Assembly: GCA_050953085.1 (NCBI GenBank) | Contig: JBMNLX010000009.1 | Location: 203,411 to 267,410 of the forward strand | Direction of reading: 5' to 3' | Length of the DNA stretch: 64,000 nt | Source of the DNA: Bacilli bacterium | GTDB lineage: Bacteria > Bacillota_I > Bacilli_A > ML615J-28 > CAG-698 | In this document: positions 1 to 64,000 of the stretch, piece after piece | Position numbering within the stretch: position 1 is the stretch's first letter | How the letters are laid out: each line of letters starts with the position of its first letter | Program-made: the position numbers and the translations under genes | Notes under the pieces: model-generated | What the model was told of the DNA's origin: nothing | What the model saw: the letters and a program-made list of their open reading frames with translations, nothing else | The model's database searches: none

Positions 1-1136
1 TTTACGGCACAGTGGAAAACATCATAAAGCTTGAGTATTTGCTGCGCCCGTTCGTGAAGAAAGAGCCGGAGGCGAGAATAAAATACCTGCTCTATTTAAG
101 CTTGTACCAAATCGAATATACCGACATCCCGCCTTTCGCCGCGGTCGACGAAGCGGTAAAAATCGCCAAAGAAAAGAATCGTTTCGCCGCTTCGTTCGTA
201 AACGCCGTGCTGCGTAATTATTTGCGCGGCGGGAAACGGGATTTATCGAATCTTCCTAAAAACGAGTATTTGAGCGTCGAGTACTCGCACCCGCTTTGGC
301 TCGTCGATTTTTTCCTTGACGTCTACGGCTATGAGACGACGGAAAAGATCCTGAAGGAAAACAACGCGAGCCGGCCGCTTTCCGTTCGCGTTAACACTCT
401 TAAGACGACGCTGGGCGATGTGGAAGCGGAATTGAGGAAAGACGGCATCGGTTTCGACCGTATTCCGATCGTCAGTTCGGGCCTCTCCGTGATCGGCGAC
501 CTTCACGGGCATCGTTTGCTTCGGGAAGGCAAGTTGGTCTTTCAGGACGGGGCGGCGCAACTCGTCGCCGAGATGATGGCGCCGGATAAGAACGCGAAAA
601 TAATCGACTTATGCGCCGGGCCAGGCGGTAAAACCGCTCATCTTTCGGCGCTGATGAATAACGGCGGCTTGATTTACGCGTGCGATATTCACCGTCATAA
701 AATCGAGCTTATGGATAAACTCTTTTACCGCCTGGGCGTGAGGAATGTGAAAACCGCGCTCGCCGACGCGAGGAAAATAGGCGAGATTTTGGACGAGAAG
801 GATTTCGATTATGTCCTCGCCGACGTTCCTTGCTCGGGATTAGGGGCGTTAAGCGACAGGATAGATTTGAAATACCGGATCAACCGGGAGTCGATCGCGG
901 AGCTTATCGACCTGCAAAGGGAGATTCTCGACAAGACCTGGCCTTTGGTCAAGCCCGGCGGTAAATACGTCTATTCCACGTGCACGATTAACCCCGAAGA
1001 GAACGAAGCGCAGATCGCCGCGTTTTTGGAGCGGACTCCCTTCGCGCGCGTTATCGCCGAGAGAATGATTTTGCCGTTTGAATACCGCACCGACGGTTTT
1101 TACATTTGCATCATGGAAAAACGGGTGGAAAATTAA
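1..1136 (+). CDS. rsmB: 16S rRNA (cytosine-C5)-methyltransferase RsmB/Sun, 5'-partial (frame stays open to window edge)
   Basis: NusB-like N-terminal segment then SAM-MTase motifs DLCAGPGGKT and DVPCSGLG; ~70 aa shorter than typical RsmB, and no in-frame stop upstream of position 12. Confidence 0.85.
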   Translation, partial: YGTVENIIKLEYLLRPFVKKEPEARIKYLLYLSLYQIEYTDIPPFAAVDEAVKIAKEKNRFAASFVNAVLRNYLRGGKRDLSNLPKNEYLSVEYSHPLWLVDFFLDVYGYETTEKILKENNASRPLSVRVNTLKTTLGDVEAELRKDGIGFDRIPIVSSGLSVIGDLHGHRLLREGKLVFQDGAAQLVAEMMAPDKNAKIIDLCAGPGGKTAHLSALMNNGGLIYACDIHRHKIELMDKLFYRLGVRNVKTALADARKIGEILDEKDFDYVLADVPCSGLGALSDRIDLKYRINRESIAELIDLQREILDKTWPLVKPGGKYVYSTCTINPEENEAQIAAFLERTPFARVIAERMILPFEYRTDGFYICIMEKRVEN

Positions 1137-2174
1137 TGAAAGCCAATATTTACGATTATTCCCGCGAATCCTTGGAAAAGTATTTGGAAGAGCGCGGAAG
1201 CAAGAAATTCCGCGCGACGCAAATATTCGAGGCGATATATCGCCACCGCCTGACCGATTTTTCAGCTATCACCAATCTGAAAAAAGAATTCCGCGAGCGA
1301 ATGCGGGAGGAGTTTTATTTCGGGGAATTGGAGACGGTTAAAGAATCGGTGTCCGCCGACGGGACGACAAAATATCTTTTCCGCCTTCATGACCGCAATC
1401 TAATCGAAACGGTCCTGATGCGCCACGATTACGGCAACTCGGTGTGCGTCACGACCCAGGTTGGCTGTAACATGGGCTGCCTTTTCTGCGCGAGCGGCGA
1501 GACGAAAAAGATTCGCGATCTTTCGGCCGGGGAAATGGTCATGCAAGCCCTCGCGGTCGACGAGAAACTGCGCCGCGAAGGCGAGCGCTTAAGTCACGCC
1601 GTTATCATGGGGATCGGCGAGCCGTTTCGACAATTACGAAAACGTCCTGGAGTTTATTAAAATAATCAACGACCCCAAGGGGCTCGCGATCGGGAGTCGC
1701 CATATTACCGTTTCGACTTGCGGGATCGCGCCGAAAATTTATGAATTCAGCGAGTTTCCCCTCCAGGTCAACCTGGCCGTCTCCCTGCATTTCGCGACCG
1801 ACGAAAAACGCGATCGCTACATGCGCGTCAATAAGGCTTATAATCTTAAGACTTTGTTTAAAGCGCTGCGTCATTATTTCGATAAAACCGGCCGGCGGGT
1901 GACGATCGAATATATATTGCTTTCGGGGATTAACGACAGCCTAGAGGACGCCGCCGCCCTGGCGTCGCTCGTTCGGGGTCTTAATTGCTATGTTAATTTA
2001 ATTCCCTATAACGAAACCGGCGTTTTCAAGCGTTCGAGCGTCCAAAAGTCCCGGGCGTTCTTTGATTACCTGATGAAAAGAGGGATTAACGTCGTGACGA
2101 GAAAAGAGCAGGGGCACGATATCGCCGCCGCCTGCGGTCAATTACGGGTCAAGGAGATGATATGCGAGGATTGA
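1137..2174 (+). CDS. rlmN: 23S rRNA m2A2503 / tRNA A37 methyltransferase RlmN (radical SAM), apparent frameshift at ~1625-1628
   Basis: MKANIYDY... with CxxxCxxC radical-SAM motif (CNMGCLFC) and GEPF; reading frame switches after GEPF (extra T in TTT run); downstream frame gives DNYENVLEFIKIINDPKGLAIGSRHITVSTCG... to stop 2174. Confidence 0.8.
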
Positions 2175-3028
2175 TTATCAAAGCCATTAGCGGCGAATAT
2201 ACGATTATCGATCAAGAGAATAAAATCCATGTCGCCAAACCGCGCGGCCTTTTTCGGTTTAAGGAACACGCGCCGAAAGTCGGCGATTGGGTCGAGTTCG
2301 ACGCCAAACATAAAGTGATTCAAAAAATCGCCCAGCGCCGAAACGAACTCAATCGTCCGGTAATCGCCAACGTCGACAAAGTTTTCCTTGTTTTTTCGGT
2401 CAGGGAGCCGGATTTGAATTTGCGTTTGCTTGACCGGTTGCTCGCGATCATCGAGTACATGGATATCGAGATTGTTATTGTCTTTACCAAACTCGATCTT
2501 CTCGCCGACCGCGGCGATTTTGACCAAATTAATGAATATTACCGTTCGATTGGGTATAAAACCTATCTTTCCGGGCTTAACGCGATTCCCGTAAAAGAGA
2601 TAAAAGCGGAAATCGACGGGTATATTTCCGTTTTGGCCGGGCAGAGCGGCGCCGGCAAAAGCACGCTTTTAAACGCCCTGGATCCTTCTTTTCAACTTAA
2701 GACCGACGTTATCTCCCGGGCTTTGGGCCGCGGGAAGCACACGACCCGCCACGTCGAACTTTTAAGGGTCGAAGGCGGCTGGATCGCGGACACGCCGGGT
2801 TTCGGGAACGTCGATTTCGATATCCCCGATTTGTTGACGTTATCGCATAGTTTCCGCGAGTTCTTCGCCCATTCCGACAAGTGCAAATTTAACCGATGCC
2901 TGCACCTTGACGAGCCGGGATGCGCGATTAAAGACATGGTCGCGGACGGCGTTATTTTGCATTCCCGTTATCAAAACTACGCGTTGTTTTACCGGGAAGT
3001 AGAGATTATATTAAAAAATAAATATTAA
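2162..3028 (+). CDS. rsgA: ribosome small-subunit-dependent GTPase A (RsgA/YjeQ/CpgA)
   Basis: G-motifs VLAGQSGAGKSTLLNAL, DTPG; C-terminal Zn knuckle CKFNRCLHLDEPGC. Confidence 0.9.
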   Translation: MRGLIIKAISGEYTIIDQENKIHVAKPRGLFRFKEHAPKVGDWVEFDAKHKVIQKIAQRRNELNRPVIANVDKVFLVFSVREPDLNLRLLDRLLAIIEYMDIEIVIVFTKLDLLADRGDFDQINEYYRSIGYKTYLSGLNAIPVKEIKAEIDGYISVLAGQSGAGKSTLLNALDPSFQLKTDVISRALGRGKHTTRHVELLRVEGGWIADTPGFGNVDFDIPDLLTLSHSFREFFAHSDKCKFNRCLHLDEPGCAIKDMVADGVILHSRYQNYALFYREVEIILKNKY

Positions 3029-3044
3029 AAAAACGGAGGTTAAA

Positions 3045-3689
3045 ATGTTAGTTGCCCCTTCAATTTTGTCAGCTGATTTTTCCAAACTGCTCGAGGAAGT
3101 AAAGGAAGTCGAAAGTTATGGCGCGGATTTGCTTCACATTGACGTTATGGACGGTCATTTCGTGCCCAATATCACCATCGGTCCCGACGTTTACCGTCCC
3201 CTTAAGGGCAAGGTCAATCTGCTTTTTGACGTTCATTTGATGATTGAAAAGCCGACGCTGTATGCGAAGCAATTTATCAAGGCGGGGGCCGACATCATAA
3301 CTTTCCATTACGAGGCGGTAGCGGACGTTGCCAAGACGATTCGTTTTATCCGCAATCTCGGCGCCAAAGTCGGGATATCGATTCGTCCCAAAACCGACGT
3401 TACGCTTTTGGAAAACTATCTTGCCGATGTCGATTTGGTTCTCGTCATGTCCGTCGAGCCCGGGTTTGCCGGGCAGGTCTTTATCGAGGATTCCCTGGAA
3501 AAAATCAAGTATTTAAGCGAGATGAAAAAAGAGCGTGACTTCCAATATTTGATTGAAGTCGACGGCGGTATTAACGCGGAAACCGGACTAAAATGCAAGG
3601 AAGCCGGGGCGGAAATACTGGTCGCGGGGACTTATATTTTTAAAGCGGAGGACCGGCGGGCGGCTGTCGAAAGCCTGAAAAAATTATGA
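3045..3689 (+). CDS. rpe: ribulose-phosphate 3-epimerase
   Basis: N-term LVAPSILSADF...HIDVMDGHFVPN, typical Rpe. Confidence 0.9.
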   Translation: MLVAPSILSADFSKLLEEVKEVESYGADLLHIDVMDGHFVPNITIGPDVYRPLKGKVNLLFDVHLMIEKPTLYAKQFIKAGADIITFHYEAVADVAKTIRFIRNLGAKVGISIRPKTDVTLLENYLADVDLVLVMSVEPGFAGQVFIEDSLEKIKYLSEMKKERDFQYLIEVDGGINAETGLKCKEAGAEILVAGTYIFKAEDRRAAVESLKKL

Positions 3690-4294
3690 TCATAAAAATC
3701 GTTTGCGCCGGCGTCGACGGCTTTAAAAACTTGTACAGCCCCGATCCCGATGAATTTTTAATCGGCGTCGACGGCGGGATCTATCATATTATTGACCGGG
3801 GATTGAACGTCGATCTGGCCGTCGGCGATTTTGATTCCTGCGATATCGGGGAAGTTATCAGACATTGTTCCAATGTAAAGAGATACCCGCGCGAGAAAGA
3901 TTTTAGCGACTTGGAACTCGCGGTCCGGGAAGCGATAACGATGAAAGGCGAGAGGATCGAGATTTACAACGCCACGGGCGGCCGCCTCGACCACTTTATC
4001 GCGGCGTTAAACGTCGTCGCGGCTTATTCCGATTATCGTTTGGTGATGTTTGACGAGCGAAACCGGATTTACGTTATTAGTTCCGACACGGCGGTAAAAA
4101 AGAGCAAATATAAATACTGCTCGTTTTTCGCTCTCGAGAACGGGGCGGAGATTACCCTTTCCGGTTTTAAATACCCGCTCGAGGCCTATCGGCCGCGACC
4201 GTTCGATAATTTGTGCCTAAGCAACGAAATCGTCGGGGAAGAAGGTCTTGTCAAGGTTAACGGCAAAAAAATATTGGTGATCGAAACATTATAG
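3686..4294 (+). CDS. thiN: thiamine pyrophosphokinase
   Basis: IGVDGG...AVGDFDS motif; conserved position after rpe as in B. subtilis yloS. Confidence 0.8.
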   Translation: MIIKIVCAGVDGFKNLYSPDPDEFLIGVDGGIYHIIDRGLNVDLAVGDFDSCDIGEVIRHCSNVKRYPREKDFSDLELAVREAITMKGERIEIYNATGGRLDHFIAALNVVAAYSDYRLVMFDERNRIYVISSDTAVKKSKYKYCSFFALENGAEITLSGFKYPLEAYRPRPFDNLCLSNEIVGEEGLVKVNGKKILVIETL

Positions 4295-4420
4295 TATAAA
4301 CCGGCGGCCATTGACATATAATTAAGTGAATTGAGGGATCGGTTATGAGGATTTATGTCGTAAGGTTGCCAAGGTTTTTATCTTACATTATTTGTAAAAT
4401 AATACAATTGTTTTCAAAAA

Positions 4421-4452
4421 AAGAAAAAAAGGCTGTTTAAGCCTTTTTTTTA
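4421..4452. terminator. bidirectional rho-independent terminator (thiN on + / rpmB on -)
   Basis: A-run, stem AAGGCT/AGCCTT with loop GTTTA, then T-run. Confidence 0.7.
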
Positions 4453-4641
4453 TGCCCTTTCGACTAATCCGGATCTCATAGCGCGGGTTGAAACATATAC
4501 TCTTTTTATTTTTCCGTCTTTGTCTTTGATTCTGATTTTATGGAGATTGGCCTTCCAGCTTCGGCGGGAAGCCTTTAAAGAGTGCGGGCGTTTGTTTCCG
4601 TATACAGTCCCGAGTCCGGTGATATGACATTTGCGGGCCAT
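4450..4641 (-). CDS. rpmB: 50S ribosomal protein L28
   Basis: MARKCHITG...RRSWKANL...RVYVSTRA, 63 aa. Confidence 0.95.
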
Positions 4642-4745
4642 TCTATCCCTCCTTATTAGGATTTGTCTTTCATACTCATGATATTATATCATAAACGTTC
4701 GCTTAAAGCAAGAAAAATCCTGCGTTTCGGTTAAAACAATGATAC

Positions 4746-5549
4746 TTGAATATTTCGTCAATATGTAATATAATAACTGAAGTATCGTCAAGGAGGGACA
4801 TTTCTTTTGCGAACAGTCCGTATTATCATCCGTTCCAGTTAAGCCGAAAACCGGTTTACGCCAAACGCGGCATGGTCGCCGCTTCCAACCCCTTGGCCGC
4901 GGAAGCGGGGCTTGAGATTTTAAAGCAAGGGGGAAACGCGGTCGACGCGGCGATTGCCGTCTCCGGCGCGCTTACCGATAGCGACGCCGACTCAAGCGGC
5001 ACGGTGTATTTCGCGGTCGCCGACGGCGAGGGGAACATGGTCTCGTACATCCAAAGCAATTACATGGGGTTCGGTTCCGGATTGGTCGTTCCCGGCGCCG
5101 GGATTTCCCTGCAAAACCGCGGTCACACCTTCTCGCTCGATCCCGCCCGCGCTAATTGCCTTAAGCCGGGAAAGAAGACCTATCATACCATCATCCCCGG
5201 ATTTCTGACGAAAGGCGGCCAAGCGGTCGGGCCTTTCGTGGCCATGGGCGGCTTTATGCAGCCGCAGGGGCATCTGCAGTTTATTACGAACAGTATCGAT
5301 TACAATATGAACCCGCAGGCCGCGCTCGACGTCCCGCGCTGGCAATGGATCAAAGGCAAAACCGTCAAGGTCGAACAAAATTTCCCCGACTTTTTAGTTT
5401 CCGGCCTCGCCCGGCGCGGCCATAATGTTCAAGTAGAGAATTCCCCGGTCAGTTTCGGCCGCGGCCAATCGATATGGCGTCAACCGGAAACGGGCGTTTT
5501 GGTCGGGGCGACGGAGTCGCGCGCCGACGGGACTGTCGCCGCCTGGTAA
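4746..5549 (+). CDS. gamma-glutamyltranspeptidase-family remnant: N-terminal ~55 aa of large subunit fused directly to the small subunit (internal ~300-aa deletion); start codon uncertain
   Basis: N-term matches GGT (LEILKQGGNAVDAAIAV); remainder matches GGT small subunit incl. catalytic-Thr region (SGTVYFAV...GSGLVVPGAGISLQNRG...PGKKTYHTIIP); only ~260 aa vs ~530. Confidence 0.6.
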   Translation: MNISSICNIITEVSSRRDISFANSPYYHPFQLSRKPVYAKRGMVAASNPLAAEAGLEILKQGGNAVDAAIAVSGALTDSDADSSGTVYFAVADGEGNMVSYIQSNYMGFGSGLVVPGAGISLQNRGHTFSLDPARANCLKPGKKTYHTIIPGFLTKGGQAVGPFVAMGGFMQPQGHLQFITNSIDYNMNPQAALDVPRWQWIKGKTVKVEQNFPDFLVSGLARRGHNVQVENSPVSFGRGQSIWRQPETGVLVGATESRADGTVAAW

Positions 5550-5590
5550 ATAATTCAGGAGATATTGTCATCTCTGAGGATATTTTGGAC

Positions 5591-5619
5591 TTGCTTAAAA
5601 AAATATCATATGATATAAT
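5591..5619 (+). promoter_or_regulatory. sigmaA-type promoter for fakA (TTGCTT-17-TATAAT)
   Basis: TTGCTT at 5591-5596, 17-nt spacer, TATAAT at 5614-5619, ~37 nt before ATG 5656. Confidence 0.5.
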
Positions 5620-5655
5620 AAAAAAACAGATATACAATAAAATGGGGGCACTTAT

Positions 5656-7332
5656 ATGCAAATTAAGAAGATAGATGGCGCCTTGTTTAAGGCGATGGTC
5701 GCCAACGGCGCCGAAAACTTGAAACTCCATTACAAAGAAGTTGACGCGTTGAACGTATTTCCCGTCCCCGACGGGGATACCGGCACCAACATGAAATTGA
5801 CGATTGACGGCGGCGTAAACGAGATTTACGCTTTAAACGAAACCAACCTTCATGAAGTAGCGAAAAAACTGTCGCGGGGAATGCTGATGGGAGCCCGGGG
5901 AAACTCGGGCGTCATCTTGTCACAATTATTCCGCGGCCTGAGCAAGGGCTTTGAAGGCTTTGCCAAAGCCGACGCGATCCACCTGGCAAGGGCTTTTGAC
6001 GCCGGCGTCAAGCAGGCGTATAAAGCGGTTATGAAACCGGTCGAGGGAACGATTTTAACCGTCGTCCGCGAGGCGACGGAAAAACTCTTGGCGATTTCCT
6101 CGTCGCGGATGACGATTAACGAGTTTTTCTCCGAGTTTCTGGCCGAGGCAAAAGCCTCGCTCGAGCGGACGCCGGAATTATTACCGGTCCTGAAGGAAGC
6201 CGGCGTTATCGACAGCGGCGGCGCGGGACTGGTATATATTCTCGAGGGAATGGCGGAAGCGGTGGAAGGCCGCTTCGTGTCGGAAAGACCGGTTAAGACC
6301 GCCATGCATACCGTCGGAACGCGTTTCGTAAGCAAGGTTGAAAACGTCGAGTTCGGTTATTGCACGGAATTTATTTTGCAATTGTCGCCGGAATACAAGG
6401 ACGAGTTTGAGGAAGAGATGCTCACGAAAATGCTCACGCCTTTGGGCGACTCGATCGTAACCGTCGTGGACGAGGATATCGTTAAAGTGCATATCCACAC
6501 GTTAAAACCCGGAGACATCCTTAACGTCGGGCAAAAATTCGGCGAATACGTACACTTGAAGATTGAAAACATGACGATTCAGCATAACGAAAGCCAGGTC
6601 GCGCACGCCGAAGAAGGCCCGTGCGAATGCGGCGAGGAGCACTACCAGCCGCCGCGACGCCCGGAAATCAGGAAGAAATACGCGATCGTCGTCGTCGCCG
6701 CCGGCAAGGGCTTGATTAACGCCTTTAAGGAAATGGGCGCCGACTTCGTCGTTAACGGCGGGCAAAGCATGAACCCGTCGACGGAAGACTTTATCCGCGG
6801 CTACGACACTTTGAACGCCGAGCATATTTTGGTCTTCCCCAATAACGGCAATGTCATTCTCGCCGCGAGCCAATCGGCGAAGATTTACAGCGAAAGCAAA
6901 GTGCACGTGGTCGAGACGAAAAGCATCGCCCAGGGTTTCGCGGCGCTGACGATGCTTGATCTTAACGGCGAGCCGGAAGAAGTAATCGCCGATATTATGC
7001 CAGTAATCGAAAACGTGACGACCGGGTTGGTGACGTATTCGGTCCGCGATACCGAGTTTAACGGCTTTAAGATCAAGAAAAACGATTATATCGGTATCTG
7101 CGATAACAAAATCGTCGCCACCGGCAAAAAGGCGCTCGACGCCGTTAAAGGCTTGCTTAAGGAAGCCGTGACTGACACGAAAGAAATCATCACCGTGATT
7201 TACGGCGCCGACGTCGGTCAAAGAGAGATAAACGAACTGGTAAAATATATCGAAAGAAATTATGACCAACTTGAGATCGATGTTATCGAAGGAAACCAGG
7301 AGGTCTACAGTTATATTTTGGCAGTCGAATAA
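5656..7332 (+). CDS. fakA: DAK2-domain fatty acid kinase subunit FakA (YloV)
   Basis: N-term VDALNVFPVPDGDTGTNM DAK2 motif; 558 aa; located immediately upstream of recG-plsX as in staphylococci/bacilli. Confidence 0.85.
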   Translation: MQIKKIDGALFKAMVANGAENLKLHYKEVDALNVFPVPDGDTGTNMKLTIDGGVNEIYALNETNLHEVAKKLSRGMLMGARGNSGVILSQLFRGLSKGFEGFAKADAIHLARAFDAGVKQAYKAVMKPVEGTILTVVREATEKLLAISSSRMTINEFFSEFLAEAKASLERTPELLPVLKEAGVIDSGGAGLVYILEGMAEAVEGRFVSERPVKTAMHTVGTRFVSKVENVEFGYCTEFILQLSPEYKDEFEEEMLTKMLTPLGDSIVTVVDEDIVKVHIHTLKPGDILNVGQKFGEYVHLKIENMTIQHNESQVAHAEEGPCECGEEHYQPPRRPEIRKKYAIVVVAAGKGLINAFKEMGADFVVNGGQSMNPSTEDFIRGYDTLNAEHILVFPNNGNVILAASQSAKIYSESKVHVVETKSIAQGFAALTMLDLNGEPEEVIADIMPVIENVTTGLVTYSVRDTEFNGFKIKKNDYIGICDNKIVATGKKALDAVKGLLKEAVTDTKEIITVIYGADVGQREINELVKYIERNYDQLEIDVIEGNQEVYSYILAVE

Positions 7333-7336
7333 TATA

Positions 7337-7356
7337 AGGGCTGACGCCCTTTTTTC
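7337..7356 (+). terminator. rho-independent terminator after fakA
   Basis: AGGGC-tgac-GCCCT followed by TTTTTTCT. Confidence 0.6.
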
Positions 7357-7376
7357 TCTAAAGATGGGAGAATAAG

Positions 7377-9407
7377 ATGAAAAATACTTTATTAAGCAAT
7401 CTTGGCTACTTAACCGCGAAAATGGTCACGACATTGAAAAGACACAATATTCATACCGTCGAGGACCTTTTGCTTAATTTTCCCACCAAATTTAACGATT
7501 ATACCGTCCGCCATATCAAAGACGTTGTTCCCAACACGAACGTGACGATCGCCGGCGTCGTTCAGACGCGGGCGATGATTAAAACCATCCGCCCGAAACT
7601 TGTCTTGCTTAGTTTTTACGCCGACATCGACGGCCGACGAATCCGCGTGTCGATTTTTAACCGCCAGTTTCTGCGGTCGAAAATTCATTACGGCGTTTAC
7701 GTTCGCCTGACGGGGAAATTAAACGACAATCTGAAGTCCTTTACCGCGGCGGAAATTCATTTTGACGAACTAAGCAATAACATCACTCCCGTCTTTAACA
7801 TCAAAGGAATTACCGACGCCAAGATGCTTGATCTTAAAGAAAAAGTCTACGATGATTTTTGCCATCAACTCGAGGACGTTCTGCCGGGGGAAATCAGGGA
7901 AAAATACGGGCTCGTCGGCTACCGGGACGCCGTGCGCTATATTAACGTCCCCGAGGATAACGACGAGATCGCCAGCGCCATCCGGCGGATTAAGTTCGAG
8001 GAATTGTTTTTATACCAACTGAAGATAAAATACTTGTTATATATGCGAAAGAATTTCCCGCAGGGGATCGCCATTCCTTACGACCGGGAGAAAGTCGCGG
8101 ATTTTATCTCGCGCCTGCCGTTTAAACTGACGGACGATCAAATCAAGGCCGTAAACGAGATCTTAGGCGATATCGCCGCGCCCTATCAAATGAACCGCTT
8201 GCTTCAGGGCGAGGTCGGCAGCGGAAAAACCGTCGTCGCCGCGATTTGCCTTTACGCCGTCATTACCGCCGGCTACCAAGGGGCGATCATGGCGCCGACC
8301 GAGGTGTTGGTCCAACAACATTACCGGACGTTTTTACGGCTTTTCGAAGGCGAGCCGGTTAAAATCGTGATGTTATCGTCCTCCGTCGGGCAAAAAGACA
8401 AAAAGGAGATTATCGACGGGCTGGGCGATAAGGATATCGATATCGTTATCGGCACTCACGCCCTCTTCCAAAAAGACGTTGTTTTCGAGCGGCTCGGACT
8501 CGTCATCACCGACGAGGAGCACCGGTTTGGCGTCCGGCAGCGAGTATCGATCGTCGGGAAAGGTCATTTAATCGATCACTTGAAAATGAGCGCGACGCCG
8601 ATTCCCAGGACGCTCGCGATATCGATTCTCGGCGAATCGGATATCTCGGTGATTAAGACTCTTCCGGGAAACAAGAAGGAACCGATCACAAAATACATGA
8701 GTTATCGAGATATGCCGGAAGTGTACGCCCATTTGCGGGCGATGATCGACAAAGGCCAGCAGGCATACGTTATTTGCCCGATGATCGAGGAATCGGAAGT
8801 CATGGATTTACAGAACGCGACCGAGATATACGAGAAATTCAAGGTTCATTTCCGGGGCGTCTGCGAGATCGGCCTCATTCACAGCCGTCTGAAACCGGCG
8901 GAAAAAGAACGGGTGATGAACGACTTCGCGCAAAACAAAACCCAGATCCTCGTCTCGACGAGCGTCATCGAGGTCGGCGTTAACGTGATTAACGCGACGA
9001 CCGTCGTCATTCTGGACGCCGACCGTTTCGGAATCGCCCAGCTCCACCAAATGCGCGGTCGGGTAAGGCGGAGCGACGAGCAGTCATATTGTTTTTTAGT
9101 GAGCGATTCGACCGTTTCTACGTCCGTAGAGCGGCTGAAACTCGTCGCGGAGGTGACGGACGGGTTCATTCTCGCGGAAGAGGATCTCGTGATGCGCGGC
9201 CCCGGCGACTTTTTCGGGGAAAAGCAGACGGGAAACGTGATGTTTAAAATGGCCGATTTGGTTATGGACAAGGATTTGCTCGAAGAGGTTAACGATCTCG
9301 CCGAACGGGTAATCGAAAGCGGCGAACTGTTAAATAACCCCGAATATAAAAAAATCCACGAGATCGTGCACGAGAATTACGTTACCAAAAAAGAGATGCT
9401 AAATTAG
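7377..9407 (+). CDS. recG: ATP-dependent DNA helicase RecG
   Basis: Walker A GEVGSGKT, DEEHRFGV, wedge domain; 676 aa. Confidence 0.95.
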   Translation: MKNTLLSNLGYLTAKMVTTLKRHNIHTVEDLLLNFPTKFNDYTVRHIKDVVPNTNVTIAGVVQTRAMIKTIRPKLVLLSFYADIDGRRIRVSIFNRQFLRSKIHYGVYVRLTGKLNDNLKSFTAAEIHFDELSNNITPVFNIKGITDAKMLDLKEKVYDDFCHQLEDVLPGEIREKYGLVGYRDAVRYINVPEDNDEIASAIRRIKFEELFLYQLKIKYLLYMRKNFPQGIAIPYDREKVADFISRLPFKLTDDQIKAVNEILGDIAAPYQMNRLLQGEVGSGKTVVAAICLYAVITAGYQGAIMAPTEVLVQQHYRTFLRLFEGEPVKIVMLSSSVGQKDKKEIIDGLGDKDIDIVIGTHALFQKDVVFERLGLVITDEEHRFGVRQRVSIVGKGHLIDHLKMSATPIPRTLAISILGESDISVIKTLPGNKKEPITKYMSYRDMPEVYAHLRAMIDKGQQAYVICPMIEESEVMDLQNATEIYEKFKVHFRGVCEIGLIHSRLKPAEKERVMNDFAQNKTQILVSTSVIEVGVNVINATTVVILDADRFGIAQLHQMRGRVRRSDEQSYCFLVSDSTVSTSVERLKLVAEVTDGFILAEEDLVMRGPGDFFGEKQTGNVMFKMADLVMDKDLLEEVNDLAERVIESGELLNNPEYKKIHEIVHENYVTKKEMLN

Positions 9408-9417
9408 GAGAAAAAAT

Positions 9418-10425
9418 ATGGTTAAATTAGCGATTGACATCATGGGCGGCGACCACGCCCCGCTTGAAATTATCAAAGGCGTCGATATCGCCCTTGAAAG
9501 GTTTCCCGACCTGGAATTCACGCTTTACGGGGACGCCGGAATCATCAAGGAACGCTTGAAAGCGGCGGAGCGGGTCAAAGTGGTTCACGCCCCCGAAAAA
9601 ATTGACATGGGGGAGAAAGACCCGATCAGCGCCGTCCGCCGCAATCGCGAAACTTCACTGGTCAAGGCTTTCCAGTCCGTGCGCGACGGGGAAACGGCCG
9701 GGGCGGTTACCGCCGGACCGACCCAGGGAGTGGTCGCGGCGGCCCATTTAATCGTCAGGCGGATCAAGGGAATGAAACGGACCGCCCTTTGTCCGAATTT
9801 GCCGGACCTTGACGGCAAAACGCGCCTGCTTTTGGACGTCGGCGCCAACCTGGAGTTGCGAAGCGAACATATCTTACAGCTTGCCCAGTACGCGACGATT
9901 TACTTACGCGAGACGCGAGACGTTGACCGGCCTTTGGTCGGCTTGATGAACGTCGGAACGGAACCGGGAAAGGGCCGCGAGTTGGAAAATGAGGCCTACG
10001 CGCTCTTAAGCGCGAATCCGCTCGTTAACTTTCACGGCAACGTCGAAGGAAAGGAAATCCTCTCGACCCCCTGCGACATACTTATTACCGACGGATATAC
10101 CGGGAACATGATTATGAAGGCGTTCGAGGGCACCGTTCGCGCCGTCGGCGGGTTTTTCAAAACGGAAATTAAAAAATCATTTGCGAGTAAAATCGGCTAT
10201 TTGTTTATGAAGGGGGTTTTCAATAAGTTCAAGAAAAAATTCAGCGCCGACGAGATCGGCGGCGCCACCCTTTTCGGCGTCGACGGGGTGATCGTCAAGG
10301 CGCATGGCTCAAGCGACGGTTACGCGTTTTCCAACGCCATTGCCCAGGCGCGAAGGACGGTCCTGGGTAACGTTATCGAGAAAATGAAAAAAGTGATCGC
10401 CGAGGAAGGGATTGGTCTTGAATAG
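9418..10425 (+). CDS. plsX: phosphate acyltransferase PlsX
   Basis: MVKLAIDIMGGDHAP N-terminus; 335 aa. Confidence 0.95.
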   Translation: MVKLAIDIMGGDHAPLEIIKGVDIALERFPDLEFTLYGDAGIIKERLKAAERVKVVHAPEKIDMGEKDPISAVRRNRETSLVKAFQSVRDGETAGAVTAGPTQGVVAAAHLIVRRIKGMKRTALCPNLPDLDGKTRLLLDVGANLELRSEHILQLAQYATIYLRETRDVDRPLVGLMNVGTEPGKGRELENEAYALLSANPLVNFHGNVEGKEILSTPCDILITDGYTGNMIMKAFEGTVRAVGGFFKTEIKKSFASKIGYLFMKGVFNKFKKKFSADEIGGATLFGVDGVIVKAHGSSDGYAFSNAIAQARRTVLGNVIEKMKKVIAEEGIGLE

Positions 10426-11101
10426 CCGCCGGCTGGTAATTCCCACGGTCCGAAGCGCCGGCGTCGAGCCGGGCGAGACAGAACTATACTTTACGGCCTT
10501 TACCCACCAATCGTACGCCAACGAGCATAATGTCGAAAGCAACGAAAGGCTGGAATACCTGGGCGACGCCGTTTTGAATTTTTTGGTCGCGGAGTATTTG
10601 TATTTGCGTTTTCCCGACATGCCGGAAGGCGCGCTCACCAAAACCCGCGCCAAATTCGTCTGCGCCACCGCCAACAGCCGCTACGCCTTGGCGCTTAGGT
10701 TGAACGAGGCGATTATGCTCGGTAAGGGCGAGGCAGAGCAGGGCGGGATGAGAAAAGCGTCGGTTCTGGGCGACTTGTTCGAGGCGTTTCTCGGCGCGGT
10801 TTATCTAGACAAGGGCCTTTCGGCTGTTAAAGAGATTTTGGAACGAATTGTTTTTCCGTATATCGATAGCGCCGAGCCCGGTTTTTTTATCGATTATAAA
10901 AGCCGATTGCAGGAACTAATCCAAAGCGAAAGCCGGCGAAACGTCGAATACGTCCTGGACAAAGAAACCGGCCCGCCGCATGACAAGAGGTTTTTTGTCA
11001 GCGTCTATCATAACGGCAAAAAACTGGGGACCGGTTCGGGAAAGACCAAAAAAGCGGCCGAGCAAAACGCGGCCGAGACGGCTTTAAAAAAACTGATGTA
11101 A
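10412..11101 (+). CDS. rnc: ribonuclease III
   Basis: ERLEYLGDAVLNFLVAEYLY signature and C-terminal dsRBD. Confidence 0.9.
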   Translation: MVLNSRRLVIPTVRSAGVEPGETELYFTAFTHQSYANEHNVESNERLEYLGDAVLNFLVAEYLYLRFPDMPEGALTKTRAKFVCATANSRYALALRLNEAIMLGKGEAEQGGMRKASVLGDLFEAFLGAVYLDKGLSAVKEILERIVFPYIDSAEPGFFIDYKSRLQELIQSESRRNVEYVLDKETGPPHDKRFFVSVYHNGKKLGTGSGKTKKAAEQNAAETALKKLM

Positions 11102-11114
11102 CTCGAGGATAAGC

Positions 11115-11741
11115 ATGTTTAATCTAATAAAAAACAACATTATTCAATTTGACCGGCTTTTGATCGAAAAATATTACGTACTCGACCTCGACGAGACAGA
11201 CGCGATAATCCTGATTAGATTAAACGATTTGTTAAAGCGGGGGGAGAGGCTTTTTTCCGTTCGCGCCGTCGCCTCTTCGATGAAAATTGACGAGTCCGAA
11301 TGCGGGAAACGCATTGTCGAATTGGTAAAGCGCGGTTTTATCGCCCTGGAGCTGTCGGGAAAGGACGCCAAGGAGATATTCAGCCTTGACGAGACTTACC
11401 GTCGCCTCGCCTATTTGCTTGAGGATTCGGAGGCGAAAGCTAACGACGCGGAAATAAACGAGAAGATCAAATACGCGGTTCGTTTGTTGGAAAGCGAGCT
11501 GAAGAAAACACTAAGCCCGATCGAGTTGGAAATCGTGTCGCGCTGGTATATCGAGAAAAAATACGATCACCGGAAAATTGAGGAAGCGATTCTTAAATCC
11601 CTTAAGAACAAGTATAGAAGCGTGAATTATATCGACCGGTTGCTCGCAAAAGAAGAAAAACCGGCGCCCAAGATCGCGCGACCGAAGGAAGGCGAACGAA
11701 TCCAGGATTTGTTCAAGAAAGTATATGTCAAAAGCAAATAA
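11115..11741 (+). CDS. dnaD: DnaD-domain replication initiation/primosome protein
   Basis: Collinear with B. subtilis DnaD (N-terminal winged-helix region, C-terminal DDBH2-like LSPIELEIVSRW...YIDRLL); dnaD-nth adjacency conserved. Confidence 0.7.
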   Translation: MFNLIKNNIIQFDRLLIEKYYVLDLDETDAIILIRLNDLLKRGERLFSVRAVASSMKIDESECGKRIVELVKRGFIALELSGKDAKEIFSLDETYRRLAYLLEDSEAKANDAEINEKIKYAVRLLESELKKTLSPIELEIVSRWYIEKKYDHRKIEEAILKSLKNKYRSVNYIDRLLAKEEKPAPKIARPKEGERIQDLFKKVYVKSK

Positions 11742-12360
11742 GATCCTGGAAATCTTAAAAAAGATGTTTCCGGAGATTAAGACCGAGCTGGAGTACCGCG
11801 ACTTATACGAGCTCACGGTCGCCGTGATTTTATCCGCGCAGTCGACCGACAAGGCGGTAAACAAGGCGACGCCGGCTTTGTTCGCCCGTTATTCCGACTT
11901 TTTCGCCCTGGCGGAAGCCGAATACGAGGAACTCCGGGACTTGATAAAAACGATCGGTCTCGCCCCGACAAAGGCGCGTAATTTGATCAATTTAAGCCGC
12001 CGGTTGGTCGCGGAAAAAGCCGGGAAGATCGTCCCCGACCCCGGGTATTTGCTCGCGCTTCCGGGTATCGGTCGGAAAACGGCGAACGTAATCCTGAGCG
12101 AGGGTTTCGGCATTCCCCGGATCGCGGTCGACACCCATGTTTTGCGCGTGACAAACCGCCTCGGGTTGGCAACCTCAAAAGACCCGACCCGGGTCGAGGA
12201 GGCGCTTTGCGCCCTTTACCCGCCGGAAGAATGGCACAAACTGCATCTTCGCCTGATTCATTTCGGGCGTTATCATTGCACAACAAAAAAGCCGCGCTGC
12301 GAAACTTGCCCGCTTACGGCTTTCTGTCAGTATTATACAAATTCCGCCCCGGTAAAATGA
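11725..12360 (+). CDS. nth: endonuclease III
   Basis: HhH-GPD motif and C-terminal 4Fe-4S cluster CTTKKPRCETCPLTAFC. Confidence 0.9.
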   Translation: MSKANKILEILKKMFPEIKTELEYRDLYELTVAVILSAQSTDKAVNKATPALFARYSDFFALAEAEYEELRDLIKTIGLAPTKARNLINLSRRLVAEKAGKIVPDPGYLLALPGIGRKTANVILSEGFGIPRIAVDTHVLRVTNRLGLATSKDPTRVEEALCALYPPEEWHKLHLRLIHFGRYHCTTKKPRCETCPLTAFCQYYTNSAPVK

Positions 12361-12384
12361 TACCATTTAGCGGGGTGTTTTTTT

Positions 12385-12564
12385 ATGAAAGTGAAGCTAT
12401 TTGATGAGAATCATGAAAAAGATTTGGAAGACGCCTTGAATGATTTTTTGGAAACGCTGGACGATGAAGACGTTATCGACATCAAATTCCAGATCAGCAC
12501 GATGTATGACTATAAAGATCAAATTTATTGTTACGGCGCGATGGTGATTTATAAAACTAAGTAG
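12385..12564 (+). CDS. Cse60-like small sporulation-family protein (59 aa), absent from ORF track (below size cutoff)
   Basis: MKVKLFDENHEKDLEDALNDFLETLDDEDVIDIKFQISTMYDYKDQIYCYGAMVIYKTK resembles the Cse60/YteV family (KLFDEEHEKDLE... IYC...AMV); convergent 8-nt overlap with rqcH stop. Confidence 0.55.
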   Translation: MKVKLFDENHEKDLEDALNDFLETLDDEDVIDIKFQISTMYDYKDQIYCYGAMVIYKTK

Positions 12565-14143
12565 CGCTGTTCTTGATGAATTCCCAATCGGGCGTCACGA
12601 AGACGGTTTTGTGATTGCTGTAGGTTACGAACGAGCCTCTGGCTCCCGGAATCTTCTTTACGTGCTTAACGAGCGTGTAGTCGACGGCGACGTTGGCGGA
12701 ATAACGGTTTTTCGAGTGATAAGCCGCGATCGTCGCGGCGAGAGTAATCGCCTCGTTCGTCGGTTCCGCCGCCCGCAAAATCGTGTGACTTCCCGGCGCG
12801 CCTTTGACGTGGAAGAAGTAATCGTTTTTCCGGGCTACCCTGTGCGTAAGGTAATTGTTTTGAAGATTGTTCTTCCCGACCATTATCATGTTTCCCGCCC
12901 CGTCCTTGTAAACGAGATACTGCGGGCGCGGTTTCTTTTTTGAGGCCTGTTTAGCTTTTACAAGCCCCAATTCCTCGATTATTTCTCTCAGACCGCCGGT
13001 TCCGGCCATGGCGATCTGCTCTTCCAGGGTCTCGAGATAGCGGATTTCTTCCTCCGTCGCCTTGATTTGTTCGTTAAGGCTTTCGATCGTCCGTTTCGCT
13101 TTTCTATATTTGGCGAATACCGCCTCCATGTTTTCCGCCGGCGAGAGTTTCGGGTTTAAAGTAATTTCCCGTTTCTCGTCGCGATAAAAATCCCAAACCG
13201 TGATTTTATTATCGCCTTCCCTAATCAGGTGGAGGCTCGCGGCGAGAAGGTCGCCCGTTTCTTTAAGATTTAGGTTTTCCCGCGCGGCGCGAAATTCTTC
13301 CCGCTGCTTTTTCAATTTATTCCGTACTTTGTTTGTTTCCCTTTTCAAATAGTTTTCGAGAATCTTTTGCTCGGCGTTGTGAATATTTAGTTTCCTTATC
13401 GTCAGGAAATATTCTTCCAAAAGCGACGACAAATCGGGAAAATATTGGCGCTCACCCTCGATATGAGTCAGATCCAAGCAATAAAAACGGGTCTTATTAT
13501 CCTGCTTAATCAAAACCGGCGTCGTCGGCCCGTCAAGGAACGAAAGATCCCGGCGGTAGGCGATCTCCCCGTAGCAAAGATTGGACACGCCCTGATAGAT
13601 ATTTTGCTCGCAAACCGCGTCGGTCGCGAAAGGATTGACGCGTTCCGCGTCCGCGGCGGGAATTTGATATTTCGCTTTCGGGACGACGATCCGCTTGTCG
13701 TTATCGTTTAGAACGTAGGTCTTCCGCAGGCTGTCGATAATCTCGCCCTTTTCGTCGGTTAAAATCAAGTTGGCGTTCCGGCCGAACATTTCCCCGATAA
13801 GTCGGGAGCGTTCCCGGTAACCCAAATAATCGGCTTTCTCAATCTCAAAGACGACGATGCGGTCGTTTTCGATTTGATAAAAATCGGCGATATAGCCCGA
13901 CTCGAGATGTTTCCTCAAAGCCGTGAGAAAAGGAAAAGTAATTCCCGACGGGGTATAGTCGGACCTGATCAGACGGAAATGCGTTCCCGCGCCGCTCAGA
14001 CTGAAAAGAAGGTTGCTTCCCTTGCTTAGTTCCAGCACGAAAACGGCCTTGTCGAGGCATTTAACGCGGTTAACGCGCGCTCCTTTTATGGTGTTTTGTA
14101 ATTCCCGGCATAAATGGCGGATAAAAACGCCGTCAAAGCTCAT
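12557..14143 (-). CDS. rqcH: ribosome quality control factor RqcH (FbpA/NFACT family, Rqc2 homolog)
   Basis: NFACT-N start MSFDGVFIRHLCRELQ, coiled-coil, NFACT-R/DUF814 C-terminus (GAPGSHTIL). Confidence 0.85.
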   Translation of the reverse strand: MSFDGVFIRHLCRELQNTIKGARVNRVKCLDKAVFVLELSKGSNLLFSLSGAGTHFRLIRSDYTPSGITFPFLTALRKHLESGYIADFYQIENDRIVVFEIEKADYLGYRERSRLIGEMFGRNANLILTDEKGEIIDSLRKTYVLNDNDKRIVVPKAKYQIPAADAERVNPFATDAVCEQNIYQGVSNLCYGEIAYRRDLSFLDGPTTPVLIKQDNKTRFYCLDLTHIEGERQYFPDLSSLLEEYFLTIRKLNIHNAEQKILENYLKRETNKVRNKLKKQREEFRAARENLNLKETGDLLAASLHLIREGDNKITVWDFYRDEKREITLNPKLSPAENMEAVFAKYRKAKRTIESLNEQIKATEEEIRYLETLEEQIAMAGTGGLREIIEELGLVKAKQASKKKPRPQYLVYKDGAGNMIMVGKNNLQNNYLTHRVARKNDYFFHVKGAPGSHTILRAAEPTNEAITLAATIAAYHSKNRYSANVAVDYTLVKHVKKIPGARGSFVTYSNHKTVFVTPDWEFIKNSAT

Positions 14144-14250
14144 AATTGTTCACCGCATATATTTTAACACACAAGACAATTAAAAAAAACCTCTTTATTA
14201 TTATTTTGGTTTGTGGTAAAATATATATAAATATAAATCGAGGATGCAAT

Positions 14251-14871
14251 ATGAAATTAAACGACAAGGGTCTTTTAATCGTTCTTTCGGGCCCTTCCGG
14301 GGTCGGGAAAGGCACCGTGCGCGACGCGCTCTTCGCGATGAAAGGTCATAATCTCGTGTATTCCGTGTCGATGACGACGCGCCCGCCGCGCGCCGGAGAA
14401 GTCCACGGACACGACTATTATTTTGTGACGCGGGAAGAATTCGAAGAAAATATCCGCGCCGGCAAAATGCTGGAGCACGCGGAATTTATCGGCAATTATT
14501 ACGGGACGCCGCTTGAAGCCGTGTCGGAAAATTTGAACGCAGGCCTCGAAGTAGTTTTGGAAATCGAGGTTCAGGGCGCCGAGCAAGTAAGACAAAAAAT
14601 GCCGGAGGCGGTCTTTATCTTTATCGCCCCGCCTTCCCTGGATTCCCTATACAACCGGTTGCGTCGCCGCGGCACGGAATCGGAAGAAGTTATCCGGCAA
14701 AGAATCGAAAAAGCCAAACGCGAAATCAACCTGGCTTATAAATACGACTATATCGTCGTTAACGACACGGTGGAGAACGCGGCCGACAAGATTCTCGCGA
14801 TAATTAGATCCGAGCACGCTTCCGTGAAGCGGGTTTTGAAAAACTACAAAAAGATGTTAGGAGTGGAATAG
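14251..14871 (+). CDS. gmk: guanylate kinase
   Basis: MKLNDKGLLIVLSGPSGVGKGT; start chosen at 14251 (RBS GAGGATG) rather than the longer track ORF from 14146. Confidence 0.9.
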   Translation: MKLNDKGLLIVLSGPSGVGKGTVRDALFAMKGHNLVYSVSMTTRPPRAGEVHGHDYYFVTREEFEENIRAGKMLEHAEFIGNYYGTPLEAVSENLNAGLEVVLEIEVQGAEQVRQKMPEAVFIFIAPPSLDSLYNRLRRRGTESEEVIRQRIEKAKREINLAYKYDYIVVNDTVENAADKILAIIRSEHASVKRVLKNYKKMLGVE

Positions 14872-15123
14872 ATGAACAGAAAAAAAGACGGTATGCGTTA
14901 TCCTTCCATCGACCAGCTTATCGAAAAAACGAAATCGAAATACCGGCTGACGGTCGGCGTCGCGAAAAGGGCGCGCGACATTTCGTTGCCGGGCGCCAAG
15001 GTTTTGGTAAAGAACCCCGTAAATAAAAAGAGCATCGGGATCGCCTTGGAGGAAGTTCACAGCGGAAAAATCAAGATTATCGATAAGGTTGAAAAGGAAG
15101 CTAGCGGAAAGGCGACAGAGTAA
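14872..15123 (+). CDS. rpoZ: DNA-directed RNA polymerase subunit omega
   Basis: YPSIDQLIEKTKSKYRLTVGVAKRARDI; gmk-rpoZ adjacency. Confidence 0.85.
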   Translation: MNRKKDGMRYPSIDQLIEKTKSKYRLTVGVAKRARDISLPGAKVLVKNPVNKKSIGIALEEVHSGKIKIIDKVEKEASGKATE

Positions 15124-15138
15124 ATCTGTCTTTTTTTT
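15114..15138 (+). terminator. rho-independent terminator after rpoZ
   Basis: GACAGA-gtaaa-TCTGTC followed by TTTTTTTT (overlaps rpoZ stop). Confidence 0.7.
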
Positions 15139-15220
15139 CATACGACGAAAATCACAATGGCAATGACTTTATTTTTTTGTATAATTGTGTTAAAATATGA
15201 CAAAAGGATGAGGTGAAATT

Positions 15221-16081
15221 ATGTATTACGGCGCGATTGAAGCCGGCGGCACCAAATTCCGGGCCGCAGTTTATCGGAACGGGGAAAAAATCAAAGAAAT
15301 GACAATCGCGACGAGAGACCCGGAAACAACGCTCGAACCCGTCGCTTGTTTTCTGGGTTCCTATCCTTTAAAAGCCGTTGGTCTCGGCGCTTTCGGTCCG
15401 ATTATTCTTGACGAGAACGATCCCGATTACGGCTTGATAACGGAAACGCCGAAGGAAAAGTGGCGTCAATTCAACATATATCGCTATTGCGCCGAGCGCC
15501 TCCGCGTCCCGGTCTATCTGGATACCGACGTCGGCGTCGCGGCGCTGGGGGAATATTTCGCAGCGGGCGGGACCGCCCAAAACATCGTCTACGTCACGGT
15601 CGGGACCGGCATCGGCATCGGCGTTATCGTTGACGGGAAAATATTTCGCGGCGCCCATCACCCCGAACTGGGTCATCTGCAGGTCATCCGCCGCGATAAC
15701 GACCGTCACCCGTCCGTTTGCCCTTATCATGACAATTGTCTCGAGGGGCTCGCAAGCGGGCGCAGTTTAACGGACCGTTACCGGATGACCCCGGAGGAAC
15801 TTGCCTCCGTTGATGACGTTTGGGAACTTGAAGGCTACTATTTGGGACAAGCCCTGTTTGCGTACACGCTCGCGTTCGCGCCCGACAAGATCGTTGTCGG
15901 CGGGGGCGTCGCCGATCAGGAAAATTTGCTTCCAAAGACTAGGAAATATTTCGATCTTGTAAATAACGGCTACTACCGTTACCGGCGGATGTCCGACCTA
16001 GAGTCTTACATCGTTTTGCCTTTGCGCGGAAAAGACGCGGGGTTATACGGCGCTTACCGCCTGGCCGGGGGCGGCGAATGA
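15221..16081 (+). CDS. ROK-family sugar kinase (fructokinase/glucokinase-like)
   Basis: N-term YYGAIEAGGTKF; ROK Zn motif HHPELGHL...CPYHDNCLEGLASG. Confidence 0.8.
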   Translation: MYYGAIEAGGTKFRAAVYRNGEKIKEMTIATRDPETTLEPVACFLGSYPLKAVGLGAFGPIILDENDPDYGLITETPKEKWRQFNIYRYCAERLRVPVYLDTDVGVAALGEYFAAGGTAQNIVYVTVGTGIGIGVIVDGKIFRGAHHPELGHLQVIRRDNDRHPSVCPYHDNCLEGLASGRSLTDRYRMTPEELASVDDVWELEGYYLGQALFAYTLAFAPDKIVVGGGVADQENLLPKTRKYFDLVNNGYYRYRRMSDLESYIVLPLRGKDAGLYGAYRLAGGGE

Positions 16082-18348
16082 TGTTTGCGAAGGTATGCGT
16101 CGACGTTGTGACCGGCTCCGACGATTTGTTCACATACGCCGTGCCGGAAATATACCGGGACTATATTTACGTTGGTTCCCGCGTGTTCGTCGAGTTCGGT
16201 TTTCAAAAAACCCTCGCTTACGTTATCGAACTCGCCGCGGAATCAGATTATGACGGCCCGATTAAAGAAATTATCGAGGTCATCGATTTCGATCGCGGCC
16301 TAACCGAGGAGCAGATTGCTCTCGCCCGCGAAATCAGCAACGCGACAAAATCTTCGCTATCCCATTGTCTTCGCTTAATGTATCCCGCCTTTATGCAGAG
16401 CCGTCTCCGCCGCTTTGTCAAGGCGTTAAGAAGCGAATCCCTCCCCGGACATTTACAAGATTTGTTTAAAAACAGGAAAAGAATCCCCCTAACCGCCGAG
16501 GTCATGCCTTATTACAAGGATATCCGCGCCGCCGCGGAAAGGGGCGATTTGGAGATCGAAACGGACGTTTACGCGTACGGGAAAAGAAAAATAATCAAAA
16601 CATACCGACTCGCCTCCTCCGAGGAGCCGCGCGGCGCGAAACAAAAGGCTGTATTCGGCTATTTAAAAACGAAAGACGCGGCGACCGTCGAGGAAATAAA
16701 GGAAAACACCGGAGCGAGCGATTTCGTAATTAACCTTATGGCGAAGCGGGGAATTCTCGCGATGATTCCCGCTTACCCGCCGGCGGAAGCGACGAAAGCG
16801 AAACCGGTCAAAATCACGTTTGATTTCGACGAGAACCAAATCCGGGAAAAGTTCCGGCGGCTTTCCGGCAAACCGTTTCTTTTTTACGCCGACAGCGAGG
16901 ATTTCCGCCTGCGGTTTTGCCTTGACGCCGTAAGCGAGACGATCGCTTCGGGAAAGAAAGCCTTGATTCTCGCGCCGACGATGCTCGCGGTTACTTCGCT
17001 CGCTAATTATTTCCGAAAAGGCCTTTCGGCCGCGCGCGTCAGCGTTTTTTCATCGCTGCTATCGGAAAGCGATTTTTATTACGGCTTTCAAAACGTTATC
17101 GCCGGGGACGTCGATCTCGTGATTACCACCCTTGCGGGGGTATTTCTCCCGCTTTCCGATATCGGCCTGATCATTATTACGGATGAGGATCATCATAGTT
17201 ATATCAACCAGCAAACCCCGAAGTACTCGGCTCTGGAGGTTTTAAAATATCGGGCCGATTATCACCGGGCGAAACTCGTTCTCGCGACTTCGGCGCCGAG
17301 CGTCGTTTCTTATTATCGCTATCATCAAGCCGAGTATTTCCTCCTCGAACTTATCAAGAAGGAAAAACGGCGGTTCGCGCTTGTCAACGCCCGCGAAGAA
17401 CCGTCCGATATGCTTCTTACTTCCGCCCTGCGCCGGGAAGTCGAGGCGGTCTGGGCGGCCGGCAAGACCGCGGCTCTCGTTTTGAACAATCTCGGTTATA
17501 GCACGGCCAATATCTGCGATAAGTGCGGGGAGCTAATCAAATGCCCGCAATGCAAGATTGGGCTGGTTTATTATAAAAACAAGAATCATTACCACTGCCG
17601 TTATTGTAATCAACGTTTTCCGGCGGTAAGGTGCGAAAATTGCGAGGCGACCTCCGTCCGTCATCTCGGTTACGGTCTTGAAAGATTGGAAGAGCGTTTT
17701 CGCGCTTATTATCCCGATCGCCGTCTATATAAGGCGTCCTCGCTCACCCTGCAAAGAGCCGAAGATTTCGAGAATTTTATTCTCGCGCTCGAGGAGGGCG
17801 AGATTGACGCCGTGATCGGCACGAATATTCTTCTTGACGCGCTCAGCCCGGAAATCGGACTGATCGCGCTCATCAACGCCGACGCGCTGCTTTACGCCGA
17901 CGATTACCGGAGCGCGGAGATGTGCTACCGGCTTATCACCAAGGCTTTGGATTACCGGACGGCGAAAACGGTTATCCAGGGATATAATTTGGATCACCGC
18001 GCGATTACCGACGCGCTGAATAATGATTACCTTTCCTTCTATAGGGAGGAAATCATTACCCGCGGTTACGCGACGTATCCGCCCTACGCGGAATTGAATA
18101 AACTAACGGTGAGCGGCGAGTTTAAAGACATCTATTATTTCGCAAATTACTTTAAAAAAGTTTTTAAGCGTTTTAAAAAAGGCGATTGTCTCGGCCCGGT
18201 TTATTTGTCGAAGATTCGGGGCGTGCGGCTAATCATCAAACATAACGATTTTCCGTTGGTGTCATCGCTCATCGATGAAGTTGAGAAAAAATTCAGCGAC
18301 AGGAAACTGCGAGTTAATTTTGAACGCTACCCGCGGTTCTACGAATAG
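16078..18348 (+). CDS. priA: primosomal protein N' (PriA) homolog with degenerate ATPase motifs
   Basis: N-terminal 3'-DNA-binding domain, DExH-like DEDHH, Cys-rich Zn ribbon CDKCGELIKCPQCK...CRYCN...CENCE, C-terminal domain; P-loop position reads YADSEDFRLRF instead of GxTGSGKT. Confidence 0.85.
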   Translation: MMFAKVCVDVVTGSDDLFTYAVPEIYRDYIYVGSRVFVEFGFQKTLAYVIELAAESDYDGPIKEIIEVIDFDRGLTEEQIALAREISNATKSSLSHCLRLMYPAFMQSRLRRFVKALRSESLPGHLQDLFKNRKRIPLTAEVMPYYKDIRAAAERGDLEIETDVYAYGKRKIIKTYRLASSEEPRGAKQKAVFGYLKTKDAATVEEIKENTGASDFVINLMAKRGILAMIPAYPPAEATKAKPVKITFDFDENQIREKFRRLSGKPFLFYADSEDFRLRFCLDAVSETIASGKKALILAPTMLAVTSLANYFRKGLSAARVSVFSSLLSESDFYYGFQNVIAGDVDLVITTLAGVFLPLSDIGLIIITDEDHHSYINQQTPKYSALEVLKYRADYHRAKLVLATSAPSVVSYYRYHQAEYFLLELIKKEKRRFALVNAREEPSDMLLTSALRREVEAVWAAGKTAALVLNNLGYSTANICDKCGELIKCPQCKIGLVYYKNKNHYHCRYCNQRFPAVRCENCEATSVRHLGYGLERLEERFRAYYPDRRLYKASSLTLQRAEDFENFILALEEGEIDAVIGTNILLDALSPEIGLIALINADALLYADDYRSAEMCYRLITKALDYRTAKTVIQGYNLDHRAITDALNNDYLSFYREEIITRGYATYPPYAELNKLTVSGEFKDIYYFANYFKKVFKRFKKGDCLGPVYLSKIRGVRLIIKHNDFPLVSSLIDEVEKKFSDRKLRVNFERYPRFYE

Positions 18349-18362
18349 AAAGAAGTGATAGT

Positions 18363-19295
18363 TTGCGAATAATTTTTATGGGAACGCCGGAATTCGCGGT
18401 CCCGATACTCGATATCATTCATTCCCGACACGAGGTCGCGCTTGCGGTTAGCCAACCCGACCAATACAATCATAGGAAGAAAAAAGCGACGTCCCCGCCG
18501 GTCGCCGTTTACGCGAACGAGAAAGGGATTCCGCTAATTCAACCGGAAAAAATCAAGGACGCCGCGGGAATTATCGCGTCGCTTCAGGCCGACCTGATCG
18601 TGACCGCCGCCTACGGCCAGTTCGTTCCGAAAAAGATAATCGAGCATCCCCGTTTTAAATCGATAAACGTGCACGCGTCGCTTTTGCCGCGGCATAGGGG
18701 CGGGGCGCCGATCCAACGGGCGATTATTAACGGCGACGCGGAAACGGGCGTTTCGATAATATATATGACGCCGAAAATGGATGCCGGGGATATCCTCGCG
18801 CAGAGAAAAATAGCGATTACGGATGAAGACACGCAGGACAGTATGTTTTATAAATTAAGCATGCTCGGCCGCGACATGATTTTGGAAGTAATCGATGCGA
18901 TTGAAAGCGGAACGGCGACGCCGCGCCCGCAGGACGAGGCCGCCGTTACCTACGCTTACAACCTTACCAAAGAAGACGAGCTCATTGATTTTCACAAACC
19001 GGCGCGGGCCGTCTTTAATCAAATCCGCGGGCTTAATTCCAACCCCGGCGCCTACTTCATTCTTGACGGAATCAACATCAAGGTCTACGGCGCCGCGGTC
19101 GCCGGCGAAAAAACGGATTATCCGCCGGGCGTTATCGCCGCGGTGGAGAAAAATTGTTTTAAAGTCAGCTGCGGCGAGAACACGGTAATATCGATAACGG
19201 AAGTTCAACTTCCGGGTAAAAACCGGATGATGGCGCGCGATTTTTTAAACGGCAAAGGCCGGCAATTAATAAAAGAAGCAAAGGAGATTAAATAG
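18363..19295 (+). CDS. fmt: methionyl-tRNA formyltransferase (TTG start)
   Basis: MRIIFMGTPEFAVPIL, SLLP, HRGGAPIQRAIINGD motifs. Confidence 0.9.
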   Translation: MRIIFMGTPEFAVPILDIIHSRHEVALAVSQPDQYNHRKKKATSPPVAVYANEKGIPLIQPEKIKDAAGIIASLQADLIVTAAYGQFVPKKIIEHPRFKSINVHASLLPRHRGGAPIQRAIINGDAETGVSIIYMTPKMDAGDILAQRKIAITDEDTQDSMFYKLSMLGRDMILEVIDAIESGTATPRPQDEAAVTYAYNLTKEDELIDFHKPARAVFNQIRGLNSNPGAYFILDGINIKVYGAAVAGEKTDYPPGVIAAVEKNCFKVSCGENTVISITEVQLPGKNRMMARDFLNGKGRQLIKEAKEIK

Positions 19296-19855
19296 TGGAT
19301 TCAAGAGTATATTTTTCCCGTGAAGAAATGTTCCGCATGAATCGCGATCGCCTCTTGGAAAGGGGCGTCACGATTCAAGAAATCGCGGAAATAGCTTATA
19401 ACCAGCAGGCAAAGTATAACAAAAACCTGACGATGAGCGTGTGCGTGGAAAGCGTCGAGAAAATCTTATCTTACCGCGATATTTTTCATATCGTGCAGTT
19501 AAGTATCGAACTTGACCGGCTCGCCGAGGAAAAAAAGCTAAGAAGCCCGATGCAGGAGATAATTCTCAGCGATTTCGGCATGTTCGGCATCGACGAACTT
19601 CTCGGATTGTCGATCGCCGCCAATTACGGCGTGATCGGACAAACCAATTTCGGCGATATTGATGTCAATAAGCCGGGAGCGGTAAAACGGCTGAACGAAG
19701 AGGGAAAAAAGCAAGTCAAGTGCCACACTTTCCTTGACGATGTCGTCGGGGCGGTCGCCGCGGCGGCTTCGACGCGGGTCGCGCAAATAATAAGCGAAGA
19801 AGAAGCGAAAAAAGACCCGCGCTTTACCCCTATCCAACTTGATCTGGATGAATAA
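19295..19855 (+). CDS. PgpA-family protein (YutG-like phosphatidylglycerophosphatase A family), GTG start
   Basis: Resembles YutG/PgpA family (CHTFLDDVVGAVAAAAS); good RBS AAGGAGA 7 nt upstream of GTG. Confidence 0.55.
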   Translation: MDSRVYFSREEMFRMNRDRLLERGVTIQEIAEIAYNQQAKYNKNLTMSVCVESVEKILSYRDIFHIVQLSIELDRLAEEKKLRSPMQEIILSDFGMFGIDELLGLSIAANYGVIGQTNFGDIDVNKPGAVKRLNEEGKKQVKCHTFLDDVVGAVAAAASTRVAQIISEEEAKKDPRFTPIQLDLDE

Positions 19856-20101
19856 CGTTTGGGAGCCGTTAAAGTTTTTTTTGATATTCATGCTTAAAAC
19901 GGTCTACGCTGAATCTCATTCCGGTGGGAAAGCAAGGGCCTTTTTTTATTTATAGTTTTTAATATTATTACGCTTATATTGAATTGATGTCAAAACCCAT
20001 GAGGTCGTCCCTGGTCGCCTAAACGGGCTTTTTTTTTGCCTACACACATTTAATGCCCGCTAATAATATAATATTGTATAACAATTACGGGAGGATATAA
20101 A

Positions 20102-20839
20102 TTGGTACTGGAATTAAGAAATGTATCCATGAAATTCAATAGTCAAGACAGCGAGATTGAAGTCTTGGATAACATCAATTTCAGTCTGGAAGAGGGAGAA
20201 ATTATCGCCATTGTCGGCCCGTCGGGAAGCGGTAAAACCACCATTCTTAACCTGATTGCCGGGTTGCTTAAACCGACCGCCGGCGAGATTGTCGCGAGCG
20301 GCGAAATCGGATATATGTTTCAGCGCGATTTTTTGTTCGAATGGCGCAGCATTTACCGGAACGTGATTCTCGGGTTGGAAATTAAGAAAAGATTGACCGG
20401 GGAAAATATCGAGAAAGTCTTGAATATGCTGAAAAAATACGGTCTGTGGGAATTCCGAAACAACTACCCGCTTGAATTGTCGGGCGGGATGAGGCAAAGA
20501 GTTGCTTTGATTAGGACGCTTGCGATCTCTCCGAGCCTGTTGTTATTGGATGAACCTTTCGCCTCGCTTGACTACCAGACGAAACTTAGGGTAAGCGAGG
20601 ACGTATATAAAATAATCCAAAGCGAGAAGAAAGCGACGATAATCGTGACCCACGACATATCGGAAGCGATCGCCATGGCCGACAGGATTATCGTGCTCAC
20701 GCCGCGGCCGGCGAGAATTAAGAAAATTCATAAAATTGATCTCGCGCTCGACGAGGAACGCACGCCGCTTTCCGCCCGGAAATCGGAATCTTTCCGGGTA
20801 TATTTTAACGAGATTTGGAGGGAGCTTAATGAGTCATAA
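20102..20839 (+). CDS. ABC transporter ATP-binding protein (NitT/TauT aliphatic sulfonate/nitrate/HMP family)
   Basis: Walker A GPSGSGKTT, signature LSGGMRQRVALIR, Walker B LLLDEPF. Confidence 0.85.
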   Translation: MVLELRNVSMKFNSQDSEIEVLDNINFSLEEGEIIAIVGPSGSGKTTILNLIAGLLKPTAGEIVASGEIGYMFQRDFLFEWRSIYRNVILGLEIKKRLTGENIEKVLNMLKKYGLWEFRNNYPLELSGGMRQRVALIRTLAISPSLLLLDEPFASLDYQTKLRVSEDVYKIIQSEKKATIIVTHDISEAIAMADRIIVLTPRPARIKKIHKIDLALDEERTPLSARKSESFRVYFNEIWRELNES

Positions 20840-21614
20840 AAAAGCGCGGCGTCTCGCCAAGATAAAACTCACCCTTTCGCAAATCCTGCTCTTTGTCTTG
20901 ATTATCGCGCTTTGGGAAGCGGGGACGCGGCTCAGGATTCTCGACGAGTTTCTCTTCAGCAAGCCCTCCTCGATCGTTTCGTTGCTTTGGACTTATACTA
21001 AAAATAAGGAAATATTCGAGCATATTTATATATCGTTGCTCGAGACGGTTTTGGGCGTTATTATCGGCAGCGTGACGGGCGTTTTGATCGCAGTGATTTT
21101 ATGGTCGAGTCGGACGCTGACAAAATTATTGGAGCCGTTTCTCGTAATTTTAAACGCCCTGCCGAAGACGGCGCTGGCGCCAATTATGATCATCTGGGCC
21201 GGAACGGGCGTGACGGGGATTGTCGTCGTCGCGATTTCCATCTTGATTGTAATTACGATTCTATCGACTTATAACTATTTTATAAACGTCGATCCGGAAA
21301 AAATTCAAATGATGAGGAGTTTTAACGCGAACAAATATCAAATCTTCACAAAACTTGTGTTTCCCGCCAATTTGGTGAACATCATCAGCATCGTGAAGAT
21401 CAATATTGGAATGGCCTGGGTCGGCGTCATTGTCGGCGAGTTTCTCGTGTCCCGCGCCGGGATCGGGAACTTAATCATGTACGGCGGGCAAATTTTCCGC
21501 TTTGACATGGTGATGATGGGCGTTCTCGTTTTATCGATATTCGCTTATCTAATGTATGAAGGGGCAAATATTATCGAAAAAATATTAATCAAAAAGCGAG
21601 GGAAAGGAATTTGA
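20829..21614 (+). CDS. ABC transporter permease (NitT/TauT family)
   Basis: Multi-TM, EAA-like region; start MSHKKARR with RBS GGAGGGAG. Confidence 0.8.
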   Translation: MSHKKARRLAKIKLTLSQILLFVLIIALWEAGTRLRILDEFLFSKPSSIVSLLWTYTKNKEIFEHIYISLLETVLGVIIGSVTGVLIAVILWSSRTLTKLLEPFLVILNALPKTALAPIMIIWAGTGVTGIVVVAISILIVITILSTYNYFINVDPEKIQMMRSFNANKYQIFTKLVFPANLVNIISIVKINIGMAWVGVIVGEFLVSRAGIGNLIMYGGQIFRFDMVMMGVLVLSIFAYLMYEGANIIEKILIKKRGKGI

Positions 21615-22622
21615 GAAGTATTAAAAAGACGCTAGCTTTGCTAGTCGTGTCGTTTTTCGCGTTGTTTGGAATATCCTGCGGCGGGCGTAACAAAATCGTG
21701 CTCGCGGAAGTGACGCATTCCGTTTTTTATTGCCCGCAATACGTGGCTTTGGAACTTGGGTACTTCGAAGAGGAAGGGCTGAAGGTGGAATTGATTCTTG
21801 CGGCCGGGGCCGACAAAACGATGGCGGCCTTGCTTGGCCGGGAGGCGCAGATCGGGCTCATGGGCCCGGAGGCGAGTATTTATGTTTATAACGGCGGTCA
21901 GGAAAACTACGCCGTCAACTTCGCGCAATTGACGCAATGCGACGGCAGTTTCCTGATGTCAAGAGAGAAAATCGATAATTGGGATTGGAACATGCTTAAA
22001 GGCAAGGAGATTCTGGGCGGCCGTAAGGGCGGCGTTCCGGAAATGACTTTGGAGTGGGTTTTAAAACAAAAGGGATTAAAAATTGGGCGCGACGATCCCG
22101 ATGCCGAGGTAAACGTCCGGACCGACGTCCAGTTCGCGGCGATGGCGGGGGCCTTTGTCAGCGGCCAGGGGGATTACGTGACGATCTTCGAGCCGACGGC
22201 GACGGCTTTGGAAAAGGAAGGGAAAGCCTATATCGTCGCCTCGATCGGCGCCGAGTCGGGATCGATTCCCTTTACCGCTTACTGCGCGACGAAGGCGTAT
22301 ATGAAGAAAAACGCCGATATTATTCAAAAATTCACCAAAGCAATCTATCGGGCGCAGCTTTGGGTCCAATCGCGCTCCGCCAAGGGAAATAGCCGAGGTA
22401 ATCCATCCTCATTTTAAGGAATTATCGCTTGAGGATCTTACCGTCGTAATGCAGCGCTACATTGACATCAACGCCTGGTGCGAAACGCCTTATTTCGCCG
22501 AGGATGGTTTTAACCGCTTGATGGACGTTATGGAAGAAGCGGGGGAACTCGATAAAAGAGCGCCCTTTAACGTAATCGTTGATAACAGTTTCGCGAATAA
22601 AGCGATTGAAGAAGTTGAATAA
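21611..22622 (+). CDS. NMT1/THI5-like ABC substrate-binding lipoprotein, apparent frameshift at ~22384-22386
   Basis: Lipobox GISC; NMT1-like fold; frame changes in GGG run; downstream frame continues EIAEVIHPHFKELSLEDLTVVMQRYIDINAWCETPYF... to 22622. Confidence 0.75.
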
Positions 22623-22703
22623 AGAGGAACGGATAAACATCTAATAGAAAAGGCGGAATCATGATTGATTTCGCCTTTTAAGTTTGCGCCGACAAATACA
22701 AAA

Positions 22704-22745
22704 AGGCGAAGCAGTCGGCTTCGCCTTTAATATTTTTGTTTTTAT
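22704..22745. terminator. strong bidirectional terminator between the ABC operon and the convergent amidotransferase gene
   Basis: 9-bp stem AGGCGAAGC/GCTTCGCCT, loop AGTCG, T-rich tail on + and T-run on - strand. Confidence 0.75.
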
Positions 22746-22748
22746 TCT

Positions 22749-23408
22749 TTACCGTTCGTGAACCAGCCGCGCGAAAACATCAAAAATAAGCTTGCTTTCC
22801 TCGGTGTCGGGAATTAACTCCGGGTGCCATTGAATACCGATAATCGGCAGGCTTTGATGAATAATGGCCTCGATGGTCCCGTCCTCGGCGCGGGCAATGA
22901 CGTCAAATTCGGGCGCGACCCGGTCGATTGCCTGGTGATGATAGCTGTTTACCATAATTTTTTGAGCGAACGGCAGGAGTCGGTTTGGTTCCGCGTAAAC
23001 GGCATGACCGCTTTTAATATCGCTGTGGGTATCGCCGATATCCTGAAAAAGCGAACCGCCGAGAAAAATGTTGATCGCCTGATGCCCCCGGCATATTCCC
23101 AGCAGCGGCTTTTTTGTTCGCGCCGCGTGTTCGGCGATTTGCCGGTCAAGTTTGTCAAGCGCGTGATTGACGTTAAGCGACTTCCCGTTGTTCTCCTCGT
23201 TATAGTATTTGGGGTCGATATCGTGCCCGCCGGTGAGAAGAAAACAATCGCACAAATCCAACACTTTGTCCGCGTTCGGGTTATTGGTGCTGATGATAAT
23301 CGCGTTTAACCCGCGCGACGTCAATTGTTTCACGTAAAGAGTGTTGACGAATTCCCTTTCTCTGTTTTCCGTTGTTGTCAGCCGCGGGCTGATGCCTACG
23401 ATTTTCAT
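22749..23408 (-). CDS. class I glutamine amidotransferase / gamma-glutamyl-GABA hydrolase (peptidase C26, PuuD-like)
   Basis: Catalytic GICRGHQ and HH..E; start MKIVGIS at 23408 with RBS AAGGAAGG. Confidence 0.8.
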   Translation of the reverse strand: MKIVGISPRLTTTENREREFVNTLYVKQLTSRGLNAIIISTNNPNADKVLDLCDCFLLTGGHDIDPKYYNEENNGKSLNVNHALDKLDRQIAEHAARTKKPLLGICRGHQAINIFLGGSLFQDIGDTHSDIKSGHAVYAEPNRLLPFAQKIMVNSYHHQAIDRVAPEFDVIARAEDGTIEAIIHQSLPIIGIQWHPELIPDTEESKLIFDVFARLVHER

Positions 23409-23583
23409 AATCCTTCCTTTCTTCGCAAAGATCCTTTTAATAATATCATATGTCGGAAAATATGACAATGTTTTTTTAATAGCCCATAATGCCAAAATCT
23501 GCATATTATGATTTTTAGAGGGATTTTTCTAATTATCGGTTAAACAAAGGGCGGTTCATGGTATAATAGATACGGGTGATAAT

Positions 23584-24777
23584 TTGGAATCACTAAGGGA
23601 ATTATATAAAATCGGCGCCGGCCCCTCGAGTTCGCACACGATGGGACCGCAGAAGGCGGCGCGGATCTTTAAAGAAAAACACCCGTCCGCCCGTCGGCGT
23701 AGGGTCGAGCTCTACGGCGCCCTGGCGTTGACGGGAAAAGGTCATCTTACCGACTGGATAATCAAACGGGAATTGGGCGAGAGTAGCTGCGAAGTGGTTT
23801 TCCTTCCCGAAATCAACTTTGATTACCACCCGAACGGCATGAAGTTTATCGCCTACGACGACGCCGGGAAGCAAATCGGGGAATGGCTCGTTTTTTCCGT
23901 CGGCGGCGGTGATTTAAAGAACTTAAACGAAGAGCGGGTCGCCGGGAACCTTCTTTATCCCCACGGAAATATGGCGGATATTCTCGAGCATACGGAAAAG
24001 AACAATCAGACTTTATTAACATATATTCTCCGGGCGGAAGGCGCGGAGATTTGGGATTTCGCTATGGAAATCCTCGCCGCGATGTTTTCGGCGGTCGAGC
24101 GGGGCGTTAACTCTTTCGGGACGCTTCCGGGGGCGCTCGCGATCAAGCGGCGCGCCGGCGATATTTATCAGCAATACGAAAAAACCCGCGATTTTAACAC
24201 GCTTATTTTCTCGGCGGCTTTGGCGGTGTCCGAGGAAAACGCCGCCGGCGGCGAGGTCGTGACCGCGCCGACATGCGGGTCAAGCGGCGTTATGCCCGGG
24301 GTCCTTTACGCTTATCACAAACATAGACAATATCCCTTACCTAAATTGGCCGAGGGCCTTTTGGTCGGCGGTCTCGTCGGGAATCTGGTAAAAAGAAACG
24401 CGTCAATCTCCGGCGCCGAGGTCGGGTGCCAAGGGGAAGTCGGAACTGCCTGCGCGATGACGGCCGCCGCCGTTAGTCATATCGAAGGCGGGACGAACCG
24501 ACAAATCGAATACGCGGCGGAGATCGCCCTCGAGCATCATTTGGGCATGACTTGCGATCCCGTCTTGGGTTACGTGCAAATTCCCTGCATTGAAAGGAAC
24601 GCTTTATCGGCGCGCCGCGCCGTCGATTCCGCCGCTTTCGCTTTGCTTACCGACGGCTCTCATTATATTAGTTTGGACGATGTCATTCAGTCGCTTAAGG
24701 AAACGGGCAGAGACCTGCATCCCCATTACCGGGAAACCGCGCTTGGCGGGCTTGCGAAAAGAAAGGCCCGCAAATAA
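23584..24777 (+). CDS. sdaA: L-serine ammonia-lyase (single-chain Fe-S L-serine dehydratase), TTG start
   Basis: N-term KIGAGPSSSHTMGP and alpha-domain TAPTCGSSGVMPG. Confidence 0.85.
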   Translation: MESLRELYKIGAGPSSSHTMGPQKAARIFKEKHPSARRRRVELYGALALTGKGHLTDWIIKRELGESSCEVVFLPEINFDYHPNGMKFIAYDDAGKQIGEWLVFSVGGGDLKNLNEERVAGNLLYPHGNMADILEHTEKNNQTLLTYILRAEGAEIWDFAMEILAAMFSAVERGVNSFGTLPGALAIKRRAGDIYQQYEKTRDFNTLIFSAALAVSEENAAGGEVVTAPTCGSSGVMPGVLYAYHKHRQYPLPKLAEGLLVGGLVGNLVKRNASISGAEVGCQGEVGTACAMTAAAVSHIEGGTNRQIEYAAEIALEHHLGMTCDPVLGYVQIPCIERNALSARRAVDSAAFALLTDGSHYISLDDVIQSLKETGRDLHPHYRETALGGLAKRKARK

Positions 24778-24800
24778 AAAAGCACGCTATGGTGCTCTTT
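24776..24800. terminator. bidirectional terminator shared by sdaA(+) and membrane-protein gene(-)
   Basis: AGCAC-gctatg-GTGCT flanked by A-run/T-run. Confidence 0.6.
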
Positions 24801-25506
24801 ACTTATGGGTATTAAATCTTCGCGGGCTTCTAATAAGCGTTTTTTTGACGCGAAGATCGATATAGCCGATTATGCAGACGGTCGCCGCGCCGACGGAATT
24901 TAGGATAAAGTCAAGCATCGTGTCCCGGAGCGCCTCCTGGCCGATGAAATCCATGCCGGTCGCGTCGTTGAAATACCGCTGCATATTGCTTCCGGTGAAG
25001 TAATCGGCGCAATACTCGATGATCTCCCATATGACGCCGACGGTTGACGCGATACAAAAAACTAAAAAGACGACAAACAGCGGCGAGAATTTTTTTCCGA
25101 TATCGGCGCTTTCGTTGAGCATTCTTAAAAAGGAAAAAGCGAATATGGCGATCAGCGAGCCGCTTAAGGTGTGCATCAGACCGTCCCACCAGGAATTCAT
25201 CCGGTAAACGCCGACGATCTCGCCGATGAACAAGGAACCGATGCAGAAGGCGATAAAAAGCAATTCCATAAATTCCGGGATGTCGATTTTCCACCTATGC
25301 TTGATAATCGACGGCAAGAACGAAGCTCCAAGCAATAGCAGCGAATAAAACGCGATCATGAAATAACGGCTTTCAAGCTCGTCAATCTTTTCCACGATTA
25401 TCAGATAAATACTGAAACCCAAGATGATAACGGCAATGACGCGCATCATGATATAACAAAGCAGCGTTAATACTTTTTGTTTGTTCTCATCCATACTATT
25501 CCTCAC
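24799..25506 (-). CDS. polytopic membrane protein of unknown function (DUF2238/YjdF-like?)
   Basis: ~6 predicted TM helices; no catalytic motifs recognised. Confidence 0.6.
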   Translation of the reverse strand: MRNSMDENKQKVLTLLCYIMMRVIAVIILGFSIYLIIVEKIDELESRYFMIAFYSLLLLGASFLPSIIKHRWKIDIPEFMELLFIAFCIGSLFIGEIVGVYRMNSWWDGLMHTLSGSLIAIFAFSFLRMLNESADIGKKFSPLFVVFLVFCIASTVGVIWEIIEYCADYFTGSNMQRYFNDATGMDFIGQEALRDTMLDFILNSVGAATVCIIGYIDLRVKKTLIRSPRRFNTHK

Positions 25507-25550
25507 CTCCCTGGGCTATTATTATATGACATAATTTTACAAAAAGCAAT

Positions 25551-25577
25551 AAAAAAAACGGCTTTCGCCGTTTTTAA
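25551..25577. terminator. terminator downstream of coaD (- strand), bidirectional shape
   Basis: A8-AACGGC-tttc-GCCGTT-T5. Confidence 0.65.
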
Positions 25578-26059
25578 AGCCTTTCTTTGATTTTTTTGGT
25601 TATCGTTTCCGCCAATCCTTCCGGCACGTAGTCGGTAATATCGTTTCCGAACATCACCAATTCTTTGATTGATGAGGATGATAAAAAGAGATTATTGGTG
25701 GAAGGGAAAAGAAACAAGGTGTCGACCGAAGGATCGATCGAGCGATTGAAGGAGAACAAGGTAATCTCGCTTTGATAATCGAGAAAACTGCGGACGCCGC
25801 GGATGATGACTTGCGCGTTCTTCTCACGCGCGAATTCGAGAACGAGTTTATTGCTTGCCTCGACAACCACGTTTTCCAGATCGCGGGCCGCGCGCTTCAA
25901 CAAATCCACCCGCTCTTCGGTCGTGAATAAATATTTTTTGCTCGGATTAATTGAAACCAAAACATAGACGCGGTCAAATATTTTCGCCACGCGGCGGATA
26001 ATATCCAAATGACCGTTCGATACCGGGTCAAAGGACCCGGGATAAACCGCTATTTTCAT
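25574..26059 (-). CDS. coaD: phosphopantetheine adenylyltransferase
   Basis: MKIAVYPGSFDPVSNGHLDII (H/TxGH motif); start chosen at 26059 not 26131. Confidence 0.9.
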   Translation of the reverse strand: MKIAVYPGSFDPVSNGHLDIIRRVAKIFDRVYVLVSINPSKKYLFTTEERVDLLKRAARDLENVVVEASNKLVLEFAREKNAQVIIRGVRSFLDYQSEITLFSFNRSIDPSVDTLFLFPSTNNLFLSSSSIKELVMFGNDITDYVPEGLAETITKKIKERL

Positions 26060-26138
26060 ATCGCACCTCTGTATAATTATATTATATCCGATTTGCCGGA
26101 TAAAATCAATTATTTTGTATCTGCCAAGCAAGAAAATA

Positions 26139-26167
26139 TTGTATATACAAGTTCATTATGATATAAT
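26139..26167 (+). promoter_or_regulatory. sigmaA-type promoter for locus A (TTGTAT-17-TGaTATAAT)
   Basis: TTGTAT 26139-26144, extended -10 TGATATAAT 26159-26167, ~25 nt before ATG 26193. Confidence 0.55.
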
Positions 26168-26192
26168 GAAGCCGGCAGAGAGAGGTATCACG

Positions 26193-28394
26193 ATGAGAAC
26201 AATAACGCTTATTATGATCGGTCTGGGCTTTTTTGGCTTGGCCGCGGGAAACAACGAAATACGGGACGAAATCATCTTTAGCGACGTCTTAAACGGAAAG
26301 GAAATCACCCGTCTGGAAAACTATTTGGTTTATTACAAATATAATTCCTCGGGAAGGACCCCGGCAAACGAGTGGGGTTACGAAATCTCGGTTAATGGCG
26401 AAAATTACGTCGTCGAGACGGGAACGAACGTTAACGTTTACCCCGGCGGCTACGCGATTTCCGGGCACGGAACGAAAAAGGAGCTTTTAACGCGGGTCCG
26501 CGTCGGCGATATCGTCGAGATAGATCACGGTTCCCTCGCGATCGCGGTCAAAAGAAACCCGGTGTTAAGCGCCGCCTTTCTTGTCGAGAAAAGCTACGCG
26601 GACGCGCAAGGATGGGCCGCGGCGGCCGCGGATAATTATATCCGGCGCGACGAGGCCGCGATTTCGAATCTTCTCAATGAATTAGCGGACGAGTATCAAA
26701 AAACGCGGGCGATTATCGAACAAGGGAATTATACCGCCGCTACGGTCGATACCCTGGAGAAGATTGCGGGTCGCTGCGAGGAAATCGCCTTTGAAATCCG
26801 ATACCGGACGGTAAATTCCGAGCCGCTTGAAATTAGGGCGCTCTGGCACCGCCCGAACGCGAGCGGAATAAGCGAGAGCAATTTGGCCGGCGTCAAAAGT
26901 TTTACCGCCAAGGTCAAGGAATTGGGCTTTAACGCGATCTACGTCGAGACTTTCTGGAACGGATACGCCAGTTATCGCTCCGATATCCTCGAGACGCACC
27001 CGCAGGTTGCCTATTATTATTACGGCGAGGAGTATGGGCACGATTATATCGCGGCGCTTATCGGCGAAGCGAAAAAGGCGGGAATCGACGTTTTTGCCTG
27101 GTGCCATACCTTTAACGCCGGGAATAACGCCTACCGGGCGAAAGCCGTTAAGGACGAGTGGCTCCTCGAGGATTACCAGGGAAACAAACTTCACCCAAAT
27201 GTCTACGGAGGAAGTTATTACCTCGACCCGTCGCACCCGGAAGCGCTTGATTTTATCGAGTCGGTCTTCGTCGAGATGACGGAGAAATACGATTTTGCCG
27301 GGATCCAATTTGATTATATCCGCTATTATGACAACGACTATCGAGCCTCGCCGGTCCGCGACAGCGGGTTCGGCGCGCACTCGGAGAATAAATTCAAGGA
27401 AGCGACCGGCCTTTCCGGGGATGTCCGGACGCTGGTTCTGAATACCGCTTACCGGGAAAAATGGAACGAGTGGAGACAGGCAAACATTACCGCCGCCGTG
27501 AAACGCTTCTCGGAAGCGATTCGCGCCGCAAGGAGCGATATCGCGATCTCGGCCGCCGTCGTCGCCAACGTCAATATCGCCCGCGACACATACATGCAGG
27601 ATTGGCCGACCTGGGTCAACCGCGGCTACATCGACCTGTTGTGCCCGATGATTTATACCGGCAGCGCCGCGGCCGTCGCCGAGGGCGCCCGGGCGATTAA
27701 AAACCGGGCGGGGAACTTAAGCCATCTGGCCGCCGGCATCGCCCCGATTTATTACGGTTACTCTAATCTCGTTGCCCTTGAGGAGACTCTTTCGGCCGGT
27801 AGGTACGGCGGCGCCTCCCATTTCGCGAGCCAAAACGTTATCGGCGACCCCGCTTTCGAGGCCGCGCTTCGGAATGGCGCGTACCGAACCGCGTCGATAT
27901 CGCCGCTTTCGCCTGCGGGAGTCGTCTTTGAAAAGGCGATGGAGGATCTGCTCGCGTATTGCGAGTATTACCGGGACGCCGCCGGGGATAATTACAGCGT
28001 CGTCAAGAATGAAATCGACGAAATCGCGGGAATGCGGCGCGAGAACCCCGCCGACTACGAGGAAATTATTAAACGGTTGAAACACCTGCGGCTTATAACC
28101 GCTTATCTCTCCGGCGACAGCCTCAGGGAGAACGTTAATCAAAAAATTACGCGTTTAATCGACGTTTTGGACGTGAAAATCTCGCGGGAATTGATCGCCA
28201 TGGGTTATTACGACCCCGAATCGGGGCCCCGTCCCGACGCCGCGTCTTTCGACTATCCTTCCCCCGGGTTGCCTCCCGTTGCCCCGGGTAACGGCGACAA
28301 GCCGAAAAAAGGTTGCTTCGCCGGCCAAGGCCTTATTGCGCTCGCCTTAATCGGATTATTATATTTTAGAAGAAGAAAGGAACACGCCTCATGA
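26193..28394 (+). CDS. membrane-anchored GHL10-family (glycoside hydrolase-like 10, YngK-like) protein with N-terminal signal/TM and C-terminal TM anchor
   Basis: GHL10 TIM-barrel region (EIRALWHRP...FNAIYVETFWNGYASY...FDYIRYY); N-term MRTITLIMIGLGFFGLAAG; C-term GQGLIALALIGLLYFRRRK. Confidence 0.75.
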   Translation: MRTITLIMIGLGFFGLAAGNNEIRDEIIFSDVLNGKEITRLENYLVYYKYNSSGRTPANEWGYEISVNGENYVVETGTNVNVYPGGYAISGHGTKKELLTRVRVGDIVEIDHGSLAIAVKRNPVLSAAFLVEKSYADAQGWAAAAADNYIRRDEAAISNLLNELADEYQKTRAIIEQGNYTAATVDTLEKIAGRCEEIAFEIRYRTVNSEPLEIRALWHRPNASGISESNLAGVKSFTAKVKELGFNAIYVETFWNGYASYRSDILETHPQVAYYYYGEEYGHDYIAALIGEAKKAGIDVFAWCHTFNAGNNAYRAKAVKDEWLLEDYQGNKLHPNVYGGSYYLDPSHPEALDFIESVFVEMTEKYDFAGIQFDYIRYYDNDYRASPVRDSGFGAHSENKFKEATGLSGDVRTLVLNTAYREKWNEWRQANITAAVKRFSEAIRAARSDIAISAAVVANVNIARDTYMQDWPTWVNRGYIDLLCPMIYTGSAAAVAEGARAIKNRAGNLSHLAAGIAPIYYGYSNLVALEETLSAGRYGGASHFASQNVIGDPAFEAALRNGAYRTASISPLSPAGVVFEKAMEDLLAYCEYYRDAAGDNYSVVKNEIDEIAGMRRENPADYEEIIKRLKHLRLITAYLSGDSLRENVNQKITRLIDVLDVKISRELIAMGYYDPESGPRPDAASFDYPSPGLPPVAPGNGDKPKKGCFAGQGLIALALIGLLYFRRRKEHAS

Positions 28395-29356
28395 GTCTAA
28401 CCGTACGCGTCGTCCCCGTTCTGGACAGCCGCGCCGTAGACGTCCGGAAGTTTTCCGATGTAAAAGTGTATCGGGGAGAGATCGAAAACGAGATATTCCC
28501 GCCGTCCCCGCCCCCCTGCTTTCCCGGCGCCTGGTACCGCAAGGCCTTTTCTTCGCGCGATTACTGGCTCGGGATCGAGGGGCTGATTGAGCTTGGCGAG
28601 TTTTTCCCCGACGAGAGCCGTTTTAATCTTGACGGCAAGGGTCGCTACATGGACAACCCCAGCGTTTATATGGGAGGCAACAGTTCCAGGGAAAGCGACG
28701 CGGGGCTCTCGCTTAATATTATGTATCCGACCGCCGACACTTCTTATGACCTTACCCCAGCTTCCCCGAAACTGGGTTACCGGCCTTTTTGGCGCTATAT
28801 ATATTACGAGGCCGAAGACATCGAAGGCAACGTCACGCGCCGGGAAGTGAATTCCTGGAACGTAACGCATCCAAAAAACTTGTCGTACTATTATTTTCCC
28901 GGCGATGTTTTGCGGATGAGCGTTTATTCGCCGCTTCCCGATTACCTGCAGTTGCGCATCGAAGTCGTAAAGCCGACGGAAATACCGAAGTACGCGAAAC
29001 TAAGGCGAGGTTACGGGCTTCCCGGTAACCGGCCCGCCGATTTCTTCAGCCCCTGTTTTTATTCCAAAGGTCACGGTTATGACAAAGCGGAGTTTAAACG
29101 GGTCAACGCCATCGACCAATACGGAAACGAAGGCTATAAAGCCCAAGAGACCAAGGCTCGGGTCACGCCCGCCGTTTGGCGCGAAGTCTACTTGTATCGA
29201 GAAATTGGGGGAGAAGTCATGAAGGTCCCCTTTCACGCCCGCCGTTACGGCTCGATGGTTTGCCCGGACGATAGGGCGATAACGGTATCCCCCCGCAACC
29301 CCGATTTGGGGGGAGAGATAATCGAGATTCACCCGGAAAAAGCAAGAAAGGAGTAA
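28391..29356 (+). CDS. uncharacterised 'X-domain' protein, paralog 1 (no signal peptide)
   Basis: Shares with ORFs 53876 and 61476 the motifs CFPGAWYRK, RDYWLG, VYMGGN, RPFWRYIYY, YYYFPGD, EFKRVNAIDQYGNEG, EVYLYRE, KVPF...CPD. Confidence 0.6.
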   Translation: MSLTVRVVPVLDSRAVDVRKFSDVKVYRGEIENEIFPPSPPPCFPGAWYRKAFSSRDYWLGIEGLIELGEFFPDESRFNLDGKGRYMDNPSVYMGGNSSRESDAGLSLNIMYPTADTSYDLTPASPKLGYRPFWRYIYYEAEDIEGNVTRREVNSWNVTHPKNLSYYYFPGDVLRMSVYSPLPDYLQLRIEVVKPTEIPKYAKLRRGYGLPGNRPADFFSPCFYSKGHGYDKAEFKRVNAIDQYGNEGYKAQETKARVTPAVWREVYLYREIGGEVMKVPFHARRYGSMVCPDDRAITVSPRNPDLGGEIIEIHPEKARKE

Positions 29357-29358
29357 TT

Positions 29359-31056
29359 ATGAAAGACACTTATTTGTTTCGAAATTATTACTCGGTCGAC
29401 AGTTATGTCGCGTATACCGGCAAGATCCCGCTTCGTCTCGACGGGAGAACGATTACTTTTAAAATGTATTCCGATTTCGCAAATCTCCTCAACGGGGAGT
29501 TTTTCACGGTTTCCTCGGACCCCGACGCCGTCCCGACTTTTATCCATTACGATGAAAACATCAAATATGACGGCTACCGGCTTGACATCAGGAAAAACGA
29601 GATTTCGATCGACGCCCGCAACACCCGCGGCGTCCGTTACGCGATCGACACGTTAAACAAACTCGTTGTCCGCAAAAACGGGAAACTTTTGCTTCCGATC
29701 GCTTTGCTTTTGGATTATCCCTCTTTTGAATTCCGCGGGATTATCGAAGGTTATTACGGCGAGCCCTGGAGTTTCCAGGAAAGGATGACGCTGGCCGATT
29801 TTATGGACAGCCTGCGCCTCAACACTTATATGTACGCCCCGAAATCCGATCCCTATCACCGGGTAAAATGGCACCAATTATATCCCGACGATTTGTTTAA
29901 GCAAATCATCGCCCTTATCAATAAACTTAAAGAAAAAGAAATAAACTTTTTCTATTGCATTTCCCCGGGATACGCCGAAAACCCCGACGAACGATTCCGC
30001 TTCCTGGGCGACGAGGATTATCAAAGGTTGTTTGTAAAGCTTGACCAACTGATTTCGGTCGGGGTTAATAAATTCGGCCTGCTAATGGACGATATCGATT
30101 ACCAGCTCAGCCCTAAAGACAAGCTCGTTTTCGACCGGCCGGGCATCGCTCACGCTCATCTGGCCAACAGGATAAACAAGTATTTGTCCGAGCGTCTCGT
30201 TAACCACACGCTCGTCTTATGCCCCACCGAATACTCGCAGATTGGCAGCACTCAGTATCGCAACGACCTGAAGGAACTCCTTGACAAAAACATCTACATT
30301 TTCTGGACCGGCGATAATGTTTGCGCCGAGGCGATTACGGAGCGGGATATAAAACAGACGCGCGCCGCTTACGACCGCGAACTTTTCATTTGGGATAATT
30401 TCCCCGTGTCCGACTTCACCCACGGCGTTCGCGAGTATATCGCGCCGATTAGAAACCGCGCTGCTAATTTGGGCGATTACGCGATCGGTTATTTGATTAA
30501 CCCAAGCAATAATTACTATATCTCGCAGGTCGCGATTACGACCATGGCTCATTACGCCTGGAACAACGCCAAATACGACCAGGAAAAATCATTCGAGATA
30601 GCTTTGGAAAAGGTCGGCGCCGATTTCCGTCGCGTCGGGCGCGATTTCATCGCGCATAATTTCCCGAGCGTGCTCTCCTACGGAAATATTGAAGAAGAAA
30701 AGACGATGGTAGAAAAGTATGACAAAGCCGCGATCAACGCCTACTATCGCAAAGTCGCCGCCAGCGCCGCCGAGTTATCGCGTCTCGATTTGCCGATAAT
30801 TAATGAGTTAAAGCCTTGGCTTGAGAGAACGATCCGCGAGGCGGAAATCGTGAAGAAAATCCTCTCGGACGAGATTAAGCCAGAGGAGTTGCGCGAATTT
30901 CTCGCCGATAATAAATTTACCGGCAGCGAGCTTTTTGATTTTCTCGTAAAAAAACGCGGCCTTCTAAACGACGAGGAATACCGGGAACTTATCGACAAGC
31001 GAAGAGGAGGCCGTTGGTACCGCGTGTTTGAGGAGAAAAGATGGCCCGTAAAATAA
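29359..31056 (+). CDS. GH84 beta-N-acetylglucosaminidase (O-GlcNAcase/NagJ-like), cytoplasmic
   Basis: GIIEGYYGEPWSFQERMTLADFMDSLRLNTYMYAPKSDPYHR, catalytic DD in GLLMDDID, WDNFP motif; no signal peptide. Confidence 0.85.
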   Translation: MKDTYLFRNYYSVDSYVAYTGKIPLRLDGRTITFKMYSDFANLLNGEFFTVSSDPDAVPTFIHYDENIKYDGYRLDIRKNEISIDARNTRGVRYAIDTLNKLVVRKNGKLLLPIALLLDYPSFEFRGIIEGYYGEPWSFQERMTLADFMDSLRLNTYMYAPKSDPYHRVKWHQLYPDDLFKQIIALINKLKEKEINFFYCISPGYAENPDERFRFLGDEDYQRLFVKLDQLISVGVNKFGLLMDDIDYQLSPKDKLVFDRPGIAHAHLANRINKYLSERLVNHTLVLCPTEYSQIGSTQYRNDLKELLDKNIYIFWTGDNVCAEAITERDIKQTRAAYDRELFIWDNFPVSDFTHGVREYIAPIRNRAANLGDYAIGYLINPSNNYYISQVAITTMAHYAWNNAKYDQEKSFEIALEKVGADFRRVGRDFIAHNFPSVLSYGNIEEEKTMVEKYDKAAINAYYRKVAASAAELSRLDLPIINELKPWLERTIREAEIVKKILSDEIKPEELREFLADNKFTGSELFDFLVKKRGLLNDEEYRELIDKRRGGRWYRVFEEKRWPVK

Positions 31057-32543
31057 TATATCTTCCCCTAGACGAGCGCCCCTGCAATTATCTCTTTCCC
31101 CGGGAGATATTTGCGGGGACGGATATCGCCGTCGCCGCGCCGCCGGCTGCGGCGATGGGGAAAAAAAAGACTCCCGGCGATTTTCAATTAATCCGGGAGT
31201 TTCTCCTTAATGAATGTAAGGACGCCTACGGCGCGGTAATCAGCGTCGACACTCTTCTTTACGGCGGCATCGTTCCATCTCGCCTTCATCATCTCGCGTT
31301 GGAAGAGTTAATCTCGCGTCTTTCTCTGCTTTCAGAGCTAAAGAAACGCAACCCGGAGCTTGCGCTTTACGCGTTCCAGTTAATTATGCGGACGCCTCAA
31401 GAAAGCATCAGCGAGGAAGAACCGGAATACTACGGGGAATGCGGCCGGGAGATATTTTTGCGCGGTTATTACCGAAACAAAGAGCGGCTCGGAATTATCA
31501 CTGACGAAGAACGGCAAGCGGCCGCGGCGGTAAAAATCAAGCCGGAGTATATTGACGATTATCTGAACCGGCGTCGGGTTAATCTTGCCATGAATCGCGC
31601 GACCCTCGAACTGCTCGCCGCGGGAGTAATCGATTTTCTCGTTATTCCCCAGGACGACGCTTCCGAATACGGGTTCCCGTCGATGGACCAGGCGGAGTTG
31701 CGCGCCGTGATCGCGGAGAAGCGTCTTGGGCCAAGCGTCTATCTTTATCCGGGCGCCGACGAGGTCGGGTGCGTTTTGCTTGCGCGGATGCTTAACAAAG
31801 TAAAAGGCGGCACACCGCGGGTATTTCTTAAATATCCTTCGCCTTCCGCGCCGATGGTAATCCCCTGTCTTGAGGACCGGCCGCTTGACGTTACCGCGAA
31901 ATACCATATCGCCTCCGCCGGCGGGGTTTCCGCGAGTTCCCTGGCCGACGCTGATATCGCGCTCCTGCTTTTAATCGGCGCCGATAAAATGATTCCCAGG
32001 CCCGGCGCCGCGCCGGGACGGGGAGTCGACGTCCTAAGCAATCTGCCGGAATGTTTCGAATTCGCGCGCCGCGCGCTTGCTGACGGCCGCTCCGTCGCCG
32101 TGGCCGATTTGATCCATTTAAACGGCGGGTCACCGGAGGTTTTATCCTATATCAAGCGCGCGGGGCTGACAATGAAGCTCGCCGCTTACGCCGGGTGGAA
32201 CACCGCGAGCAATTCGCTCGGGACGGCGATCGCCCAGGCGATCGTTTATCATTATTACGGCGACCGCCCGGAGCACCGGTTTTTCCTGGTTAAAAGATAT
32301 ATCGAGGATATCGGTTATTGCGGGGTCGTCCGGGAAAAGGTAGCGTCCGAGATTATCTCCCGCGGCCTTTCCTATTTTAACGTCGGGGAAGAAGACGGAT
32401 GGGCGGCGCGCCGGGTTGAGGAAGAATTGAATAAATTTTTTGCCGATCAATTGCCGGAGGTCTTTCGGGAATACCGTCTCGAAGACGCAAGGCTTCCCTG
32501 GAAAAGGATGTTTGAAGTTGATTTTAAGGTGAAGGAAAGATGA
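31041..32543 (+). CDS. DUF4127-family protein (copy 1)
   Basis: ~500 aa; N-term IYLPLDERPCN, conserved AYAGWNTASNSLGTA; paralogous to ORF 58705. Confidence 0.7.
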   Translation: MARKIIYLPLDERPCNYLFPREIFAGTDIAVAAPPAAAMGKKKTPGDFQLIREFLLNECKDAYGAVISVDTLLYGGIVPSRLHHLALEELISRLSLLSELKKRNPELALYAFQLIMRTPQESISEEEPEYYGECGREIFLRGYYRNKERLGIITDEERQAAAAVKIKPEYIDDYLNRRRVNLAMNRATLELLAAGVIDFLVIPQDDASEYGFPSMDQAELRAVIAEKRLGPSVYLYPGADEVGCVLLARMLNKVKGGTPRVFLKYPSPSAPMVIPCLEDRPLDVTAKYHIASAGGVSASSLADADIALLLLIGADKMIPRPGAAPGRGVDVLSNLPECFEFARRALADGRSVAVADLIHLNGGSPEVLSYIKRAGLTMKLAAYAGWNTASNSLGTAIAQAIVYHYYGDRPEHRFFLVKRYIEDIGYCGVVREKVASEIISRGLSYFNVGEEDGWAARRVEEELNKFFADQLPEVFREYRLEDARLPWKRMFEVDFKVKER

Positions 32544-34450
32544 GATTTTGCCGAAGGATTTCAGTTTTACTTATAGTTTTTATTATCGCCTGCGGCGGCG
32601 CCGTCGTCGTCGGGGCGTCCTCGCTTGCGTTTGAAAAAACGGAAGTTTTGGAAAGCGGCGAGCTATACGCTGGCGTCGATTATGAGAAGTTTTCGGCCGC
32701 GACCCGGACCGACGCGGGCGAGGTCGGCAACCAGCAGATCAGCGTCGTCAAAGCGCGAAAGTTAAGCCCCGTCAAAGTCTTCGCCTGGGCGAAAACCGGC
32801 CCGTCGTCGCTATCGGGCGGCGACATGTTGGCGATCGCTTCCGATTTTGAGAAGGAAAACCCGGGATGGACGGTTATCGCCGGGATTAACGGCGATTACT
32901 ATGATCCCGCGACCGCGACCCCCGTGAACGCGTTCGTTCGCGCGGGCGACGCGATCAAACCCGTTAATCATCAAAAATACATGTCGCTCGCGATCGGCGA
33001 CTCCAAAGAATTCGCGGTCTCGCGCGTCAACCGGAGCGAAAGCAAATACGGGCTTTCGTTTTATCAGGCCGGGACGAACGCCGTGATGAAAGAGATATTA
33101 CTCGACGGGCCTAATTTACCGCCGAGCGCCGGTAAGACATCATTTTACCACGGCAACTCGCGGGAAGTTACCGTCGCCGGGGCGAGATTGTTTTTAGCCG
33201 AGGCCGATACGCGACTGAACTACGGCGGCGTGTTTTTCCGCGGCCGGATCACGGGCGAGGTCGAAGCCGCCGCGGTCGGTAGCGATAAATTAACGATCGC
33301 GACCCGGAATCCCGAGATTGCCGCTCTTTTGGAAGAGGGTCCGGAAATCCGCGTCCAGAAAAGCCTCGCCGGCGCGAATAACGGCTATGACAATATTATC
33401 GGCGTCGGCAGCCAGCCGTTAAAAGAAGGCGAAATTCTTTCCTTTTCGGAAATCGGCGACCAGAGCGAGGCGTTCGCCTCGGCGCGGCATCCCCGCTCGG
33501 CCATCGGTTTCACCGCTGCGGGAGATGTTATTCTCGCCGCGTTTGACGGCCGGCAGGGTTCGCTTTCCGGCGTCAATCTTCGGGAAATGGCCAAGGCGCT
33601 GCGGGAACAAGGCTGCGTCGACGCCTTTAACCTCGACGGCGGCGGTTCGACGCAATTAATTATCCGCAAAAACGGCAAACTGCGATATTTAAACAGCCCG
33701 TCGGAAAAATACCGGCGCGTCGCGAACGCGGTGTTGATCGCTGCGCCGGACGTGTATATCGAAGCGGCGTACCGGGAGATAACCGCCTCCTCCCTTACGC
33801 TTGATTACCGAGTCACCCCCGCCGCCGGTGTGGAAATTAAAGCGAGGCGGCTTTTGGTTAACGGCGTTCCGGAAAGTCTCTCCGCGCCTTCCGTCTCGCT
33901 GGATTTTTCCGAACCCCGCGGGATCCATTATTTTTCTTTCGAGATTGAGTATCTAAAGGATGGTAAAAAATATACCCGGGTGATGTATAATCACCGCGTA
34001 AATATCGCCAATTTTGACGCGCCGGCGCCCGGGAAAACCAAACCGCATTCCTTTACGATCGAGTTCGCGCCGCGCCCGGAGCATAACGGGTTTGACGCGG
34101 TGATTAATTTTTCCGACCCGGACGACACGATCGTTAAACTTTACTTGGTTAATGACGGCGAAAAACAAGTGGCGCTAAAAGACTCCCGCGGCTATGTGTG
34201 CAAATATTACAATTTGTCGGGCGGGCGCATTTTTGCTTTTACCGTCGAATATCATTACGTTCTCTCGTCGCCCGCGCCGGTAAGAGAGGAATACCCCGAG
34301 GTTTTCGTTTACGAATACGTCGCGTCTCCGGCCGACGGGGAGGGCGATGAAAAAAGCGGGTGTTCCCTCGCCGGCATCCCCGCCGCTTTCGGATTGATCG
34401 TATATTATTTTGTTAGAAAACGGCGTAATTACGTCAAAATACCGGAATAG
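32540..34450 (+). CDS. phosphodiester glycosidase (NAGPA/'uncovering enzyme' domain) family protein, secreted with C-terminal TM anchor
   Basis: N-terminal signal; IAGINGDYYD and NLDGGGSTQL NAGPA-type motifs; C-term GIPAAFGLIVYYFVRKRRN. Confidence 0.8.
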   Translation: MRFCRRISVLLIVFIIACGGAVVVGASSLAFEKTEVLESGELYAGVDYEKFSAATRTDAGEVGNQQISVVKARKLSPVKVFAWAKTGPSSLSGGDMLAIASDFEKENPGWTVIAGINGDYYDPATATPVNAFVRAGDAIKPVNHQKYMSLAIGDSKEFAVSRVNRSESKYGLSFYQAGTNAVMKEILLDGPNLPPSAGKTSFYHGNSREVTVAGARLFLAEADTRLNYGGVFFRGRITGEVEAAAVGSDKLTIATRNPEIAALLEEGPEIRVQKSLAGANNGYDNIIGVGSQPLKEGEILSFSEIGDQSEAFASARHPRSAIGFTAAGDVILAAFDGRQGSLSGVNLREMAKALREQGCVDAFNLDGGGSTQLIIRKNGKLRYLNSPSEKYRRVANAVLIAAPDVYIEAAYREITASSLTLDYRVTPAAGVEIKARRLLVNGVPESLSAPSVSLDFSEPRGIHYFSFEIEYLKDGKKYTRVMYNHRVNIANFDAPAPGKTKPHSFTIEFAPRPEHNGFDAVINFSDPDDTIVKLYLVNDGEKQVALKDSRGYVCKYYNLSGGRIFAFTVEYHYVLSSPAPVREEYPEVFVYEYVASPADGEGDEKSGCSLAGIPAAFGLIVYYFVRKRRNYVKIPE

Positions 34451-34487
34451 AGTTGGCGCGAAATGTTTCGCGGCAACTTTTTTATTT
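34451..34487 (+). terminator. strong rho-independent terminator ending locus A
   Basis: 13-bp stem AGTTGGCGCGAAA/TTTCGCGGCAACT (1 mismatch) followed by TTTTTTATTT. Confidence 0.8.
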
Positions 34488-34517
34488 AAAAAAATGTAAG
34501 CCTTTCCAAAAAAATAC

Positions 34518-34546
34518 TTGACTAGACAAGTTAAGTGTTATATAAT
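34518..34546 (+). promoter_or_regulatory. near-consensus sigmaA promoter (TTGACT-17-TATAAT) for the giant lipoprotein gene
   Basis: TTGACT 34518-34523, TATAAT 34541-34546, RBS ATAGGAGGA, ATG 34576. Confidence 0.65.
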
Positions 34547-34575
34547 TAAGCTAGCATTAGAGATAGGAGGAACTA

Positions 34576-37500
34576 ATGGCTGCATTTAAAAAAATATTCG
34601 TGTTTGTCTGCTTGACGGTGGTTGCGATCGTCTTGAGCGGTTGCGGCAAGGACAAAGTGCCGCCCGAACTGGTGATCGAGACGCCGGAAATATCGCACGC
34701 GGCAGGCGCGGATATCGTTTTGGCGGAATATATTAAAGATTTCATTTCCGTAAGCGATAACGTGACTGCCGAAGATGAAATCAAAATCGAAATCGTCGAT
34801 TTTGGTGGGTATGACAAAGGAAAGAAAGGTGTTTACGAGATTACCATCAGGGCGACCGATAAGGAAGGCAATTATACCGATAAGAAGATGACGGTAGTCG
34901 TCACCGACGCCGACACCGTCCCGCCGGCGTTGACGAAGACGCCGACGACGATTTATCATATTGCCGGAGAAGAGGTTGACCTGACCGAGGGTCTGGAAGG
35001 CGTCGATAATGTCGACGGCGTGAACGTTAACTTTAAGGTTGTGGATCTTGGCGATTATGACAGAAACGTTCCCGGAACGTATACCGTGATGATTGTCGTT
35101 TACGACAATGCCGGCAACGAAAGCGCTCCTTTTGAGCGCGAGGTCGTCGTATCCGATAGCTACAGCCGCGCCGAGATGGTATCGTTTGAAGGCGAAGTTA
35201 TTCGTTACGAAGCGCTTTACAACCCGCAGATTCTGGCCGGGCATACCGCTACCGGTTACAACACGGCCTATGACGGTCATTATGTCAATGTTTTATCTAA
35301 AGACTATGTCGACTGGCTTGTGAATTACGCGCCGGAAAGAATCGGCTCGGGCGTCGGCTGGAGCGTAATCGCCGTTACCGACGCCGACAACAAAATCGTT
35401 TATGTCCGCCACTGGAACAGCGGCGAGGCTTACCTCGACAATGAAGGAAATTTGGTTTCGGTTCCGGCGGTCGACTGGTCGACGGGAACCAACCGTAACT
35501 GGACCGAGGAAGTGAACGGGAAAATGATCTCCCGCACCAACGCGCGCTACAGTTCCGGCGAGATGGGCATGATGATGGCCAATATCAGCCGTTGGATTCC
35601 CGATGGCGGTCATGTTTTCATGTTCATTAATTGGATGACGATCGGCCTTGACGAGAACGAGGAAGTCGTGACGAAGGCCAATACTTCCGATATGCCCCGG
35701 GCGATGGGCGCTAATTACATTATGTATAGCGACGAGGACGGGGACGACGTGATGGATTACGCTTTGGGTCGCGAGCTTAAAATCATTGACCCGCAATTAA
35801 GCAAACAATCGATACGCAAGTCTTTTGACGCGGATAAACCTTTCCCGGTTATCACCGTGTCCGGCAAACGGACCGTAACCGACACCGGCGTTTGGAAAAC
35901 GAATTATATCGAAACCGTTTATTTGAACGAACACGACAGCGAAAACCCGTATGACCCGCTTGCCGGCGTTACGGCAAACGACGGGAAAGGCGGCGATATT
36001 ACCGACGAGATTACTTATAGGGTATATCGTTACGCAACGACCGAACAAGTTTACGGGTACATGACCTCGCTATCGATAAACGACCCCCGCTGGGCCGAAT
36101 ATTACGATGAGGTCTGGACGCTGGAAGAAAACGAAGTTCAGTTGGATAACATCCTCGTCCCGGGTAACGACGGTCATTATTTCGTGATCGAATACACGGT
36201 AACCGCGAACGGGCATACCGACACGCTTTACCGGCTGATTCAAATCAAAGCCGACACGCCCGATTATATCGAGCTTTACGGCGAGTCGGATTCCGTTTAC
36301 GCAAACGTCATGTCGATCCAGCAACGCCTGGAAATGAATCCCGATTTGGACGAGTTTGGGGCGATGGACAATACGGACAAAGGCATACTTTACAACTATG
36401 AAGGCTTTAAATCATTATCCGCATATCCGAATCTTCCCAAAGGCGTCGTCGTCGTTTTGGATGAATACTACCGGGTATTAACGATAAGAGTCCTGGCCAA
36501 TACGGCTTTTGAGATTACGCCCGACGGAAAAGCCGAAATCAACGATCTGGATTGGGTTGACGACGGCCTTCTCGCGGGAATTGACGATATGCTCCCCGAA
36601 GGCGGTTATGTCGTTATATATCCCGAAGGAAAAGACGGAACCGTACTTGCGAAAGCGCTGCGAGCTTTTGTTGATTTTGATTATCAGGAAGGCGATATCA
36701 CCGCCGATATTAAAAACGGCGCCGTCTCCGTGTCTCTTGTGATCAAGGAAGTTCAGGAAGTTTCGACCCTGCTCGTTAACGGCGAGGCGCCGCTCATCGA
36801 AATCAGCGGAAACGAAGTTACGATTAAGGTCGTTGAAAACAGCAAGGAAGCTTTGATATTCTACCCGGCGGGAGGCGGGGCCGGATTCCGGCTGGATACC
36901 GGCAAGGCCTACTATTTCACGAAAGAAATGTATGCCGTTCTCTCGCAAAGCCAGGAAGTTGTCTCCTCGTTTACCACATCAAGTCCGAACAAGGGCGTTC
37001 CCTGGTTCCGCGACGGATCGATCGTCGTGCTTGACGCCGACGGCAAATTCGTGCTCGCTCGCGTGATGACGACCGCGGCCGCGGCGGAAATAAAAGCTGA
37101 CGGCACGGTTATTTACGGGAACGCTGCTGTTGTCGCGACGACCGAGGCGGATAAAGCGGCCGCGGGAGAGGCGAACTTGTCGTTTGACTTGGTTATCCCG
37201 AACGCCGCCAATACCGTCCCGCACGGACCGTTGGCCGACATTCTTGACATCGTGCCCGACGGCGGCTCGTTTATCATCTTCCCCGGCACTGCCAATACAG
37301 CCGTCCGCAATTACAGCGTCCGGTTGCTCTGGAACGCCGATTACCCGGGCAGCGGCATAATCGTTGACGCCACGGCGGAAGAACCGCCGGCCGGCTCGCC
37401 CGACCCCGCGACCAACGGCTTTGATTTCGATAACTATACCGCCGATTATTTCGAGAATCTCTTAATCGAGGTTGAATTCGTGGCGACCGTAGCCGACAAA

Positions 37501-39603
37501 CCGGCAAAACTCCCGCGTCCGAAAGTTACCCTTGACGGCAACGCGATCAGCTGGGCCGCCGTGGAAGGCGCAGCGAGCTACGACCTTTATGTCGACGGCG
37601 TTCTCGCGTTGGCATCCGCCGGAACGTTTAACGAAGAAACTAACGCATACGAGTTTGATCTTGTCGGGCTTGATTTGCAGGCCTCGACTTATAAAATCCA
37701 GGTCCGGGCGATAACCGCGGACGCGAAAGCGAGCTCGACGTCGGTATTGAGCGACGCGGTAATGTATGAGCTTAGGCGCGCGGATTCCCCCGACCCGGAA
37801 ACCTTTGTTTTGGATGATAATATCTTATCGTGGGGCGAAGTAGAGGGCGCGACGAAATATCTCGTTTCTATTAATGACGGCGACTATTTTGAAGTCGAGA
37901 CCAACCAGGTGACGATCCCCGACGACGCTTTGACGGCCGGAACGATCGTTAAGGTTATCGCCGTCGGCGAGGAAGGAGTTTTCAACTCGCTGCCGACGGA
38001 ATATGAGCTTGACATCGAGGTTATCCCCAAGGAAATAACGCTTGGCTCTTATGTGTTGCCGGTCGTCGAGTTTACCGCGAGCGCGTGGCTGCGTCACGCC
38101 GACCCGGAAAAAGGCAACGATCCCGGCGCGCAATGGATTCAAGGAATCGTCGTCGTTAACGGCGTCCATGAATTCGCCAATCTAGACGATAACGTCCGGC
38201 TCTTCAGCGGCGGTTACGCCGCGGTGCTTGACGCGGACTTCAAAGTAAAATATATCGTCGACCGTTGGGCGCACGAATGGAACGCCGAGGACGGCTGGAC
38301 GACCAACTCCGGCGGCTGGGATTGGGCTCTCCATTTTTACGCCTCTTACTTCAAGCCGTATCTTGAAGAAGGCGACGTCATCATCTTCGCCTCGCAATAC
38401 GGTACGGGCTTGCCGGAAGGCACCTACCGCAACTACTTCGGAAACGCCTTAATCTATGACCTGGAGACGCTAACGACCGATCACCGAAACATTAACATTG
38501 AGGAAGCGATTGACCCGAGCGCGGTCAAAATCGAAATTAAAGAAGTCGTTGCCACAAAAACGATCGCTCTCGGCGGAAATCACCTGCCGATCGTCGAGTT
38601 CACGCTTGAAAAGTGGCTGAATTACGCCGATCCCGACGGCGGTAATGACGTCGGCGCGGCCAATATCGCGGGCATCGTTTTAGTCACCGGCGTCATCGGT
38701 ATTGCTGATCTTGAAGATAATCATAGACTTTTCAGCGGCGGATACGCCGCGGTGCTTGACGCGGATCTTAAAGTAAAATATATCGTCGACCGCTGGGCGC
38801 ACGAATGGAACGCCGAGGACGGCTGGACGACCAACTCCGGCGGCTGGGATTGGGCTCTCCATTTTTACGCCTCTTACTTCAAGCCGTATCTTGAAGAAGG
38901 CGACGTCATCATCTTCGCCTCGCAATACGGCAAAGGTCTGCCGGCCGGCACCTACCGCAACTACTTCGGCAACGCCCTCATTAAAAACTTGGGAACGGTG
39001 ACAACCGATCACCGCGGCGTCGATCTCGAGGAAGCTATCGACCCGAGCGCCGCGAATATCGTCATCCGCGAACAAAAGAAAGTTCTCAACGTCGGAACCT
39101 CGCTCGTGAACGTTAAGGAAATGGAACTTGACGAGTGGCTGAATTACGCCGATCCCACGGGCGGTAATGACGTCGGCGCGCAATGGATACACGGGCTAGT
39201 CCTCGTCCACGGCGCCGCAGGAATTAAGGAACTTGATGACGACGCGGTCGTTTTCAGCGGCGGTTATGTGGCCGTAGTTGATTCCGAATTCAAAGTCAAG
39301 TACTTCGTAGACCGCTGGGCGCACGAATGGAACGCCGAAGACGGTTGGACGGTCAATGACGGCGGCTGGGGCTGGGCGCTTAATTTGAAAGCGTCGTACT
39401 TTAAACCGTATCTTGAGGATGGCGACATGCTTATCATGGCCTCGCAATACGGCGTCGGCCTTGGCGTCGGGACTTATCGCAATGTTTTAGGAAACGAGCT
39501 TATATATAATTTGGGGACTTTAACGACCGATCATCGCAACGTCGACATTGAGGAAGCGCTTGATCCTTCGGAAGTCGCGATCCAATTAATCGAACTTAAA
39601 TAA
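34576..39603 (+). CDS. 1675-aa cell-surface lipoprotein: lipobox LSGC, DUF5011-type Ig-like domains, Fn3-like domains, and >=6 copies of an unassigned ~176-aa module
   Basis: Signal + LSGC lipobox; Ig-like VSDNVTAEDEI...YEITIRATDKEGN; module core recurs as VVLDEYYRVLTIR / VVLDADGKFVLARV / AVTDADNKIVYVRHW / three C-terminal copies AVLDADFKVKYIVDRWAHEWNAEDGW. Confidence 0.8.
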   Translation: MAAFKKIFVFVCLTVVAIVLSGCGKDKVPPELVIETPEISHAAGADIVLAEYIKDFISVSDNVTAEDEIKIEIVDFGGYDKGKKGVYEITIRATDKEGNYTDKKMTVVVTDADTVPPALTKTPTTIYHIAGEEVDLTEGLEGVDNVDGVNVNFKVVDLGDYDRNVPGTYTVMIVVYDNAGNESAPFEREVVVSDSYSRAEMVSFEGEVIRYEALYNPQILAGHTATGYNTAYDGHYVNVLSKDYVDWLVNYAPERIGSGVGWSVIAVTDADNKIVYVRHWNSGEAYLDNEGNLVSVPAVDWSTGTNRNWTEEVNGKMISRTNARYSSGEMGMMMANISRWIPDGGHVFMFINWMTIGLDENEEVVTKANTSDMPRAMGANYIMYSDEDGDDVMDYALGRELKIIDPQLSKQSIRKSFDADKPFPVITVSGKRTVTDTGVWKTNYIETVYLNEHDSENPYDPLAGVTANDGKGGDITDEITYRVYRYATTEQVYGYMTSLSINDPRWAEYYDEVWTLEENEVQLDNILVPGNDGHYFVIEYTVTANGHTDTLYRLIQIKADTPDYIELYGESDSVYANVMSIQQRLEMNPDLDEFGAMDNTDKGILYNYEGFKSLSAYPNLPKGVVVVLDEYYRVLTIRVLANTAFEITPDGKAEINDLDWVDDGLLAGIDDMLPEGGYVVIYPEGKDGTVLAKALRAFVDFDYQEGDITADIKNGAVSVSLVIKEVQEVSTLLVNGEAPLIEISGNEVTIKVVENSKEALIFYPAGGGAGFRLDTGKAYYFTKEMYAVLSQSQEVVSSFTTSSPNKGVPWFRDGSIVVLDADGKFVLARVMTTAAAAEIKADGTVIYGNAAVVATTEADKAAAGEANLSFDLVIPNAANTVPHGPLADILDIVPDGGSFIIFPGTANTAVRNYSVRLLWNADYPGSGIIVDATAEEPPAGSPDPATNGFDFDNYTADYFENLLIEVEFVATVADKPAKLPRPKVTLDGNAISWAAVEGAASYDLYVDGVLALASAGTFNEETNAYEFDLVGLDLQASTYKIQVRAITADAKASSTSVLSDAVMYELRRADSPDPETFVLDDNILSWGEVEGATKYLVSINDGDYFEVETNQVTIPDDALTAGTIVKVIAVGEEGVFNSLPTEYELDIEVIPKEITLGSYVLPVVEFTASAWLRHADPEKGNDPGAQWIQGIVVVNGVHEFANLDDNVRLFSGGYAAVLDADFKVKYIVDRWAHEWNAEDGWTTNSGGWDWALHFYASYFKPYLEEGDVIIFASQYGTGLPEGTYRNYFGNALIYDLETLTTDHRNINIEEAIDPSAVKIEIKEVVATKTIALGGNHLPIVEFTLEKWLNYADPDGGNDVGAANIAGIVLVTGVIGIADLEDNHRLFSGGYAAVLDADLKVKYIVDRWAHEWNAEDGWTTNSGGWDWALHFYASYFKPYLEEGDVIIFASQYGKGLPAGTYRNYFGNALIKNLGTVTTDHRGVDLEEAIDPSAANIVIREQKKVLNVGTSLVNVKEMELDEWLNYADPTGGNDVGAQWIHGLVLVHGAAGIKELDDDAVVFSGGYVAVVDSEFKVKYFVDRWAHEWNAEDGWTVNDGGWGWALNLKASYFKPYLEDGDMLIMASQYGVGLGVGTYRNVLGNELIYNLGTLTTDHRNVDIEEALDPSEVAIQLIELK
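38030..39600 (+). repeat. three tandem intragenic ~525-bp (176-aa) module repeats; cores 38203-38402 and 38731-38930 ~98% identical at DNA level, third core 39253-39452 ~80%
   Basis: Direct comparison of the sequence: 137-nt perfectly identical stretch (TGGGCGCACGAATGGAACGCCGAGGACGGCTGGACGACCAACTCC...CGCAATACGG) in copies 1 and 2. Confidence 0.9.
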
Positions 39604-39617
39604 AAAATCAGGGAATT

Positions 39618-39641
39618 AGCCGGGAGCAAAGGCTCCCGGCT
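39618..39641 (+). terminator. GC-rich hairpin after giant lipoprotein gene (weak T tail; probably partial terminator)
   Basis: AGCCGGGAGC-aaag-GCTCCCGGCT then TATCCC. Confidence 0.4.
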
Positions 39642-39663
39642 TATCCCGACCATACGGTGAGCC

Positions 39664-40353
39664 ATGAAATTCGAGAAGTTTTACAACAGCCGGGTTTTCG
39701 GGTTCTTCGACTGGCTGTATCGCATGTTTATCCTCAATATTTTGACCGTTTTGTTTATCGCGTTGGGACTGGCGGTCTTTTCCCTGATGGCGGCGCTCGT
39801 GGCGCTATTAATCGTTCTCCGCTCGGCCAAGAGCGATTTTGATTTCCCGCTCGTCAAAGGTTATGTTAAGAGTTTCTTCGCAAATTTCGTCCCCGTATTG
39901 AAACTCTCGCTTTTCTACGTTATCTTAGGCTTGCTTTTGCTTTTTAACAGTTATTTTTTCTATTTGGGATTTGTGGATAACGGGGGATTTTTGAACGAGG
40001 TACTGTATTATCTTGCCTTGTTTATCGATTTGGTGTTTATTTTGGCTTTCGTGAACGCGTGTTTTGTTTATGTGTATTTTCCAAACCTAACTTATTGGAA
40101 GGTAGTCAAGTATTCATTCGTCTTACTGCGGGCCGTCCCGCTTCAGGCGCTGTCCCTGGCCGCGTTTGTTGCCGCGGCGGTCGCGCTATTATTCGTGAAG
40201 ATTATTAACATTATTTTGATATTTATTTTCGTTGCTCTTTTTATTTATATCGCCAATCTTTTGCTTGAAAAAATTTATTTACGTTTGGCGGCCGAGGGAG
40301 TCAGGCCGCGCGACGTTTTCCTTTACCTGAGAGACAAACGGGAAAATTCTTAA
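39664..40353 (+). CDS. YesL-family (DUF624) integral membrane protein
   Basis: Hydrophobic 229-aa protein resembling YesL found in Firmicutes sugar ABC loci. Confidence 0.7.
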   Translation: MKFEKFYNSRVFGFFDWLYRMFILNILTVLFIALGLAVFSLMAALVALLIVLRSAKSDFDFPLVKGYVKSFFANFVPVLKLSLFYVILGLLLLFNSYFFYLGFVDNGGFLNEVLYYLALFIDLVFILAFVNACFVYVYFPNLTYWKVVKYSFVLLRAVPLQALSLAAFVAAAVALLFVKIINIILIFIFVALFIYIANLLLEKIYLRLAAEGVRPRDVFLYLRDKRENS

Positions 40354-40372
40354 GGTTTGTGAGGGAAGAATC

Positions 40373-43249
40373 ATGAAAAAAAAGATTATTATTATCGCCT
40401 TAATCACCGGAATCGGCCTGTTTCTTTATTTTGGGGTTAAACGGAATCCCGTTCCCGTCCGTTCCGCAATCTATCAGGGCTCGGTCTATCAAGACGGAGC
40501 CGGCGCCTTGCCCGATTATCACGCCTATCTGAGCGAAAGAGCGGACGCGGCTCGTCCCGCGGAAGAAATCGTGATTTCCGCGGTCGAGTCCTATGACTAT
40601 GATTCCGACGGTTTCGAGGCCGAATGTTATTCGACGGAAGAAGACGGGGTTGCGGGACTTTATATTCCCGAGCCCGGCGAGGTCTGCTGGGAGGTTGACG
40701 TTCCCCAATCCGGTTTATACAATATCGAGATTAAGTATTACCCGGTGCCCGGCCGGAGCGCGGCGATTGCTCGCGGGCTGAAGATCGACGGCGAATACCC
40801 CTTTAAGGAGGCCGCGAACTTTACCCTGTCCCGGATTTGGGTCGACGAGTTTCCCGTCGCCAGCCGGCGCGATACCGGCAAGCATGATATCAAACCATCG
40901 CAAATCGAAAATAATAGATGGAACAACGAGACCGTCCGCGACACCAACGGTTATTATGACGGCCGACCGTATCATTTTTATCTGGAGTCCGGGAAACGAA
41001 CGATCACTTTGGTCGGCGTCCGGGAACCGGTGGTGATAGCGGAAATCAAGATCTATCAAAAAGCGCCGGAGCCCGGTTACCGCGATTATCTTGACCATTA
41101 TCGCGCCGCCGGCTATCAAGAAATTGAGACGCCCGGAGGCTTTTACAAAATCCAGGGCGAGAACCCGCTCGAAAAATCGACCCCGGTCTTGGCCCCGGTC
41201 GCCAACTGGAGCAGCTATAAGGTCGACCCCTACGAAAAATTTATCACCCGGTACAACACCGTCGGCGGTTATGCCTGGCGGGTCGCGGGCGATTGGATTA
41301 CTTGGGAGGCGGAGGTTCCGGCCGCGGGACTTTACAGATTGAGCTTTAAAGTCTTGCAGAATTATAGCCGCGGGATGGACAGCGCGCGGATCCTCTACAT
41401 TAACGGCGAGGTCCCGTTCGCGGAGTGCCGCGAGATCCGTTTCCGATACCGCGGCGACTGGCAAAACGCGACTTTGGGAAGCGAGGAAGAGGATTATTGG
41501 TTTTACCTTGAGGAAGGAAAAAATACGATTACCCTGGAAGCGACGATTGGCGTTTACGACAACGTCATCCGCACCGCCGAGCAGACGATAGCGATTCTTA
41601 ACCGCCTGTACCGGAAAGTGGTAATGATTACCGGCGTCGCCCCCGACAAGTACCAAGATTATCTTTTGGAAGAACGGATCGACGATCTTTGGGAAATGAT
41701 CGACGAGAGCATATATAATCTCGAATACTGCATCGAGGAAACGATAAAAATCGCCGGCGAACGGAGCGGCTTAATCTCCGCTTTCGAGAGAACGCTCGTT
41801 CAGTTGCGGAAATTTAAGAAAAGCGAGCAAAACATCCAAAGAAGCCTTAAGGAACTGGAGGACAATATCGCCGCCTTGGGGACATGGGTGATGGATATTT
41901 CCGAGCAGCCCCTGGCCGTCGACTGCCTTTACGTTTTAGGGAAGGATGGCAAGCTCCCCAAGGCCTCGACGAATTTCTTTCAAAAATTATGGCACGAGCT
42001 CGTGATGCTCGTCGGCAGTTTCGGAGCCGGCAGCGCGCTCGAGAGCAGCATCAAGGCCGACGGTCCGACGATTACCGTTTGGGTGTTCTCCGGTCGCGAC
42101 CAATCGCAACTTTTACGGCAACTGGTCGACGAGTCGTTTACTTTGCGGGAAAACATTAACGTGAAACTGAAACTGGTCAACGCAACCGCCTTGCTTCCGG
42201 CGACACTCGCCGGGAACGGCCCGGACGTCGCCTTGGGCGTCGGGCAAAATATCCCCGTGAACTGGGGAATAAGGAAGGCGCTTCTCGATCTCGCGGAGTT
42301 TTCCGATTTTCCCGAGGTCGCCGCTTGGTTCAGCCCCAGCGCTCTTACGGCTTTCCGCTTTGGCGATAGCGTTTACGCCCTTCCCGATACCGAGGATTTT
42401 CTCGTGACTTTTATTCGGACCGATATCGCCGAGGAAATGGGTTTTTCGGCCCCCGAAACATGGGATGAGGTTTTGACGCTTGTCCCGTACCTGCAGAGAT
42501 CGTACCTCGATTATTATATACCCAATACCCGCGGCGCTCTAAGCACAGTGCTGCACGCGATGATCGTTCAAAAGGGCGGCTCCCTCTACGAGGAGGGCGG
42601 CCGGAAAACGAGACTTATGGAAACGGACGCTACCGAAGCCTTCATTGACTTCACGAGTTTCTTTTCCGACTACGGGTTCGCCGTGAGCGCCAATTTCCCC
42701 AACCGTTTCCGCAGCGGGGAGATGCCGATCGGGATTTATAATTATTCGCTTTACAACACTTTGGCGGTTTTCGCCCCGGAAATTAACGGTCATTGGCGAT
42801 TCGCGCCGCTGCCGGGCTATGAAGAAGACGGGGTCATTCATAACCTGACGACCTCCACGGTGACCGGATCCGTCATCCTCGCAGACTCGAAGGAAAAAGA
42901 AGCAAGCTGGAAGTTTTTGAAATGGTGGCTTTCGGCGGAAACGCAGGCGAATTACGCCCGCGGCATGGAAGCGATTCTCGGCGCCGCGGCCCGTTACCCG
43001 ACCGCCAACCTCGAGGCTTTCGGAAGTCTCCCGTGGTCGGCGCGGGACTACCGCGTGCTTGAAAAACAGCGCGATGCCGCCGTCGGCGTTCCGACGATCC
43101 CCGGCGATTATATCGTCGGCCGTTATCTCGACAACGCTTTCCGCGCCGCCATCAATAATAACCTTAACCCTCGCGATACTTTGTTTGAATACGCGCAGAA
43201 AATTGACCTGGAAATTACCCGCAAACGTAAAGAGTTCAATCTTGATTAG
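40373..43249 (+). CDS. 958-aa extracellular solute-binding protein (CUT1-type) with N-terminal TM anchor and two CBM-like beta-sandwich repeats
   Basis: C-terminal half = family-1 SBP; N-terminal repeats CWEVDVPQSGLYNIEIKYYP / ITWEAEVPAAGLYRLSFKVLQNY. Confidence 0.75.
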   Translation: MKKKIIIIALITGIGLFLYFGVKRNPVPVRSAIYQGSVYQDGAGALPDYHAYLSERADAARPAEEIVISAVESYDYDSDGFEAECYSTEEDGVAGLYIPEPGEVCWEVDVPQSGLYNIEIKYYPVPGRSAAIARGLKIDGEYPFKEAANFTLSRIWVDEFPVASRRDTGKHDIKPSQIENNRWNNETVRDTNGYYDGRPYHFYLESGKRTITLVGVREPVVIAEIKIYQKAPEPGYRDYLDHYRAAGYQEIETPGGFYKIQGENPLEKSTPVLAPVANWSSYKVDPYEKFITRYNTVGGYAWRVAGDWITWEAEVPAAGLYRLSFKVLQNYSRGMDSARILYINGEVPFAECREIRFRYRGDWQNATLGSEEEDYWFYLEEGKNTITLEATIGVYDNVIRTAEQTIAILNRLYRKVVMITGVAPDKYQDYLLEERIDDLWEMIDESIYNLEYCIEETIKIAGERSGLISAFERTLVQLRKFKKSEQNIQRSLKELEDNIAALGTWVMDISEQPLAVDCLYVLGKDGKLPKASTNFFQKLWHELVMLVGSFGAGSALESSIKADGPTITVWVFSGRDQSQLLRQLVDESFTLRENINVKLKLVNATALLPATLAGNGPDVALGVGQNIPVNWGIRKALLDLAEFSDFPEVAAWFSPSALTAFRFGDSVYALPDTEDFLVTFIRTDIAEEMGFSAPETWDEVLTLVPYLQRSYLDYYIPNTRGALSTVLHAMIVQKGGSLYEEGGRKTRLMETDATEAFIDFTSFFSDYGFAVSANFPNRFRSGEMPIGIYNYSLYNTLAVFAPEINGHWRFAPLPGYEEDGVIHNLTTSTVTGSVILADSKEKEASWKFLKWWLSAETQANYARGMEAILGAAARYPTANLEAFGSLPWSARDYRVLEKQRDAAVGVPTIPGDYIVGRYLDNAFRAAINNNLNPRDTLFEYAQKIDLEITRKRKEFNLD

Positions 43250-43263
43250 GGAGGACGGAACCG

Positions 43264-44193
43264 ATGACAAGCATAACGAAAAATAAAAATAAGCCATCCT
43301 TTTGGCAGCAGGTCAAGAAAAACAAAGTATCGTATTCGATGGTCGCTCCTTTCTTTATCATCTTTTTTACGTTCACCGTCTTGCCGGTGTTGATGAGTTT
43401 CGGGCTTAGTTTTACTTCCTTTGACATGCTCCAAGCGCCGAAATTTATCGGCCTTGATAATTATATCAACTTATTTTTAAACGACGAGGTCTTCCTGATC
43501 GCTCTCAAAAACACTTTTATCCTGGCGGTCATTACCGGGCCCGTCTCTTATATCATGGCCTTTGTTTTCGCTTGGCTTATTAACGAGCTGCCGCGAAAGA
43601 TCAGGTGGCTCATGACGCTCATTTTCTACGCGCCGTCAATCAGCGGCAGCGCTTATCTCTTATGGCAATTGATATTCTCTTCCGATATGTACGGTGTTTT
43701 AAACGCGACGCTTATGGATTTGGGGATCATCAACGCTCCGATTTTATGGTTGGACACCCCGCAATACGCGTTGCCGATCCTTATTATCGTTCAGCTATGG
43801 TTAAGCCTCGGCGTTTCCTTCCTCGCGTTTATCGCGGGGCTTCAGACCGTGGATAAAACGTTATACGAGGCGGGGGCGATCGACGGGATCCGCAACCGCT
43901 GGCAGGAACTTTGGTATATTACCCTCCCGCAGATGAAACCGCAGTTGATGTTCGGGGCGGTTATGCAGATCACGAGCGCGCTCGGGATCGCCGCGGTCTC
44001 GATTAATCTGCTCGGGTTTCCTTCCGTCGAGTATTCCGGTCATACGATCGTGACCCACCTTATGGACTTCGGCTCGACGAACTCCACCCGTTTGGAGATG
44101 GGGTACGCTTCCGCGATCGCGACCGTCCTGTTTTTCATTATGCTCGGGTCCAACCTGATCGTTCAGAAAATTATCAGAAGGGTGGGAACGTAA
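43264..44193 (+). CDS. carbohydrate ABC transporter permease (CUT1, MalF/LplB-like)
   Basis: 6 TM, EAA loop AGAIDGIRNRWQELWYITLP. Confidence 0.85.
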   Translation: MTSITKNKNKPSFWQQVKKNKVSYSMVAPFFIIFFTFTVLPVLMSFGLSFTSFDMLQAPKFIGLDNYINLFLNDEVFLIALKNTFILAVITGPVSYIMAFVFAWLINELPRKIRWLMTLIFYAPSISGSAYLLWQLIFSSDMYGVLNATLMDLGIINAPILWLDTPQYALPILIIVQLWLSLGVSFLAFIAGLQTVDKTLYEAGAIDGIRNRWQELWYITLPQMKPQLMFGAVMQITSALGIAAVSINLLGFPSVEYSGHTIVTHLMDFGSTNSTRLEMGYASAIATVLFFIMLGSNLIVQKIIRRVGT

Positions 44194-45131
44194 TGGAAGA
44201 CGTCCAAAGCCGCGAGGCGATTGTCGCGGATCTAAAGCGCGAGGAATTAAAATGGCTTAAGGAGCGTAACCGCCGCCGCCGGCTCCGGCGCAAGGTAAGG
44301 CTCAGCCGCTCGTGGAAAGGCGATATATTCGTAATCATCGTTTTGATTGCTTTTGGTTTTTTCAGCGCCTATCCCTTAATTTTTACCATCGCCAACTCCT
44401 TAAAACCCTTGGACGAGATATTTAAGTTTCCGCCGCGGCTTTTGCCGAGACGGATCACGTTCGAACATTTTGTGGATCTTTTTAACTTAATCGGAAACAC
44501 GCAAATCCCGATATCGCGGTATTTGCTTAACACGGTGCTGATTACGTTGTTCGGGACCGTCGGTCATGTTTTCCTGGCTTCGCTTTGCGCATATCCCCTG
44601 GCAAAGCATAAATTCCCCGGAAAGCACTTGATCAATCAAATGATCGTTTACTCGCTGATGTTCAGCGCCGCGGTAACGATGATTCCGACATACATGATTT
44701 CGAGTTGGCTGGGGCTCATCGACTCTCAACTCGCGATCATCATCCCCGCTTTCGGGTATTCGCTCGGGATATTCCTGATGCGCCAGTTCATTAACACGAT
44801 TCCCGACGAACTTTTGGAGGCCGCCAAGGTTGACGGCGCGAACGAGTACCAAATATTCTTTAAGATTGTTATGCCGCTAGTGAAACCGGCGTGGCTCACC
44901 CTGATAATTCTTCTTTTCCAACAATTATGGGGCGCGGACGGCGGGAACTATATATTCACCGAAAACTTAAAACCCTTAAGCTACGCCTTAAGCCAAATTG
45001 TCGCCGGCGGCATCCCGCGGACGGGAACGGCGGCGGCGGTGACGGTGATAATGCTCGTTGTCCCGATTACCGTGTTTATCATTAACCAATCGCGCGTTCT
45101 TGACACTATGGCGCATTCGGGGTTGAAGTAG
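44193..45131 (+). CDS. carbohydrate ABC transporter permease (CUT1, MalG/LplC-like)
   Basis: EAA loop EAAKVDGANEYQIFFKIVMP. Confidence 0.85.
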   Translation: MEDVQSREAIVADLKREELKWLKERNRRRRLRRKVRLSRSWKGDIFVIIVLIAFGFFSAYPLIFTIANSLKPLDEIFKFPPRLLPRRITFEHFVDLFNLIGNTQIPISRYLLNTVLITLFGTVGHVFLASLCAYPLAKHKFPGKHLINQMIVYSLMFSAAVTMIPTYMISSWLGLIDSQLAIIIPAFGYSLGIFLMRQFINTIPDELLEAAKVDGANEYQIFFKIVMPLVKPAWLTLIILLFQQLWGADGGNYIFTENLKPLSYALSQIVAGGIPRTGTAAAVTVIMLVVPITVFIINQSRVLDTMAHSGLK

Positions 45132-45138
45132 GTGAAAT

Positions 45139-46629
45139 ATGAAAAGAACAGCTTTATTTCTTATCGCTTTTTTCGTTGCGTTTATCTTTGTTTCCGCCGA
45201 GGCGAGCGCGGCTTATAATTATGACCCTTTCGGCGACGCGATCGCTTCCGCGGAAGCGCTGATCGCGCGAAAAGTCGTCGATTCCTCGAATTTGCTTGAC
45301 CGGGAAGGAGAGAGCGCCGGTTACGTCTTCGGCGCCCTGGCGGACGTTTTCGCTCATGAAGACCGGGTTTTTATCGTCGACTCCGAAAACGACGCCGTCG
45401 TCGTTCTCGACGACGAGTACAGGTTTATAGCCGCCTTCGGAAGGGACGAGGGGGCGGGAAAACTGAAAAACCCGCGCGGGATATACGTCACCGAGGATTA
45501 TATTTACGTCGCCGACTACGGAAACAATAGGGTGGCCGTGTTCACCCATGATTATGAGTTTTCGTGGGAAGCGACGACGCCTGACGATCCCTCCTTCAAA
45601 CAAGACCCCGCCGACGAGCGCGGTTACGACTTTAAGCCGCTGAAGCTCGCGGTCAACGACGCGGGACGGATCTATGTCGTCGCGGACCAGATTTTCGAAG
45701 GAATAATCGATTTAAACCCCGACGGTTCCTTTTCCCGCTATGTCGGGGCTTCGACCGTGACGCTTTCGGTTTGGGAGGCGTTCTGGTTATTGTTCACGAC
45801 CGAGACGCAGCGCCGGGCGCAGGGTTACCGCCTGGCGACAAGCTTCGTCAACGTTAACGTCGACGAGAAGGGGCATCTTTATACCCTGTCGGGGTTATCG
45901 GAAGGAAGCCGCGTCATTAAAAAGCTGAACAACAAAGGTTACGATATTTTATGGCGGAACGGTTACGTGCCGCCGGTGGGCGACGTCGCCTCGATCGACG
46001 GTCGGGTCAAAGTGCCGACCGGGCCGAGCCAGCTCGTCGACATCGACGTAAACGAAAGCGGGACCTATTGCGTTCTTGACAAAACCCGCGGCCGGATATT
46101 TGTCTATGACTTCGAGGGTTATCTTCTGTATATCGGCGGCCAGCTCGGCAATATCGGCGGAGCCGCCAACAACCAGCGTTCCCTCTTCTTAAGTCCCGAG
46201 GCGCTTTGCTTTCATAAGGACGGTATCCTGGTGGTCGATTCCCTTAATAAAAATCTCGTCGTCATGGGTTACACGGAGTTCGCGAGTCTTGTCAACGCCG
46301 CTTCCGACCGCTATTTCAAGGGCGAATACGACGAGGCCATGGAACTGTGGGAAGAAGTGCTCGTTCACAATACCAACTACTATCTCGCTTACGCCGGCAT
46401 CGGCAAAGCCCTGTTACGCGCCGGCGATTACCGGGGCGCGATGGTTAATTGTAAACTTGGTCACGACAGATACAATTACTCGAAAGCCTATAAATATTAC
46501 CGCTATGAGAAAATGACCGTGATTTTTCCGTATATCGCCGCGACGGCGCTCGGGCTCGCCGTTTTCCTGTTTGTCCGTTCGTTAAGAACTTCGGTTCGCC
46601 GGGAACAAGAGGAGGAGAATAATGAATAA
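45139..46629 (+). CDS. secreted NHL-repeat beta-propeller protein with C-terminal TPR-like region and TM anchor
   Basis: Signal peptide; repeated YVADYGNNRVAVF-type NHL blades; C-term TM ATALGLAVFLFV. Confidence 0.7.
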   Translation: MKRTALFLIAFFVAFIFVSAEASAAYNYDPFGDAIASAEALIARKVVDSSNLLDREGESAGYVFGALADVFAHEDRVFIVDSENDAVVVLDDEYRFIAAFGRDEGAGKLKNPRGIYVTEDYIYVADYGNNRVAVFTHDYEFSWEATTPDDPSFKQDPADERGYDFKPLKLAVNDAGRIYVVADQIFEGIIDLNPDGSFSRYVGASTVTLSVWEAFWLLFTTETQRRAQGYRLATSFVNVNVDEKGHLYTLSGLSEGSRVIKKLNNKGYDILWRNGYVPPVGDVASIDGRVKVPTGPSQLVDIDVNESGTYCVLDKTRGRIFVYDFEGYLLYIGGQLGNIGGAANNQRSLFLSPEALCFHKDGILVVDSLNKNLVVMGYTEFASLVNAASDRYFKGEYDEAMELWEEVLVHNTNYYLAYAGIGKALLRAGDYRGAMVNCKLGHDRYNYSKAYKYYRYEKMTVIFPYIAATALGLAVFLFVRSLRTSVRREQEEENNE

Positions 46630-47287
46630 ACCGCTGAGCTTGAAAAGAGAAAACCTAAAACAAATTTTAAGGGATTTATTCGTCCATCCTCTTTATCTCA
46701 TCACGCACCCGATCAAGGGGTTTGACCGGTTCAAACGGGAAAAGACGGGAAAAAGCTACGTCGCGTGGTTTTACTTCGTGATGATGATTATCGCGAACAT
46801 CATCGCGTTTAACGGCAACGACTTTTTGGTGAACGATAATAAACCCCGCGATTTTAATATATTTCTCATTATCGCTCTCGTCGCTTTCCCGGTGGGCGTC
46901 GTCACCGTCGCCAATTGGGCGTCGACGGCGCTTATGGATGGCAAGGGGACGATGAAAGAGATTTTCGCTGTAATCGGTTATTCCTTTTTTCCCTTTGTCT
47001 GGCTTAGCCTCGCGGCGACCGTGATCAGCAACTTCATCACTTACGACGAAATAGTATTTTTTCATTTCCTTAATACCATGGGCGCGGTCCTGCTCGCCTA
47101 TATGGTTTTTTTCGGGTTGATGGGAATCCACGAGTTTGGCCCGGCGAAGACAATTATGATGTTTGTCTTTACCGTCGTCGCCGTAGCCGCCGTCCTTTTC
47201 GTCATCTTGCTTTTTCTTTCTTTAATCCAGCACGTATACTCGTTTCTCGACTCATTTATTAGCGAGTTTAAATGGAGGTTTTGGTAA
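46622..47287 (+). CDS. Yip1-family membrane protein
   Basis: 5-TM Yip1-like topology; usual companion of DUF5696 in Firmicutes sugar loci. Confidence 0.65.
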   Translation: MNKPLSLKRENLKQILRDLFVHPLYLITHPIKGFDRFKREKTGKSYVAWFYFVMMIIANIIAFNGNDFLVNDNKPRDFNIFLIIALVAFPVGVVTVANWASTALMDGKGTMKEIFAVIGYSFFPFVWLSLAATVISNFITYDEIVFFHFLNTMGAVLLAYMVFFGLMGIHEFGPAKTIMMFVFTVVAVAAVLFVILLFLSLIQHVYSFLDSFISEFKWRFW

Positions 47288-49878
47288 TGAACGATAGTTA
47301 TCAAAAAACCTCAAGCCTGGTATCGCCGCTTGCCGGGAAAACTGGCGGCGGGAATAAAAGCGCGTTGCGAGCTTTCCGCTTTCCGTGGGCGAAATTATTG
47401 ATTGTGGTTTTGCTTGCCTTAATCGCCGGCGGGATTTATCTTACCGCGGTTTTGAATAAAGTAAAAGTCCCGCCCCGACCGGCATACGACAAGGAAGGTT
47501 TCGTTCCCGCGGCGGAGTTCCGCGCCCAAAACGGCGCGCTCACTGTTCTTGAAAACGAAAACTACCGTTTCGCATTTTCCAATACCGACACCACCTTTGT
47601 CCTCACGGACAAGGATAGCGGCTACGAATGGAGCTCCAACCCGCTCGGCGCGGCGAAGCGTTTCATGAACCCGCTCGTTCTTTATTACGCCGGCGCCCTA
47701 GGGGCGGCGCAGAAAATGGGCGTCGGGGAAGAAGCGGTCGCTCACGATGATTTCTATATTAGAAAAACCGCCGACGCGATTGAAGTTCTTTACGCGGCGG
47801 GCGGGAAGCGGACGGTCGACGCTTCCGATTTCCCAAAAGTCATGACCGAGGAGCGAATGCAGGAAAAAATCCTTTCCAAACTCGAGCCCGGCACGACTCC
47901 TTACCGGCGCGTCACCGAACAGTGCTATGTTCACGGAACCTTAAAAGGCGATAAGATTTGGCAGCTGAAGGATGGGATCCAACCCCATATTCTCGAGGCT
48001 TTATATGAAATATTCTATGACCGGTGCGGATACACGACCGAGGATTTGGCTTATGACCTGGAGCTTGCCGGCATTCAATACGAGGATAAATACCCCTATT
48101 TTGAAATCGCCGTCCGCTACGAGCTATCGGCCGAGGGACTCGCCGTCCGCCTGGTTAACGAATCGATTTACGAGAAGGAAAAATTCCCGCTTGTTTATGT
48201 CGATCTCCTTCCTTATTTCGGCTCCGCGACGACCGAGGACGTGGGTTATACCTTGATTCCCGACGGCAGCGGCGCCTTAATCGAGCATAACAACGGCCGC
48301 TCTTTCGCGATGCCTTACTTGCAAAGAATCTACGGCGCCGACGCCGCCGAGATCAAACCGGTCATGTTGCCGGCCGCCGAGAAAATATCCTTCCCCGTTT
48401 TCGGCATCCGCCGCGGCGATTCCGCGTTGCTCGCGTCCGTTGACGAAGGCGCGGCGATGGCCGCGCTGGCCGCGAACGGTAGCACGGCGGACAATCCCTA
48501 CAATCAAGCCTATTTCCGTTATTACCTGCGCGAATCGCAAAGTTTCGAGTTTGCTTCTTATCAAAAAGTCGTCACCGTGATCGAATGGACGGCTTGGTAC
48601 AATAAGGCTGATTTCGTCGTGAAATACATGACGGTGAACGAGGACGGAGGAAGCTACGCGGCGATGGCGCGAAAATATCGGGAATACCTGATCTCGCGCG
48701 CGGTTTTGCATGAAAGAACGGCGGGTTTGGGATTTAATCTCACGCTATTGGGCGGCTATATCGCTCGCGATAATTTTCTCGGCATACCCTACGAAACGGT
48801 GCGCGCTTTGACCGACACGAAAGAAGTCCTGGAGATCGCCCGCGAGCTTAGGGAAGCTGGAATCGAAAACCTCAACATTATCTACCGCGGCTGGGGAAAC
48901 GACGGAATCAAACCGACTTACGCCGGGAAAATCCGCTATAACCGCGCCGTCGGAAAACGCGGCGCTTTCCGCTCGCTGAAGAAAGAACTTGACGCGCTCG
49001 GGGTCGAGTTTTTCCCGGAGATTTGCCTGCAGACTGCTTACACCGGCCGCGACATCCGGGAAAGCAAAACCGCCGCCCGCAACGTCTTGGGCCGGGTGGT
49101 AAAAAACTACGACTACACGGAAGCGACGTTTTACGCCGACACCTCGACCCGTCCGTACTATATGCTAAAACCCGCGACTTATGAGCAAACGCTCCGGGCG
49201 GTTATGAAGGAATTTGAAAAAACCGGCATTGACAATCTCGCGGTTCGCGACGCCGGCGCGCTTGCGGGTAGTTATCATAAAAAAGACACCTATTTCCGCG
49301 CCGATAGCGAGCGATATTTCCGCGAGGCGATGACGGCCTCGTTTGCGGGGAAAAGAATGTTTTCCGATCCCAATCTTTACGCCTTGCCGTTTTGCGATAT
49401 TATTGTCGACCTGCCGGCTACCGCCACCCCCTATCAAATTATCGGTGTCGCCGTGCCCTTTGCCCAACTAGTCTTAAGCGGCGCCGTCTCTTACGGCGGC
49501 CGATCGTTTAATATCGACGACAAATATCCCTACCGGTGGCACGAAATGAAAGCGATCGAAACGGCCGCGGATATTAGTTTCACTTGGAGCTACGAATCAA
49601 CCGTCGCGCTCGCGGAAACGGAATACAAGTATTATTCGACCTATTACCGCAATTGGATTGACAAGGCCGTCGAAACGTATCGCGAACTCAAGGCTCTGGG
49701 TATTCACGACGCCCGTCTCGTTGATCACCGTTTGCTTACGGATGACGGCTCCGTCGTTAAGTCGGTCTATAGCGACGGCGCGGAAATCATATTTAATTAC
49801 GGCATGACGCCGTTTAATTACGGAATGGATCAGGTGGCGCCGAACAGCTATTACGTCGCAAAGGGGGCGCGGTCATGA
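47287..49878 (+). CDS. DUF5696-family protein with N-terminal TM anchor
   Basis: ~860 aa, N-terminal TM LLIVVLLALIAGGIYL; start taken at second ATG with RBS TGGAGG. Confidence 0.65.
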   Translation: MNDSYQKTSSLVSPLAGKTGGGNKSALRAFRFPWAKLLIVVLLALIAGGIYLTAVLNKVKVPPRPAYDKEGFVPAAEFRAQNGALTVLENENYRFAFSNTDTTFVLTDKDSGYEWSSNPLGAAKRFMNPLVLYYAGALGAAQKMGVGEEAVAHDDFYIRKTADAIEVLYAAGGKRTVDASDFPKVMTEERMQEKILSKLEPGTTPYRRVTEQCYVHGTLKGDKIWQLKDGIQPHILEALYEIFYDRCGYTTEDLAYDLELAGIQYEDKYPYFEIAVRYELSAEGLAVRLVNESIYEKEKFPLVYVDLLPYFGSATTEDVGYTLIPDGSGALIEHNNGRSFAMPYLQRIYGADAAEIKPVMLPAAEKISFPVFGIRRGDSALLASVDEGAAMAALAANGSTADNPYNQAYFRYYLRESQSFEFASYQKVVTVIEWTAWYNKADFVVKYMTVNEDGGSYAAMARKYREYLISRAVLHERTAGLGFNLTLLGGYIARDNFLGIPYETVRALTDTKEVLEIARELREAGIENLNIIYRGWGNDGIKPTYAGKIRYNRAVGKRGAFRSLKKELDALGVEFFPEICLQTAYTGRDIRESKTAARNVLGRVVKNYDYTEATFYADTSTRPYYMLKPATYEQTLRAVMKEFEKTGIDNLAVRDAGALAGSYHKKDTYFRADSERYFREAMTASFAGKRMFSDPNLYALPFCDIIVDLPATATPYQIIGVAVPFAQLVLSGAVSYGGRSFNIDDKYPYRWHEMKAIETAADISFTWSYESTVALAETEYKYYSTYYRNWIDKAVETYRELKALGIHDARLVDHRLLTDDGSVVKSVYSDGAEIIFNYGMTPFNYGMDQVAPNSYYVAKGARS

Positions 49879-51302
49879 AAAATAACGCCCGCATCGAAAA
49901 GTTGAATAAAAAAATCGCGCTGCTAAGCGCCCGAATCGAGAAGGCGGCGGCCGAGCGCGCCGAATTGCTTTCTCTCGCGACCGTACCTCTCGGGAAAGTC
50001 TTCCGGCTGGAACGGCTCCTTTTTCGCCTGGAAAACGGCCGCGAAGCGCGCCGGGAGAAACTTTCCGCCCTGGAAACGGGCGCGCCCGCGCGGCGGAAAA
50101 CGAGAAGGGCGCGCATTGCCTACCTTAGCCCGGAAGCTGGGAAGATCTATTCCGAGCAAATCAAAGCGAAAAAAGAAAAATATGAGAAAAGTTTGGATAA
50201 GGCGACCGAGAAATACATAGAAAAAGCTAAGGCCAAACAGACAGGCCAAAAAGGCGTCAGTTACCGCCAAGTCGCGGTCGCCGGCCGAAAACGGGAACGG
50301 CTTAAGAAAACGGTTCAACATTACGAATTACAATTATTGCGTCTTAGCGAAGGCAAATACCAGTTACTCGGTTTCTTCGGAAAAATTAAGCGATCTTTCT
50401 CCCAAATGCCTTACGGCAAGCAAAAATTAGTATTCGGTTTGCTTTTCCTTACTCCTTGGATAATCGGTTTTTGCATTTTTTTCGCCGTTCCCGTTTTTAC
50501 TACTATTTCTTGGAGTTTTCAAAAACTCGAGACGGTTTCCGGCGGCGGCTTTAAGTCGACGTTCGTCGGGTTCGGGAATTACCGCGATTTGTTTACGACC
50601 GCGACCTTGGCCGGATCGACAATCTCCGAAGTTATCGTCGCCTCGGTGATCGATATCTTGTTGGATCTTCCGACGATTATTATCTTTAGTTTGTTTATCG
50701 CCGCGCTTTTGAACACGCGCTTTAAGGGTCACCAACTGGTGAAGGCGATCTTTTTCATCCCGGTTGTCTACAACATCACCGTTATCAACAACACCCTCAC
50801 GGGGATGTTCGGCCAGCGATTTGACTCCGCGATTACGGAAGGATTCAATCTTTCGCAGCGTTTCGCCTTCTTTCTTCAGCGGATCGGCGTCGGCGGGAAT
50901 CTGATCGACTTTCTGATTTCCGCGGTCGACCGAATCTTCACGATTGTCAATATGTCGGGAATCCAGATTTTGATGTTTATCGCCGCTCTGCAGTCAATCC
51001 CGAAACATCTCTACGAAGCCGCCAAGGTTGAAGGCGCGACCTCTTACGAGATGTTTTGGAAGATTACTTTCCCGATGGTTTCGCCGATTATCATGACGGC
51101 GATCGTCTTTACCATCGTCAACAGTTTCGCGACCTCCGAGATCATGAATTTCATGACCGTGAACTCGCAGGGAACGACGATGGCGACCAATAACCCCGGA
51201 CTTTACTCGGCCATCGCGATTATCTACTTTCTGGCAAACGCCCTGATAATCGCCGCCGCTTTCGTTATCATGAGAAAGGTTGTGTTCTATCATGACAAGT
51301 AA
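49875..51302 (+). CDS. carbohydrate ABC permease (MalF-like) with ~180-aa basic coiled-coil N-terminal cytoplasmic extension
   Basis: Permease core with EAA loop EAAKVEGATSYEMFWKITFP; N-terminal KLNKKIALLSARIEKAAAERAELL...KAKKEKYEKSLDKATEKYIEKAKAK. Confidence 0.8.
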   Translation: MKNNARIEKLNKKIALLSARIEKAAAERAELLSLATVPLGKVFRLERLLFRLENGREARREKLSALETGAPARRKTRRARIAYLSPEAGKIYSEQIKAKKEKYEKSLDKATEKYIEKAKAKQTGQKGVSYRQVAVAGRKRERLKKTVQHYELQLLRLSEGKYQLLGFFGKIKRSFSQMPYGKQKLVFGLLFLTPWIIGFCIFFAVPVFTTISWSFQKLETVSGGGFKSTFVGFGNYRDLFTTATLAGSTISEVIVASVIDILLDLPTIIIFSLFIAALLNTRFKGHQLVKAIFFIPVVYNITVINNTLTGMFGQRFDSAITEGFNLSQRFAFFLQRIGVGGNLIDFLISAVDRIFTIVNMSGIQILMFIAALQSIPKHLYEAAKVEGATSYEMFWKITFPMVSPIIMTAIVFTIVNSFATSEIMNFMTVNSQGTTMATNNPGLYSAIAIIYFLANALIIAAAFVIMRKVVFYHDK

Positions 51303-52290
51303 GCAAAGTTTTAAAACGAAGGCGGCGTCCCGTTTAGCATCGCTCCGGGAACGGCTCGCGTCGCCGCGGGAGCGGATGCTTCTTCGCCGGCGGGCGTTAA
51401 ACGCGATCGCGAACATCTTTAAATACGCGCTCCTAATTGGGCTTTGCTTTATTATCCTTTACCCGATTATCCTGCAACTCGCGCTCGCCTTCCGGGCTCC
51501 CGAAGACGTCAATAACCCGGCGATTCTTTGGATCCCGGAACGGTTCTCGCTGAAGAATTTCGAGGTTGCGATGATCGCCCTCCGTTACTGGGAGGCGCTG
51601 CGTTATACTCTCATCCTGTCAACAATAGTCACCGTCCTGCAGCTGGCCTCGACCTCGCTCGCGGGCTACGCCTTCGCGAGGCTCAGGTTCCGCGGCAGCT
51701 CGATTTTGTTTGGGTTAGCGCTTTTCACGATTATCGTTCCCCAAACCGTTATCTCGCTTCCGCTATTACGGGCGGTAACGAAAATGGGTCTTGTTGACAA
51801 ACCGATAACGCTCTTCCTTATGTCCGGGCTCGGCATGGGGATTAGGTCGGGTATCTTTATCTATCTGTTCCGTCAGTTTTACCGCGGGCTTCCGGTCGAG
51901 CTCGAGGAAGCGGCCGTCGTCGACGGCGCCAACGCTTTCCAGGTTTTTTACCGGGTAATGCTCCCGAACGCGAAGCCGGCGATCATCACGGTCGGTCTTT
52001 TGAGTTTCGTTTGGCAGTGGAATGATTTTTACTTCACGAAACTGTTTTCCGGCGGCCAGTATTTCACGCTCACGACGCAGCAGGTCGCGGTTCTTTACGG
52101 CTTGCAGCAGGCGTTGGCCGACGCCGGGGTTTGGAGTCTTCTCGGACAGGATATCACCAACAACCCGTATTTTTCTTCAATGATCCTGAATACGTGCGGC
52201 ATTTTGGTAATGCTTCCGCTATTGGTCATTTATTTCTTCGTCCAGAAATTATTCGTAGAGGGAATTGAAAGATCCGGCATCGTCGGATAA
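51280..52290 (+). CDS. carbohydrate ABC permease (MalG-like) with ~50-aa N-terminal extension
   Basis: EAA loop EAAVVDGANAFQVFYRVMLP. Confidence 0.8.
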   Translation: MCSIMTSKQSFKTKAASRLASLRERLASPRERMLLRRRALNAIANIFKYALLIGLCFIILYPIILQLALAFRAPEDVNNPAILWIPERFSLKNFEVAMIALRYWEALRYTLILSTIVTVLQLASTSLAGYAFARLRFRGSSILFGLALFTIIVPQTVISLPLLRAVTKMGLVDKPITLFLMSGLGMGIRSGIFIYLFRQFYRGLPVELEEAAVVDGANAFQVFYRVMLPNAKPAIITVGLLSFVWQWNDFYFTKLFSGGQYFTLTTQQVAVLYGLQQALADAGVWSLLGQDITNNPYFSSMILNTCGILVMLPLLVIYFFVQKLFVEGIERSGIVG

Positions 52291-52324
52291 AATATATACC
52301 GGAAAGGAGCAAAAGATAATAAAC

Positions 52325-53866
52325 ATGAAAATCATAAAAAAATTATTTCTCGTTTTGATTATTTTCCTCGCGGTTTTCGCCGTCGGCTGTAAAAAGGATG
52401 ACGACAACGGAAACAACAACGGAAATAATAACGGAAACGGAAACGAGAACGGCAACGGGACGATCGACGACCCCGTTCCCGACATGAAAGGGCAAACCTT
52501 CATAATCATGGTTAACCGCGCCTCGACAACCGACCCGCGGAGCGAGGCTTACACCGGCAGTTGGAAAGATCAGAAGATCGCCAAGATTCAAGAAGTCGAA
52601 GATAAGTACAATATCAAAGTGGAATACCGCACATATCCCGCGGAAGCGGTTTGGGGCGGCGGCCGCGAACGGTTTATAATCGAAAACTCGGTTAACGACA
52701 CGCCGAAGGCGCATATTTACGAGATGCCGTCTTACTCAATCGCGATTCTCGCGGAAGCAAAGGCGATCTTGCCTTTGGACTCGCTGATCGAGAAATACGG
52801 GAATCCGGGTTATTGGCCGGAAAAGGCGGCTTTTGGCATGGTAATGGGCAAGCAATACGCCTATGACGACGGTTACCCGCTCGTCGGCCAGGGGATCTTT
52901 TATAATATCGACTTGCTCGAGGAGTATTTGGGCGAGGGCAAGGGCACTCTCCCGAGCGAGCTTTGGCTCGCGGGCGAGTGGGATTGGGACGCTTTCCGCG
53001 AGATCTGTTATCAACTCTTGCCGGGAATCTCCGGCCGCGCCGTCGAGGGAGCCGCCGTTATCGGCGGCCGGGCTTACAACTGGGCATACCAAATGCTTGG
53101 GGCGAACGGCGTTCACGTCGTCACCACCGACCTGAAGTCGGAACTGTCGACCGCTCCCGCCATCGATACCCTGACTTTCCTGCACGAACTGATCAGCGTT
53201 CCGGGAATGTGGGAATGGCAGAGCGCGGCCTTGGAAAACGCCTCCTGCCCGCAGTTTAAAGCCGGAAATATCGCCTTTCATAACGGCGAGCCTTATTGGC
53301 TATATGACTCGACGAAATGGCTTGATTACCAGTTTAATATGGGCTTCGTTCCCTACCCGACCGGGCCGAACACCAACGAAGACTTAAGCAATTACTACAT
53401 TAACGAGATTTACGGGAAGACGAGTTACGTTGTTTCGAGTTCCTACTCGCTTGAAAAAGTTCCGCCGGGATACGAGAACATCATGTTCCACGAGGAGAAT
53501 ATTTTCCGCATCTGGTCCGACCTGCAATATTTTCCGGAGATCGACGAGGAAACGGGGTATAGTTCCACCGACGAGATCGTCGAGGAATGGGTGTTCACCA
53601 CGCTGGAACTTTATTACAGCCCGAAAGGAAACAACGCCTCGATCGAGGCTCATAAGTCGATTATGTTCAGAGGCTATCCCGATTATTTCTACAGCCTTTA
53701 CTGGGCCCGCAGCCAAGACGAGACCAAGTCGTTCATGCTTGAAATCCAGCAGGCGATTCTGAGCGGGTCAATCCGCGACGAGATGATCGATCTCGTGAGC
53801 CGGATTCATCAAGAATTTCTCGACACATACACAAATCTAGGCTTAACCGAAGAACACTATAAATAA
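52325..53866 (+). CDS. extracellular solute-binding lipoprotein (CUT1 family) with Asn/Gly low-complexity linker
   Basis: Lipobox AVGC; RBS GGAAAGGAG; SBP fold. Confidence 0.8.
   Translation: MKIIKKLFLVLIIFLAVFAVGCKKDDDNGNNNGNNNGNGNENGNGTIDDPVPDMKGQTFIIMVNRASTTDPRSEAYTGSWKDQKIAKIQEVEDKYNIKVEYRTYPAEAVWGGGRERFIIENSVNDTPKAHIYEMPSYSIAILAEAKAILPLDSLIEKYGNPGYWPEKAAFGMVMGKQYAYDDGYPLVGQGIFYNIDLLEEYLGEGKGTLPSELWLAGEWDWDAFREICYQLLPGISGRAVEGAAVIGGRAYNWAYQMLGANGVHVVTTDLKSELSTAPAIDTLTFLHELISVPGMWEWQSAALENASCPQFKAGNIAFHNGEPYWLYDSTKWLDYQFNMGFVPYPTGPNTNEDLSNYYINEIYGKTSYVVSSSYSLEKVPPGYENIMFHEENIFRIWSDLQYFPEIDEETGYSSTDEIVEEWVFTTLELYYSPKGNNASIEAHKSIMFRGYPDYFYSLYWARSQDETKSFMLEIQQAILSGSIRDEMIDLVSRIHQEFLDTYTNLGLTEEHYK
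52404..52460 (+). repeat. imperfect AACGGA hexanucleotide microsatellite encoding NGNNNGNNNGNGNENGNG linker
   Basis: aacggaaacaacaacggaaataataacggaaacggaaacgagaacggcaacggg. Confidence 0.8.
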
Positions 53867-53875
53867 GGACGGAAA

Positions 53876-55438
53876 ATGAAAAAATTACTAATACCGGCGA
53901 TCGCCGCGCTATGTTTCTTTTGCCTGCAGGGTTGCCGGGAATCGACGGAAAAACAATTACAAAAAATACTGAACTCAATTGAAATTCCGGCCGAAGTGAC
54001 GGGCAATATCGATCTGCGCGAAAGCTACACGGTCGGGGGCGCGACGGCGCGCGCGGAATGGCATTCCACCGACTCCGGCGTCATAACCAATACCGGCGAG
54101 GTAAAAGTCGAGGTCTATGACCGCCACGCTATCCTTCAGGTTAAACTCTTCATCGGCGAGCATTTCGTCACGAAGAACTTCCCGGTAACGGTCAAGGGGA
54201 GCGCCGATCTCGCGCTCTTGCACGCTTTCGTTCAGGATCAGTTGCGTTTTGAACGCGAGGTGACGGGAAATCTCCCGCTTTTGACCGAATACGTCCAGGA
54301 CGGGGTGAAGATCGACGCCGTTTGGTTTTCGGATAAGCCGGAGATAATCGCCCCCGACGGGACCGTCCGCAGGGGCGAAGAGGAAGTCGACGTGACACTG
54401 ACCGTGACGCTTAGCCTTAACGAAGCCCGATTGACGCAAAGTTTTAATTTAACGGTCCTTCGCGACCCGGCGCTCTCGCCGATCAACTGGTGGCACACGG
54501 TCGAGGTCTGGACAGGCGTTATTCCCGGCGAGGCGAAAAAGCCGGCGACGCCGGCTTGTTTCCCGGGGGCCGTTTACCGCAAAGTCGTTTCGAGCCGCGA
54601 TTATTGGCTCGGCATCGAGGCCGTCGTGACCCTGCCGGAGTTTACCCCCGACCCGCGACGCTTCGACGAAAGCAAACTTAGTTACTATTTGGATAACGCC
54701 TCCATTTACATGGGCGGTAACGCCCAATACGAAAGCGATATCGGTCTGACATGGTCTATCGGCTACGCCGAGCGCGGCGCGACCAACTACAGCCGCTCGG
54801 GTATCGCGTTCCGCCCTTTTTGGCGTTATATTACGCGCAAGGAACCCGATTGCACAAATTGTTATCGCAACAGTAACGTTAAGGATTTGGAATATTATTA
54901 TTTCCCCGGAGATAAGATCAGAATGAGCGTGATCAGCCCGGAACGCGGTTATCTGCAGATGCGGATTGAACTACTGGAAGAGACGACGATCGAGAAATAC
55001 GCCGCCCGGCGCGCCGCCCTCGAGCTTCCCGCGGGCTACAGCCGCGTATTTATGACGCCGCCTTTTCCTTCCGAGGGAATGGGAGCGACGAAGGCGGAGT
55101 TCAAACGGGTTAACGCCATCGATCAAGTCGCAAACGAAGGCAAACCGACGATCAATACCGACGCGAAAGTTGAGGGAGCGGTTTGGCACGAGGTCTACCT
55201 TTACCGCGAGATTGACGACAAGATTTATAAGGTCCCGTTAACCGCCGACCGGAGCGCGGGGATGGCCTGTCCCGCTGGTAAAAACCAAAACGGCGACTTC
55301 ACGGGCGCCGTGATTACCGGCGTCGCGGGCGTTAATCCCGCCCTCGGGGGGGAGACGGTAACGATTAAGCCCGATAACGGCACCGGGCGGTTATATAGCA
55401 ATTACGCGTTCATCAAACGGAAGGAAGAGGATTTATGA
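53876..55438 (+). CDS. lipoprotein with two N-terminal Ig-like domains and C-terminal 'X-domain' (paralog 2)
   Basis: Lipobox LQGC; C-terminal half carries the X motifs CFPGAVYRK, RDYWLG, RPFWRYI, YYYFPGD, EFKRVNAIDQ, EVYLYRE, KVP. Confidence 0.6.
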   Translation: MKKLLIPAIAALCFFCLQGCRESTEKQLQKILNSIEIPAEVTGNIDLRESYTVGGATARAEWHSTDSGVITNTGEVKVEVYDRHAILQVKLFIGEHFVTKNFPVTVKGSADLALLHAFVQDQLRFEREVTGNLPLLTEYVQDGVKIDAVWFSDKPEIIAPDGTVRRGEEEVDVTLTVTLSLNEARLTQSFNLTVLRDPALSPINWWHTVEVWTGVIPGEAKKPATPACFPGAVYRKVVSSRDYWLGIEAVVTLPEFTPDPRRFDESKLSYYLDNASIYMGGNAQYESDIGLTWSIGYAERGATNYSRSGIAFRPFWRYITRKEPDCTNCYRNSNVKDLEYYYFPGDKIRMSVISPERGYLQMRIELLEETTIEKYAARRAALELPAGYSRVFMTPPFPSEGMGATKAEFKRVNAIDQVANEGKPTINTDAKVEGAVWHEVYLYREIDDKIYKVPLTADRSAGMACPAGKNQNGDFTGAVITGVAGVNPALGGETVTIKPDNGTGRLYSNYAFIKRKEEDL

Positions 55439-56139
55439 TCGATAAGATCTATCATCAACTAATCGTTTCCTGCCAGGCCCGCCCCGGCGAGCCCCTGCGC
55501 GATTCCGGAATTATCGCGAAAATGGCGGAGGCGGCCGTCATGGGCGGCGCCGCCGCGATCAGGGCCGCCGGCGTCGAGGACATTCTCGCAATCAAGCGGG
55601 CGGTATCCGTTCCGGTGATCGGGCTTATCAAGCGGGAGTATCCCGACAGCGATATCTACATCACCCCGACAAAGCGGGAGGTCGAGGAACTCCTCTCTAC
55701 GGATTGCGAGATGATCGCGATCGACGCCACCTCGAGACGCCGTCCCGGCGGGGAGGAGGTTAAGGAACTTTTGGCGCTCGCGCATCATCATCGCCGCCTC
55801 GTCCTGGCGGACGTCGCGACTTTTGAGGAAGCGAAAGCGGCGCAGGATCTCGGATTTGACGCCGTGGCGACGACGATGGCAGGCTATACCGCCTACACGC
55901 GCCCGCTTCCGGGCCCGGATTTCCGGCTGCTTAGGCGGATGGTAAGGCGGCTGTTTATCCCGGTAATCGCGGAGGGAAGAATTTATGATACCCGCGATTT
56001 GAGGAAGGTACTGAAGATCGGTCCCCACGCCGTCGCGATCGGGACGGCGATTACCCGGCCCCACGTTATTACCGAAAGGTTTCTCCGTTGCTTTAAGGAG
56101 GGGAAATACGGGAAGAGCCGACAAAAATTCGAAAAATGA
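55435..56139 (+). CDS. nanE: putative N-acetylmannosamine-6-phosphate 2-epimerase
   Basis: LIVSCQARPGEPL...IGLIKREYPDS...MIAIDAT NanE TIM-barrel signature. Confidence 0.8.
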   Translation: MIDKIYHQLIVSCQARPGEPLRDSGIIAKMAEAAVMGGAAAIRAAGVEDILAIKRAVSVPVIGLIKREYPDSDIYITPTKREVEELLSTDCEMIAIDATSRRRPGGEEVKELLALAHHHRRLVLADVATFEEAKAAQDLGFDAVATTMAGYTAYTRPLPGPDFRLLRRMVRRLFIPVIAEGRIYDTRDLRKVLKIGPHAVAIGTAITRPHVITERFLRCFKEGKYGKSRQKFEK

Positions 56140-56150
56140 TATTTCCCAAA

Positions 56151-56178
56151 TGTAAAACATTGAAAAAAGTGGTATAAT
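56151..56178 (+). promoter_or_regulatory. promoter for GntR regulator (weak -35 TGTAAA, extended -10 TGGTATAAT)
   Basis: TGGTATAAT 56170-56178, 31 nt before ATG 56208. Confidence 0.45.
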
Positions 56179-56207
56179 TATAAAAACTTATTTTAGCGAG
56201 GTAGTAT

Positions 56208-56924
56208 ATGGGTAAGATTCCAATGTATCAACAAATCGAGAGGGACCTGCGGGTGGCGATTTTGGAGGGAAAACTGAAACAGGGAGACATGGTCCCGAGC
56301 GAAACAGAGCTCGCCGCACGGTACAAGGTAACGCGGATGACGGTCAGGCAGGCGATTAATAATCTTTTGGTCGACGGTTATATTTACCGACATAAAGGCC
56401 GCGGCACTTTTGTTACTTTCAATAAAAAGGAAATGCAGGACGAGACGCCGTTTTTTTCCTTCGCCAACGAGATGAAGGGGGTCGACGGCCCCGTCAAAAC
56501 GACCGTATTGAAGTTTGAGGTCGGCAAGGCCGATGAGATTATCGCTCTCAGGCTGCAGCTGCGCGTCGACGACCCGATTTATTACGTCGAGCGGTTGCGC
56601 CATTCCGGAAACAAACCGCTCGCTTTCGAGCGCGTCTACCTTCCCTACAATATGTATCACGAGTTGAACGAGGATATATTCAAAGGGTCTTTTCACGATT
56701 ATGTTCAGAATAAACTTAACTGGAAAATCAGGAACTGCGTCCGGGCGATCGAGGCCCGCGGCGTGACGAAGAAGGTCGCCGAACTTTTACATCAAAGAGA
56801 AGGCGAACCGTCCCTGTATATGAGCAGCGTCACATATTTGGACAACGGCCGCGCTTTTGTCTACACGCGCTGCTATTTCCATGGGGAACATTTCCGCTTT
56901 AAACATAATTTTACGAGAAAATGA
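56208..56924 (+). CDS. GntR-family transcriptional regulator, HutC/UTRA subfamily (NagR/YvoA-like)
   Basis: wHTH ETELAARYKVTRMTVRQAINNL plus UTRA effector domain. Confidence 0.85.
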   Translation: MGKIPMYQQIERDLRVAILEGKLKQGDMVPSETELAARYKVTRMTVRQAINNLLVDGYIYRHKGRGTFVTFNKKEMQDETPFFSFANEMKGVDGPVKTTVLKFEVGKADEIIALRLQLRVDDPIYYVERLRHSGNKPLAFERVYLPYNMYHELNEDIFKGSFHDYVQNKLNWKIRNCVRAIEARGVTKKVAELLHQREGEPSLYMSSVTYLDNGRAFVYTRCYFHGEHFRFKHNFTRK

Positions 56925-58009
56925 TCATGAACAAAGAAAAAAACGATTCCAAGACAAATAATGAAGATGTTATCTGGTTTGACCCGCTCGAGACGAATGC
57001 GATTCGCGTTCGCGGGTTCGCTTGGTTTGACAATGACCGCCGTTACCGGCGCTTGCCGGCGAGCTCGGACAGTCTCGTCGCCCGCGTCTCGCCCAATGTC
57101 GCGCGCCTTTCCGGCGACGCGGCGGGCGGGCAGATTCATTTCCGGACAGATTCCGACACCGTGGAAATCGCGGCGGAACTGGCGGCGCCCAGCTTGATGT
57201 CGCATATGACGATCGCTTCCCAAGGCGGGTTTGACTGTTACGTCGGGAGCGACTTTAGCGATTTAAAATTCTATGCGACGACGACTTTCCCCGTCGACGC
57301 GAAAAGTTACCGTTACCGGTTTTTTGCGGGCGTCCCCGGAGACAAACTCGTCGTTCTTAACTTCCCCCTTTACAACAGGGTGGAAAGCGTTCGCGTCGGC
57401 GTTAAACCCGGGGCCGCTTTGCGGGATCCGGGGGATTTCCCGCAGCCGGGGCGGATCGTCGTTTACGGGACTTCAATCACCCAGGGCGCATGCGCCAGCC
57501 GGCCCGGTTTGTGTTACACGAATATTTTAAGCAGGCGGCTCGGTATCGAATTCATCAATCTTGGTTTTTCCGGGAGCGCCTTCGGCGAGCCTGAAATCGC
57601 GGAACTCGTTTCGGAGGTTAGCGGGGCGCGGATGTTCGTACTTGACTACGAGGCCAACGCCGGGACCAACGGCCGGCTTTACCGGACGCTCGAGGATTTT
57701 ATTAAAATCATCCGCGGCCGTTACCCGAACGCGCCGATCGTCGTTGTTTCCCGAATTAAGTATTTGTTTGACGAGCTTAATCCCGGAACCCTGGGAAAAA
57801 TGCGCCGGGAACTGCGGGAATTTCAGAAGAACGTCGTATCCGCGCTAAGGGAAAAAGGAGACGACGCCGTGTATTTTGTTGACGGGTCCGGCTTTTTTCC
57901 CGACGATTATCACGAGTTTACCGTCGATTCCGTTCATCCCAACGATATCGGTTTTTACCGAATCGCGGAGGGATTGGAAAAAGAAATCAGGAAGATTTTG
58001 AAAATTTGA
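56921..58009 (+). CDS. SGNH/GDSL hydrolase-family esterase with N-terminal beta-sandwich domain (putative sugar O-acetylesterase), cytoplasmic
   Basis: Blocks GTSITQG (Ser), NLGFSGS (Gly), GTNG (Asn), DSVHPND (Asp/His). Confidence 0.7.
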   Translation: MIMNKEKNDSKTNNEDVIWFDPLETNAIRVRGFAWFDNDRRYRRLPASSDSLVARVSPNVARLSGDAAGGQIHFRTDSDTVEIAAELAAPSLMSHMTIASQGGFDCYVGSDFSDLKFYATTTFPVDAKSYRYRFFAGVPGDKLVVLNFPLYNRVESVRVGVKPGAALRDPGDFPQPGRIVVYGTSITQGACASRPGLCYTNILSRRLGIEFINLGFSGSAFGEPEIAELVSEVSGARMFVLDYEANAGTNGRLYRTLEDFIKIIRGRYPNAPIVVVSRIKYLFDELNPGTLGKMRRELREFQKNVVSALREKGDDAVYFVDGSGFFPDDYHEFTVDSVHPNDIGFYRIAEGLEKEIRKILKI

Positions 58010-58018
58010 GGATATGTT

Positions 58019-58708
58019 ATGCATAGATTACTTACAACGCTTAAAAGAAAGAAGTTCAGCCTGATCGCGAGCCTGCCCGAAAATTCCTACGAAATGGCGA
58101 AAATCGCCTGGGAAGCGGGCGCCGACGCGATAAAAGTTCACATTAATGTTTTTCACCGCGCGAGCCAAAACACTTTCGGACCGTTGACAGAAATCAGAAA
58201 CACGTTTGAAAGAATTATCGCGGATAGCCCCGTTCCCGTCGGGATCGTCGCCGGCGAGGACCCGATCCTGGTCGAAGAATTGCTCGATGATATCGTGGCG
58301 ATGGGATTTGATTTCATTTCTCTCTACGGTCATTTCATGCCGGCGTCTCTGGTCGAGCGCCGCGATATCACGACTTTTTTCGCCGTTAACTCCGATTACT
58401 CGCTCGAGGAGATCCGTCACTTGTCTCAGTCTTTTTTCGGGGACATCTTGGAACTCTCGATCATCGCTCCCGAGCATTACGGGAAAAGACTTTCCGCCCG
58501 CGACTTGGCTAAGTATAATTACATCGCGACTCACGCCGTCGCGCCGACCGTCGTGCCGACGCAAAAATTGGTTTACCCGAGCGACGTGAAGTCGCTGTAC
58601 CGGACCGGCGTTAGCGCCGTGATGGTCGGGGCAATCTGCTACGGTCGCGACCCGGAGAAAATGCGCCAAGTTATTAAGAGTTTCCGAAGCGAGATTGATC
58701 GGCTGTGA
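58019..58708 (+). CDS. uncharacterised TIM-barrel protein, distantly NanE/BtpA-like
   Basis: Weak collinearity with NanE (LIASLPENS...AGADAIKVH...PVPVGIVAGE); no firm family assignment. Confidence 0.4.
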   Translation: MHRLLTTLKRKKFSLIASLPENSYEMAKIAWEAGADAIKVHINVFHRASQNTFGPLTEIRNTFERIIADSPVPVGIVAGEDPILVEELLDDIVAMGFDFISLYGHFMPASLVERRDITTFFAVNSDYSLEEIRHLSQSFFGDILELSIIAPEHYGKRLSARDLAKYNYIATHAVAPTVVPTQKLVYPSDVKSLYRTGVSAVMVGAICYGRDPEKMRQVIKSFRSEIDRL

Positions 58709-60147
58709 AAAAGACCTTGATCATCCCGCTTGACAGCCGCCCCTGCAATACCGCGTGGCTCAAGCGGCTGGCGGAGGAAGCGGGCGTTCCCGCGCTTATT
58801 TATCCCCGATCCCGGTGCGGCACGCTTCACCGCGGCGCCGATTTTGCCGGGATGATGTCGATGATTGAAGCGAATATCGCCGATTGCGAGTATTTGCTTA
58901 TCTCTGCCGACGGGCTTGCGAGCGGCGGCCTTATCCAAGCCCGCCTTGGCCTCGCCGACCCAGATCGCTTAAGCGCGGAACTTAAGGTTCTCGGCGAATA
59001 CAAAAAACGTTACCCGGGGCTTAAAATATATGTTTTCGACACGTTGATGCGGACGTCGATTACCGCCTACGACGCGGAAAGCGCCCGCCACTGGTCGCTC
59101 GTGAACGAGTATTCAAGACTTTTGGGCGAGGAAGGCGCCGCGGAAAGCGCCCGGCTGCGATATCTAGAGAAGGCGATTCCCGAACGCGTTTTAAACCGAT
59201 ATTTGCGGGCGCGCGAGATCAAGCTCCGTCTCAACCTTTATTTTTTGGAACAGACCGCCGCGGGCGTCGTCGATTATCTTATCATCCTCCAGGAGGATAC
59301 CGCGCCCCGGGGCATACAAAAACGGGAACAGGAGATTATCGCGGACTTTATAAAAGAACATGGCCTCGGGAATAAAGTTAAAACGCACAACGGGACCGAC
59401 GAAGGCGGCTTATTGCTTCTCGCGAAGATAGTCAACGAAAAGCGGAGGCATTCGCCACGGGTATATCTGCTCCTGCCCGAACAGGGCGTTTTGGAGAAGA
59501 CGATGCTTTTCGAAGACCGCCCTTTCGGGGAAAATCTCCGGGCGATGTTTGAGACCGCGGGCTTCGTTCCCGCGAACGACCCGGATTCCGCCGATTTTAT
59601 TCTCGCGGTTTACGCGGAAAAGGAAAACAAGGATTTGGATTTAAGCGATTTCCGGGAAGTGTTGCCGGAAAAAGGTCCGCGATATCGCGCGTTTGTCAGC
59701 GAATTAAATAATTATTTAGCGGCCGGCAAGCCCGCGGGCCTTGTTGACCTGCTTTTTCCCAACGGCGGCAGCCCCGAATTGCTCGGGGAAATCGATTATC
59801 GGGCGCTTAAGGTCTATTCGGCTTGGAATACCGCTTCCAACGCCTTGGGCTCGGCCCTTTGCGAGATTGCGGTGTTGACGTCCGTTCCGGACGCGGACCA
59901 CGAGGCGTTTAAGAACGAGCGAATCATGGACGACTGCGTTTACCAGTATATCGTCCGCCGGCAGGTTAACCGGGACTTGCTCGCCTCCGGTCATAATATT
60001 TATGATCTCGGCGACCTGGGCCCGAAAGTCGCGGCCCGGATCGCCGGAGAAATGGAAAAATATCGATTTCTCGTCGATAACCGCAGGTTTAGGATATCGC
60101 TTCCTTGGAACCGGACGTTTGAAATCGACATCGAGGTAGAGGATTAA
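58705..60147 (+). CDS. DUF4127-family protein (copy 2)
   Basis: IIPLDSRPCN, VYSAWNTASNALGSA; paralog of ORF 31041. Confidence 0.7.
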   Translation: MKKTLIIPLDSRPCNTAWLKRLAEEAGVPALIYPRSRCGTLHRGADFAGMMSMIEANIADCEYLLISADGLASGGLIQARLGLADPDRLSAELKVLGEYKKRYPGLKIYVFDTLMRTSITAYDAESARHWSLVNEYSRLLGEEGAAESARLRYLEKAIPERVLNRYLRAREIKLRLNLYFLEQTAAGVVDYLIILQEDTAPRGIQKREQEIIADFIKEHGLGNKVKTHNGTDEGGLLLLAKIVNEKRRHSPRVYLLLPEQGVLEKTMLFEDRPFGENLRAMFETAGFVPANDPDSADFILAVYAEKENKDLDLSDFREVLPEKGPRYRAFVSELNNYLAAGKPAGLVDLLFPNGGSPELLGEIDYRALKVYSAWNTASNALGSALCEIAVLTSVPDADHEAFKNERIMDDCVYQYIVRRQVNRDLLASGHNIYDLGDLGPKVAARIAGEMEKYRFLVDNRRFRISLPWNRTFEIDIEVED

Positions 60148-60148
60148 T

Positions 60149-61483
60149 ATGAAATATGACGTAATCGTCGCGGGAGGGGGGCCGAGCGGGATCGCCGCCG
60201 CCCTTGCCGCGAAAAGAAACAACGCGAAAGTATTGCTTATAGAAAAAAGCGGCCTTCTGGGGGGCGCGAACGTCCTGTCCCTCGTCGGGCCGCTAATGAC
60301 TTTTCACAATTTGAAAGGCCAGGTGGTGAGGGGCATCGGCGAGGAAATCGTCTCCCGGCTCGTCGCCAATGGTTACAGTCCCGGTCACCGGCCCGACCCG
60401 GTCGGGTTTTGCGCGACCGTGACGCCGTATGACGTTGAAGGCTTGAAGGAAGTGTATTTCAATCTCGTATATAATGAGAAAATCGATTTATTGCTTCACG
60501 CCATTGCGATTGACGTTACCCTCAGGGAAAGCAAAATCACCGCCGCGCGGGCGGCGACGAAAAACGGGGTAATCGAGCTTGAGGCGGACGTTTACGTCGA
60601 CGCGACCGGCGACGGCGATATCGCCGCCGCGGCCGGCTGCCCGTTTATTTACGGCCGCGAATCGGACAATCTGACCCAGCCGATGACGATGCTTTTTACC
60701 GTCGCCGGCATTGATTTCGAGAAACTCAGGGAATACCAAAACCTTAACCCGGGCGAGTTCTACGGCGGAAAGGCCGCCCCCGCGGATTATTTCGGCTTGA
60801 GCGGCTTTTTCGAAAAAATCGCCGCGGCGCGCGCCGCGGGCGACTTTACGATTCCCCGCGACCGCGTGTTATTGTTTGAAAACGCCCGCCGCGGCGAGGC
60901 GACCGTCAATATCACCCGCGTGTTGAACGGGGCCGGGACCGATCCCTTCGCCTTGTCAAGGGCGGAGATCGAGGGAAGGAAACAAGTTAAAGAAGCGTTT
61001 GCTTTCCTGAAAAAATATATCCCCGGGTTTGAAAACAGCTATATTATCCGCACGCCCTATCAAATCGGCGTTCGCGAGACCCGTCACATCAAAGGTCAAT
61101 ATACTTTAATCGAGGAAGATATCGCCGGGGAGAGGGCTTTTGAAGATTCTATCGCGGTCGCCGCCTTCCCGATCGACATTCACTCGCCGGACGGGAGCAG
61201 CCTGGAAGCGTCCAGTCAGATAAAAACCTACGAAATACCGCTGCGAGTGATGATTCCCGAAGGTCCGCGCAACTTGATTGTTACCGGCAGGGCCGTGAGC
61301 GCGACGCACGAGGCGAGCGCTTCGATGCGGGTGAGCCCGGTCGTGATGGCGCTTGGTCAGGCGGCGGGAGTCCTGGCGTCCTATTCCGCCCTGCGAGGGA
61401 TAGAGCCCGGGGCGGCGCCTTACGAGGAAATCGCCGTATTACTCAGGAAGGGAAACGCGGTGTTAAAAAAAGAAGATGTATAG
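60149..61483 (+). CDS. FAD-dependent oxidoreductase (PF12831-like)
   Basis: Rossmann dinucleotide motif DVIVAGGGPSGIAAAL. Confidence 0.75.
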   Translation: MKYDVIVAGGGPSGIAAALAAKRNNAKVLLIEKSGLLGGANVLSLVGPLMTFHNLKGQVVRGIGEEIVSRLVANGYSPGHRPDPVGFCATVTPYDVEGLKEVYFNLVYNEKIDLLLHAIAIDVTLRESKITAARAATKNGVIELEADVYVDATGDGDIAAAAGCPFIYGRESDNLTQPMTMLFTVAGIDFEKLREYQNLNPGEFYGGKAAPADYFGLSGFFEKIAAARAAGDFTIPRDRVLLFENARRGEATVNITRVLNGAGTDPFALSRAEIEGRKQVKEAFAFLKKYIPGFENSYIIRTPYQIGVRETRHIKGQYTLIEEDIAGERAFEDSIAVAAFPIDIHSPDGSSLEASSQIKTYEIPLRVMIPEGPRNLIVTGRAVSATHEASASMRVSPVVMALGQAAGVLASYSALRGIEPGAAPYEEIAVLLRKGNAVLKKEDV

Positions 61484-62324
61484 GATTGAGGATTTTCTCC
61501 AAGCTCCGGCTTACTTCGACCCGATTGAGGGCGAGAAAGAAAAACCGGCCGAGCGCCGCTGTTTTCCCGGGGCTTGGTATTATAAAGTCTTGTCGGCGCG
61601 CGACTATTGGCTCGGGCTCGACGGCTTTGTTCGCTTGCCCGAGTTTTACCCCGACGAGGAGCGTTACGTCGACGAGGGGGATTTCCGGAAATATCTTGAC
61701 ACGCCGTCCGTTTACGTCGGCGGGTCCGCCGATTTTGAAAACGACATCGGTTTAGCCTGGTTTCGCGGGATCGTTGACGGGAAGATGAGCCGCGAGAAAA
61801 TTACTTTTCGTCCTTTTTGGCGCTATATTTATACGGAAAACGGCCGGGAAAGGAATATTTACGCTGGAACGGGAATAGAAGACGCGGAGTATTATTTTTT
61901 CCCCGGCGACGAGGTGAGGATTACCGTCGCTTCCGTGAAAGAACATTTTTTGGTTTTGCGGCTGGCTTTGGAAAAGGAAACCGAGCTTGAGCGTTATCGC
62001 CGGATTCGAAAGCGGCTTTCCCGCTCCCCGCGAGCGTTTGTATCCGGTTTGATTCCGGCGCCGGGGGCGGCGGTCCGTCCCGCCGAATACAAACGGGTCA
62101 ACGCTATCGATCAATACGGGAACGAAGGAAAGCCGGCCCAACCGACCAATGCGAGAACGGGCGAGGCGCGGTGGCGGGATGTTTTCCTGTTTCGCGCTCA
62201 CCGGGGCGAGTTGGTCAAAGTTCCGTTCACGGAAGAGAGGCGCGTAAAAATGTTTTGCCCGGACCCGCGCGCGTTCGCGGTCAAAACCAACGGGAACAGC
62301 GAAACTGTCGTAATTCGTCCTTGA
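61476..62324 (+). CDS. uncharacterised 'X-domain' protein, paralog 3 (no signal peptide)
   Basis: CFPGAWYYK, RDYWLG, VYVGGS, RPFWRYIY, YYFFPGD, EYKRVNAIDQYGNEG, VFLFRAH, KVPF...CPD. Confidence 0.6.
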   Translation: MYRIEDFLQAPAYFDPIEGEKEKPAERRCFPGAWYYKVLSARDYWLGLDGFVRLPEFYPDEERYVDEGDFRKYLDTPSVYVGGSADFENDIGLAWFRGIVDGKMSREKITFRPFWRYIYTENGRERNIYAGTGIEDAEYYFFPGDEVRITVASVKEHFLVLRLALEKETELERYRRIRKRLSRSPRAFVSGLIPAPGAAVRPAEYKRVNAIDQYGNEGKPAQPTNARTGEARWRDVFLFRAHRGELVKVPFTEERRVKMFCPDPRAFAVKTNGNSETVVIRP

Positions 62325-62417
62325 AACATTCTTATCTTAGCATGCCTGTTATATTAATTATCACCGTCGCAATCATCCCGCGGCAGAAATTCAATAGACA
62401 AACCGCGTATAGAATCA

Positions 62418-62450
62418 AAAGCCGTCCCGCGGCGGCTTTTTGATTTTTAA
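62418..62450 (+). terminator. rho-independent terminator ending the 36-kb + strand gene array
   Basis: AAAGCCG-tcccgcgg-CGGCTTT then TTTGATTTTT. Confidence 0.65.
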
Positions 62451-62649
62451 TACCATTAATATTGACGATTCTAAAAAGGATTCGGACTTTTATCCTCGCG
62501 TTATCTTAATTTTAGCGCAGCGATGTCGTTTCCTACATTTCTTATAGTTCCCGTAGAAATCGCTTTGCGGTTAAATAGCATTTTTAAAAAGGTGAAACCA
62601 TATAATCTATTGGCTTCACCCTTTGAATCTAAATAAAGATTTTTATGCT

Positions 62650-62685
62650 AAGAAAAGTATCTCACCGAATCAATAATGGCGAGAT
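62650..62685 (-). terminator. strand-specific terminator for purC
   Basis: On - strand RNA: AUCUCGCC-loop-GGUGAGAU (one G.U) followed by ACUUUUCUU; on + strand the same stem has an A.C mismatch. Confidence 0.5.
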
Positions 62686-62711
62686 GCTTTTAATTTAACG
62701 CGCCTTGTTTA

Positions 62712-63389
62712 TTAAAGCGAAAAATATTTTACAAGATCGAAGGGACTCGCAAAAACCCCGTTCCGATATACGCGCATGTTCCCGGAACTAATCTCGTCGA
62801 TTAGGATGATCTTTCCTTTATGTTTCCCGAACTCGAACTTAATGTCGTAAAGTTCCATTCCCCGCTTCTTAAGTTCCGCGGCGACGAGCGCCGTAATTTT
62901 TTTCGCTTTTTCTTTTATCTCCCCGTATTCCTCCCCGCTCATGATGCCGAGAACGGCGAGCGCGTCCTCGGTAATCAGGGGATCGCCCTTGGCGTCATTT
63001 TTTATCGTCATTTCCACGTATCCCCCCAGATCCGCGCCTTCCCTCGCGTATTCGCCGTAACGGCGGAGAAAACTCCCGGCCGCTTTTCGCCGGACGATTA
63101 CTTCGAGACCGTTGCCGAAGATTTCCGCGCGGAGAACCTCCATTTCGTTTTTCTCCGGGTCTGCCTTTATAAAATGCGTCTTTATCCCTTCCCGACGCAA
63201 TAATTCGAAGAAATAAGCCGACATCCGGAGATTGGCTTTTCCGACGCCGGGCAGCGAAAGCCCGACTTTATTGGCTCCCGGGTCAAATACGCCGTCCTCT
63301 CCGGTAACGTCATCCTTAAAGCGAAGCAAAAGATTGCCGTTTTCCAAAGCGTAGATGTCTTTCGTTTTTCCTGTGTAGAGTAATTTCAT
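62712..63389 (-). CDS. purC: phosphoribosylaminoimidazole-succinocarboxamide synthase
   Basis: [13 protein letters not shown]..., SAICAR synthetase motifs. Confidence 0.9.
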
Positions 63390-63415
63390 CGTTTTTCTCC
63401 TTGTTCTCTAAATTT

Positions 63416-63444
63416 ATTATAACAAATCGCCCCGGGTTCGTAAA
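63416..63444 (-). promoter_or_regulatory. purC promoter (TTTACG-17-TGTTATAAT on - strand)
   Basis: - strand reads TTTACG-AACCCGGGGCGATTTGT-TATAAT; short leader with RBS AAGGAGA. Confidence 0.55.
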
Positions 63445-63476
63445 TGAATATTTTCGGTTATGAGAATGTTTTCATG

Positions 63477-63504
63477 TTGTAAATGTCGCGGAGTTTGTTA
63501 TAAT
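63477..63504 (+). promoter_or_regulatory. purE promoter (TTGTAA-16-TGTTATAAT)
   Basis: TTGTAA 63477-63482, extended -10 TGTTATAAT 63496-63504; same TTTGTTATAAT 11-mer as the divergent purC promoter. Confidence 0.55.
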
Positions 63505-63533
63505 GAAATCGAACTTCATATGAGGGATAAAAA

Positions 63534-63608
63534 ATGAAAAAAGGAATAGGTATATCGAAATTTGTTTATTTTCGATTCCGGGCCTTTTTCCGCAAATGCC
63601 CTTTTTAA
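63534..63608 (+). other. candidate 24-codon leader ORF in purE 5' leader (MKKGIGISKFVYFRFRAFFRKCPF)
   Basis: RBS GAGGG 7 nt upstream of ATG; stop 8 nt before terminator hairpin. Confidence 0.3.
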
Positions 63609-63615
63609 GTACGCA

Positions 63616-63650
63616 AACATTAACTTCGTGTTAATGTTTTTTTATTTTTT
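63616..63650 (+). terminator. intrinsic terminator/attenuator hairpin in purE leader
   Basis: 9-bp stem AACATTAAC/GTTAATGTT, loop TTCGT, followed by TTTTTTTATTTTTT; lies between promoter and purE RBS. Confidence 0.7.
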
Positions 63651-63666
63651 AGAAAAGGAGCGAAAA

Positions 63667-64000
63667 ATGATGAAAAAAATCAGCGTTATTCTCGGTTCCA
63701 TTAGCGATAAAGAGGTAATGGCGAACGCTTTTGAAATTCTCGAACGTTTCGGCATTCCCTACGAAAAGCGCGTTATCAGCGCTCACCGCGCCCTCGATCA
63801 TCTTTGCGAATACGCGAAAGGGCTCGATGAAGAAGGGGTCGGGGCGATTATCGCCGCGGCGGGCGGAGCCGCCGCTCTTCCGGGCGTGATCGCCGCCATG
63901 ACCGTTATCCCGGTAATCGGCGTGCCGATAAAGTCCAAAAGCCTTAACGGGCTTGATTCCCTGCTTTCAATCGTCCAGATGCCGGCGGGCGTGCCGGTGG
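63667..64000 (+). CDS. purE: N5-carboxyaminoimidazole ribonucleotide mutase, 3'-partial (runs off window)
   Basis: MMKKISVILGSISDKEVMANAFEILERFGIPYEKRVISAHR; RBS AAAAGGAG. Confidence 0.85.
   Translation, partial: MMKKISVILGSISDKEVMANAFEILERFGIPYEKRVISAHRALDHLCEYAKGLDEEGVGAIIAAAGGAAALPGVIAAMTVIPVIGVPIKSKSLNGLDSLLSIVQMPAGVPV

Follow-up and report, generated by a model that had tools for sequence, protein, structure and literature searches.

A conserved five-gene operon encoding GHL10, GH84, and DUF4127 proteins is most likely one unit of a larger island for N-acetylhexosamine glycan use

Five codirectional open reading frames on the plus strand (26193-34450), encoding a GHL10 glycosidase-like protein, an unnamed protein (here X), a GH84 enzyme, a DUF4127 protein, and an NAGPA-type phosphodiester glycosidase, lie within the 64,000-nucleotide stretch of DNA analyzed here (the window). 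This arrangement, here Locus A, raises the question as to whether the five genes form a self-contained operon, as originally predicted, or belong to a larger system, and which glycan such a system might process. Reading the sequence and its open reading frames directly, we find that the genes overlap by 4 bp at the first and last junctions and by 16 bp at the third, with a 2-bp gap at the second. The GHL10 gene starts at an ATG downstream of the Shine-Dalgarno site GAGAGAGG, and independent gene callers give a protein of the same length. The promoter pairs a perfect -10 element (TATAAT, 26162-26167) and its TG extension (26159-26160) with a weak -35 element (26139-26144), which shares only 3 of 6 positions with TTGACA and for this reason went unlisted by the consensus scan. 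Upstream lies a divergent CoaD-like gene (25574-26059, minus strand). The terminator has a folding energy of -17.9 kcal/mol (z = -4.7), which none of 200 shuffled sequences equaled.

Table 1. Features of Locus A and of the DNA downstream, numbered from the first nucleotide of the window
Feature	Position	Strand	Evidence
Locus A promoter, TTGTAT -35, 17-nt spacer, TG-extended -10 TGATATAAT	26139-26167	+	sequence read directly
Perfect 12-bp palindrome TTGTATATACAA over Locus A -35, candidate GntR/HutC (NagR/DasR-like) operator	26139-26150	.	window scan
GHL10 glycosidase-like ectoenzyme, 733 aa, N-terminal leader, C-terminal TM anchor	26193-28394	+	PF02638, 6.5e-34
X, predicted cytoplasmic, 321 aa, unnamed family, beta-jelly-roll model	28391-29356	+	AF2 pLDDT 95.6
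GH84 beta-N-acetylglucosaminidase, predicted cytoplasmic, 565 aa	29359-31056	+	NAGidase PF07555, 5.6e-88
DUF4127, predicted cytoplasmic alpha/beta protein, 500 aa	31041-32543	+	PF13552, 1.7e-149, full length; AF2 pLDDT 95.5
NAGPA-type phosphodiester glycosidase ectoenzyme, 636 aa, lipobox-like leader, stalk, C-terminal TM	32540-34450	+	PF09992, 2.8e-32
Intrinsic terminator of the five-gene unit	34449-34486	+	stem 34449-34480, then T-run
Downstream-unit promoter, TTGACT-17-TATAAT, 11/12 match, palindrome over -35	34518-34546	+	consensus scan
dre-like palindrome TTGACTAGACAA over downstream-unit -35, candidate operator	34518-34529		
Giant lipoprotein, 1675 aa, LSGC lipobox, no Pfam domain	34576-39603	+	synteny L006-L019, L087-L105
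DUF624 membrane protein, 958-aa solute-binding protein, two ABC permeases	39664-45131	+	annotation
Second importer block: NHL-repeat protein, Yip1, DUF5696, two permeases, lipoprotein solute-binding protein	45139-53866	+	annotation
Surface lipoprotein, aBig_2 domains and C-terminal X domain	53876-55438	+	47% identity to X
NanE, ManNAc-6-P 2-epimerase	55435-56139	+	PF04131, 2e-59; NF002231, 279 bits, above cutoff
GntR/HutC-type regulator (GntR + UTRA)	56208-56924	+	domain annotation
GxDLY/SGNH esterase, 229-aa unknown, second DUF4127, PF12831 FAD oxidoreductase, second X	56921-62324	+	annotation

These observations bear out the prediction of a five-gene operon between one promoter and one strong terminator, and hydropathy agrees with the proposed split into external and internal proteins. 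GHL10 has a hydrophobic N-terminal leader and a C-terminal transmembrane (TM) segment at residues 707-725; the NAGPA-type protein has TM segments at 7-25, with a lipobox-like IIAC, and at 607-625. X and GH84 show no TM-grade segment by hydropathy, and the single hydropathy peak of DUF4127 (1.65) is a buried strand in its structure model. The description of the operon as self-contained, however, does not hold. In related loci the conserved five genes are always followed by the giant lipoprotein, DUF624, and a solute-binding protein/ABC importer; Locus A and the downstream unit have an operator-like palindrome in common; and a paralogous DUF4127/X cluster lies 24 kb downstream. Locus A is most likely a single transcription unit within an island of roughly 36 kb (26.1-62.4 kb) that serves the use of N-acetylhexosamine (HexNAc) glycans.

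The rest of the island is also conserved. The DUF624/solute-binding protein/permease block is kept downstream of the giant gene in L007, L013, L019, and L113, and the second importer block is kept as a "type B" block in L125-L145. The second DUF4127 and second X proteins are 30% and 42% identical to the Locus A copies, and a terminator (62417-62440) follows their cluster. In its overall logic and gene classes (surface enzyme, solute-binding protein/ABC importer, and cytoplasmic exoglycosidases), the island resembles Gram-positive polysaccharide utilization loci, but its DUF4127, X, giant lipoprotein, DUF5696, and Ig-X proteins fall in no characterized family. Locus A is an uncharacterized variant of a Gram-positive glycan utilization locus.

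Four palindrome matches occur in the window, against 0.83 expected, and those on the two -35 boxes are conserved in position in eight related loci. The Locus A 12-mer is also found upstream of GHL10 in L009, L018, and L019, and the downstream-unit 12-mer upstream of the giant gene in L006, L007, L009, L010, L013, and L018. The NagR (YvoA)/DasR regulators of GlcNAc regulons bind dre sites, whose core is TGGTCTAGACCA. Both TTGACTAGACAA and TTGTATATACAA resemble this core, and the island encodes a GntR+UTRA regulator; the palindromes deviate from the canonical core, however, and are candidate sites only. Judged from these sequences, a GntR/HutC regulator of the NagR/DasR type probably acts as the repressor of the island.

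Do the five genes travel together elsewhere? The original prediction was to fall if they never co-occurred, yet the order GHL10-X-GH84-DUF4127-NAGPA is shared by at least six complete contigs that are independent of one another (L007, L013, L100, L101, L102, and L104), and so it withstands that test. Rearranged versions are present in L009, L018, L019, L088, and L091. The predicted GlcNAc-type chemistry gains support at the sequence level from the catalytic motifs described below. In some relatives, genes for a PIG-L deacetylase and a kinase of the ROK-like type head the operon; others carry a fused X-GH84-NanE-GntR segment upstream.

We then counted the neighbors of DUF4127 in the 44 loci that have 6 kb or more of flanking sequence on each side. 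ABC importer genes were found in 30, HexNAc-catabolic genes (NanE, ROK, NagB, and PIG-L) in 27, an RpiR regulator in 21, GH84 or GH20 in 18, GHL10 in 16, and NAGPA in 8. Across Bacillota, the cassette takes the form RpiR/ABC/(GH84 or GH20)/DUF4127/NanE/ROK/FAD oxidoreductase. These associations link DUF4127 strongly to ManNAc-6-P metabolism (NanE/ROK), a link that the original prediction missed. A NanA lyase homolog was found in none of 158 loci, which is a weak negative. Lyase-cleaved sialic acid is therefore an unlikely source of the ManNAc-6-P, and the products of these cassettes would flow to ManNAc-6-P and GlcNAc-6-P.

The same layout invites another reading: a noncanonical nonulosonic (sialic-type) acid pathway to ManNAc, with NanA replaced by DUF4127 acting together with the flavoprotein or a Gfo/Idh/MocA oxidoreductase. 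DUF4127 cassettes share RpiR, a CUT1-type ABC importer, a ROK kinase, NanE, and esterases with Firmicute nan clusters (RpiR NanR, SAT-type ABC importer, NanA, NanK [ROK], and NanE), and their order RpiR/SBP-perm-perm/DUF4127/NanE/ROK places DUF4127, with or without the PF12831 flavoprotein, where NanA would stand. O-acyl esterases are frequent partners, the lack of a NanA match in the 158 loci fits, and some cassettes contain a Gfo/Idh/MocA oxidoreductase, as do 2,7-anhydro-Neu5Ac clusters. We nonetheless consider this pathway improbable: the partners are the HexNAc enzymes GH84, GH20, GHL10, and NAGPA; both NanE and an oxidoreductase are missing from Locus A; and no sialidase appeared among the Pfam-scanned neighbors, itself a weak negative because the scan covered a minority of the unlabeled open reading frames.

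The Locus A enzymes themselves point to HexNAc substrates. GH84 aligns to Clostridium perfringens NagJ (8e-59; about 200 bits over the catalytic barrel) and, like NagJ and BT_4395, has an N-terminal GH20b-like domain, the DD catalytic pair, and the CPTEY and NxPVxD (here NFPVSD) motifs. It differs in having no signal peptide, carbohydrate-binding module (CBM), or cohesin module, in its predicted cytoplasmic location, and in its translational coupling to X and DUF4127. The NAGPA-type protein keeps INGDYY and the invariant DGGGS in alignments to 3ohg and 6pku. These features and the PF09992 catalytic domain are shared with vertebrate NAGPA and with the bacterial DUF2233 structures 3ohg and 5h3k, and NAGPA enzymes bearing the DGGGS motif cleave the C-O bond of GlcNAc-1-P diesters (PMC13474241). 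An external (in vertebrates, luminal) catalytic head, a stalk, and a C-terminal membrane anchor are also common to the vertebrate and Locus A proteins. The "less than 20%-type" similarity is limited to the core, however; the stalk is not EGF-like, there is no furin propeptide, and lysosomal N-glycans are impossible as a substrate. Bacterial NAGPA activity did not appear in the literature searched. By analogy solely with the vertebrate enzyme, a GlcNAc-phosphodiester substrate, such as a teichoic acid or secondary wall polymer linkage, is plausible.

GHL10 matches the structure of Clostridioides difficile Cwp19 (5oq2, E = 7e-7). Cwp19, the only characterized GHL10 enzyme, is a peptidoglycan lytic transglycosylase (PMC6016235) whose gene is located in a wall polymer synthesis locus (PMC5765458), a precedent that we count in favor of wall debris as the substrate and that the original prediction overlooked. 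The two proteins share the GHL10 TIM-barrel domain and a surface location (PMC6016235, PMC5765458), but Cwp19 belongs to a walled cell, where CWB2 repeats anchor it and its role is in autolysis, whereas the Locus A protein has a TM anchor, belongs to a catabolic operon, and carries about 230 more N-terminal and 200 more C-terminal residues.

Taken together, these features suggest, with about even chances of being right, that the island scavenges a HexNAc glycan, most likely the cell wall debris of other bacteria. The activities that we infer would run as follows. GHL10 and the NAGPA-type enzyme, both tethered to the membrane, would cut backbone glycosidic bonds and HexNAc-alpha-1-phosphodiester linkages, respectively, of an extracellular HexNAc-rich polymer. 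The likeliest such polymer would be peptidoglycan-attached teichoic acids or secondary wall polymers, which are joined via ManNAc-beta-1,4-GlcNAc-1-P. The giant lipoprotein and solute-binding proteins would capture the fragments for import by the ABC systems. In the cytoplasm, GH84 would trim terminal beta-GlcNAc, and DUF4127 and X may supply the remaining cleavages that free ManNAc and GlcNAc; phosphorylation, epimerization by NanE, deacetylation, and deamination would then lead to fructose-6-P. Several observations count against this scheme. Among the annotated genes of the island, none encodes a glycerophosphodiesterase or a phosphatase that could act on a polyol-phosphate chain, and MurNAc etherase and amidase genes are missing as well; Locus A itself has no NanE or kinase; and the scheme does not account for the PF12831 flavoprotein. 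DUF4127 also occurs alongside GH28, GH31, and Gfo/Idh/MocA proteins and once adjoins GH18 chitinases, so its substrate may not be wall specific.

X and DUF4127 are the least familiar components, and we found no literature for either. DUF4127 gave no significant match by fold or sequence in a PDB search. X has no Pfam, NCBIfam, or PDB sequence match, and its family comprises 238 cluster representatives in 1.84 billion proteins. Its model weakly resembles YncM, eqolisin, and GH16 (Foldseek, E of about 1e-6 to 1e-7; TM score 0.4 on the query), with the glutamic peptidases 2ifr and 1s2b among the matches. The peptidase and YncM matches would suit muropeptide scavenging, in which X strips the stem peptide, GHL10 acts as a Cwp19-like muramidase or lytic transglycosylase (PMC6016235), GH84 stands in for NagZ in acting on GlcNAc-(anhydro)MurNAc, DUF4127 processes MurNAc, and NAGPA only detaches wall polymers from MurNAc-6-P. 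In keeping with this reading, genes for alanine racemase and alanine dehydrogenase adjoin one cassette (L004). The frequent RpiR regulators fit as well, their family being one that includes MurR, the regulator for MurNAc. Such scavenging is unlikely, however, since GH16 glycanases match the X model as closely, X is missing altogether from Paenibacillus cassettes, the annotated neighborhoods yielded no genes for MurQ, AnmK, AmpD-type enzymes, or amidases, and MurNAc chemistry leaves the NanE link unexplained.

Wall debris must also be weighed against a plain beta-GlcNAc polymer, either chitin or a partly deacetylated or acylated PNAG-like biofilm polysaccharide. GHL10 also scores on the PgaB and GHL13 profiles, the exoenzymes GH84 and GH20 are present, some cassettes contain GlcN N-acetyltransferase-type GNATs, two GH18 chitinases adjoin one Paenibacillus cassette, and the esterases could remove O-acyl groups. 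This substrate would leave both NAGPA and the ManNAc link through NanE/ROK unexplained, however, and the Pfam-annotated island genes include no chitinase or LPMO, leaving it only a slim chance.

Finally, the island might turn over or remodel the cell's own lipoglycan or capsule rather than scavenge nutrients. Both ectoenzymes are predicted to be anchored in the cell's own membrane, Cwp19 is encoded in a polymer synthesis locus (PMC5765458), and walled Paenibacillus could recycle its own wall polymers with these cassettes. Yet the annotated island genes include no glycosyltransferase, flippase, or polymerase; two importers dependent on solute-binding proteins accompany a catabolic NanE; relatives attach PIG-L, NagB, and kinases; and the promoters carry a candidate repressor-type operator. 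We therefore think remodeling quite doubtful. The host is an uncultured biogas reactor bacterium whose closest sequence relatives are labeled Bacilli, Izemoplasmatales, and Acholeplasma; a wall-less status would rest only on these taxonomic labels from depositors. In the assembly collection, 50 blocks include contigs on which the exact X protein was called, and two of the four places listed are biogas fermenter metagenomes.

Locus A had been predicted to be a five-gene operon with its own promoter and terminator, and the ORFs, gene junctions, Pfam assignments, terminator fold and gene calls bear this out. Four of the five proteins fall into Pfam families with scores far over threshold, and independent gene callers recovered all five genes with identical starts in biogas-fermenter assemblies. 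The genes are co-directional, overlap or nearly abut, lie between a promoter and a terminator, and keep their order elsewhere, which argues at the sequence level for a single operon. The divergent upstream neighbor resembles phosphopantetheine adenylyltransferase (CoaD; MKIAVYPGSFDP...), a housekeeping function, and the island therefore starts abruptly at the 133-bp intergenic region.

Features of locus A and of the surrounding DNA (window positions)
Feature	Position	Strand	Remarks
CoaD-like gene	25574-26059	-	divergent
Palindrome, locus A	26139-26150		over the -35 box
Promoter	26139-26167	+	TTGTAT, 17 nt, TG-extended TATAAT; weak -35; read in sequence
GHL10	26193-28394	+	ATGA overlap (4 bp) with X
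GHL10 C-terminal tail	28300-28394		tripartite
X	28391-29356	+	2-bp gap before GH84
GH84	29359-31056	+	16-bp overlap with DUF4127
DUF4127	31041-32543	+	4-bp overlap with NAGPA
NAGPA	32540-34450	+	terminator next
NAGPA C-terminal tail	34350-34450		tripartite
Terminator	34449-34486	+	fold -17.9 kcal/mol, z = -4.7
Palindrome, downstream	34518-34529		over the -35 box of the adjacent promoter
Giant lipoprotein	34576-39603
Second module	45139-62440		terminator 62417-62440
Ig-X lipoprotein	53876-55438		LQGC lipobox
GntR+UTRA regulator	56208-56924	+	HutC-type
229-aa protein	58019-58708

The outward orientation proposed for GHL10 and NAGPA also stands. A Kyte-Doolittle scan placed C-terminal transmembrane (TM) segments in both proteins and a strong hydrophobic segment with a lipobox-like IIAC at the NAGPA N terminus, and it found nothing TM-like in X or GH84. 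The C termini of GHL10 and NAGPA have a common tripartite tail, in which an acidic or Pro-rich linker is followed by (K/R)GC, a hydrophobic helix and RRK/RKR. Eight close relatives have a long PEPEPE run as linker and an unvarying GC; further relatives have a plain TM anchor and no Cys. The tail might serve as a signal for sorting or lipidation at the C terminus. On contig L160 (804-3004), from one assembly of this organism, GHL10 is broken into ORFs of 415 and 298 aa, owing to a frameshift, to pseudogene variation or to misassembly.

To survey relatives, we scanned genomes with the DUF4127 profile and metagenomes with the X profile, and labeled neighboring genes with phmmer, for which proteins of the window and of annotated loci served as references. 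The exact order GHL10-X-GH84-DUF4127-NAGPA was found in six loci (L007, L013, L100, L101, L102 and L104), whose X or DUF4127 is 47 to 59% identical to that of the window, and seven loci on contigs that are cut off fit the same order. Five others have a rearranged form, X-GH84-NanE-GntR followed by GHL10-X-DUF4127-NAGPA-DUF4127. The 90.5-kb contig L087 carries this operon with the giant lipoprotein gene after it, and its X gene is 100% identical to that of the window. Because the order recurs in other contigs, the concern attached to the original prediction, that the five genes might never occur together elsewhere, falls away, and their association exceeds chance. In several relatives the operon opens with a pair encoding a 452-aa ROK-like protein and a PIG-L deacetylase, and TTGTCTAGACAT precedes the kinase/PIG-L genes wherever they take this position. 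The 452-aa protein (L001, 12520-13878; L013, 2838-4241; also L101 and L102) has a faint ROK match (E = 0.0015) and is probably a divergent sugar kinase.

What did not hold is the description of the operon as self-contained: giant lipoprotein and importer genes lie downstream of it in every contig that reaches far enough, palindromes are shared with the neighboring promoter, and the window contains a paralogous module. Every sufficiently long contig has the operon, then the giant lipoprotein gene (with no gene between it and the operon in any long relative), DUF624, a large solute-binding protein (SBP) and ABC permeases. The 1,675-aa giant lipoprotein has no Pfam or NCBIfam domain over threshold, and the idea that it carries an X domain was rejected, as none was found in it. 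The locus A -35 box is covered by a perfect palindrome, TTGTATATACAA, and that of the adjacent downstream promoter by another, TTGACTAGACAA; both 12-mers occupy the same gene boundaries in eight relatives. The window holds more instances of the palindrome pattern than chance predicts (4 matches versus 0.83 expected; none of 100 shuffles reached 4). Two further hits, at 10801 and 29893, have one mismatch each. The two -35 palindromes, which we take to resemble the dre operators of NagR/DasR, are candidate NagR/DasR-like operators.

The second module begins with genes for NHL, Yip1 and DUF5696 proteins, two permeases, an SBP, the Ig-X lipoprotein, NanE (ManNAc-6-P 2-epimerase) and GntR, and continues with a GxDLY esterase, a 229-aa protein, a second DUF4127 (30% identical to the first), a PF12831 FAD oxidoreductase and a second X (42% identical). 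This block is kept as such in seven related loci. The 229-aa protein lies directly 5' of DUF4127 in relatives with a second importer block, or of X-GH84-NanE in two other loci. Its best family scores are not significant (DeoC aldolase, E = 0.027; NanE, E = 0.16), and a NanE paralogue was dropped as an identification on the latter value.

Of the enzymes with recognizable families, GH84 (PF07555) scores 295.5 bits against a cutoff of 25, and its barrel aligns with that of Clostridium perfringens NagJ. The catalytic DD pair is kept (LLMDDID opposite YWDDIQ of NagJ), as are the substrate-binding motifs CPTEY and NFPVSD, making a cytoplasmic exo-beta-GlcNAcase a credible prediction. NAGPA (PF09992; 112.7 bits against 25) has a head-stalk-TM layout and PDB relatives 3ohg, 5h3k and 6pku; its NLDGGGSTQL aligns with the same motif in all three, and INGDYY is kept. 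Its RRVANAV lies opposite the R/K-V-x-N of 3ohg and 5h3k and might include a counterpart of human R316, the Arg that stabilizes the leaving phosphate in NAGPA. The DGGGS loop is invariant and, in the human enzyme, binds GlcNAc-1-P (PMC13474241). For bacterial NAGPA-domain proteins, which are widespread, the literature searched reports a crystal structure and no activity.

GHL10 (PF02638) scores 117.9 bits against 27.9 and matches the Cwp19 structure 5oq2 at E = 7e-7. Cwp19, the only well-characterized GHL10 member that we found, is a peptidoglycan lytic transglycosylase/muramidase encoded in a wall-polymer locus (PMC6016235, PMC5765458), with a proposed active site at Asp196/Tyr197 (PMC5765458). 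QFDYIRY of GHL10 lies opposite HFDDYFY of Cwp19, with the D and Y present and the register off by one. A second GHL10 activity has been claimed, on starch (PMC9967864). Scavenging of peptidoglycan or muropeptides, a rival reading of the locus, seems to us improbable.

X has no match in Pfam, NCBIfam or, by sequence and profile searches, among all PDB chains. Its family is small (238 representatives at 50% clustering among 1.84 billion proteins), and the sources named among 120 listed homologues are all Bacilli, Izemoplasmatales, Haloplasmataceae, Acholeplasma or Haploplasma. In Acholeplasma laidlawii and Haploplasma axanthum the order is SBP, GDSL esterase, Ig-X, DUF4127, alpha/beta-hydrolases, PF12831 flavoprotein, X and NanE, with GH20, NagB and PIG-L near the cluster. 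The X model is a beta-jelly-roll (pLDDT 95.6) for which Foldseek returned Bacillus subtilis YncM, eqolisin glutamic peptidases and GH16 lichenases (E of 1e-5 to 4e-7), with TM scores of only 0.40 to 0.43 on the query. The likeness to GH16 glycanases and G1 eqolisin peptidases is at the level of fold, and X was not placed in either family: the third Glu of the ExDxxE motif is absent, and no sequence or profile homology to GH16 or eqolisins was detectable. Invariant positions include E101-x-D103, which lies on a single strand, and numerous Arg, Tyr, Gln and Trp residues, an arrangement in the model that would be compatible with a carbohydrate-active site and proves nothing. The C-terminal 300 residues of the Ig-X lipoprotein, which also carries aBig_2 domains, share 47% identity with cytoplasmic X. 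This brings the X domains of the window to three, including one outside the cell, and since the domain ends a surface lipoprotein, it acts on either side of the membrane. On human-gut and other metagenome contigs, more distant Ig-X proteins occur by themselves.

DUF4127 (PF13552) scores 499 bits over profile positions 1 to 488 of 489, and the second copy 368.8 bits. Sequence and profile searches against all PDB chains gave nothing for it, the sole match in the X and DUF4127 searches being a glutaredoxin at E = 1.5. Its model is a confident alpha/beta protein for which Foldseek found no PDB entry with E <= 1e-3 (TM <= 0.28), the top matches being unrelated TIM barrels and alpha/beta proteins. 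NCBIfam has no name for X, DUF4127, NAGPA, DUF5696, the giant lipoprotein or the esterase. Literature searches found no papers on DUF4127 (among 8 million), PF13552, PF18952 or DUF5696, nothing on "beta-N-acetylmannosaminidase" or HC7 glycopeptidase, and nothing relevant on Acholeplasma with ManNAc-6-P.

DUF4127 is spread much more widely than X, occurring in Paenibacillus, Neobacillus, Clostridia, Solobacterium and Catonella. A typical cassette reads RpiR, (secreted GHL10), SBP and two permeases, (GH84 or GH20), DUF4127, NanE, ROK kinase and PF12831 flavoprotein. We counted same-strand partners within 8 kb at 44 loci flanked by 6 kb or more on each side: ABC importer genes occur in 30, HexNAc-catabolic genes (NanE, ROK, NagB, PIG-L) in 27, an oxidoreductase in 19, GH84 or GH20 in 18, GHL10 in 16 and NAGPA in 8. 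Turnover of the cell's own surface glycan is a reading to which we give little credence. Occasional partners are GH28, GH31, Gfo/Idh/MocA and GlcN-type N-acetyltransferases, and once two GH18 chitinases lay alongside. Use of chitin or PNAG we consider very unlikely. Besides large secreted GHL10s, cassettes of Paenibacillus and other Bacillota encode a short protein of 406 aa that combines GHL10 with DUF4985 (L023, 5277-6494; L052, 7814-9976), in one case joined to a GNAT acetyltransferase; imported oligosaccharides may therefore be GHL10 substrates as well.

A search for a NanA (DHDPS-family) lyase, with an approximate query, gave no match at E <= 1e-3 among the window ORFs and 158 DUF4127/X loci, and these were therefore not classed as a canonical sialic-acid (nan) catabolic cluster. 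As DUF4127 neighborhoods are often HexNAc-catabolic and no NanA-type lyase was found, their gene content indicates a conserved output of ManNAc(-6-P) and GlcNAc(-6-P) by a route other than a sialic-acid lyase. The same pairing of NanE with no detected NanA could be read as a nonulosonic-acid pathway in which DUF4127 replaces the lyase; we think the chance of this slim.

The following general scheme is the one that we consider most likely, at about even odds. Membrane-tethered GHL10 and NAGPA would depolymerize or detach an extracellular HexNAc-rich polymer with phosphodiester links; the giant lipoprotein, Ig-X and SBPs would catch the fragments for ABC import; GH84, X and DUF4127 would complete breakdown in the cytoplasm; kinase, NanE, deacetylase and deaminase would pass the sugars to glycolysis; and a NagR-like repressor would govern the units. 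Teichoic acids and secondary wall polymers are joined to peptidoglycan via ManNAc-beta-1,4-GlcNAc-alpha-1-P-6-MurNAc. Bacterial wall debris is the best candidate polymer, though a tentative one that we would sooner doubt than assert, because this linkage unites NAGPA, GHL10 and NanE without NanA, the variability of the accessory glycosidases would mirror that of the polymer chains, the esterases would suit O-acyl or D-alanyl decorations, and the organism inhabits necromass-rich digesters. Its weak points are the lack of polyol-phosphate enzymes and a PF12831 flavoprotein that fits no step; no teichoic-acid main-chain enzyme (GlpQ-type) is among the window's annotated ORFs.

A bolder joint reading, improbable as a whole, is that DUF4127 and the jelly-roll protein X would be founding members of new enzyme families opening ManNAc-containing linkages (e.g., a beta-N-acetylmannosaminidase), that this opening might be paired with a flavin/NAD oxidoreductase in an oxidation-elimination route, and that bacterial NAGPA would detach wall polymers at the GlcNAc-1-P-MurNAc linkage. 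If so, wall-less and walled Bacillota would draw on ManNAc-beta-1,4-GlcNAc-1-P, the linkage unit that teichoic acids and secondary wall polymers have almost universally.

The combination of surface enzymes, ABC importer, cytoplasmic exo-enzymes and HexNAc repressor is of a known kind. Its components are what is new: a catabolic operon includes a bacterial NAGPA; a widespread amino-sugar cassette that yields ManNAc is built around DUF4127 as its constant core (in Paenibacillus, Clostridia, Erysipelotrichia and Acholeplasma-like bacteria); and a jelly-roll domain without a family name is used inside and outside the cell. Roles for NAGPA, DUF4127 and X would define an entry of ManNAc into metabolism without a sialic-acid lyase, and could show recycling of bacterial necromass (wall polymers) in digesters, sediments and guts, including by wall-less bacteria. 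Related, not identical, DUF4127 loci are present in the culturable Acholeplasma laidlawii, Paenibacillus alvei and Neobacillus niacini, which makes the system experimentally tractable.

What the first reader, a model, noticed from the sequence alone, without database searches (positions are those of the whole stretch)
39664..53866. Conserved-but-uncharacterised DUF5696 / Yip1 / NHL-propeller / YesL cassette embedded between two complete CUT1 importers with unusual accessories
Gene order is YesL - CBM-fused 958-aa SBP - permease pair - NHL propeller (signal plus TM) - Yip1 - DUF5696 (TM-anchored, 864 aa) - second permease pair - lipoprotein SBP, all co-directional with overlapping stops and starts. 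Three things are atypical. (a) An SBP carries two N-terminal CBM-like beta-sandwich repeats and its own TM anchor. (b) A MalF-like permease has a ~180-aa lysine/arginine-rich coiled-coil cytoplasmic N-terminal extension (KLNKKIALLSARIEKAAAERAELL...). (c) No ATPase gene is present, so presumably a shared MsmK-type ATPase is encoded elsewhere. I believe DUF5696, Yip1 and YesL commonly travel together in Firmicutes sugar loci without a known role. Here they sit at the centre of a 36-kb glycan system, which makes this a good place to assign them a function.
Basis: partly seen in the sequence, partly recalled or inferred. Interest (0 to 1): 0.65.

Follow-up and report, generated by a model that had tools for sequence, protein, structure and literature searches.

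The report
Conserved eight-gene glycan uptake module
The flagged genes are real and form a widespread, rigidly ordered eight-gene bacterial module: two sugar-import channels, a giant sugar-binding protein, a propeller/membrane-anchor pair and a surface protein related to GH129 glycosidases. The accessory parts of this module have never been tested experimentally.

Summary

This is not a cassette that happens to sit between two independent importers. The ~960-aa binding protein, permease pair 1, NHL, Yip1, DUF5696 and permease pair 2 form one invariant eight-gene module. I found the same order in every one of 107 related loci examined. These range from wall-less Bacilli to Paenibacillus, Anaerotaenia and human-gut bacteria, and DUF5696 identity falls as low as 23%. 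NHL and Yip1 are fused into one protein in several genomes.

YesL, the second binding protein and the basic permease extension are lineage-specific additions.

DUF5696 is not fold-unknown. Its model matches GH129 and GH101 glycosidases, and true GH129 fragments pass Pfam's DUF5696 threshold. The window protein has Asp at the candidate catalytic positions, but only about a third of the family keeps both.

Neighbouring glycosidases differ between genomes, which points to a generic machine for complex-glycan uptake.

By its annotation, the same arrangement is xylan-induced in Caldicellulosiruptor bescii. It is described there as two transporters plus an NHL protein and a GH129 protein, with no function tested.

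The parts
39664..40353 (+). YesL-like DUF624 membrane protein. It is a lineage-specific accessory, not part of the conserved core.
   Evidence: Pfam PF04854, E 1.3e-8. Four hydrophobic segments. Present in the window clade and in L016/L017, absent from the other distant loci whose gene tables cover the module's flanks.
40373..43249 (+). Giant membrane-anchored binding protein, core component 1. Layout: TM anchor, two CBM35-like beta-sandwiches, a helical bundle, then an oligosaccharide-type SBP domain.
   Evidence: Pfam SBP_bac_1/8 at residues 580-865, with sub-threshold CBM_35 and Golvesin_C hits. Internal repeat E 4e-10. AF2 model pLDDT 88.3. Foldseek best matches are oligosaccharide-binding proteins for sophoro-, manno- and malto-oligosaccharides and lacto-N-tetraose. 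28-40% identical across the distant loci.
43264..44193 (+). Permease P1a (MalF/UgpA-like), core component 2 and the most conserved part of the module.
   Evidence: BPD_transp_1. EAA loop 'LYEAGAIDG...ITLP' read. Forms its own orthologous group and is 50-67% identical in the distant loci.
44193..45131 (+). Permease P1b (MalG/UgpE-like), core component 3.
   Evidence: BPD_transp_1, E 1.2e-14. EAA loop 'LLEAAKVDG'. Own orthologous group, 39-60% identical.
45139..46629 (+). Extracytoplasmic NHL beta-propeller with a TPR segment and a C-terminal TM anchor, core component 4.
   Evidence: Pfam NHL (44 bits) and DUF5128 six-bladed propeller. PDB TRIM71/TRIM2 NHL domains at E 4e-17, and TPR at residues 385-435. 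Signal sequence plus TM at 461-479. Fused to Yip1 in L018, L019, L026, L027, L028 and L103.
46622..47287 (+). Yip1-family polytopic membrane protein, core component 5.
   Evidence: Pfam PF04893, E 2.1e-15. Five to six TM segments. Always sits between NHL and DUF5696.
47272..49878 (+). DUF5696, a membrane-anchored extracytoplasmic GH129/GH101-like (beta/alpha)8 protein, core component 6. The probable start is M6 at 47287.
   Evidence: PF18952, 492 bits. AF2 model pLDDT 89.8, pTM 0.86. Foldseek against PDB: GH129 5opq E 3e-31, NagBb 5wzp E 2e-25, then GH101, GH36 and GH31. Profile against PDB sequences: GH129 at E 1e-9 and 3e-8. Candidate catalytic residues D660 and D699/D713.
49875..51302 (+). 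Permease P2a (MalF-like), core component 7, carrying a lineage-specific 182-aa basic cytoplasmic N-terminal extension.
   Evidence: BPD_transp_1 at residues 253-466. EAA loop 'LYEAAKVEG'. The extension has 47 K+R, is about 100-110 aa in L002-L015, and is absent in the distant loci. Own orthologous group.
51280..52290 (+). Permease P2b (MalG-like), core component 8. The start is either the TTG at 51280 or the ATG at 51292.
   Evidence: BPD_transp_1, E 1.1e-11. EAA loop 'LEEAAVVDG'. Own orthologous group, 31-44% identical.
52265..53866 (+). Second, conventional lipoprotein SBP (probable start 52325). It is an optional addition to the module.
   Evidence: SBP_bac_1/8 just above threshold. Lipobox FAVGC. 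Present in the window clade, in L029, and by annotation in C. bescii as AxoE. Absent after P2b in L019, L020, L022, L023 and L028, and no further SBP hit follows P2b in the 80 metagenome loci.

Best explanation
The region is one instance of an ancient, self-contained module for taking up complex glycans in Bacillota and their wall-less relatives.

The module's fixed parts are:
- a roughly 1000-aa surface binding protein with two CBM35-like domains;
- a first CUT1 permease pair (P1a/P1b);
- an extracytoplasmic NHL propeller;
- a Yip1 membrane protein;
- an extracytoplasmic GH129-family protein (DUF5696);
- a second CUT1 permease pair (P2a/P2b).

Proposed mechanism:
1. The CBM-bearing binding protein captures polymer or large oligosaccharide at the membrane surface.
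2. The GH129-like ectoprotein processes or holds it, possibly together with the NHL propeller.
3. The two dedicated translocators import the products. They are energised by a shared MsmK-type ATPase encoded elsewhere.
4. Cytoplasmic exo-glycosidases, which differ from genome to genome, finish the degradation.

NHL-Yip1 most likely acts as the membrane scaffold or regulatory subunit that ties the ectoproteins to the transporters.

In this window the module has been placed in a 36-kb locus for amino-sugar and phosphodiester-linked glycans (GHL10, GH84, NAGPA, two DUF4127, NanE, SGNH esterase, GntR). It has also picked up lineage-specific extras: YesL, a second lipoprotein SBP and a basic tail on P2a.

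What is shown and what is inferred:
- Shown: gene content, invariant order, orthology of all eight parts, NHL-Yip1 fusions, the GH129-like fold and sequence relationship, and variable CAZyme neighbours.
- Inferred: physical association of the parts, the direction of hand-off, catalytic activity of DUF5696, and the substrate.
For: 1. Invariant order.
- 15 genome loci of the window's clade keep YesL(where present)-SBP-P-P-NHL-Yip1-DUF5696-P-P-SBP.
- 12 loci from distant homologues (DUF5696 23-30% identical), of which L016/L017 are two copies of one locus, keep SBP-P1a-P1b-NHL-Yip1-DUF5696-P2a-P2b. They include cultured Paenibacillus arenilitoris and Anaerotaenia torta.
- Of 80 metagenome loci, 55 are complete and 25 are cut by contig ends. 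None deviates.

2. Orthology. All eight parts are orthologous across loci, and the four permeases form four separate orthologous groups.

3. Self-sufficiency. The module stands alone among housekeeping genes in L019, L022 and L023.

4. Functional linkage. NHL and Yip1 are a single ORF in L018, L019, L026, L027, L028 and L103.

5. DUF5696 is GH129-like.
- Foldseek E 3e-31 and 2e-25 to GH129 structures, then GH101.
- Profile hits to GH129 PDB sequences.
- NagBb-type GH129 fragments score 57, 36 and 29 bits against Pfam DUF5696, whose cut-off is 25.6.

6. Extracytoplasmic location of the SBP, NHL and DUF5696 in all loci, through TM anchors, signal peptides or lipoboxes.

7. Working translocators. 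All four permeases carry EAA loops, so both pairs should dock ATPase subunits.

8. Carbohydrate context, with different partners in different genomes:
- GH84/GHL10/NAGPA in the window;
- GH20/GH3/NAGPA/NagB in L016;
- GH42, GH4, GH125+GH76, GH43, GH95 and GH130.

9. Expression. By annotation, C. bescii Athe_0174-0181 has the same order (SBP, two permeases, NHL repeat protein, GH129, two permeases, SBP). It is one XynR/AraR operon induced on xylan and cellulose, and deleting the shared MsmK abolishes growth on oligo- and polysaccharides (PMC8579813).

10. Precedent for the scaffold role. The Yip1-family protein YknW modulates assembly of an ABC transporter complex in Bacillus (PMC4887032).
Against: - No physical interaction has been shown. 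Synteny and gene fusion are indirect evidence.
- The positions aligned with the GH129 catalytic pair are poorly conserved. Across 151 diverse representatives, D660 is Asp in 81, D713 is Asp/Glu in 79, both are acidic in 50 and neither in 40. The Paenibacillus and Anaerotaenia proteins lack both. Many members may therefore not be classical hydrolases.
- My residue mapping rests on a manual alignment. hhalign places the register 3 residues away, with 18% probability.
- Characterised GH129 and GH101 enzymes act on alpha-GalNAc or 3,6-anhydro-galactose. That fits poorly with the xylan, mannan or fucose contexts of many modules.
- Why two translocators are needed is unexplained.
- The 80 metagenome loci are the best matches to one query clade, so they are not phylogenetically independent.
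- The C. bescii correspondence rests on published annotation, not on a sequence comparison made here.
Confidence: 0.6

Rival explanations
1. Two autonomous CUT1 importers flank an independent accessory cassette (YesL, NHL, Yip1, DUF5696). The cassette's members work on their own, for example as a free-standing surface glycosidase, and are co-located only for co-regulation.
For: Each permease pair has the standard MalF-like plus MalG-like composition with EAA loops. In the window, in L029 and in C. bescii, each pair has its own SBP. The C. bescii authors annotated the two pairs as separate transporters, Xlo and Axo.
Against: Among distant loci whose downstream flank was seen, L019, L020, L022, L023 and L028 have no SBP after the second pair, and none follows it in the 80 metagenome loci. 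The eight genes are never found separated or reordered in 107 loci, although DUF5696 diverges to 23% identity. YesL is not a constant member. The module also occurs alone, without other catabolic genes.
Confidence: 0.15
2. DUF5696 is a catalytically dead GH129-like pseudo-enzyme across the module family. It serves as a glycan receptor or lid, or as a structural platform, and possibly as the substrate-delivering partner of the second permease pair, which usually lacks its own SBP. On this view it is not a hydrolase.
For: The candidate nucleophile and acid/base positions are acidic together in only 50 of 151 representatives and are both lost in 40. Residues outside the catalytic positions are nearly invariant: the PDGSG loop with D331, D357, N747, E763 and H819. 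The gene sits directly upstream of P2a and often overlaps it, mirroring the SBP-P1a-P1b arrangement. The neighbouring glycosidases span unrelated substrates, which argues against one conserved specificity.
Against: The window protein and most of its clade keep Asp at positions 660, 699 and 713. Low overall identity (23-30%) is what substrate-driven divergence of real enzymes would produce. No type I ABC importer is known to use a GH-fold protein in place of an SBP (my own knowledge). The residue mapping is uncertain.
Confidence: 0.2
3. The module is not nutritional. It recycles or remodels the cell's own surface glycans, or it senses external glycans.
For: It stands alone among housekeeping genes in L019, L022 and L023, and a GT4 glycosyltransferase lies nearby in L023. 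A LytR_cpsA_psr gene lies downstream in L055.
Against: Most loci are flanked by catabolic glycosidases and sugar-responsive regulators of the GntR or AraC type. The SBP domain resembles oligosaccharide-uptake proteins. The C. bescii counterpart is induced by xylan within the xylan degradation locus.
Confidence: 0.05

Closest known systems
Caldicellulosiruptor bescii xylan degradation locus, Athe_0174-0181 (xloEFG - Athe_0177 NHL repeat protein - Athe_0178 GH129 - axoFGE); Rodionov et al. 2021, PMC8579813
   Same: By annotation the gene order is the same: SBP, two permeases, NHL repeat protein, predicted extracellular GH129-family protein, two permeases, second SBP. The genes form one operon, have no ATPase of their own and depend on the shared MsmK. 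They are induced by polysaccharide.
   Different: The substrate context is xylan rather than amino sugars, and the flanking enzymes are xylanases. The authors treated it as two separate transporters plus an unknown gene 'X' and a putative GH129. They did not recognise a conserved module and did not test NHL or GH129. I could not compare sequences with the tools left, so the correspondence is inferred from annotation.
CAZy family GH129 (B. bifidum NagBb alpha-N-acetylgalactosaminidase; Zobellia ZgGH129 3,6-anhydro-D-galactosidase) and the related GH101 endo-alpha-GalNAc-ases (EngBF, SpGH101)
   Same: The multi-domain fold is the same: N-terminal beta-sandwich, (beta/alpha)8 barrel, C-terminal beta-sandwich. 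Sequence similarity is detectable at profile level. GH129 fragments pass the Pfam DUF5696 threshold. EngBF is likewise a surface enzyme whose product is taken up by an ABC importer (PMC8106489).
   Different: Identity is about 13%. NagBb is described as releasing GalNAc from the Tn antigen, whereas the module proteins sit next to very different glycosidases. The candidate catalytic Asp residues are only about 50% conserved in the family. The module proteins are always extracytoplasmic and always embedded between NHL-Yip1 and a permease pair.
Bacillus YknWXYZ, an ABC transporter with a Yip1-family accessory subunit
   Same: A bacterial Yip1-family membrane protein is encoded with an ABC transporter. 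It is reported to modulate assembly of the transporter complex (PMC4887032).
   Different: YknYZ is a MacB-type exporter with a membrane-fusion protein. Here the partners are type I CUT1 importers, and Yip1 is coupled or fused to an NHL propeller.
CUT1 oligosaccharide importers energised by a shared MsmK/MsmX ATPase (S. pneumoniae, B. subtilis, C. bescii)
   Same: MalF/MalG-like permease pairs with EAA loops, an oligosaccharide-type SBP and no ATPase gene in the locus.
   Different: Ordinary CUT1 operons have one SBP of about 420 aa and one permease pair. This module has an SBP of about 1000 aa with two CBM-like domains and a helical stalk, two obligatorily linked permease pairs, and three further conserved membrane or surface proteins.
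Bacteroidota Sus-like systems (functional analogy only; from my own knowledge)
   Same: Surface glycan binding, surface processing and a dedicated transporter are co-encoded as a cassette that is re-used for many different glycans with variable enzyme partners.
   Different: The proteins are unrelated (SusC/D TonB-dependent transport across an outer membrane) and the envelope architecture differs. No homology is implied.

Membership tests
Pfam PF18952 (DUF5696) | Score above the Pfam gathering threshold over the full model | tested here: met
   492 bits against a cut-off of 25.6. Residues 257-860 match model positions 2-612 of 612.
CAZy GH129 (clan with GH101) | Significant fold and sequence similarity to characterised GH129 enzymes | tested here: met
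   Foldseek: 5opq E 3.2e-31 (TM 0.67-0.69 normalised to target) and 5wzp E 2.2e-25 (TM 0.74). Profile A1 against PDB sequences: 8rzk E 9.7e-10 and 5wzn E 2.8e-8. NagBb-like fragments hit PF18952 above threshold.
CAZy GH129 (clan with GH101) | Conserved catalytic nucleophile Asp (NagBb D435) and acid/base (NagBb E478, numbering from my memory; W398 and the D435 context are consistent) | tested here: inconclusive
CAZy GH129 (clan with GH101) | Demonstrated glycosidase activity | not testable with these tools
   This needs a recombinant ectodomain assay.
CUT1 (TC 3.A.1.1) binding-protein-dependent sugar importer | MalF-like plus MalG-like permease pair with EAA coupling loops | tested here: met
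   BPD_transp_1 in all four permeases. NCBIfam best hits are UgpA/UgpE, MalF/MalG and GlcT/GlcU. EAA loops were read in the translations. The feature is met twice, once for each pair.
CUT1 (TC 3.A.1.1) binding-protein-dependent sugar importer | Extracytoplasmic oligosaccharide-type solute-binding protein | tested here: met
   SBP_bac_1/8 in both SBPs. Foldseek of the 958-aa model: TM 0.7-0.8 (normalised to target) to oligosaccharide SBPs.
CUT1 (TC 3.A.1.1) binding-protein-dependent sugar importer | MsmK/MalK-type ATPase available | tested here: not met
   None is encoded in the 64-kb window. This is usual for Firmicutes CUT1 systems, which share an ATPase encoded elsewhere (PMC8579813), so it does not exclude membership. 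The rest of the genome could not be inspected.
Yip1 family (PF04893) | Pfam match over the whole domain, with a polytopic membrane topology | tested here: met
   57.5 bits against 28.6, matching model positions 2-172 of 173. Five to six hydrophobic segments.
NHL-repeat six-bladed beta-propeller | NHL repeat matches and similarity to solved NHL domains | tested here: met
   PF01436 at 44 bits against 20, and DUF5128 six-bladed propeller. TRIM71, Thin and TRIM2 NHL domains at E 4e-17 to 2e-14. The number of blades was not verified by a model.
   DUF624 is present in the window clade and in L016/L017, where it follows P2b. It is absent from the other distant loci whose gene tables extend beyond the module.
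CBM35 (PF16990) for the N-terminal repeats of the 958-aa SBP | Pfam score above threshold, or a fold match to CBM35 | tested here: inconclusive
   The window protein scores 18 bits against a cut-off of 28. Several full-length homologues carry precomputed PF16990, PF25275 or PF17829 hits. The model shows two beta-sandwiches, but the whole-chain Foldseek output listed only SBP matches.
C. bescii Athe_0174-0181 type module | Sequence orthology of the eight genes to the C. bescii genes | not tested
   Only published annotation and gene order were compared. The search quotas that could have fetched the sequences were exhausted.

The most novel reading that the evidence does not exclude
The eight proteins form an obligate membrane supercomplex, a monoderm counterpart of the Bacteroidota 'utilisome'. 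In it, NHL-Yip1 physically couples two ABC translocators. The GH129-fold protein has largely given up hydrolysis and acts as a glycan-threading receptor or gate. This would let very large, branched oligosaccharides of many chemistries be imported by one conserved machine.
Probability: 0.2. Interest if true: 0.85.

Novelty: new variant of a known kind. Interest (0 to 1): 0.58.

Why it matters
CUT1 ABC importers are the main route for oligosaccharide uptake in Gram-positive bacteria. They are normally pictured as one binding protein plus one permease pair.

Here a much larger arrangement of fixed composition recurs across a large family. The DUF5696 profile finds 6,721 protein clusters at 50% identity. 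In every one of the 107 loci examined, from Paenibacillus and Anaerotaenia to wall-less Bacilli and human-gut metagenomes, that gene sits in the same eight-gene order. By annotation, the arrangement also occurs in the biomass degrader Caldicellulosiruptor.

Three of the eight proteins have no tested function. If they work as one machine, this would change how glycan-utilisation loci in Firmicutes are annotated and engineered. It would also give a concrete role to bacterial Yip1 and NHL proteins and to a large, mislabelled branch of GH129.

The question is directly testable, because C. bescii has genetic tools and a known inducing substrate.

Tried and rejected

2. I tried to fetch full-length NagBb (GH129) by searching with the 145-aa fragment seen in a HMMER alignment. 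Only short metagenomic fragments came back. They were enough to see the D435 context but not E478.

3. Mapping the catalytic residues by profile against PDB with the whole protein, and with a barrel-only alignment, did not align the beta4-beta6 region. hhalign against a fragment gave a low-probability alignment.

4. I tested whether positions 660 and 713 co-vary as a catalytic pair. The association is weak (odds ratio 2.2, p 0.02, not corrected for phylogeny), so it is not decisive.

5. I looked for an ATPase in the locus. The only candidates are two genes upstream of the module in L020, and they are LolD/MacB-like rather than MsmK-like. I rejected them as the module's general ATPase.

6. Literature searches for 'DUF5696' (0 papers), for Yip1+NHL+SBP+permease (0 papers) and for DUF624 (nothing functional) gave no characterisation.

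7. I picked thermophile-like representatives hoping to find a Caldicellulosiruptor sequence. None was found, but the search did show Alkalihalobacillus trypoxylicola and Acetivibrio alkalicellulosi members.

8. The promoter and terminator scans are not above shuffled expectation overall. I used them only to note one strong promoter-like site and one strong terminator-like site.


Full report
**Observation**

- YesL/DUF624: 39664-40353.
- A 958-aa binding protein whose SBP domain covers only residues 580-865: 40373-43249.
- Two permeases: 43264-44193 and 44193-45131.
- An NHL protein: 45139-46629.
- Yip1: 46622-47287.
- DUF5696 (PF18952, E 3.5e-147): 47272-49878.
- Two more permeases: 49875-51302 and 51280-52290.
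- A second SBP: 52265-53866.

Junctions overlap or are at most 19 nt apart. Hydropathy supports an N-terminal anchor on the big SBP and on DUF5696. It also supports a signal sequence plus a C-terminal TM on NHL, and a polytopic Yip1.

- The SBP's N-terminal region is an internal repeat (E 4e-10). It models as two beta-sandwiches followed by a helical bundle and the SBP fold (pLDDT 88.3).
- The 475-aa permease has a 182-residue basic segment, with 47 K+R, before its first TM.
- No ATPase gene lies in the 26-62 kb locus. The only one in the window belongs to an unrelated NMT1-type system at 20-22 kb.

Upstream of 26 kb the genes are housekeeping, so the '36-kb glycan system' (26115-62324) is a fair description.

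**What the cassette really is**

I searched outwards from DUF5696.
- Fifteen genomes of uncultured Bacilli, Izemoplasmatales and Acholeplasmataceae share the whole arrangement. There DUF5696 is 33-64% identical.
- I then looked at the contexts of homologues only 23-30% identical.
- I also started independently from homologues of the giant SBP in cultured Paenibacillus arenilitoris and Anaerotaenia torta.

Every one of these loci has the same core order: ~1000-aa SBP, permease, permease, NHL, Yip1, DUF5696, permease, permease.

A scan of metagenome contigs found 431 further relatives. I annotated the 80 loci that were kept with HMMs built from the earlier loci. Fifty-five have the complete eight-gene order, 25 are cut by contig ends, and none deviates.

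All eight proteins are orthologous across the distant loci. Identity to the window proteins is:
- P1a 50-67%;
- P1b 39-60%;
- SBP 28-40%;
- P2a 29-37%;
- P2b 31-44%;
- NHL 27-36%;
- Yip1 24-42%;
- DUF5696 23-30%.

Each of the four permeases forms its own orthologous group, with only weak cross-hits.

NHL and Yip1 are one ORF in L018, L019, L026, L027, L028 and L103. The topology there is consistent: signal peptide, propeller, one TM, then the Yip1 helices.

In L019, L022 and L023 the module sits alone among housekeeping genes.

The unit of conservation is therefore the eight-gene module, not a four-gene cassette between two unrelated importers. Three features are additions:
- YesL is seen only in the window clade and in L016/L017.
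- A second SBP follows pair 2 in the window clade, in L029 and, by annotation, in C. bescii.
- The basic tail of P2a is about 100-110 aa in sister genomes and absent in distant ones.

**DUF5696**

With a 32-sequence alignment, AlphaFold2 gives a confident model (pLDDT 89.8, pTM 0.86). It shows a TM helix, N-terminal beta-rich domains, a (beta/alpha)8 barrel and a C-terminal beta-sandwich.

Foldseek against the PDB puts the two characterised GH129 enzymes first:
- ZgGH129 3,6-anhydro-D-galactosidase, E 3e-31;
- NagBb alpha-N-acetylgalactosaminidase, E 2e-25;
- then the GH101 endo-alpha-GalNAc-ases;
- then GH36 and GH31.

The relationship is also visible in sequence. The family profile hits GH129 PDB chains at E 1e-9 to 3e-8. 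NagBb-type fragments score above Pfam's own gathering threshold for DUF5696 (57, 36 and 29 bits against 25.6). 'DUF5696' is thus the Pfam face of a large GH129-related family.

The family is large. The profile finds 6,721 clusters at 50% identity with E<=1e-3, and 3,958 with E<=1e-30.

Whether the protein is an enzyme is unresolved.
- By manual alignment, the NagBb nucleophile context (AYLD435VF, with numbering anchored on W398) lies opposite window D660, just past a barrel strand.
- D699 and D713 follow the next two strands and are candidate acid/base residues. All three are Asp in the window protein and in most of its clade.
- hhalign puts the register three residues away with low probability. 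I could not superpose structures.
- Across 151 diverse representatives, position 660 is Asp in 81 and position 713 is Asp/Glu in 79. Both are acidic in 50 and neither in 40.
- Other residues are almost invariant: G325, the PDGSG loop with D331, D357, P729, N747, E763 and H819.

Either the catalytic machinery differs from that of GH129, or a sizeable part of the family is non-catalytic.

**Other components**

- The SBP domain of the giant binding protein resembles uptake proteins for sophoro-, manno- and malto-oligosaccharides and for lacto-N-tetraose.
- The N-terminal beta-sandwiches give sub-threshold CBM35 and Golvesin_C hits here, and precomputed CBM35 hits in several homologues.
- The NHL domain matches TRIM71 and TRIM2 NHL propellers (E 4e-17) and is followed by a TPR segment.
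- All four permeases carry EAA loops, so both pairs should be working translocators that need an ATPase.
- A shared MsmK/MsmX ATPase encoded elsewhere is established for CUT1 systems (PMC8579813). Its absence here is therefore ordinary.

**Context and substrate**

Neighbouring enzymes differ from genome to genome.
- In the window: GHL10, GH84 beta-N-acetylglucosaminidase, two DUF4127, a NAGPA phosphodiester glycosidase, NanE, an SGNH/GxDLY esterase, an FAD oxidoreductase and a GntR regulator.
- L016: GH20, two NAGPA, GH3 and NagB.
- L018: GH42.
- L026: GH4.
- Paenibacillus: GH125 and GH76.
- Anaerotaenia: GH43.
- Loci recovered in the metagenome scan (L051, L033): GH95 and GH130.

The module therefore looks like a generic uptake device re-used for chemically different complex glycans.

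For this window I infer an amino-sugar-rich substrate, probably phosphodiester-linked and O-acetylated. Candidates are cell-wall, teichoic-acid-like or exopolysaccharide material. This rests only on the neighbouring families.

A strong promoter-like site at 34518-34546 and a strong terminator-like hairpin at 62417-62440 bracket the co-directional run. The scans as a whole are not above shuffled expectation.

**Literature**

No paper in the library mentions DUF5696. A search on GH129, however, led to Rodionov et al. 2021 (PMC8579813). In the C. bescii xylan degradation locus the operon is written xloEFG-X-GH129-axoFGE-xyn... The supplementary tables list:
- Athe_0174-0176 as an SBP and two permeases;
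- Athe_0177 as 'NHL repeat-containing protein';
- Athe_0179-0181 as two permeases and an SBP.

All are up-regulated on xylan and Avicel under XynR/AraR. They have orthologues in C. saccharolyticus (Csac_2419-2412), and the authors' presence/absence table marks them present in most of the genomes they compared.

By annotation this is the same module, expressed and substrate-induced. The authors treated it as two transporters plus unknowns, and they did not test the NHL or GH129 genes. I could not confirm the correspondence by sequence.

A precedent for a Yip1 protein as an ABC-transporter accessory is YknW of Bacillus YknWXYZ (PMC4887032).

**Mechanism and rivals**

Best-supported reading (confidence 0.6): an integrated module that captures, processes and imports glycans.
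- The CBM-bearing SBP binds the glycan at the membrane.
- The GH129-family ectoprotein, perhaps with the NHL propeller, trims or positions it.
- Two dedicated CUT1 translocators import the products using a shared ATPase.
- NHL-Yip1 is the membrane scaffold or regulator.

Shown: composition, invariant order, orthology, fusion, extracytoplasmic topology, the GH129 relationship and the variable catabolic context.

Inferred: physical association, catalysis, the division of labour between the two translocators, and the substrate.

Rivals:
- A non-catalytic, receptor-like DUF5696 (0.2). This is really a variant of the main model.
- A non-nutritional role (0.05).

**Novelty and score**

The parts belong to known kinds: CUT1 importers, the GH129 superfamily, NHL and Yip1. 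One instance has been annotated and shown to be induced in C. bescii.

I found no description of three things:
- the module as a fixed eight-component unit spread across Bacillota;
- the NHL-Yip1 fusion evidence;
- the mixed conservation of catalytic positions.

I rate it a new variant of a known kind, with interest 0.58.

**Limits**

- The 80 metagenome loci are biased towards one clade.
- The rest of this genome, including any msmK, was not available.

Noticed in passing
window 34576-39603 (+): A 1675-aa ORF lies directly upstream of YesL. It has an N-terminal hydrophobic segment and one at residues 1359-1377. It has no Pfam family above threshold and no PDB sequence relative. It is conserved upstream of YesL in L001 (69%) and L008 (52%). 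In another assembly of the same sequence (L110) the upstream gene is called as only 759 aa, so the long ORF may be two genes, or the other assembly may be interrupted.
   Followed up: partly
window 26115-34450 and 53876-62324: The flanking genes share a coherent amino-sugar and phosphodiester theme:
- GHL10 with TM anchors and a weak PgaB-C-terminal-like hit;
- GH84 GlcNAcase;
- NAGPA phosphodiester glycosidase;
- NanE;
- an SGNH/GxDLY esterase;
- a GntR/UTRA regulator;
- an FAD_oxidored protein;
- two paralogous DUF4127 proteins (31041-32543 and 58705-60147);
- several proteins with no family (28391-29356, 58019-58708, 61476-62324).
DUF4127 next to NAGPA, NanE and the FAD oxidoreductase may be a pathway worth its own study.
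   Followed up: partly
window 45139-46629 (NHL), residues ~24-36; also L016-L029: The predicted mature N-terminus of the NHL proteins carries a conserved motif, Y-x-Y-[DN]-x-[WF]-G-[DE] (AAYNYDPFGD in the window). It recurs in almost all distant orthologues right after the signal peptide.
   Followed up: no
L020:892-2563: Two ABC ATPase genes (253 and 305 aa) lie 50 nt upstream of the giant SBP in one distant locus. They are LolD/MacB/FtsE-like rather than MsmK-like. It is unclear whether they serve the module.
   Followed up: partly
window 43264-44193 (P1a) and orthologues: P1a is by far the most conserved module protein, at 50-67% identity where DUF5696 is 23-30%. Yet it matches Pfam BPD_transp_1 only weakly (31 bits in the window; no precomputed hit in L020, L022 and L023, and only weak or faint hits in several others). 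It is an atypical but strongly constrained permease.
   Followed up: no
L030-L109 (metagenome loci): Many of the 431 metagenomic relatives come from human-gut assemblies. In two of the three loci whose flanks I annotated, GH95 fucosidase and GH130 phosphorylase genes follow the module. This suggests that host or dietary complex glycans are substrates in gut Clostridia.
   Followed up: partly
window 34518-34546 and 62417-62440: The best sigma-70-like site (TTGACT-17-TATAAT, 11 of 12) lies just upstream of the 1675-aa ORF. A 10-bp GC-rich hairpin with a T-run follows the last gene of the run. Together they would define a roughly 28-kb transcription unit containing the module.
   Followed up: no
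Pfam PF18952 versus CAZy GH129: Fragments about 83% identical to B. bifidum NagBb (a characterised GH129) score above the gathering threshold of 'DUF5696', and also hit Glyco_hydro_101. The Pfam name 'family of unknown function' is therefore out of date for at least part of the family.
   Followed up: yes
window 20102-22417 (+): A separate small ABC system (ATPase, permease, NMT1/THI5-like binding protein) is the only ATPase-bearing transporter in the window. It is unrelated to the glycan locus.
   Followed up: no
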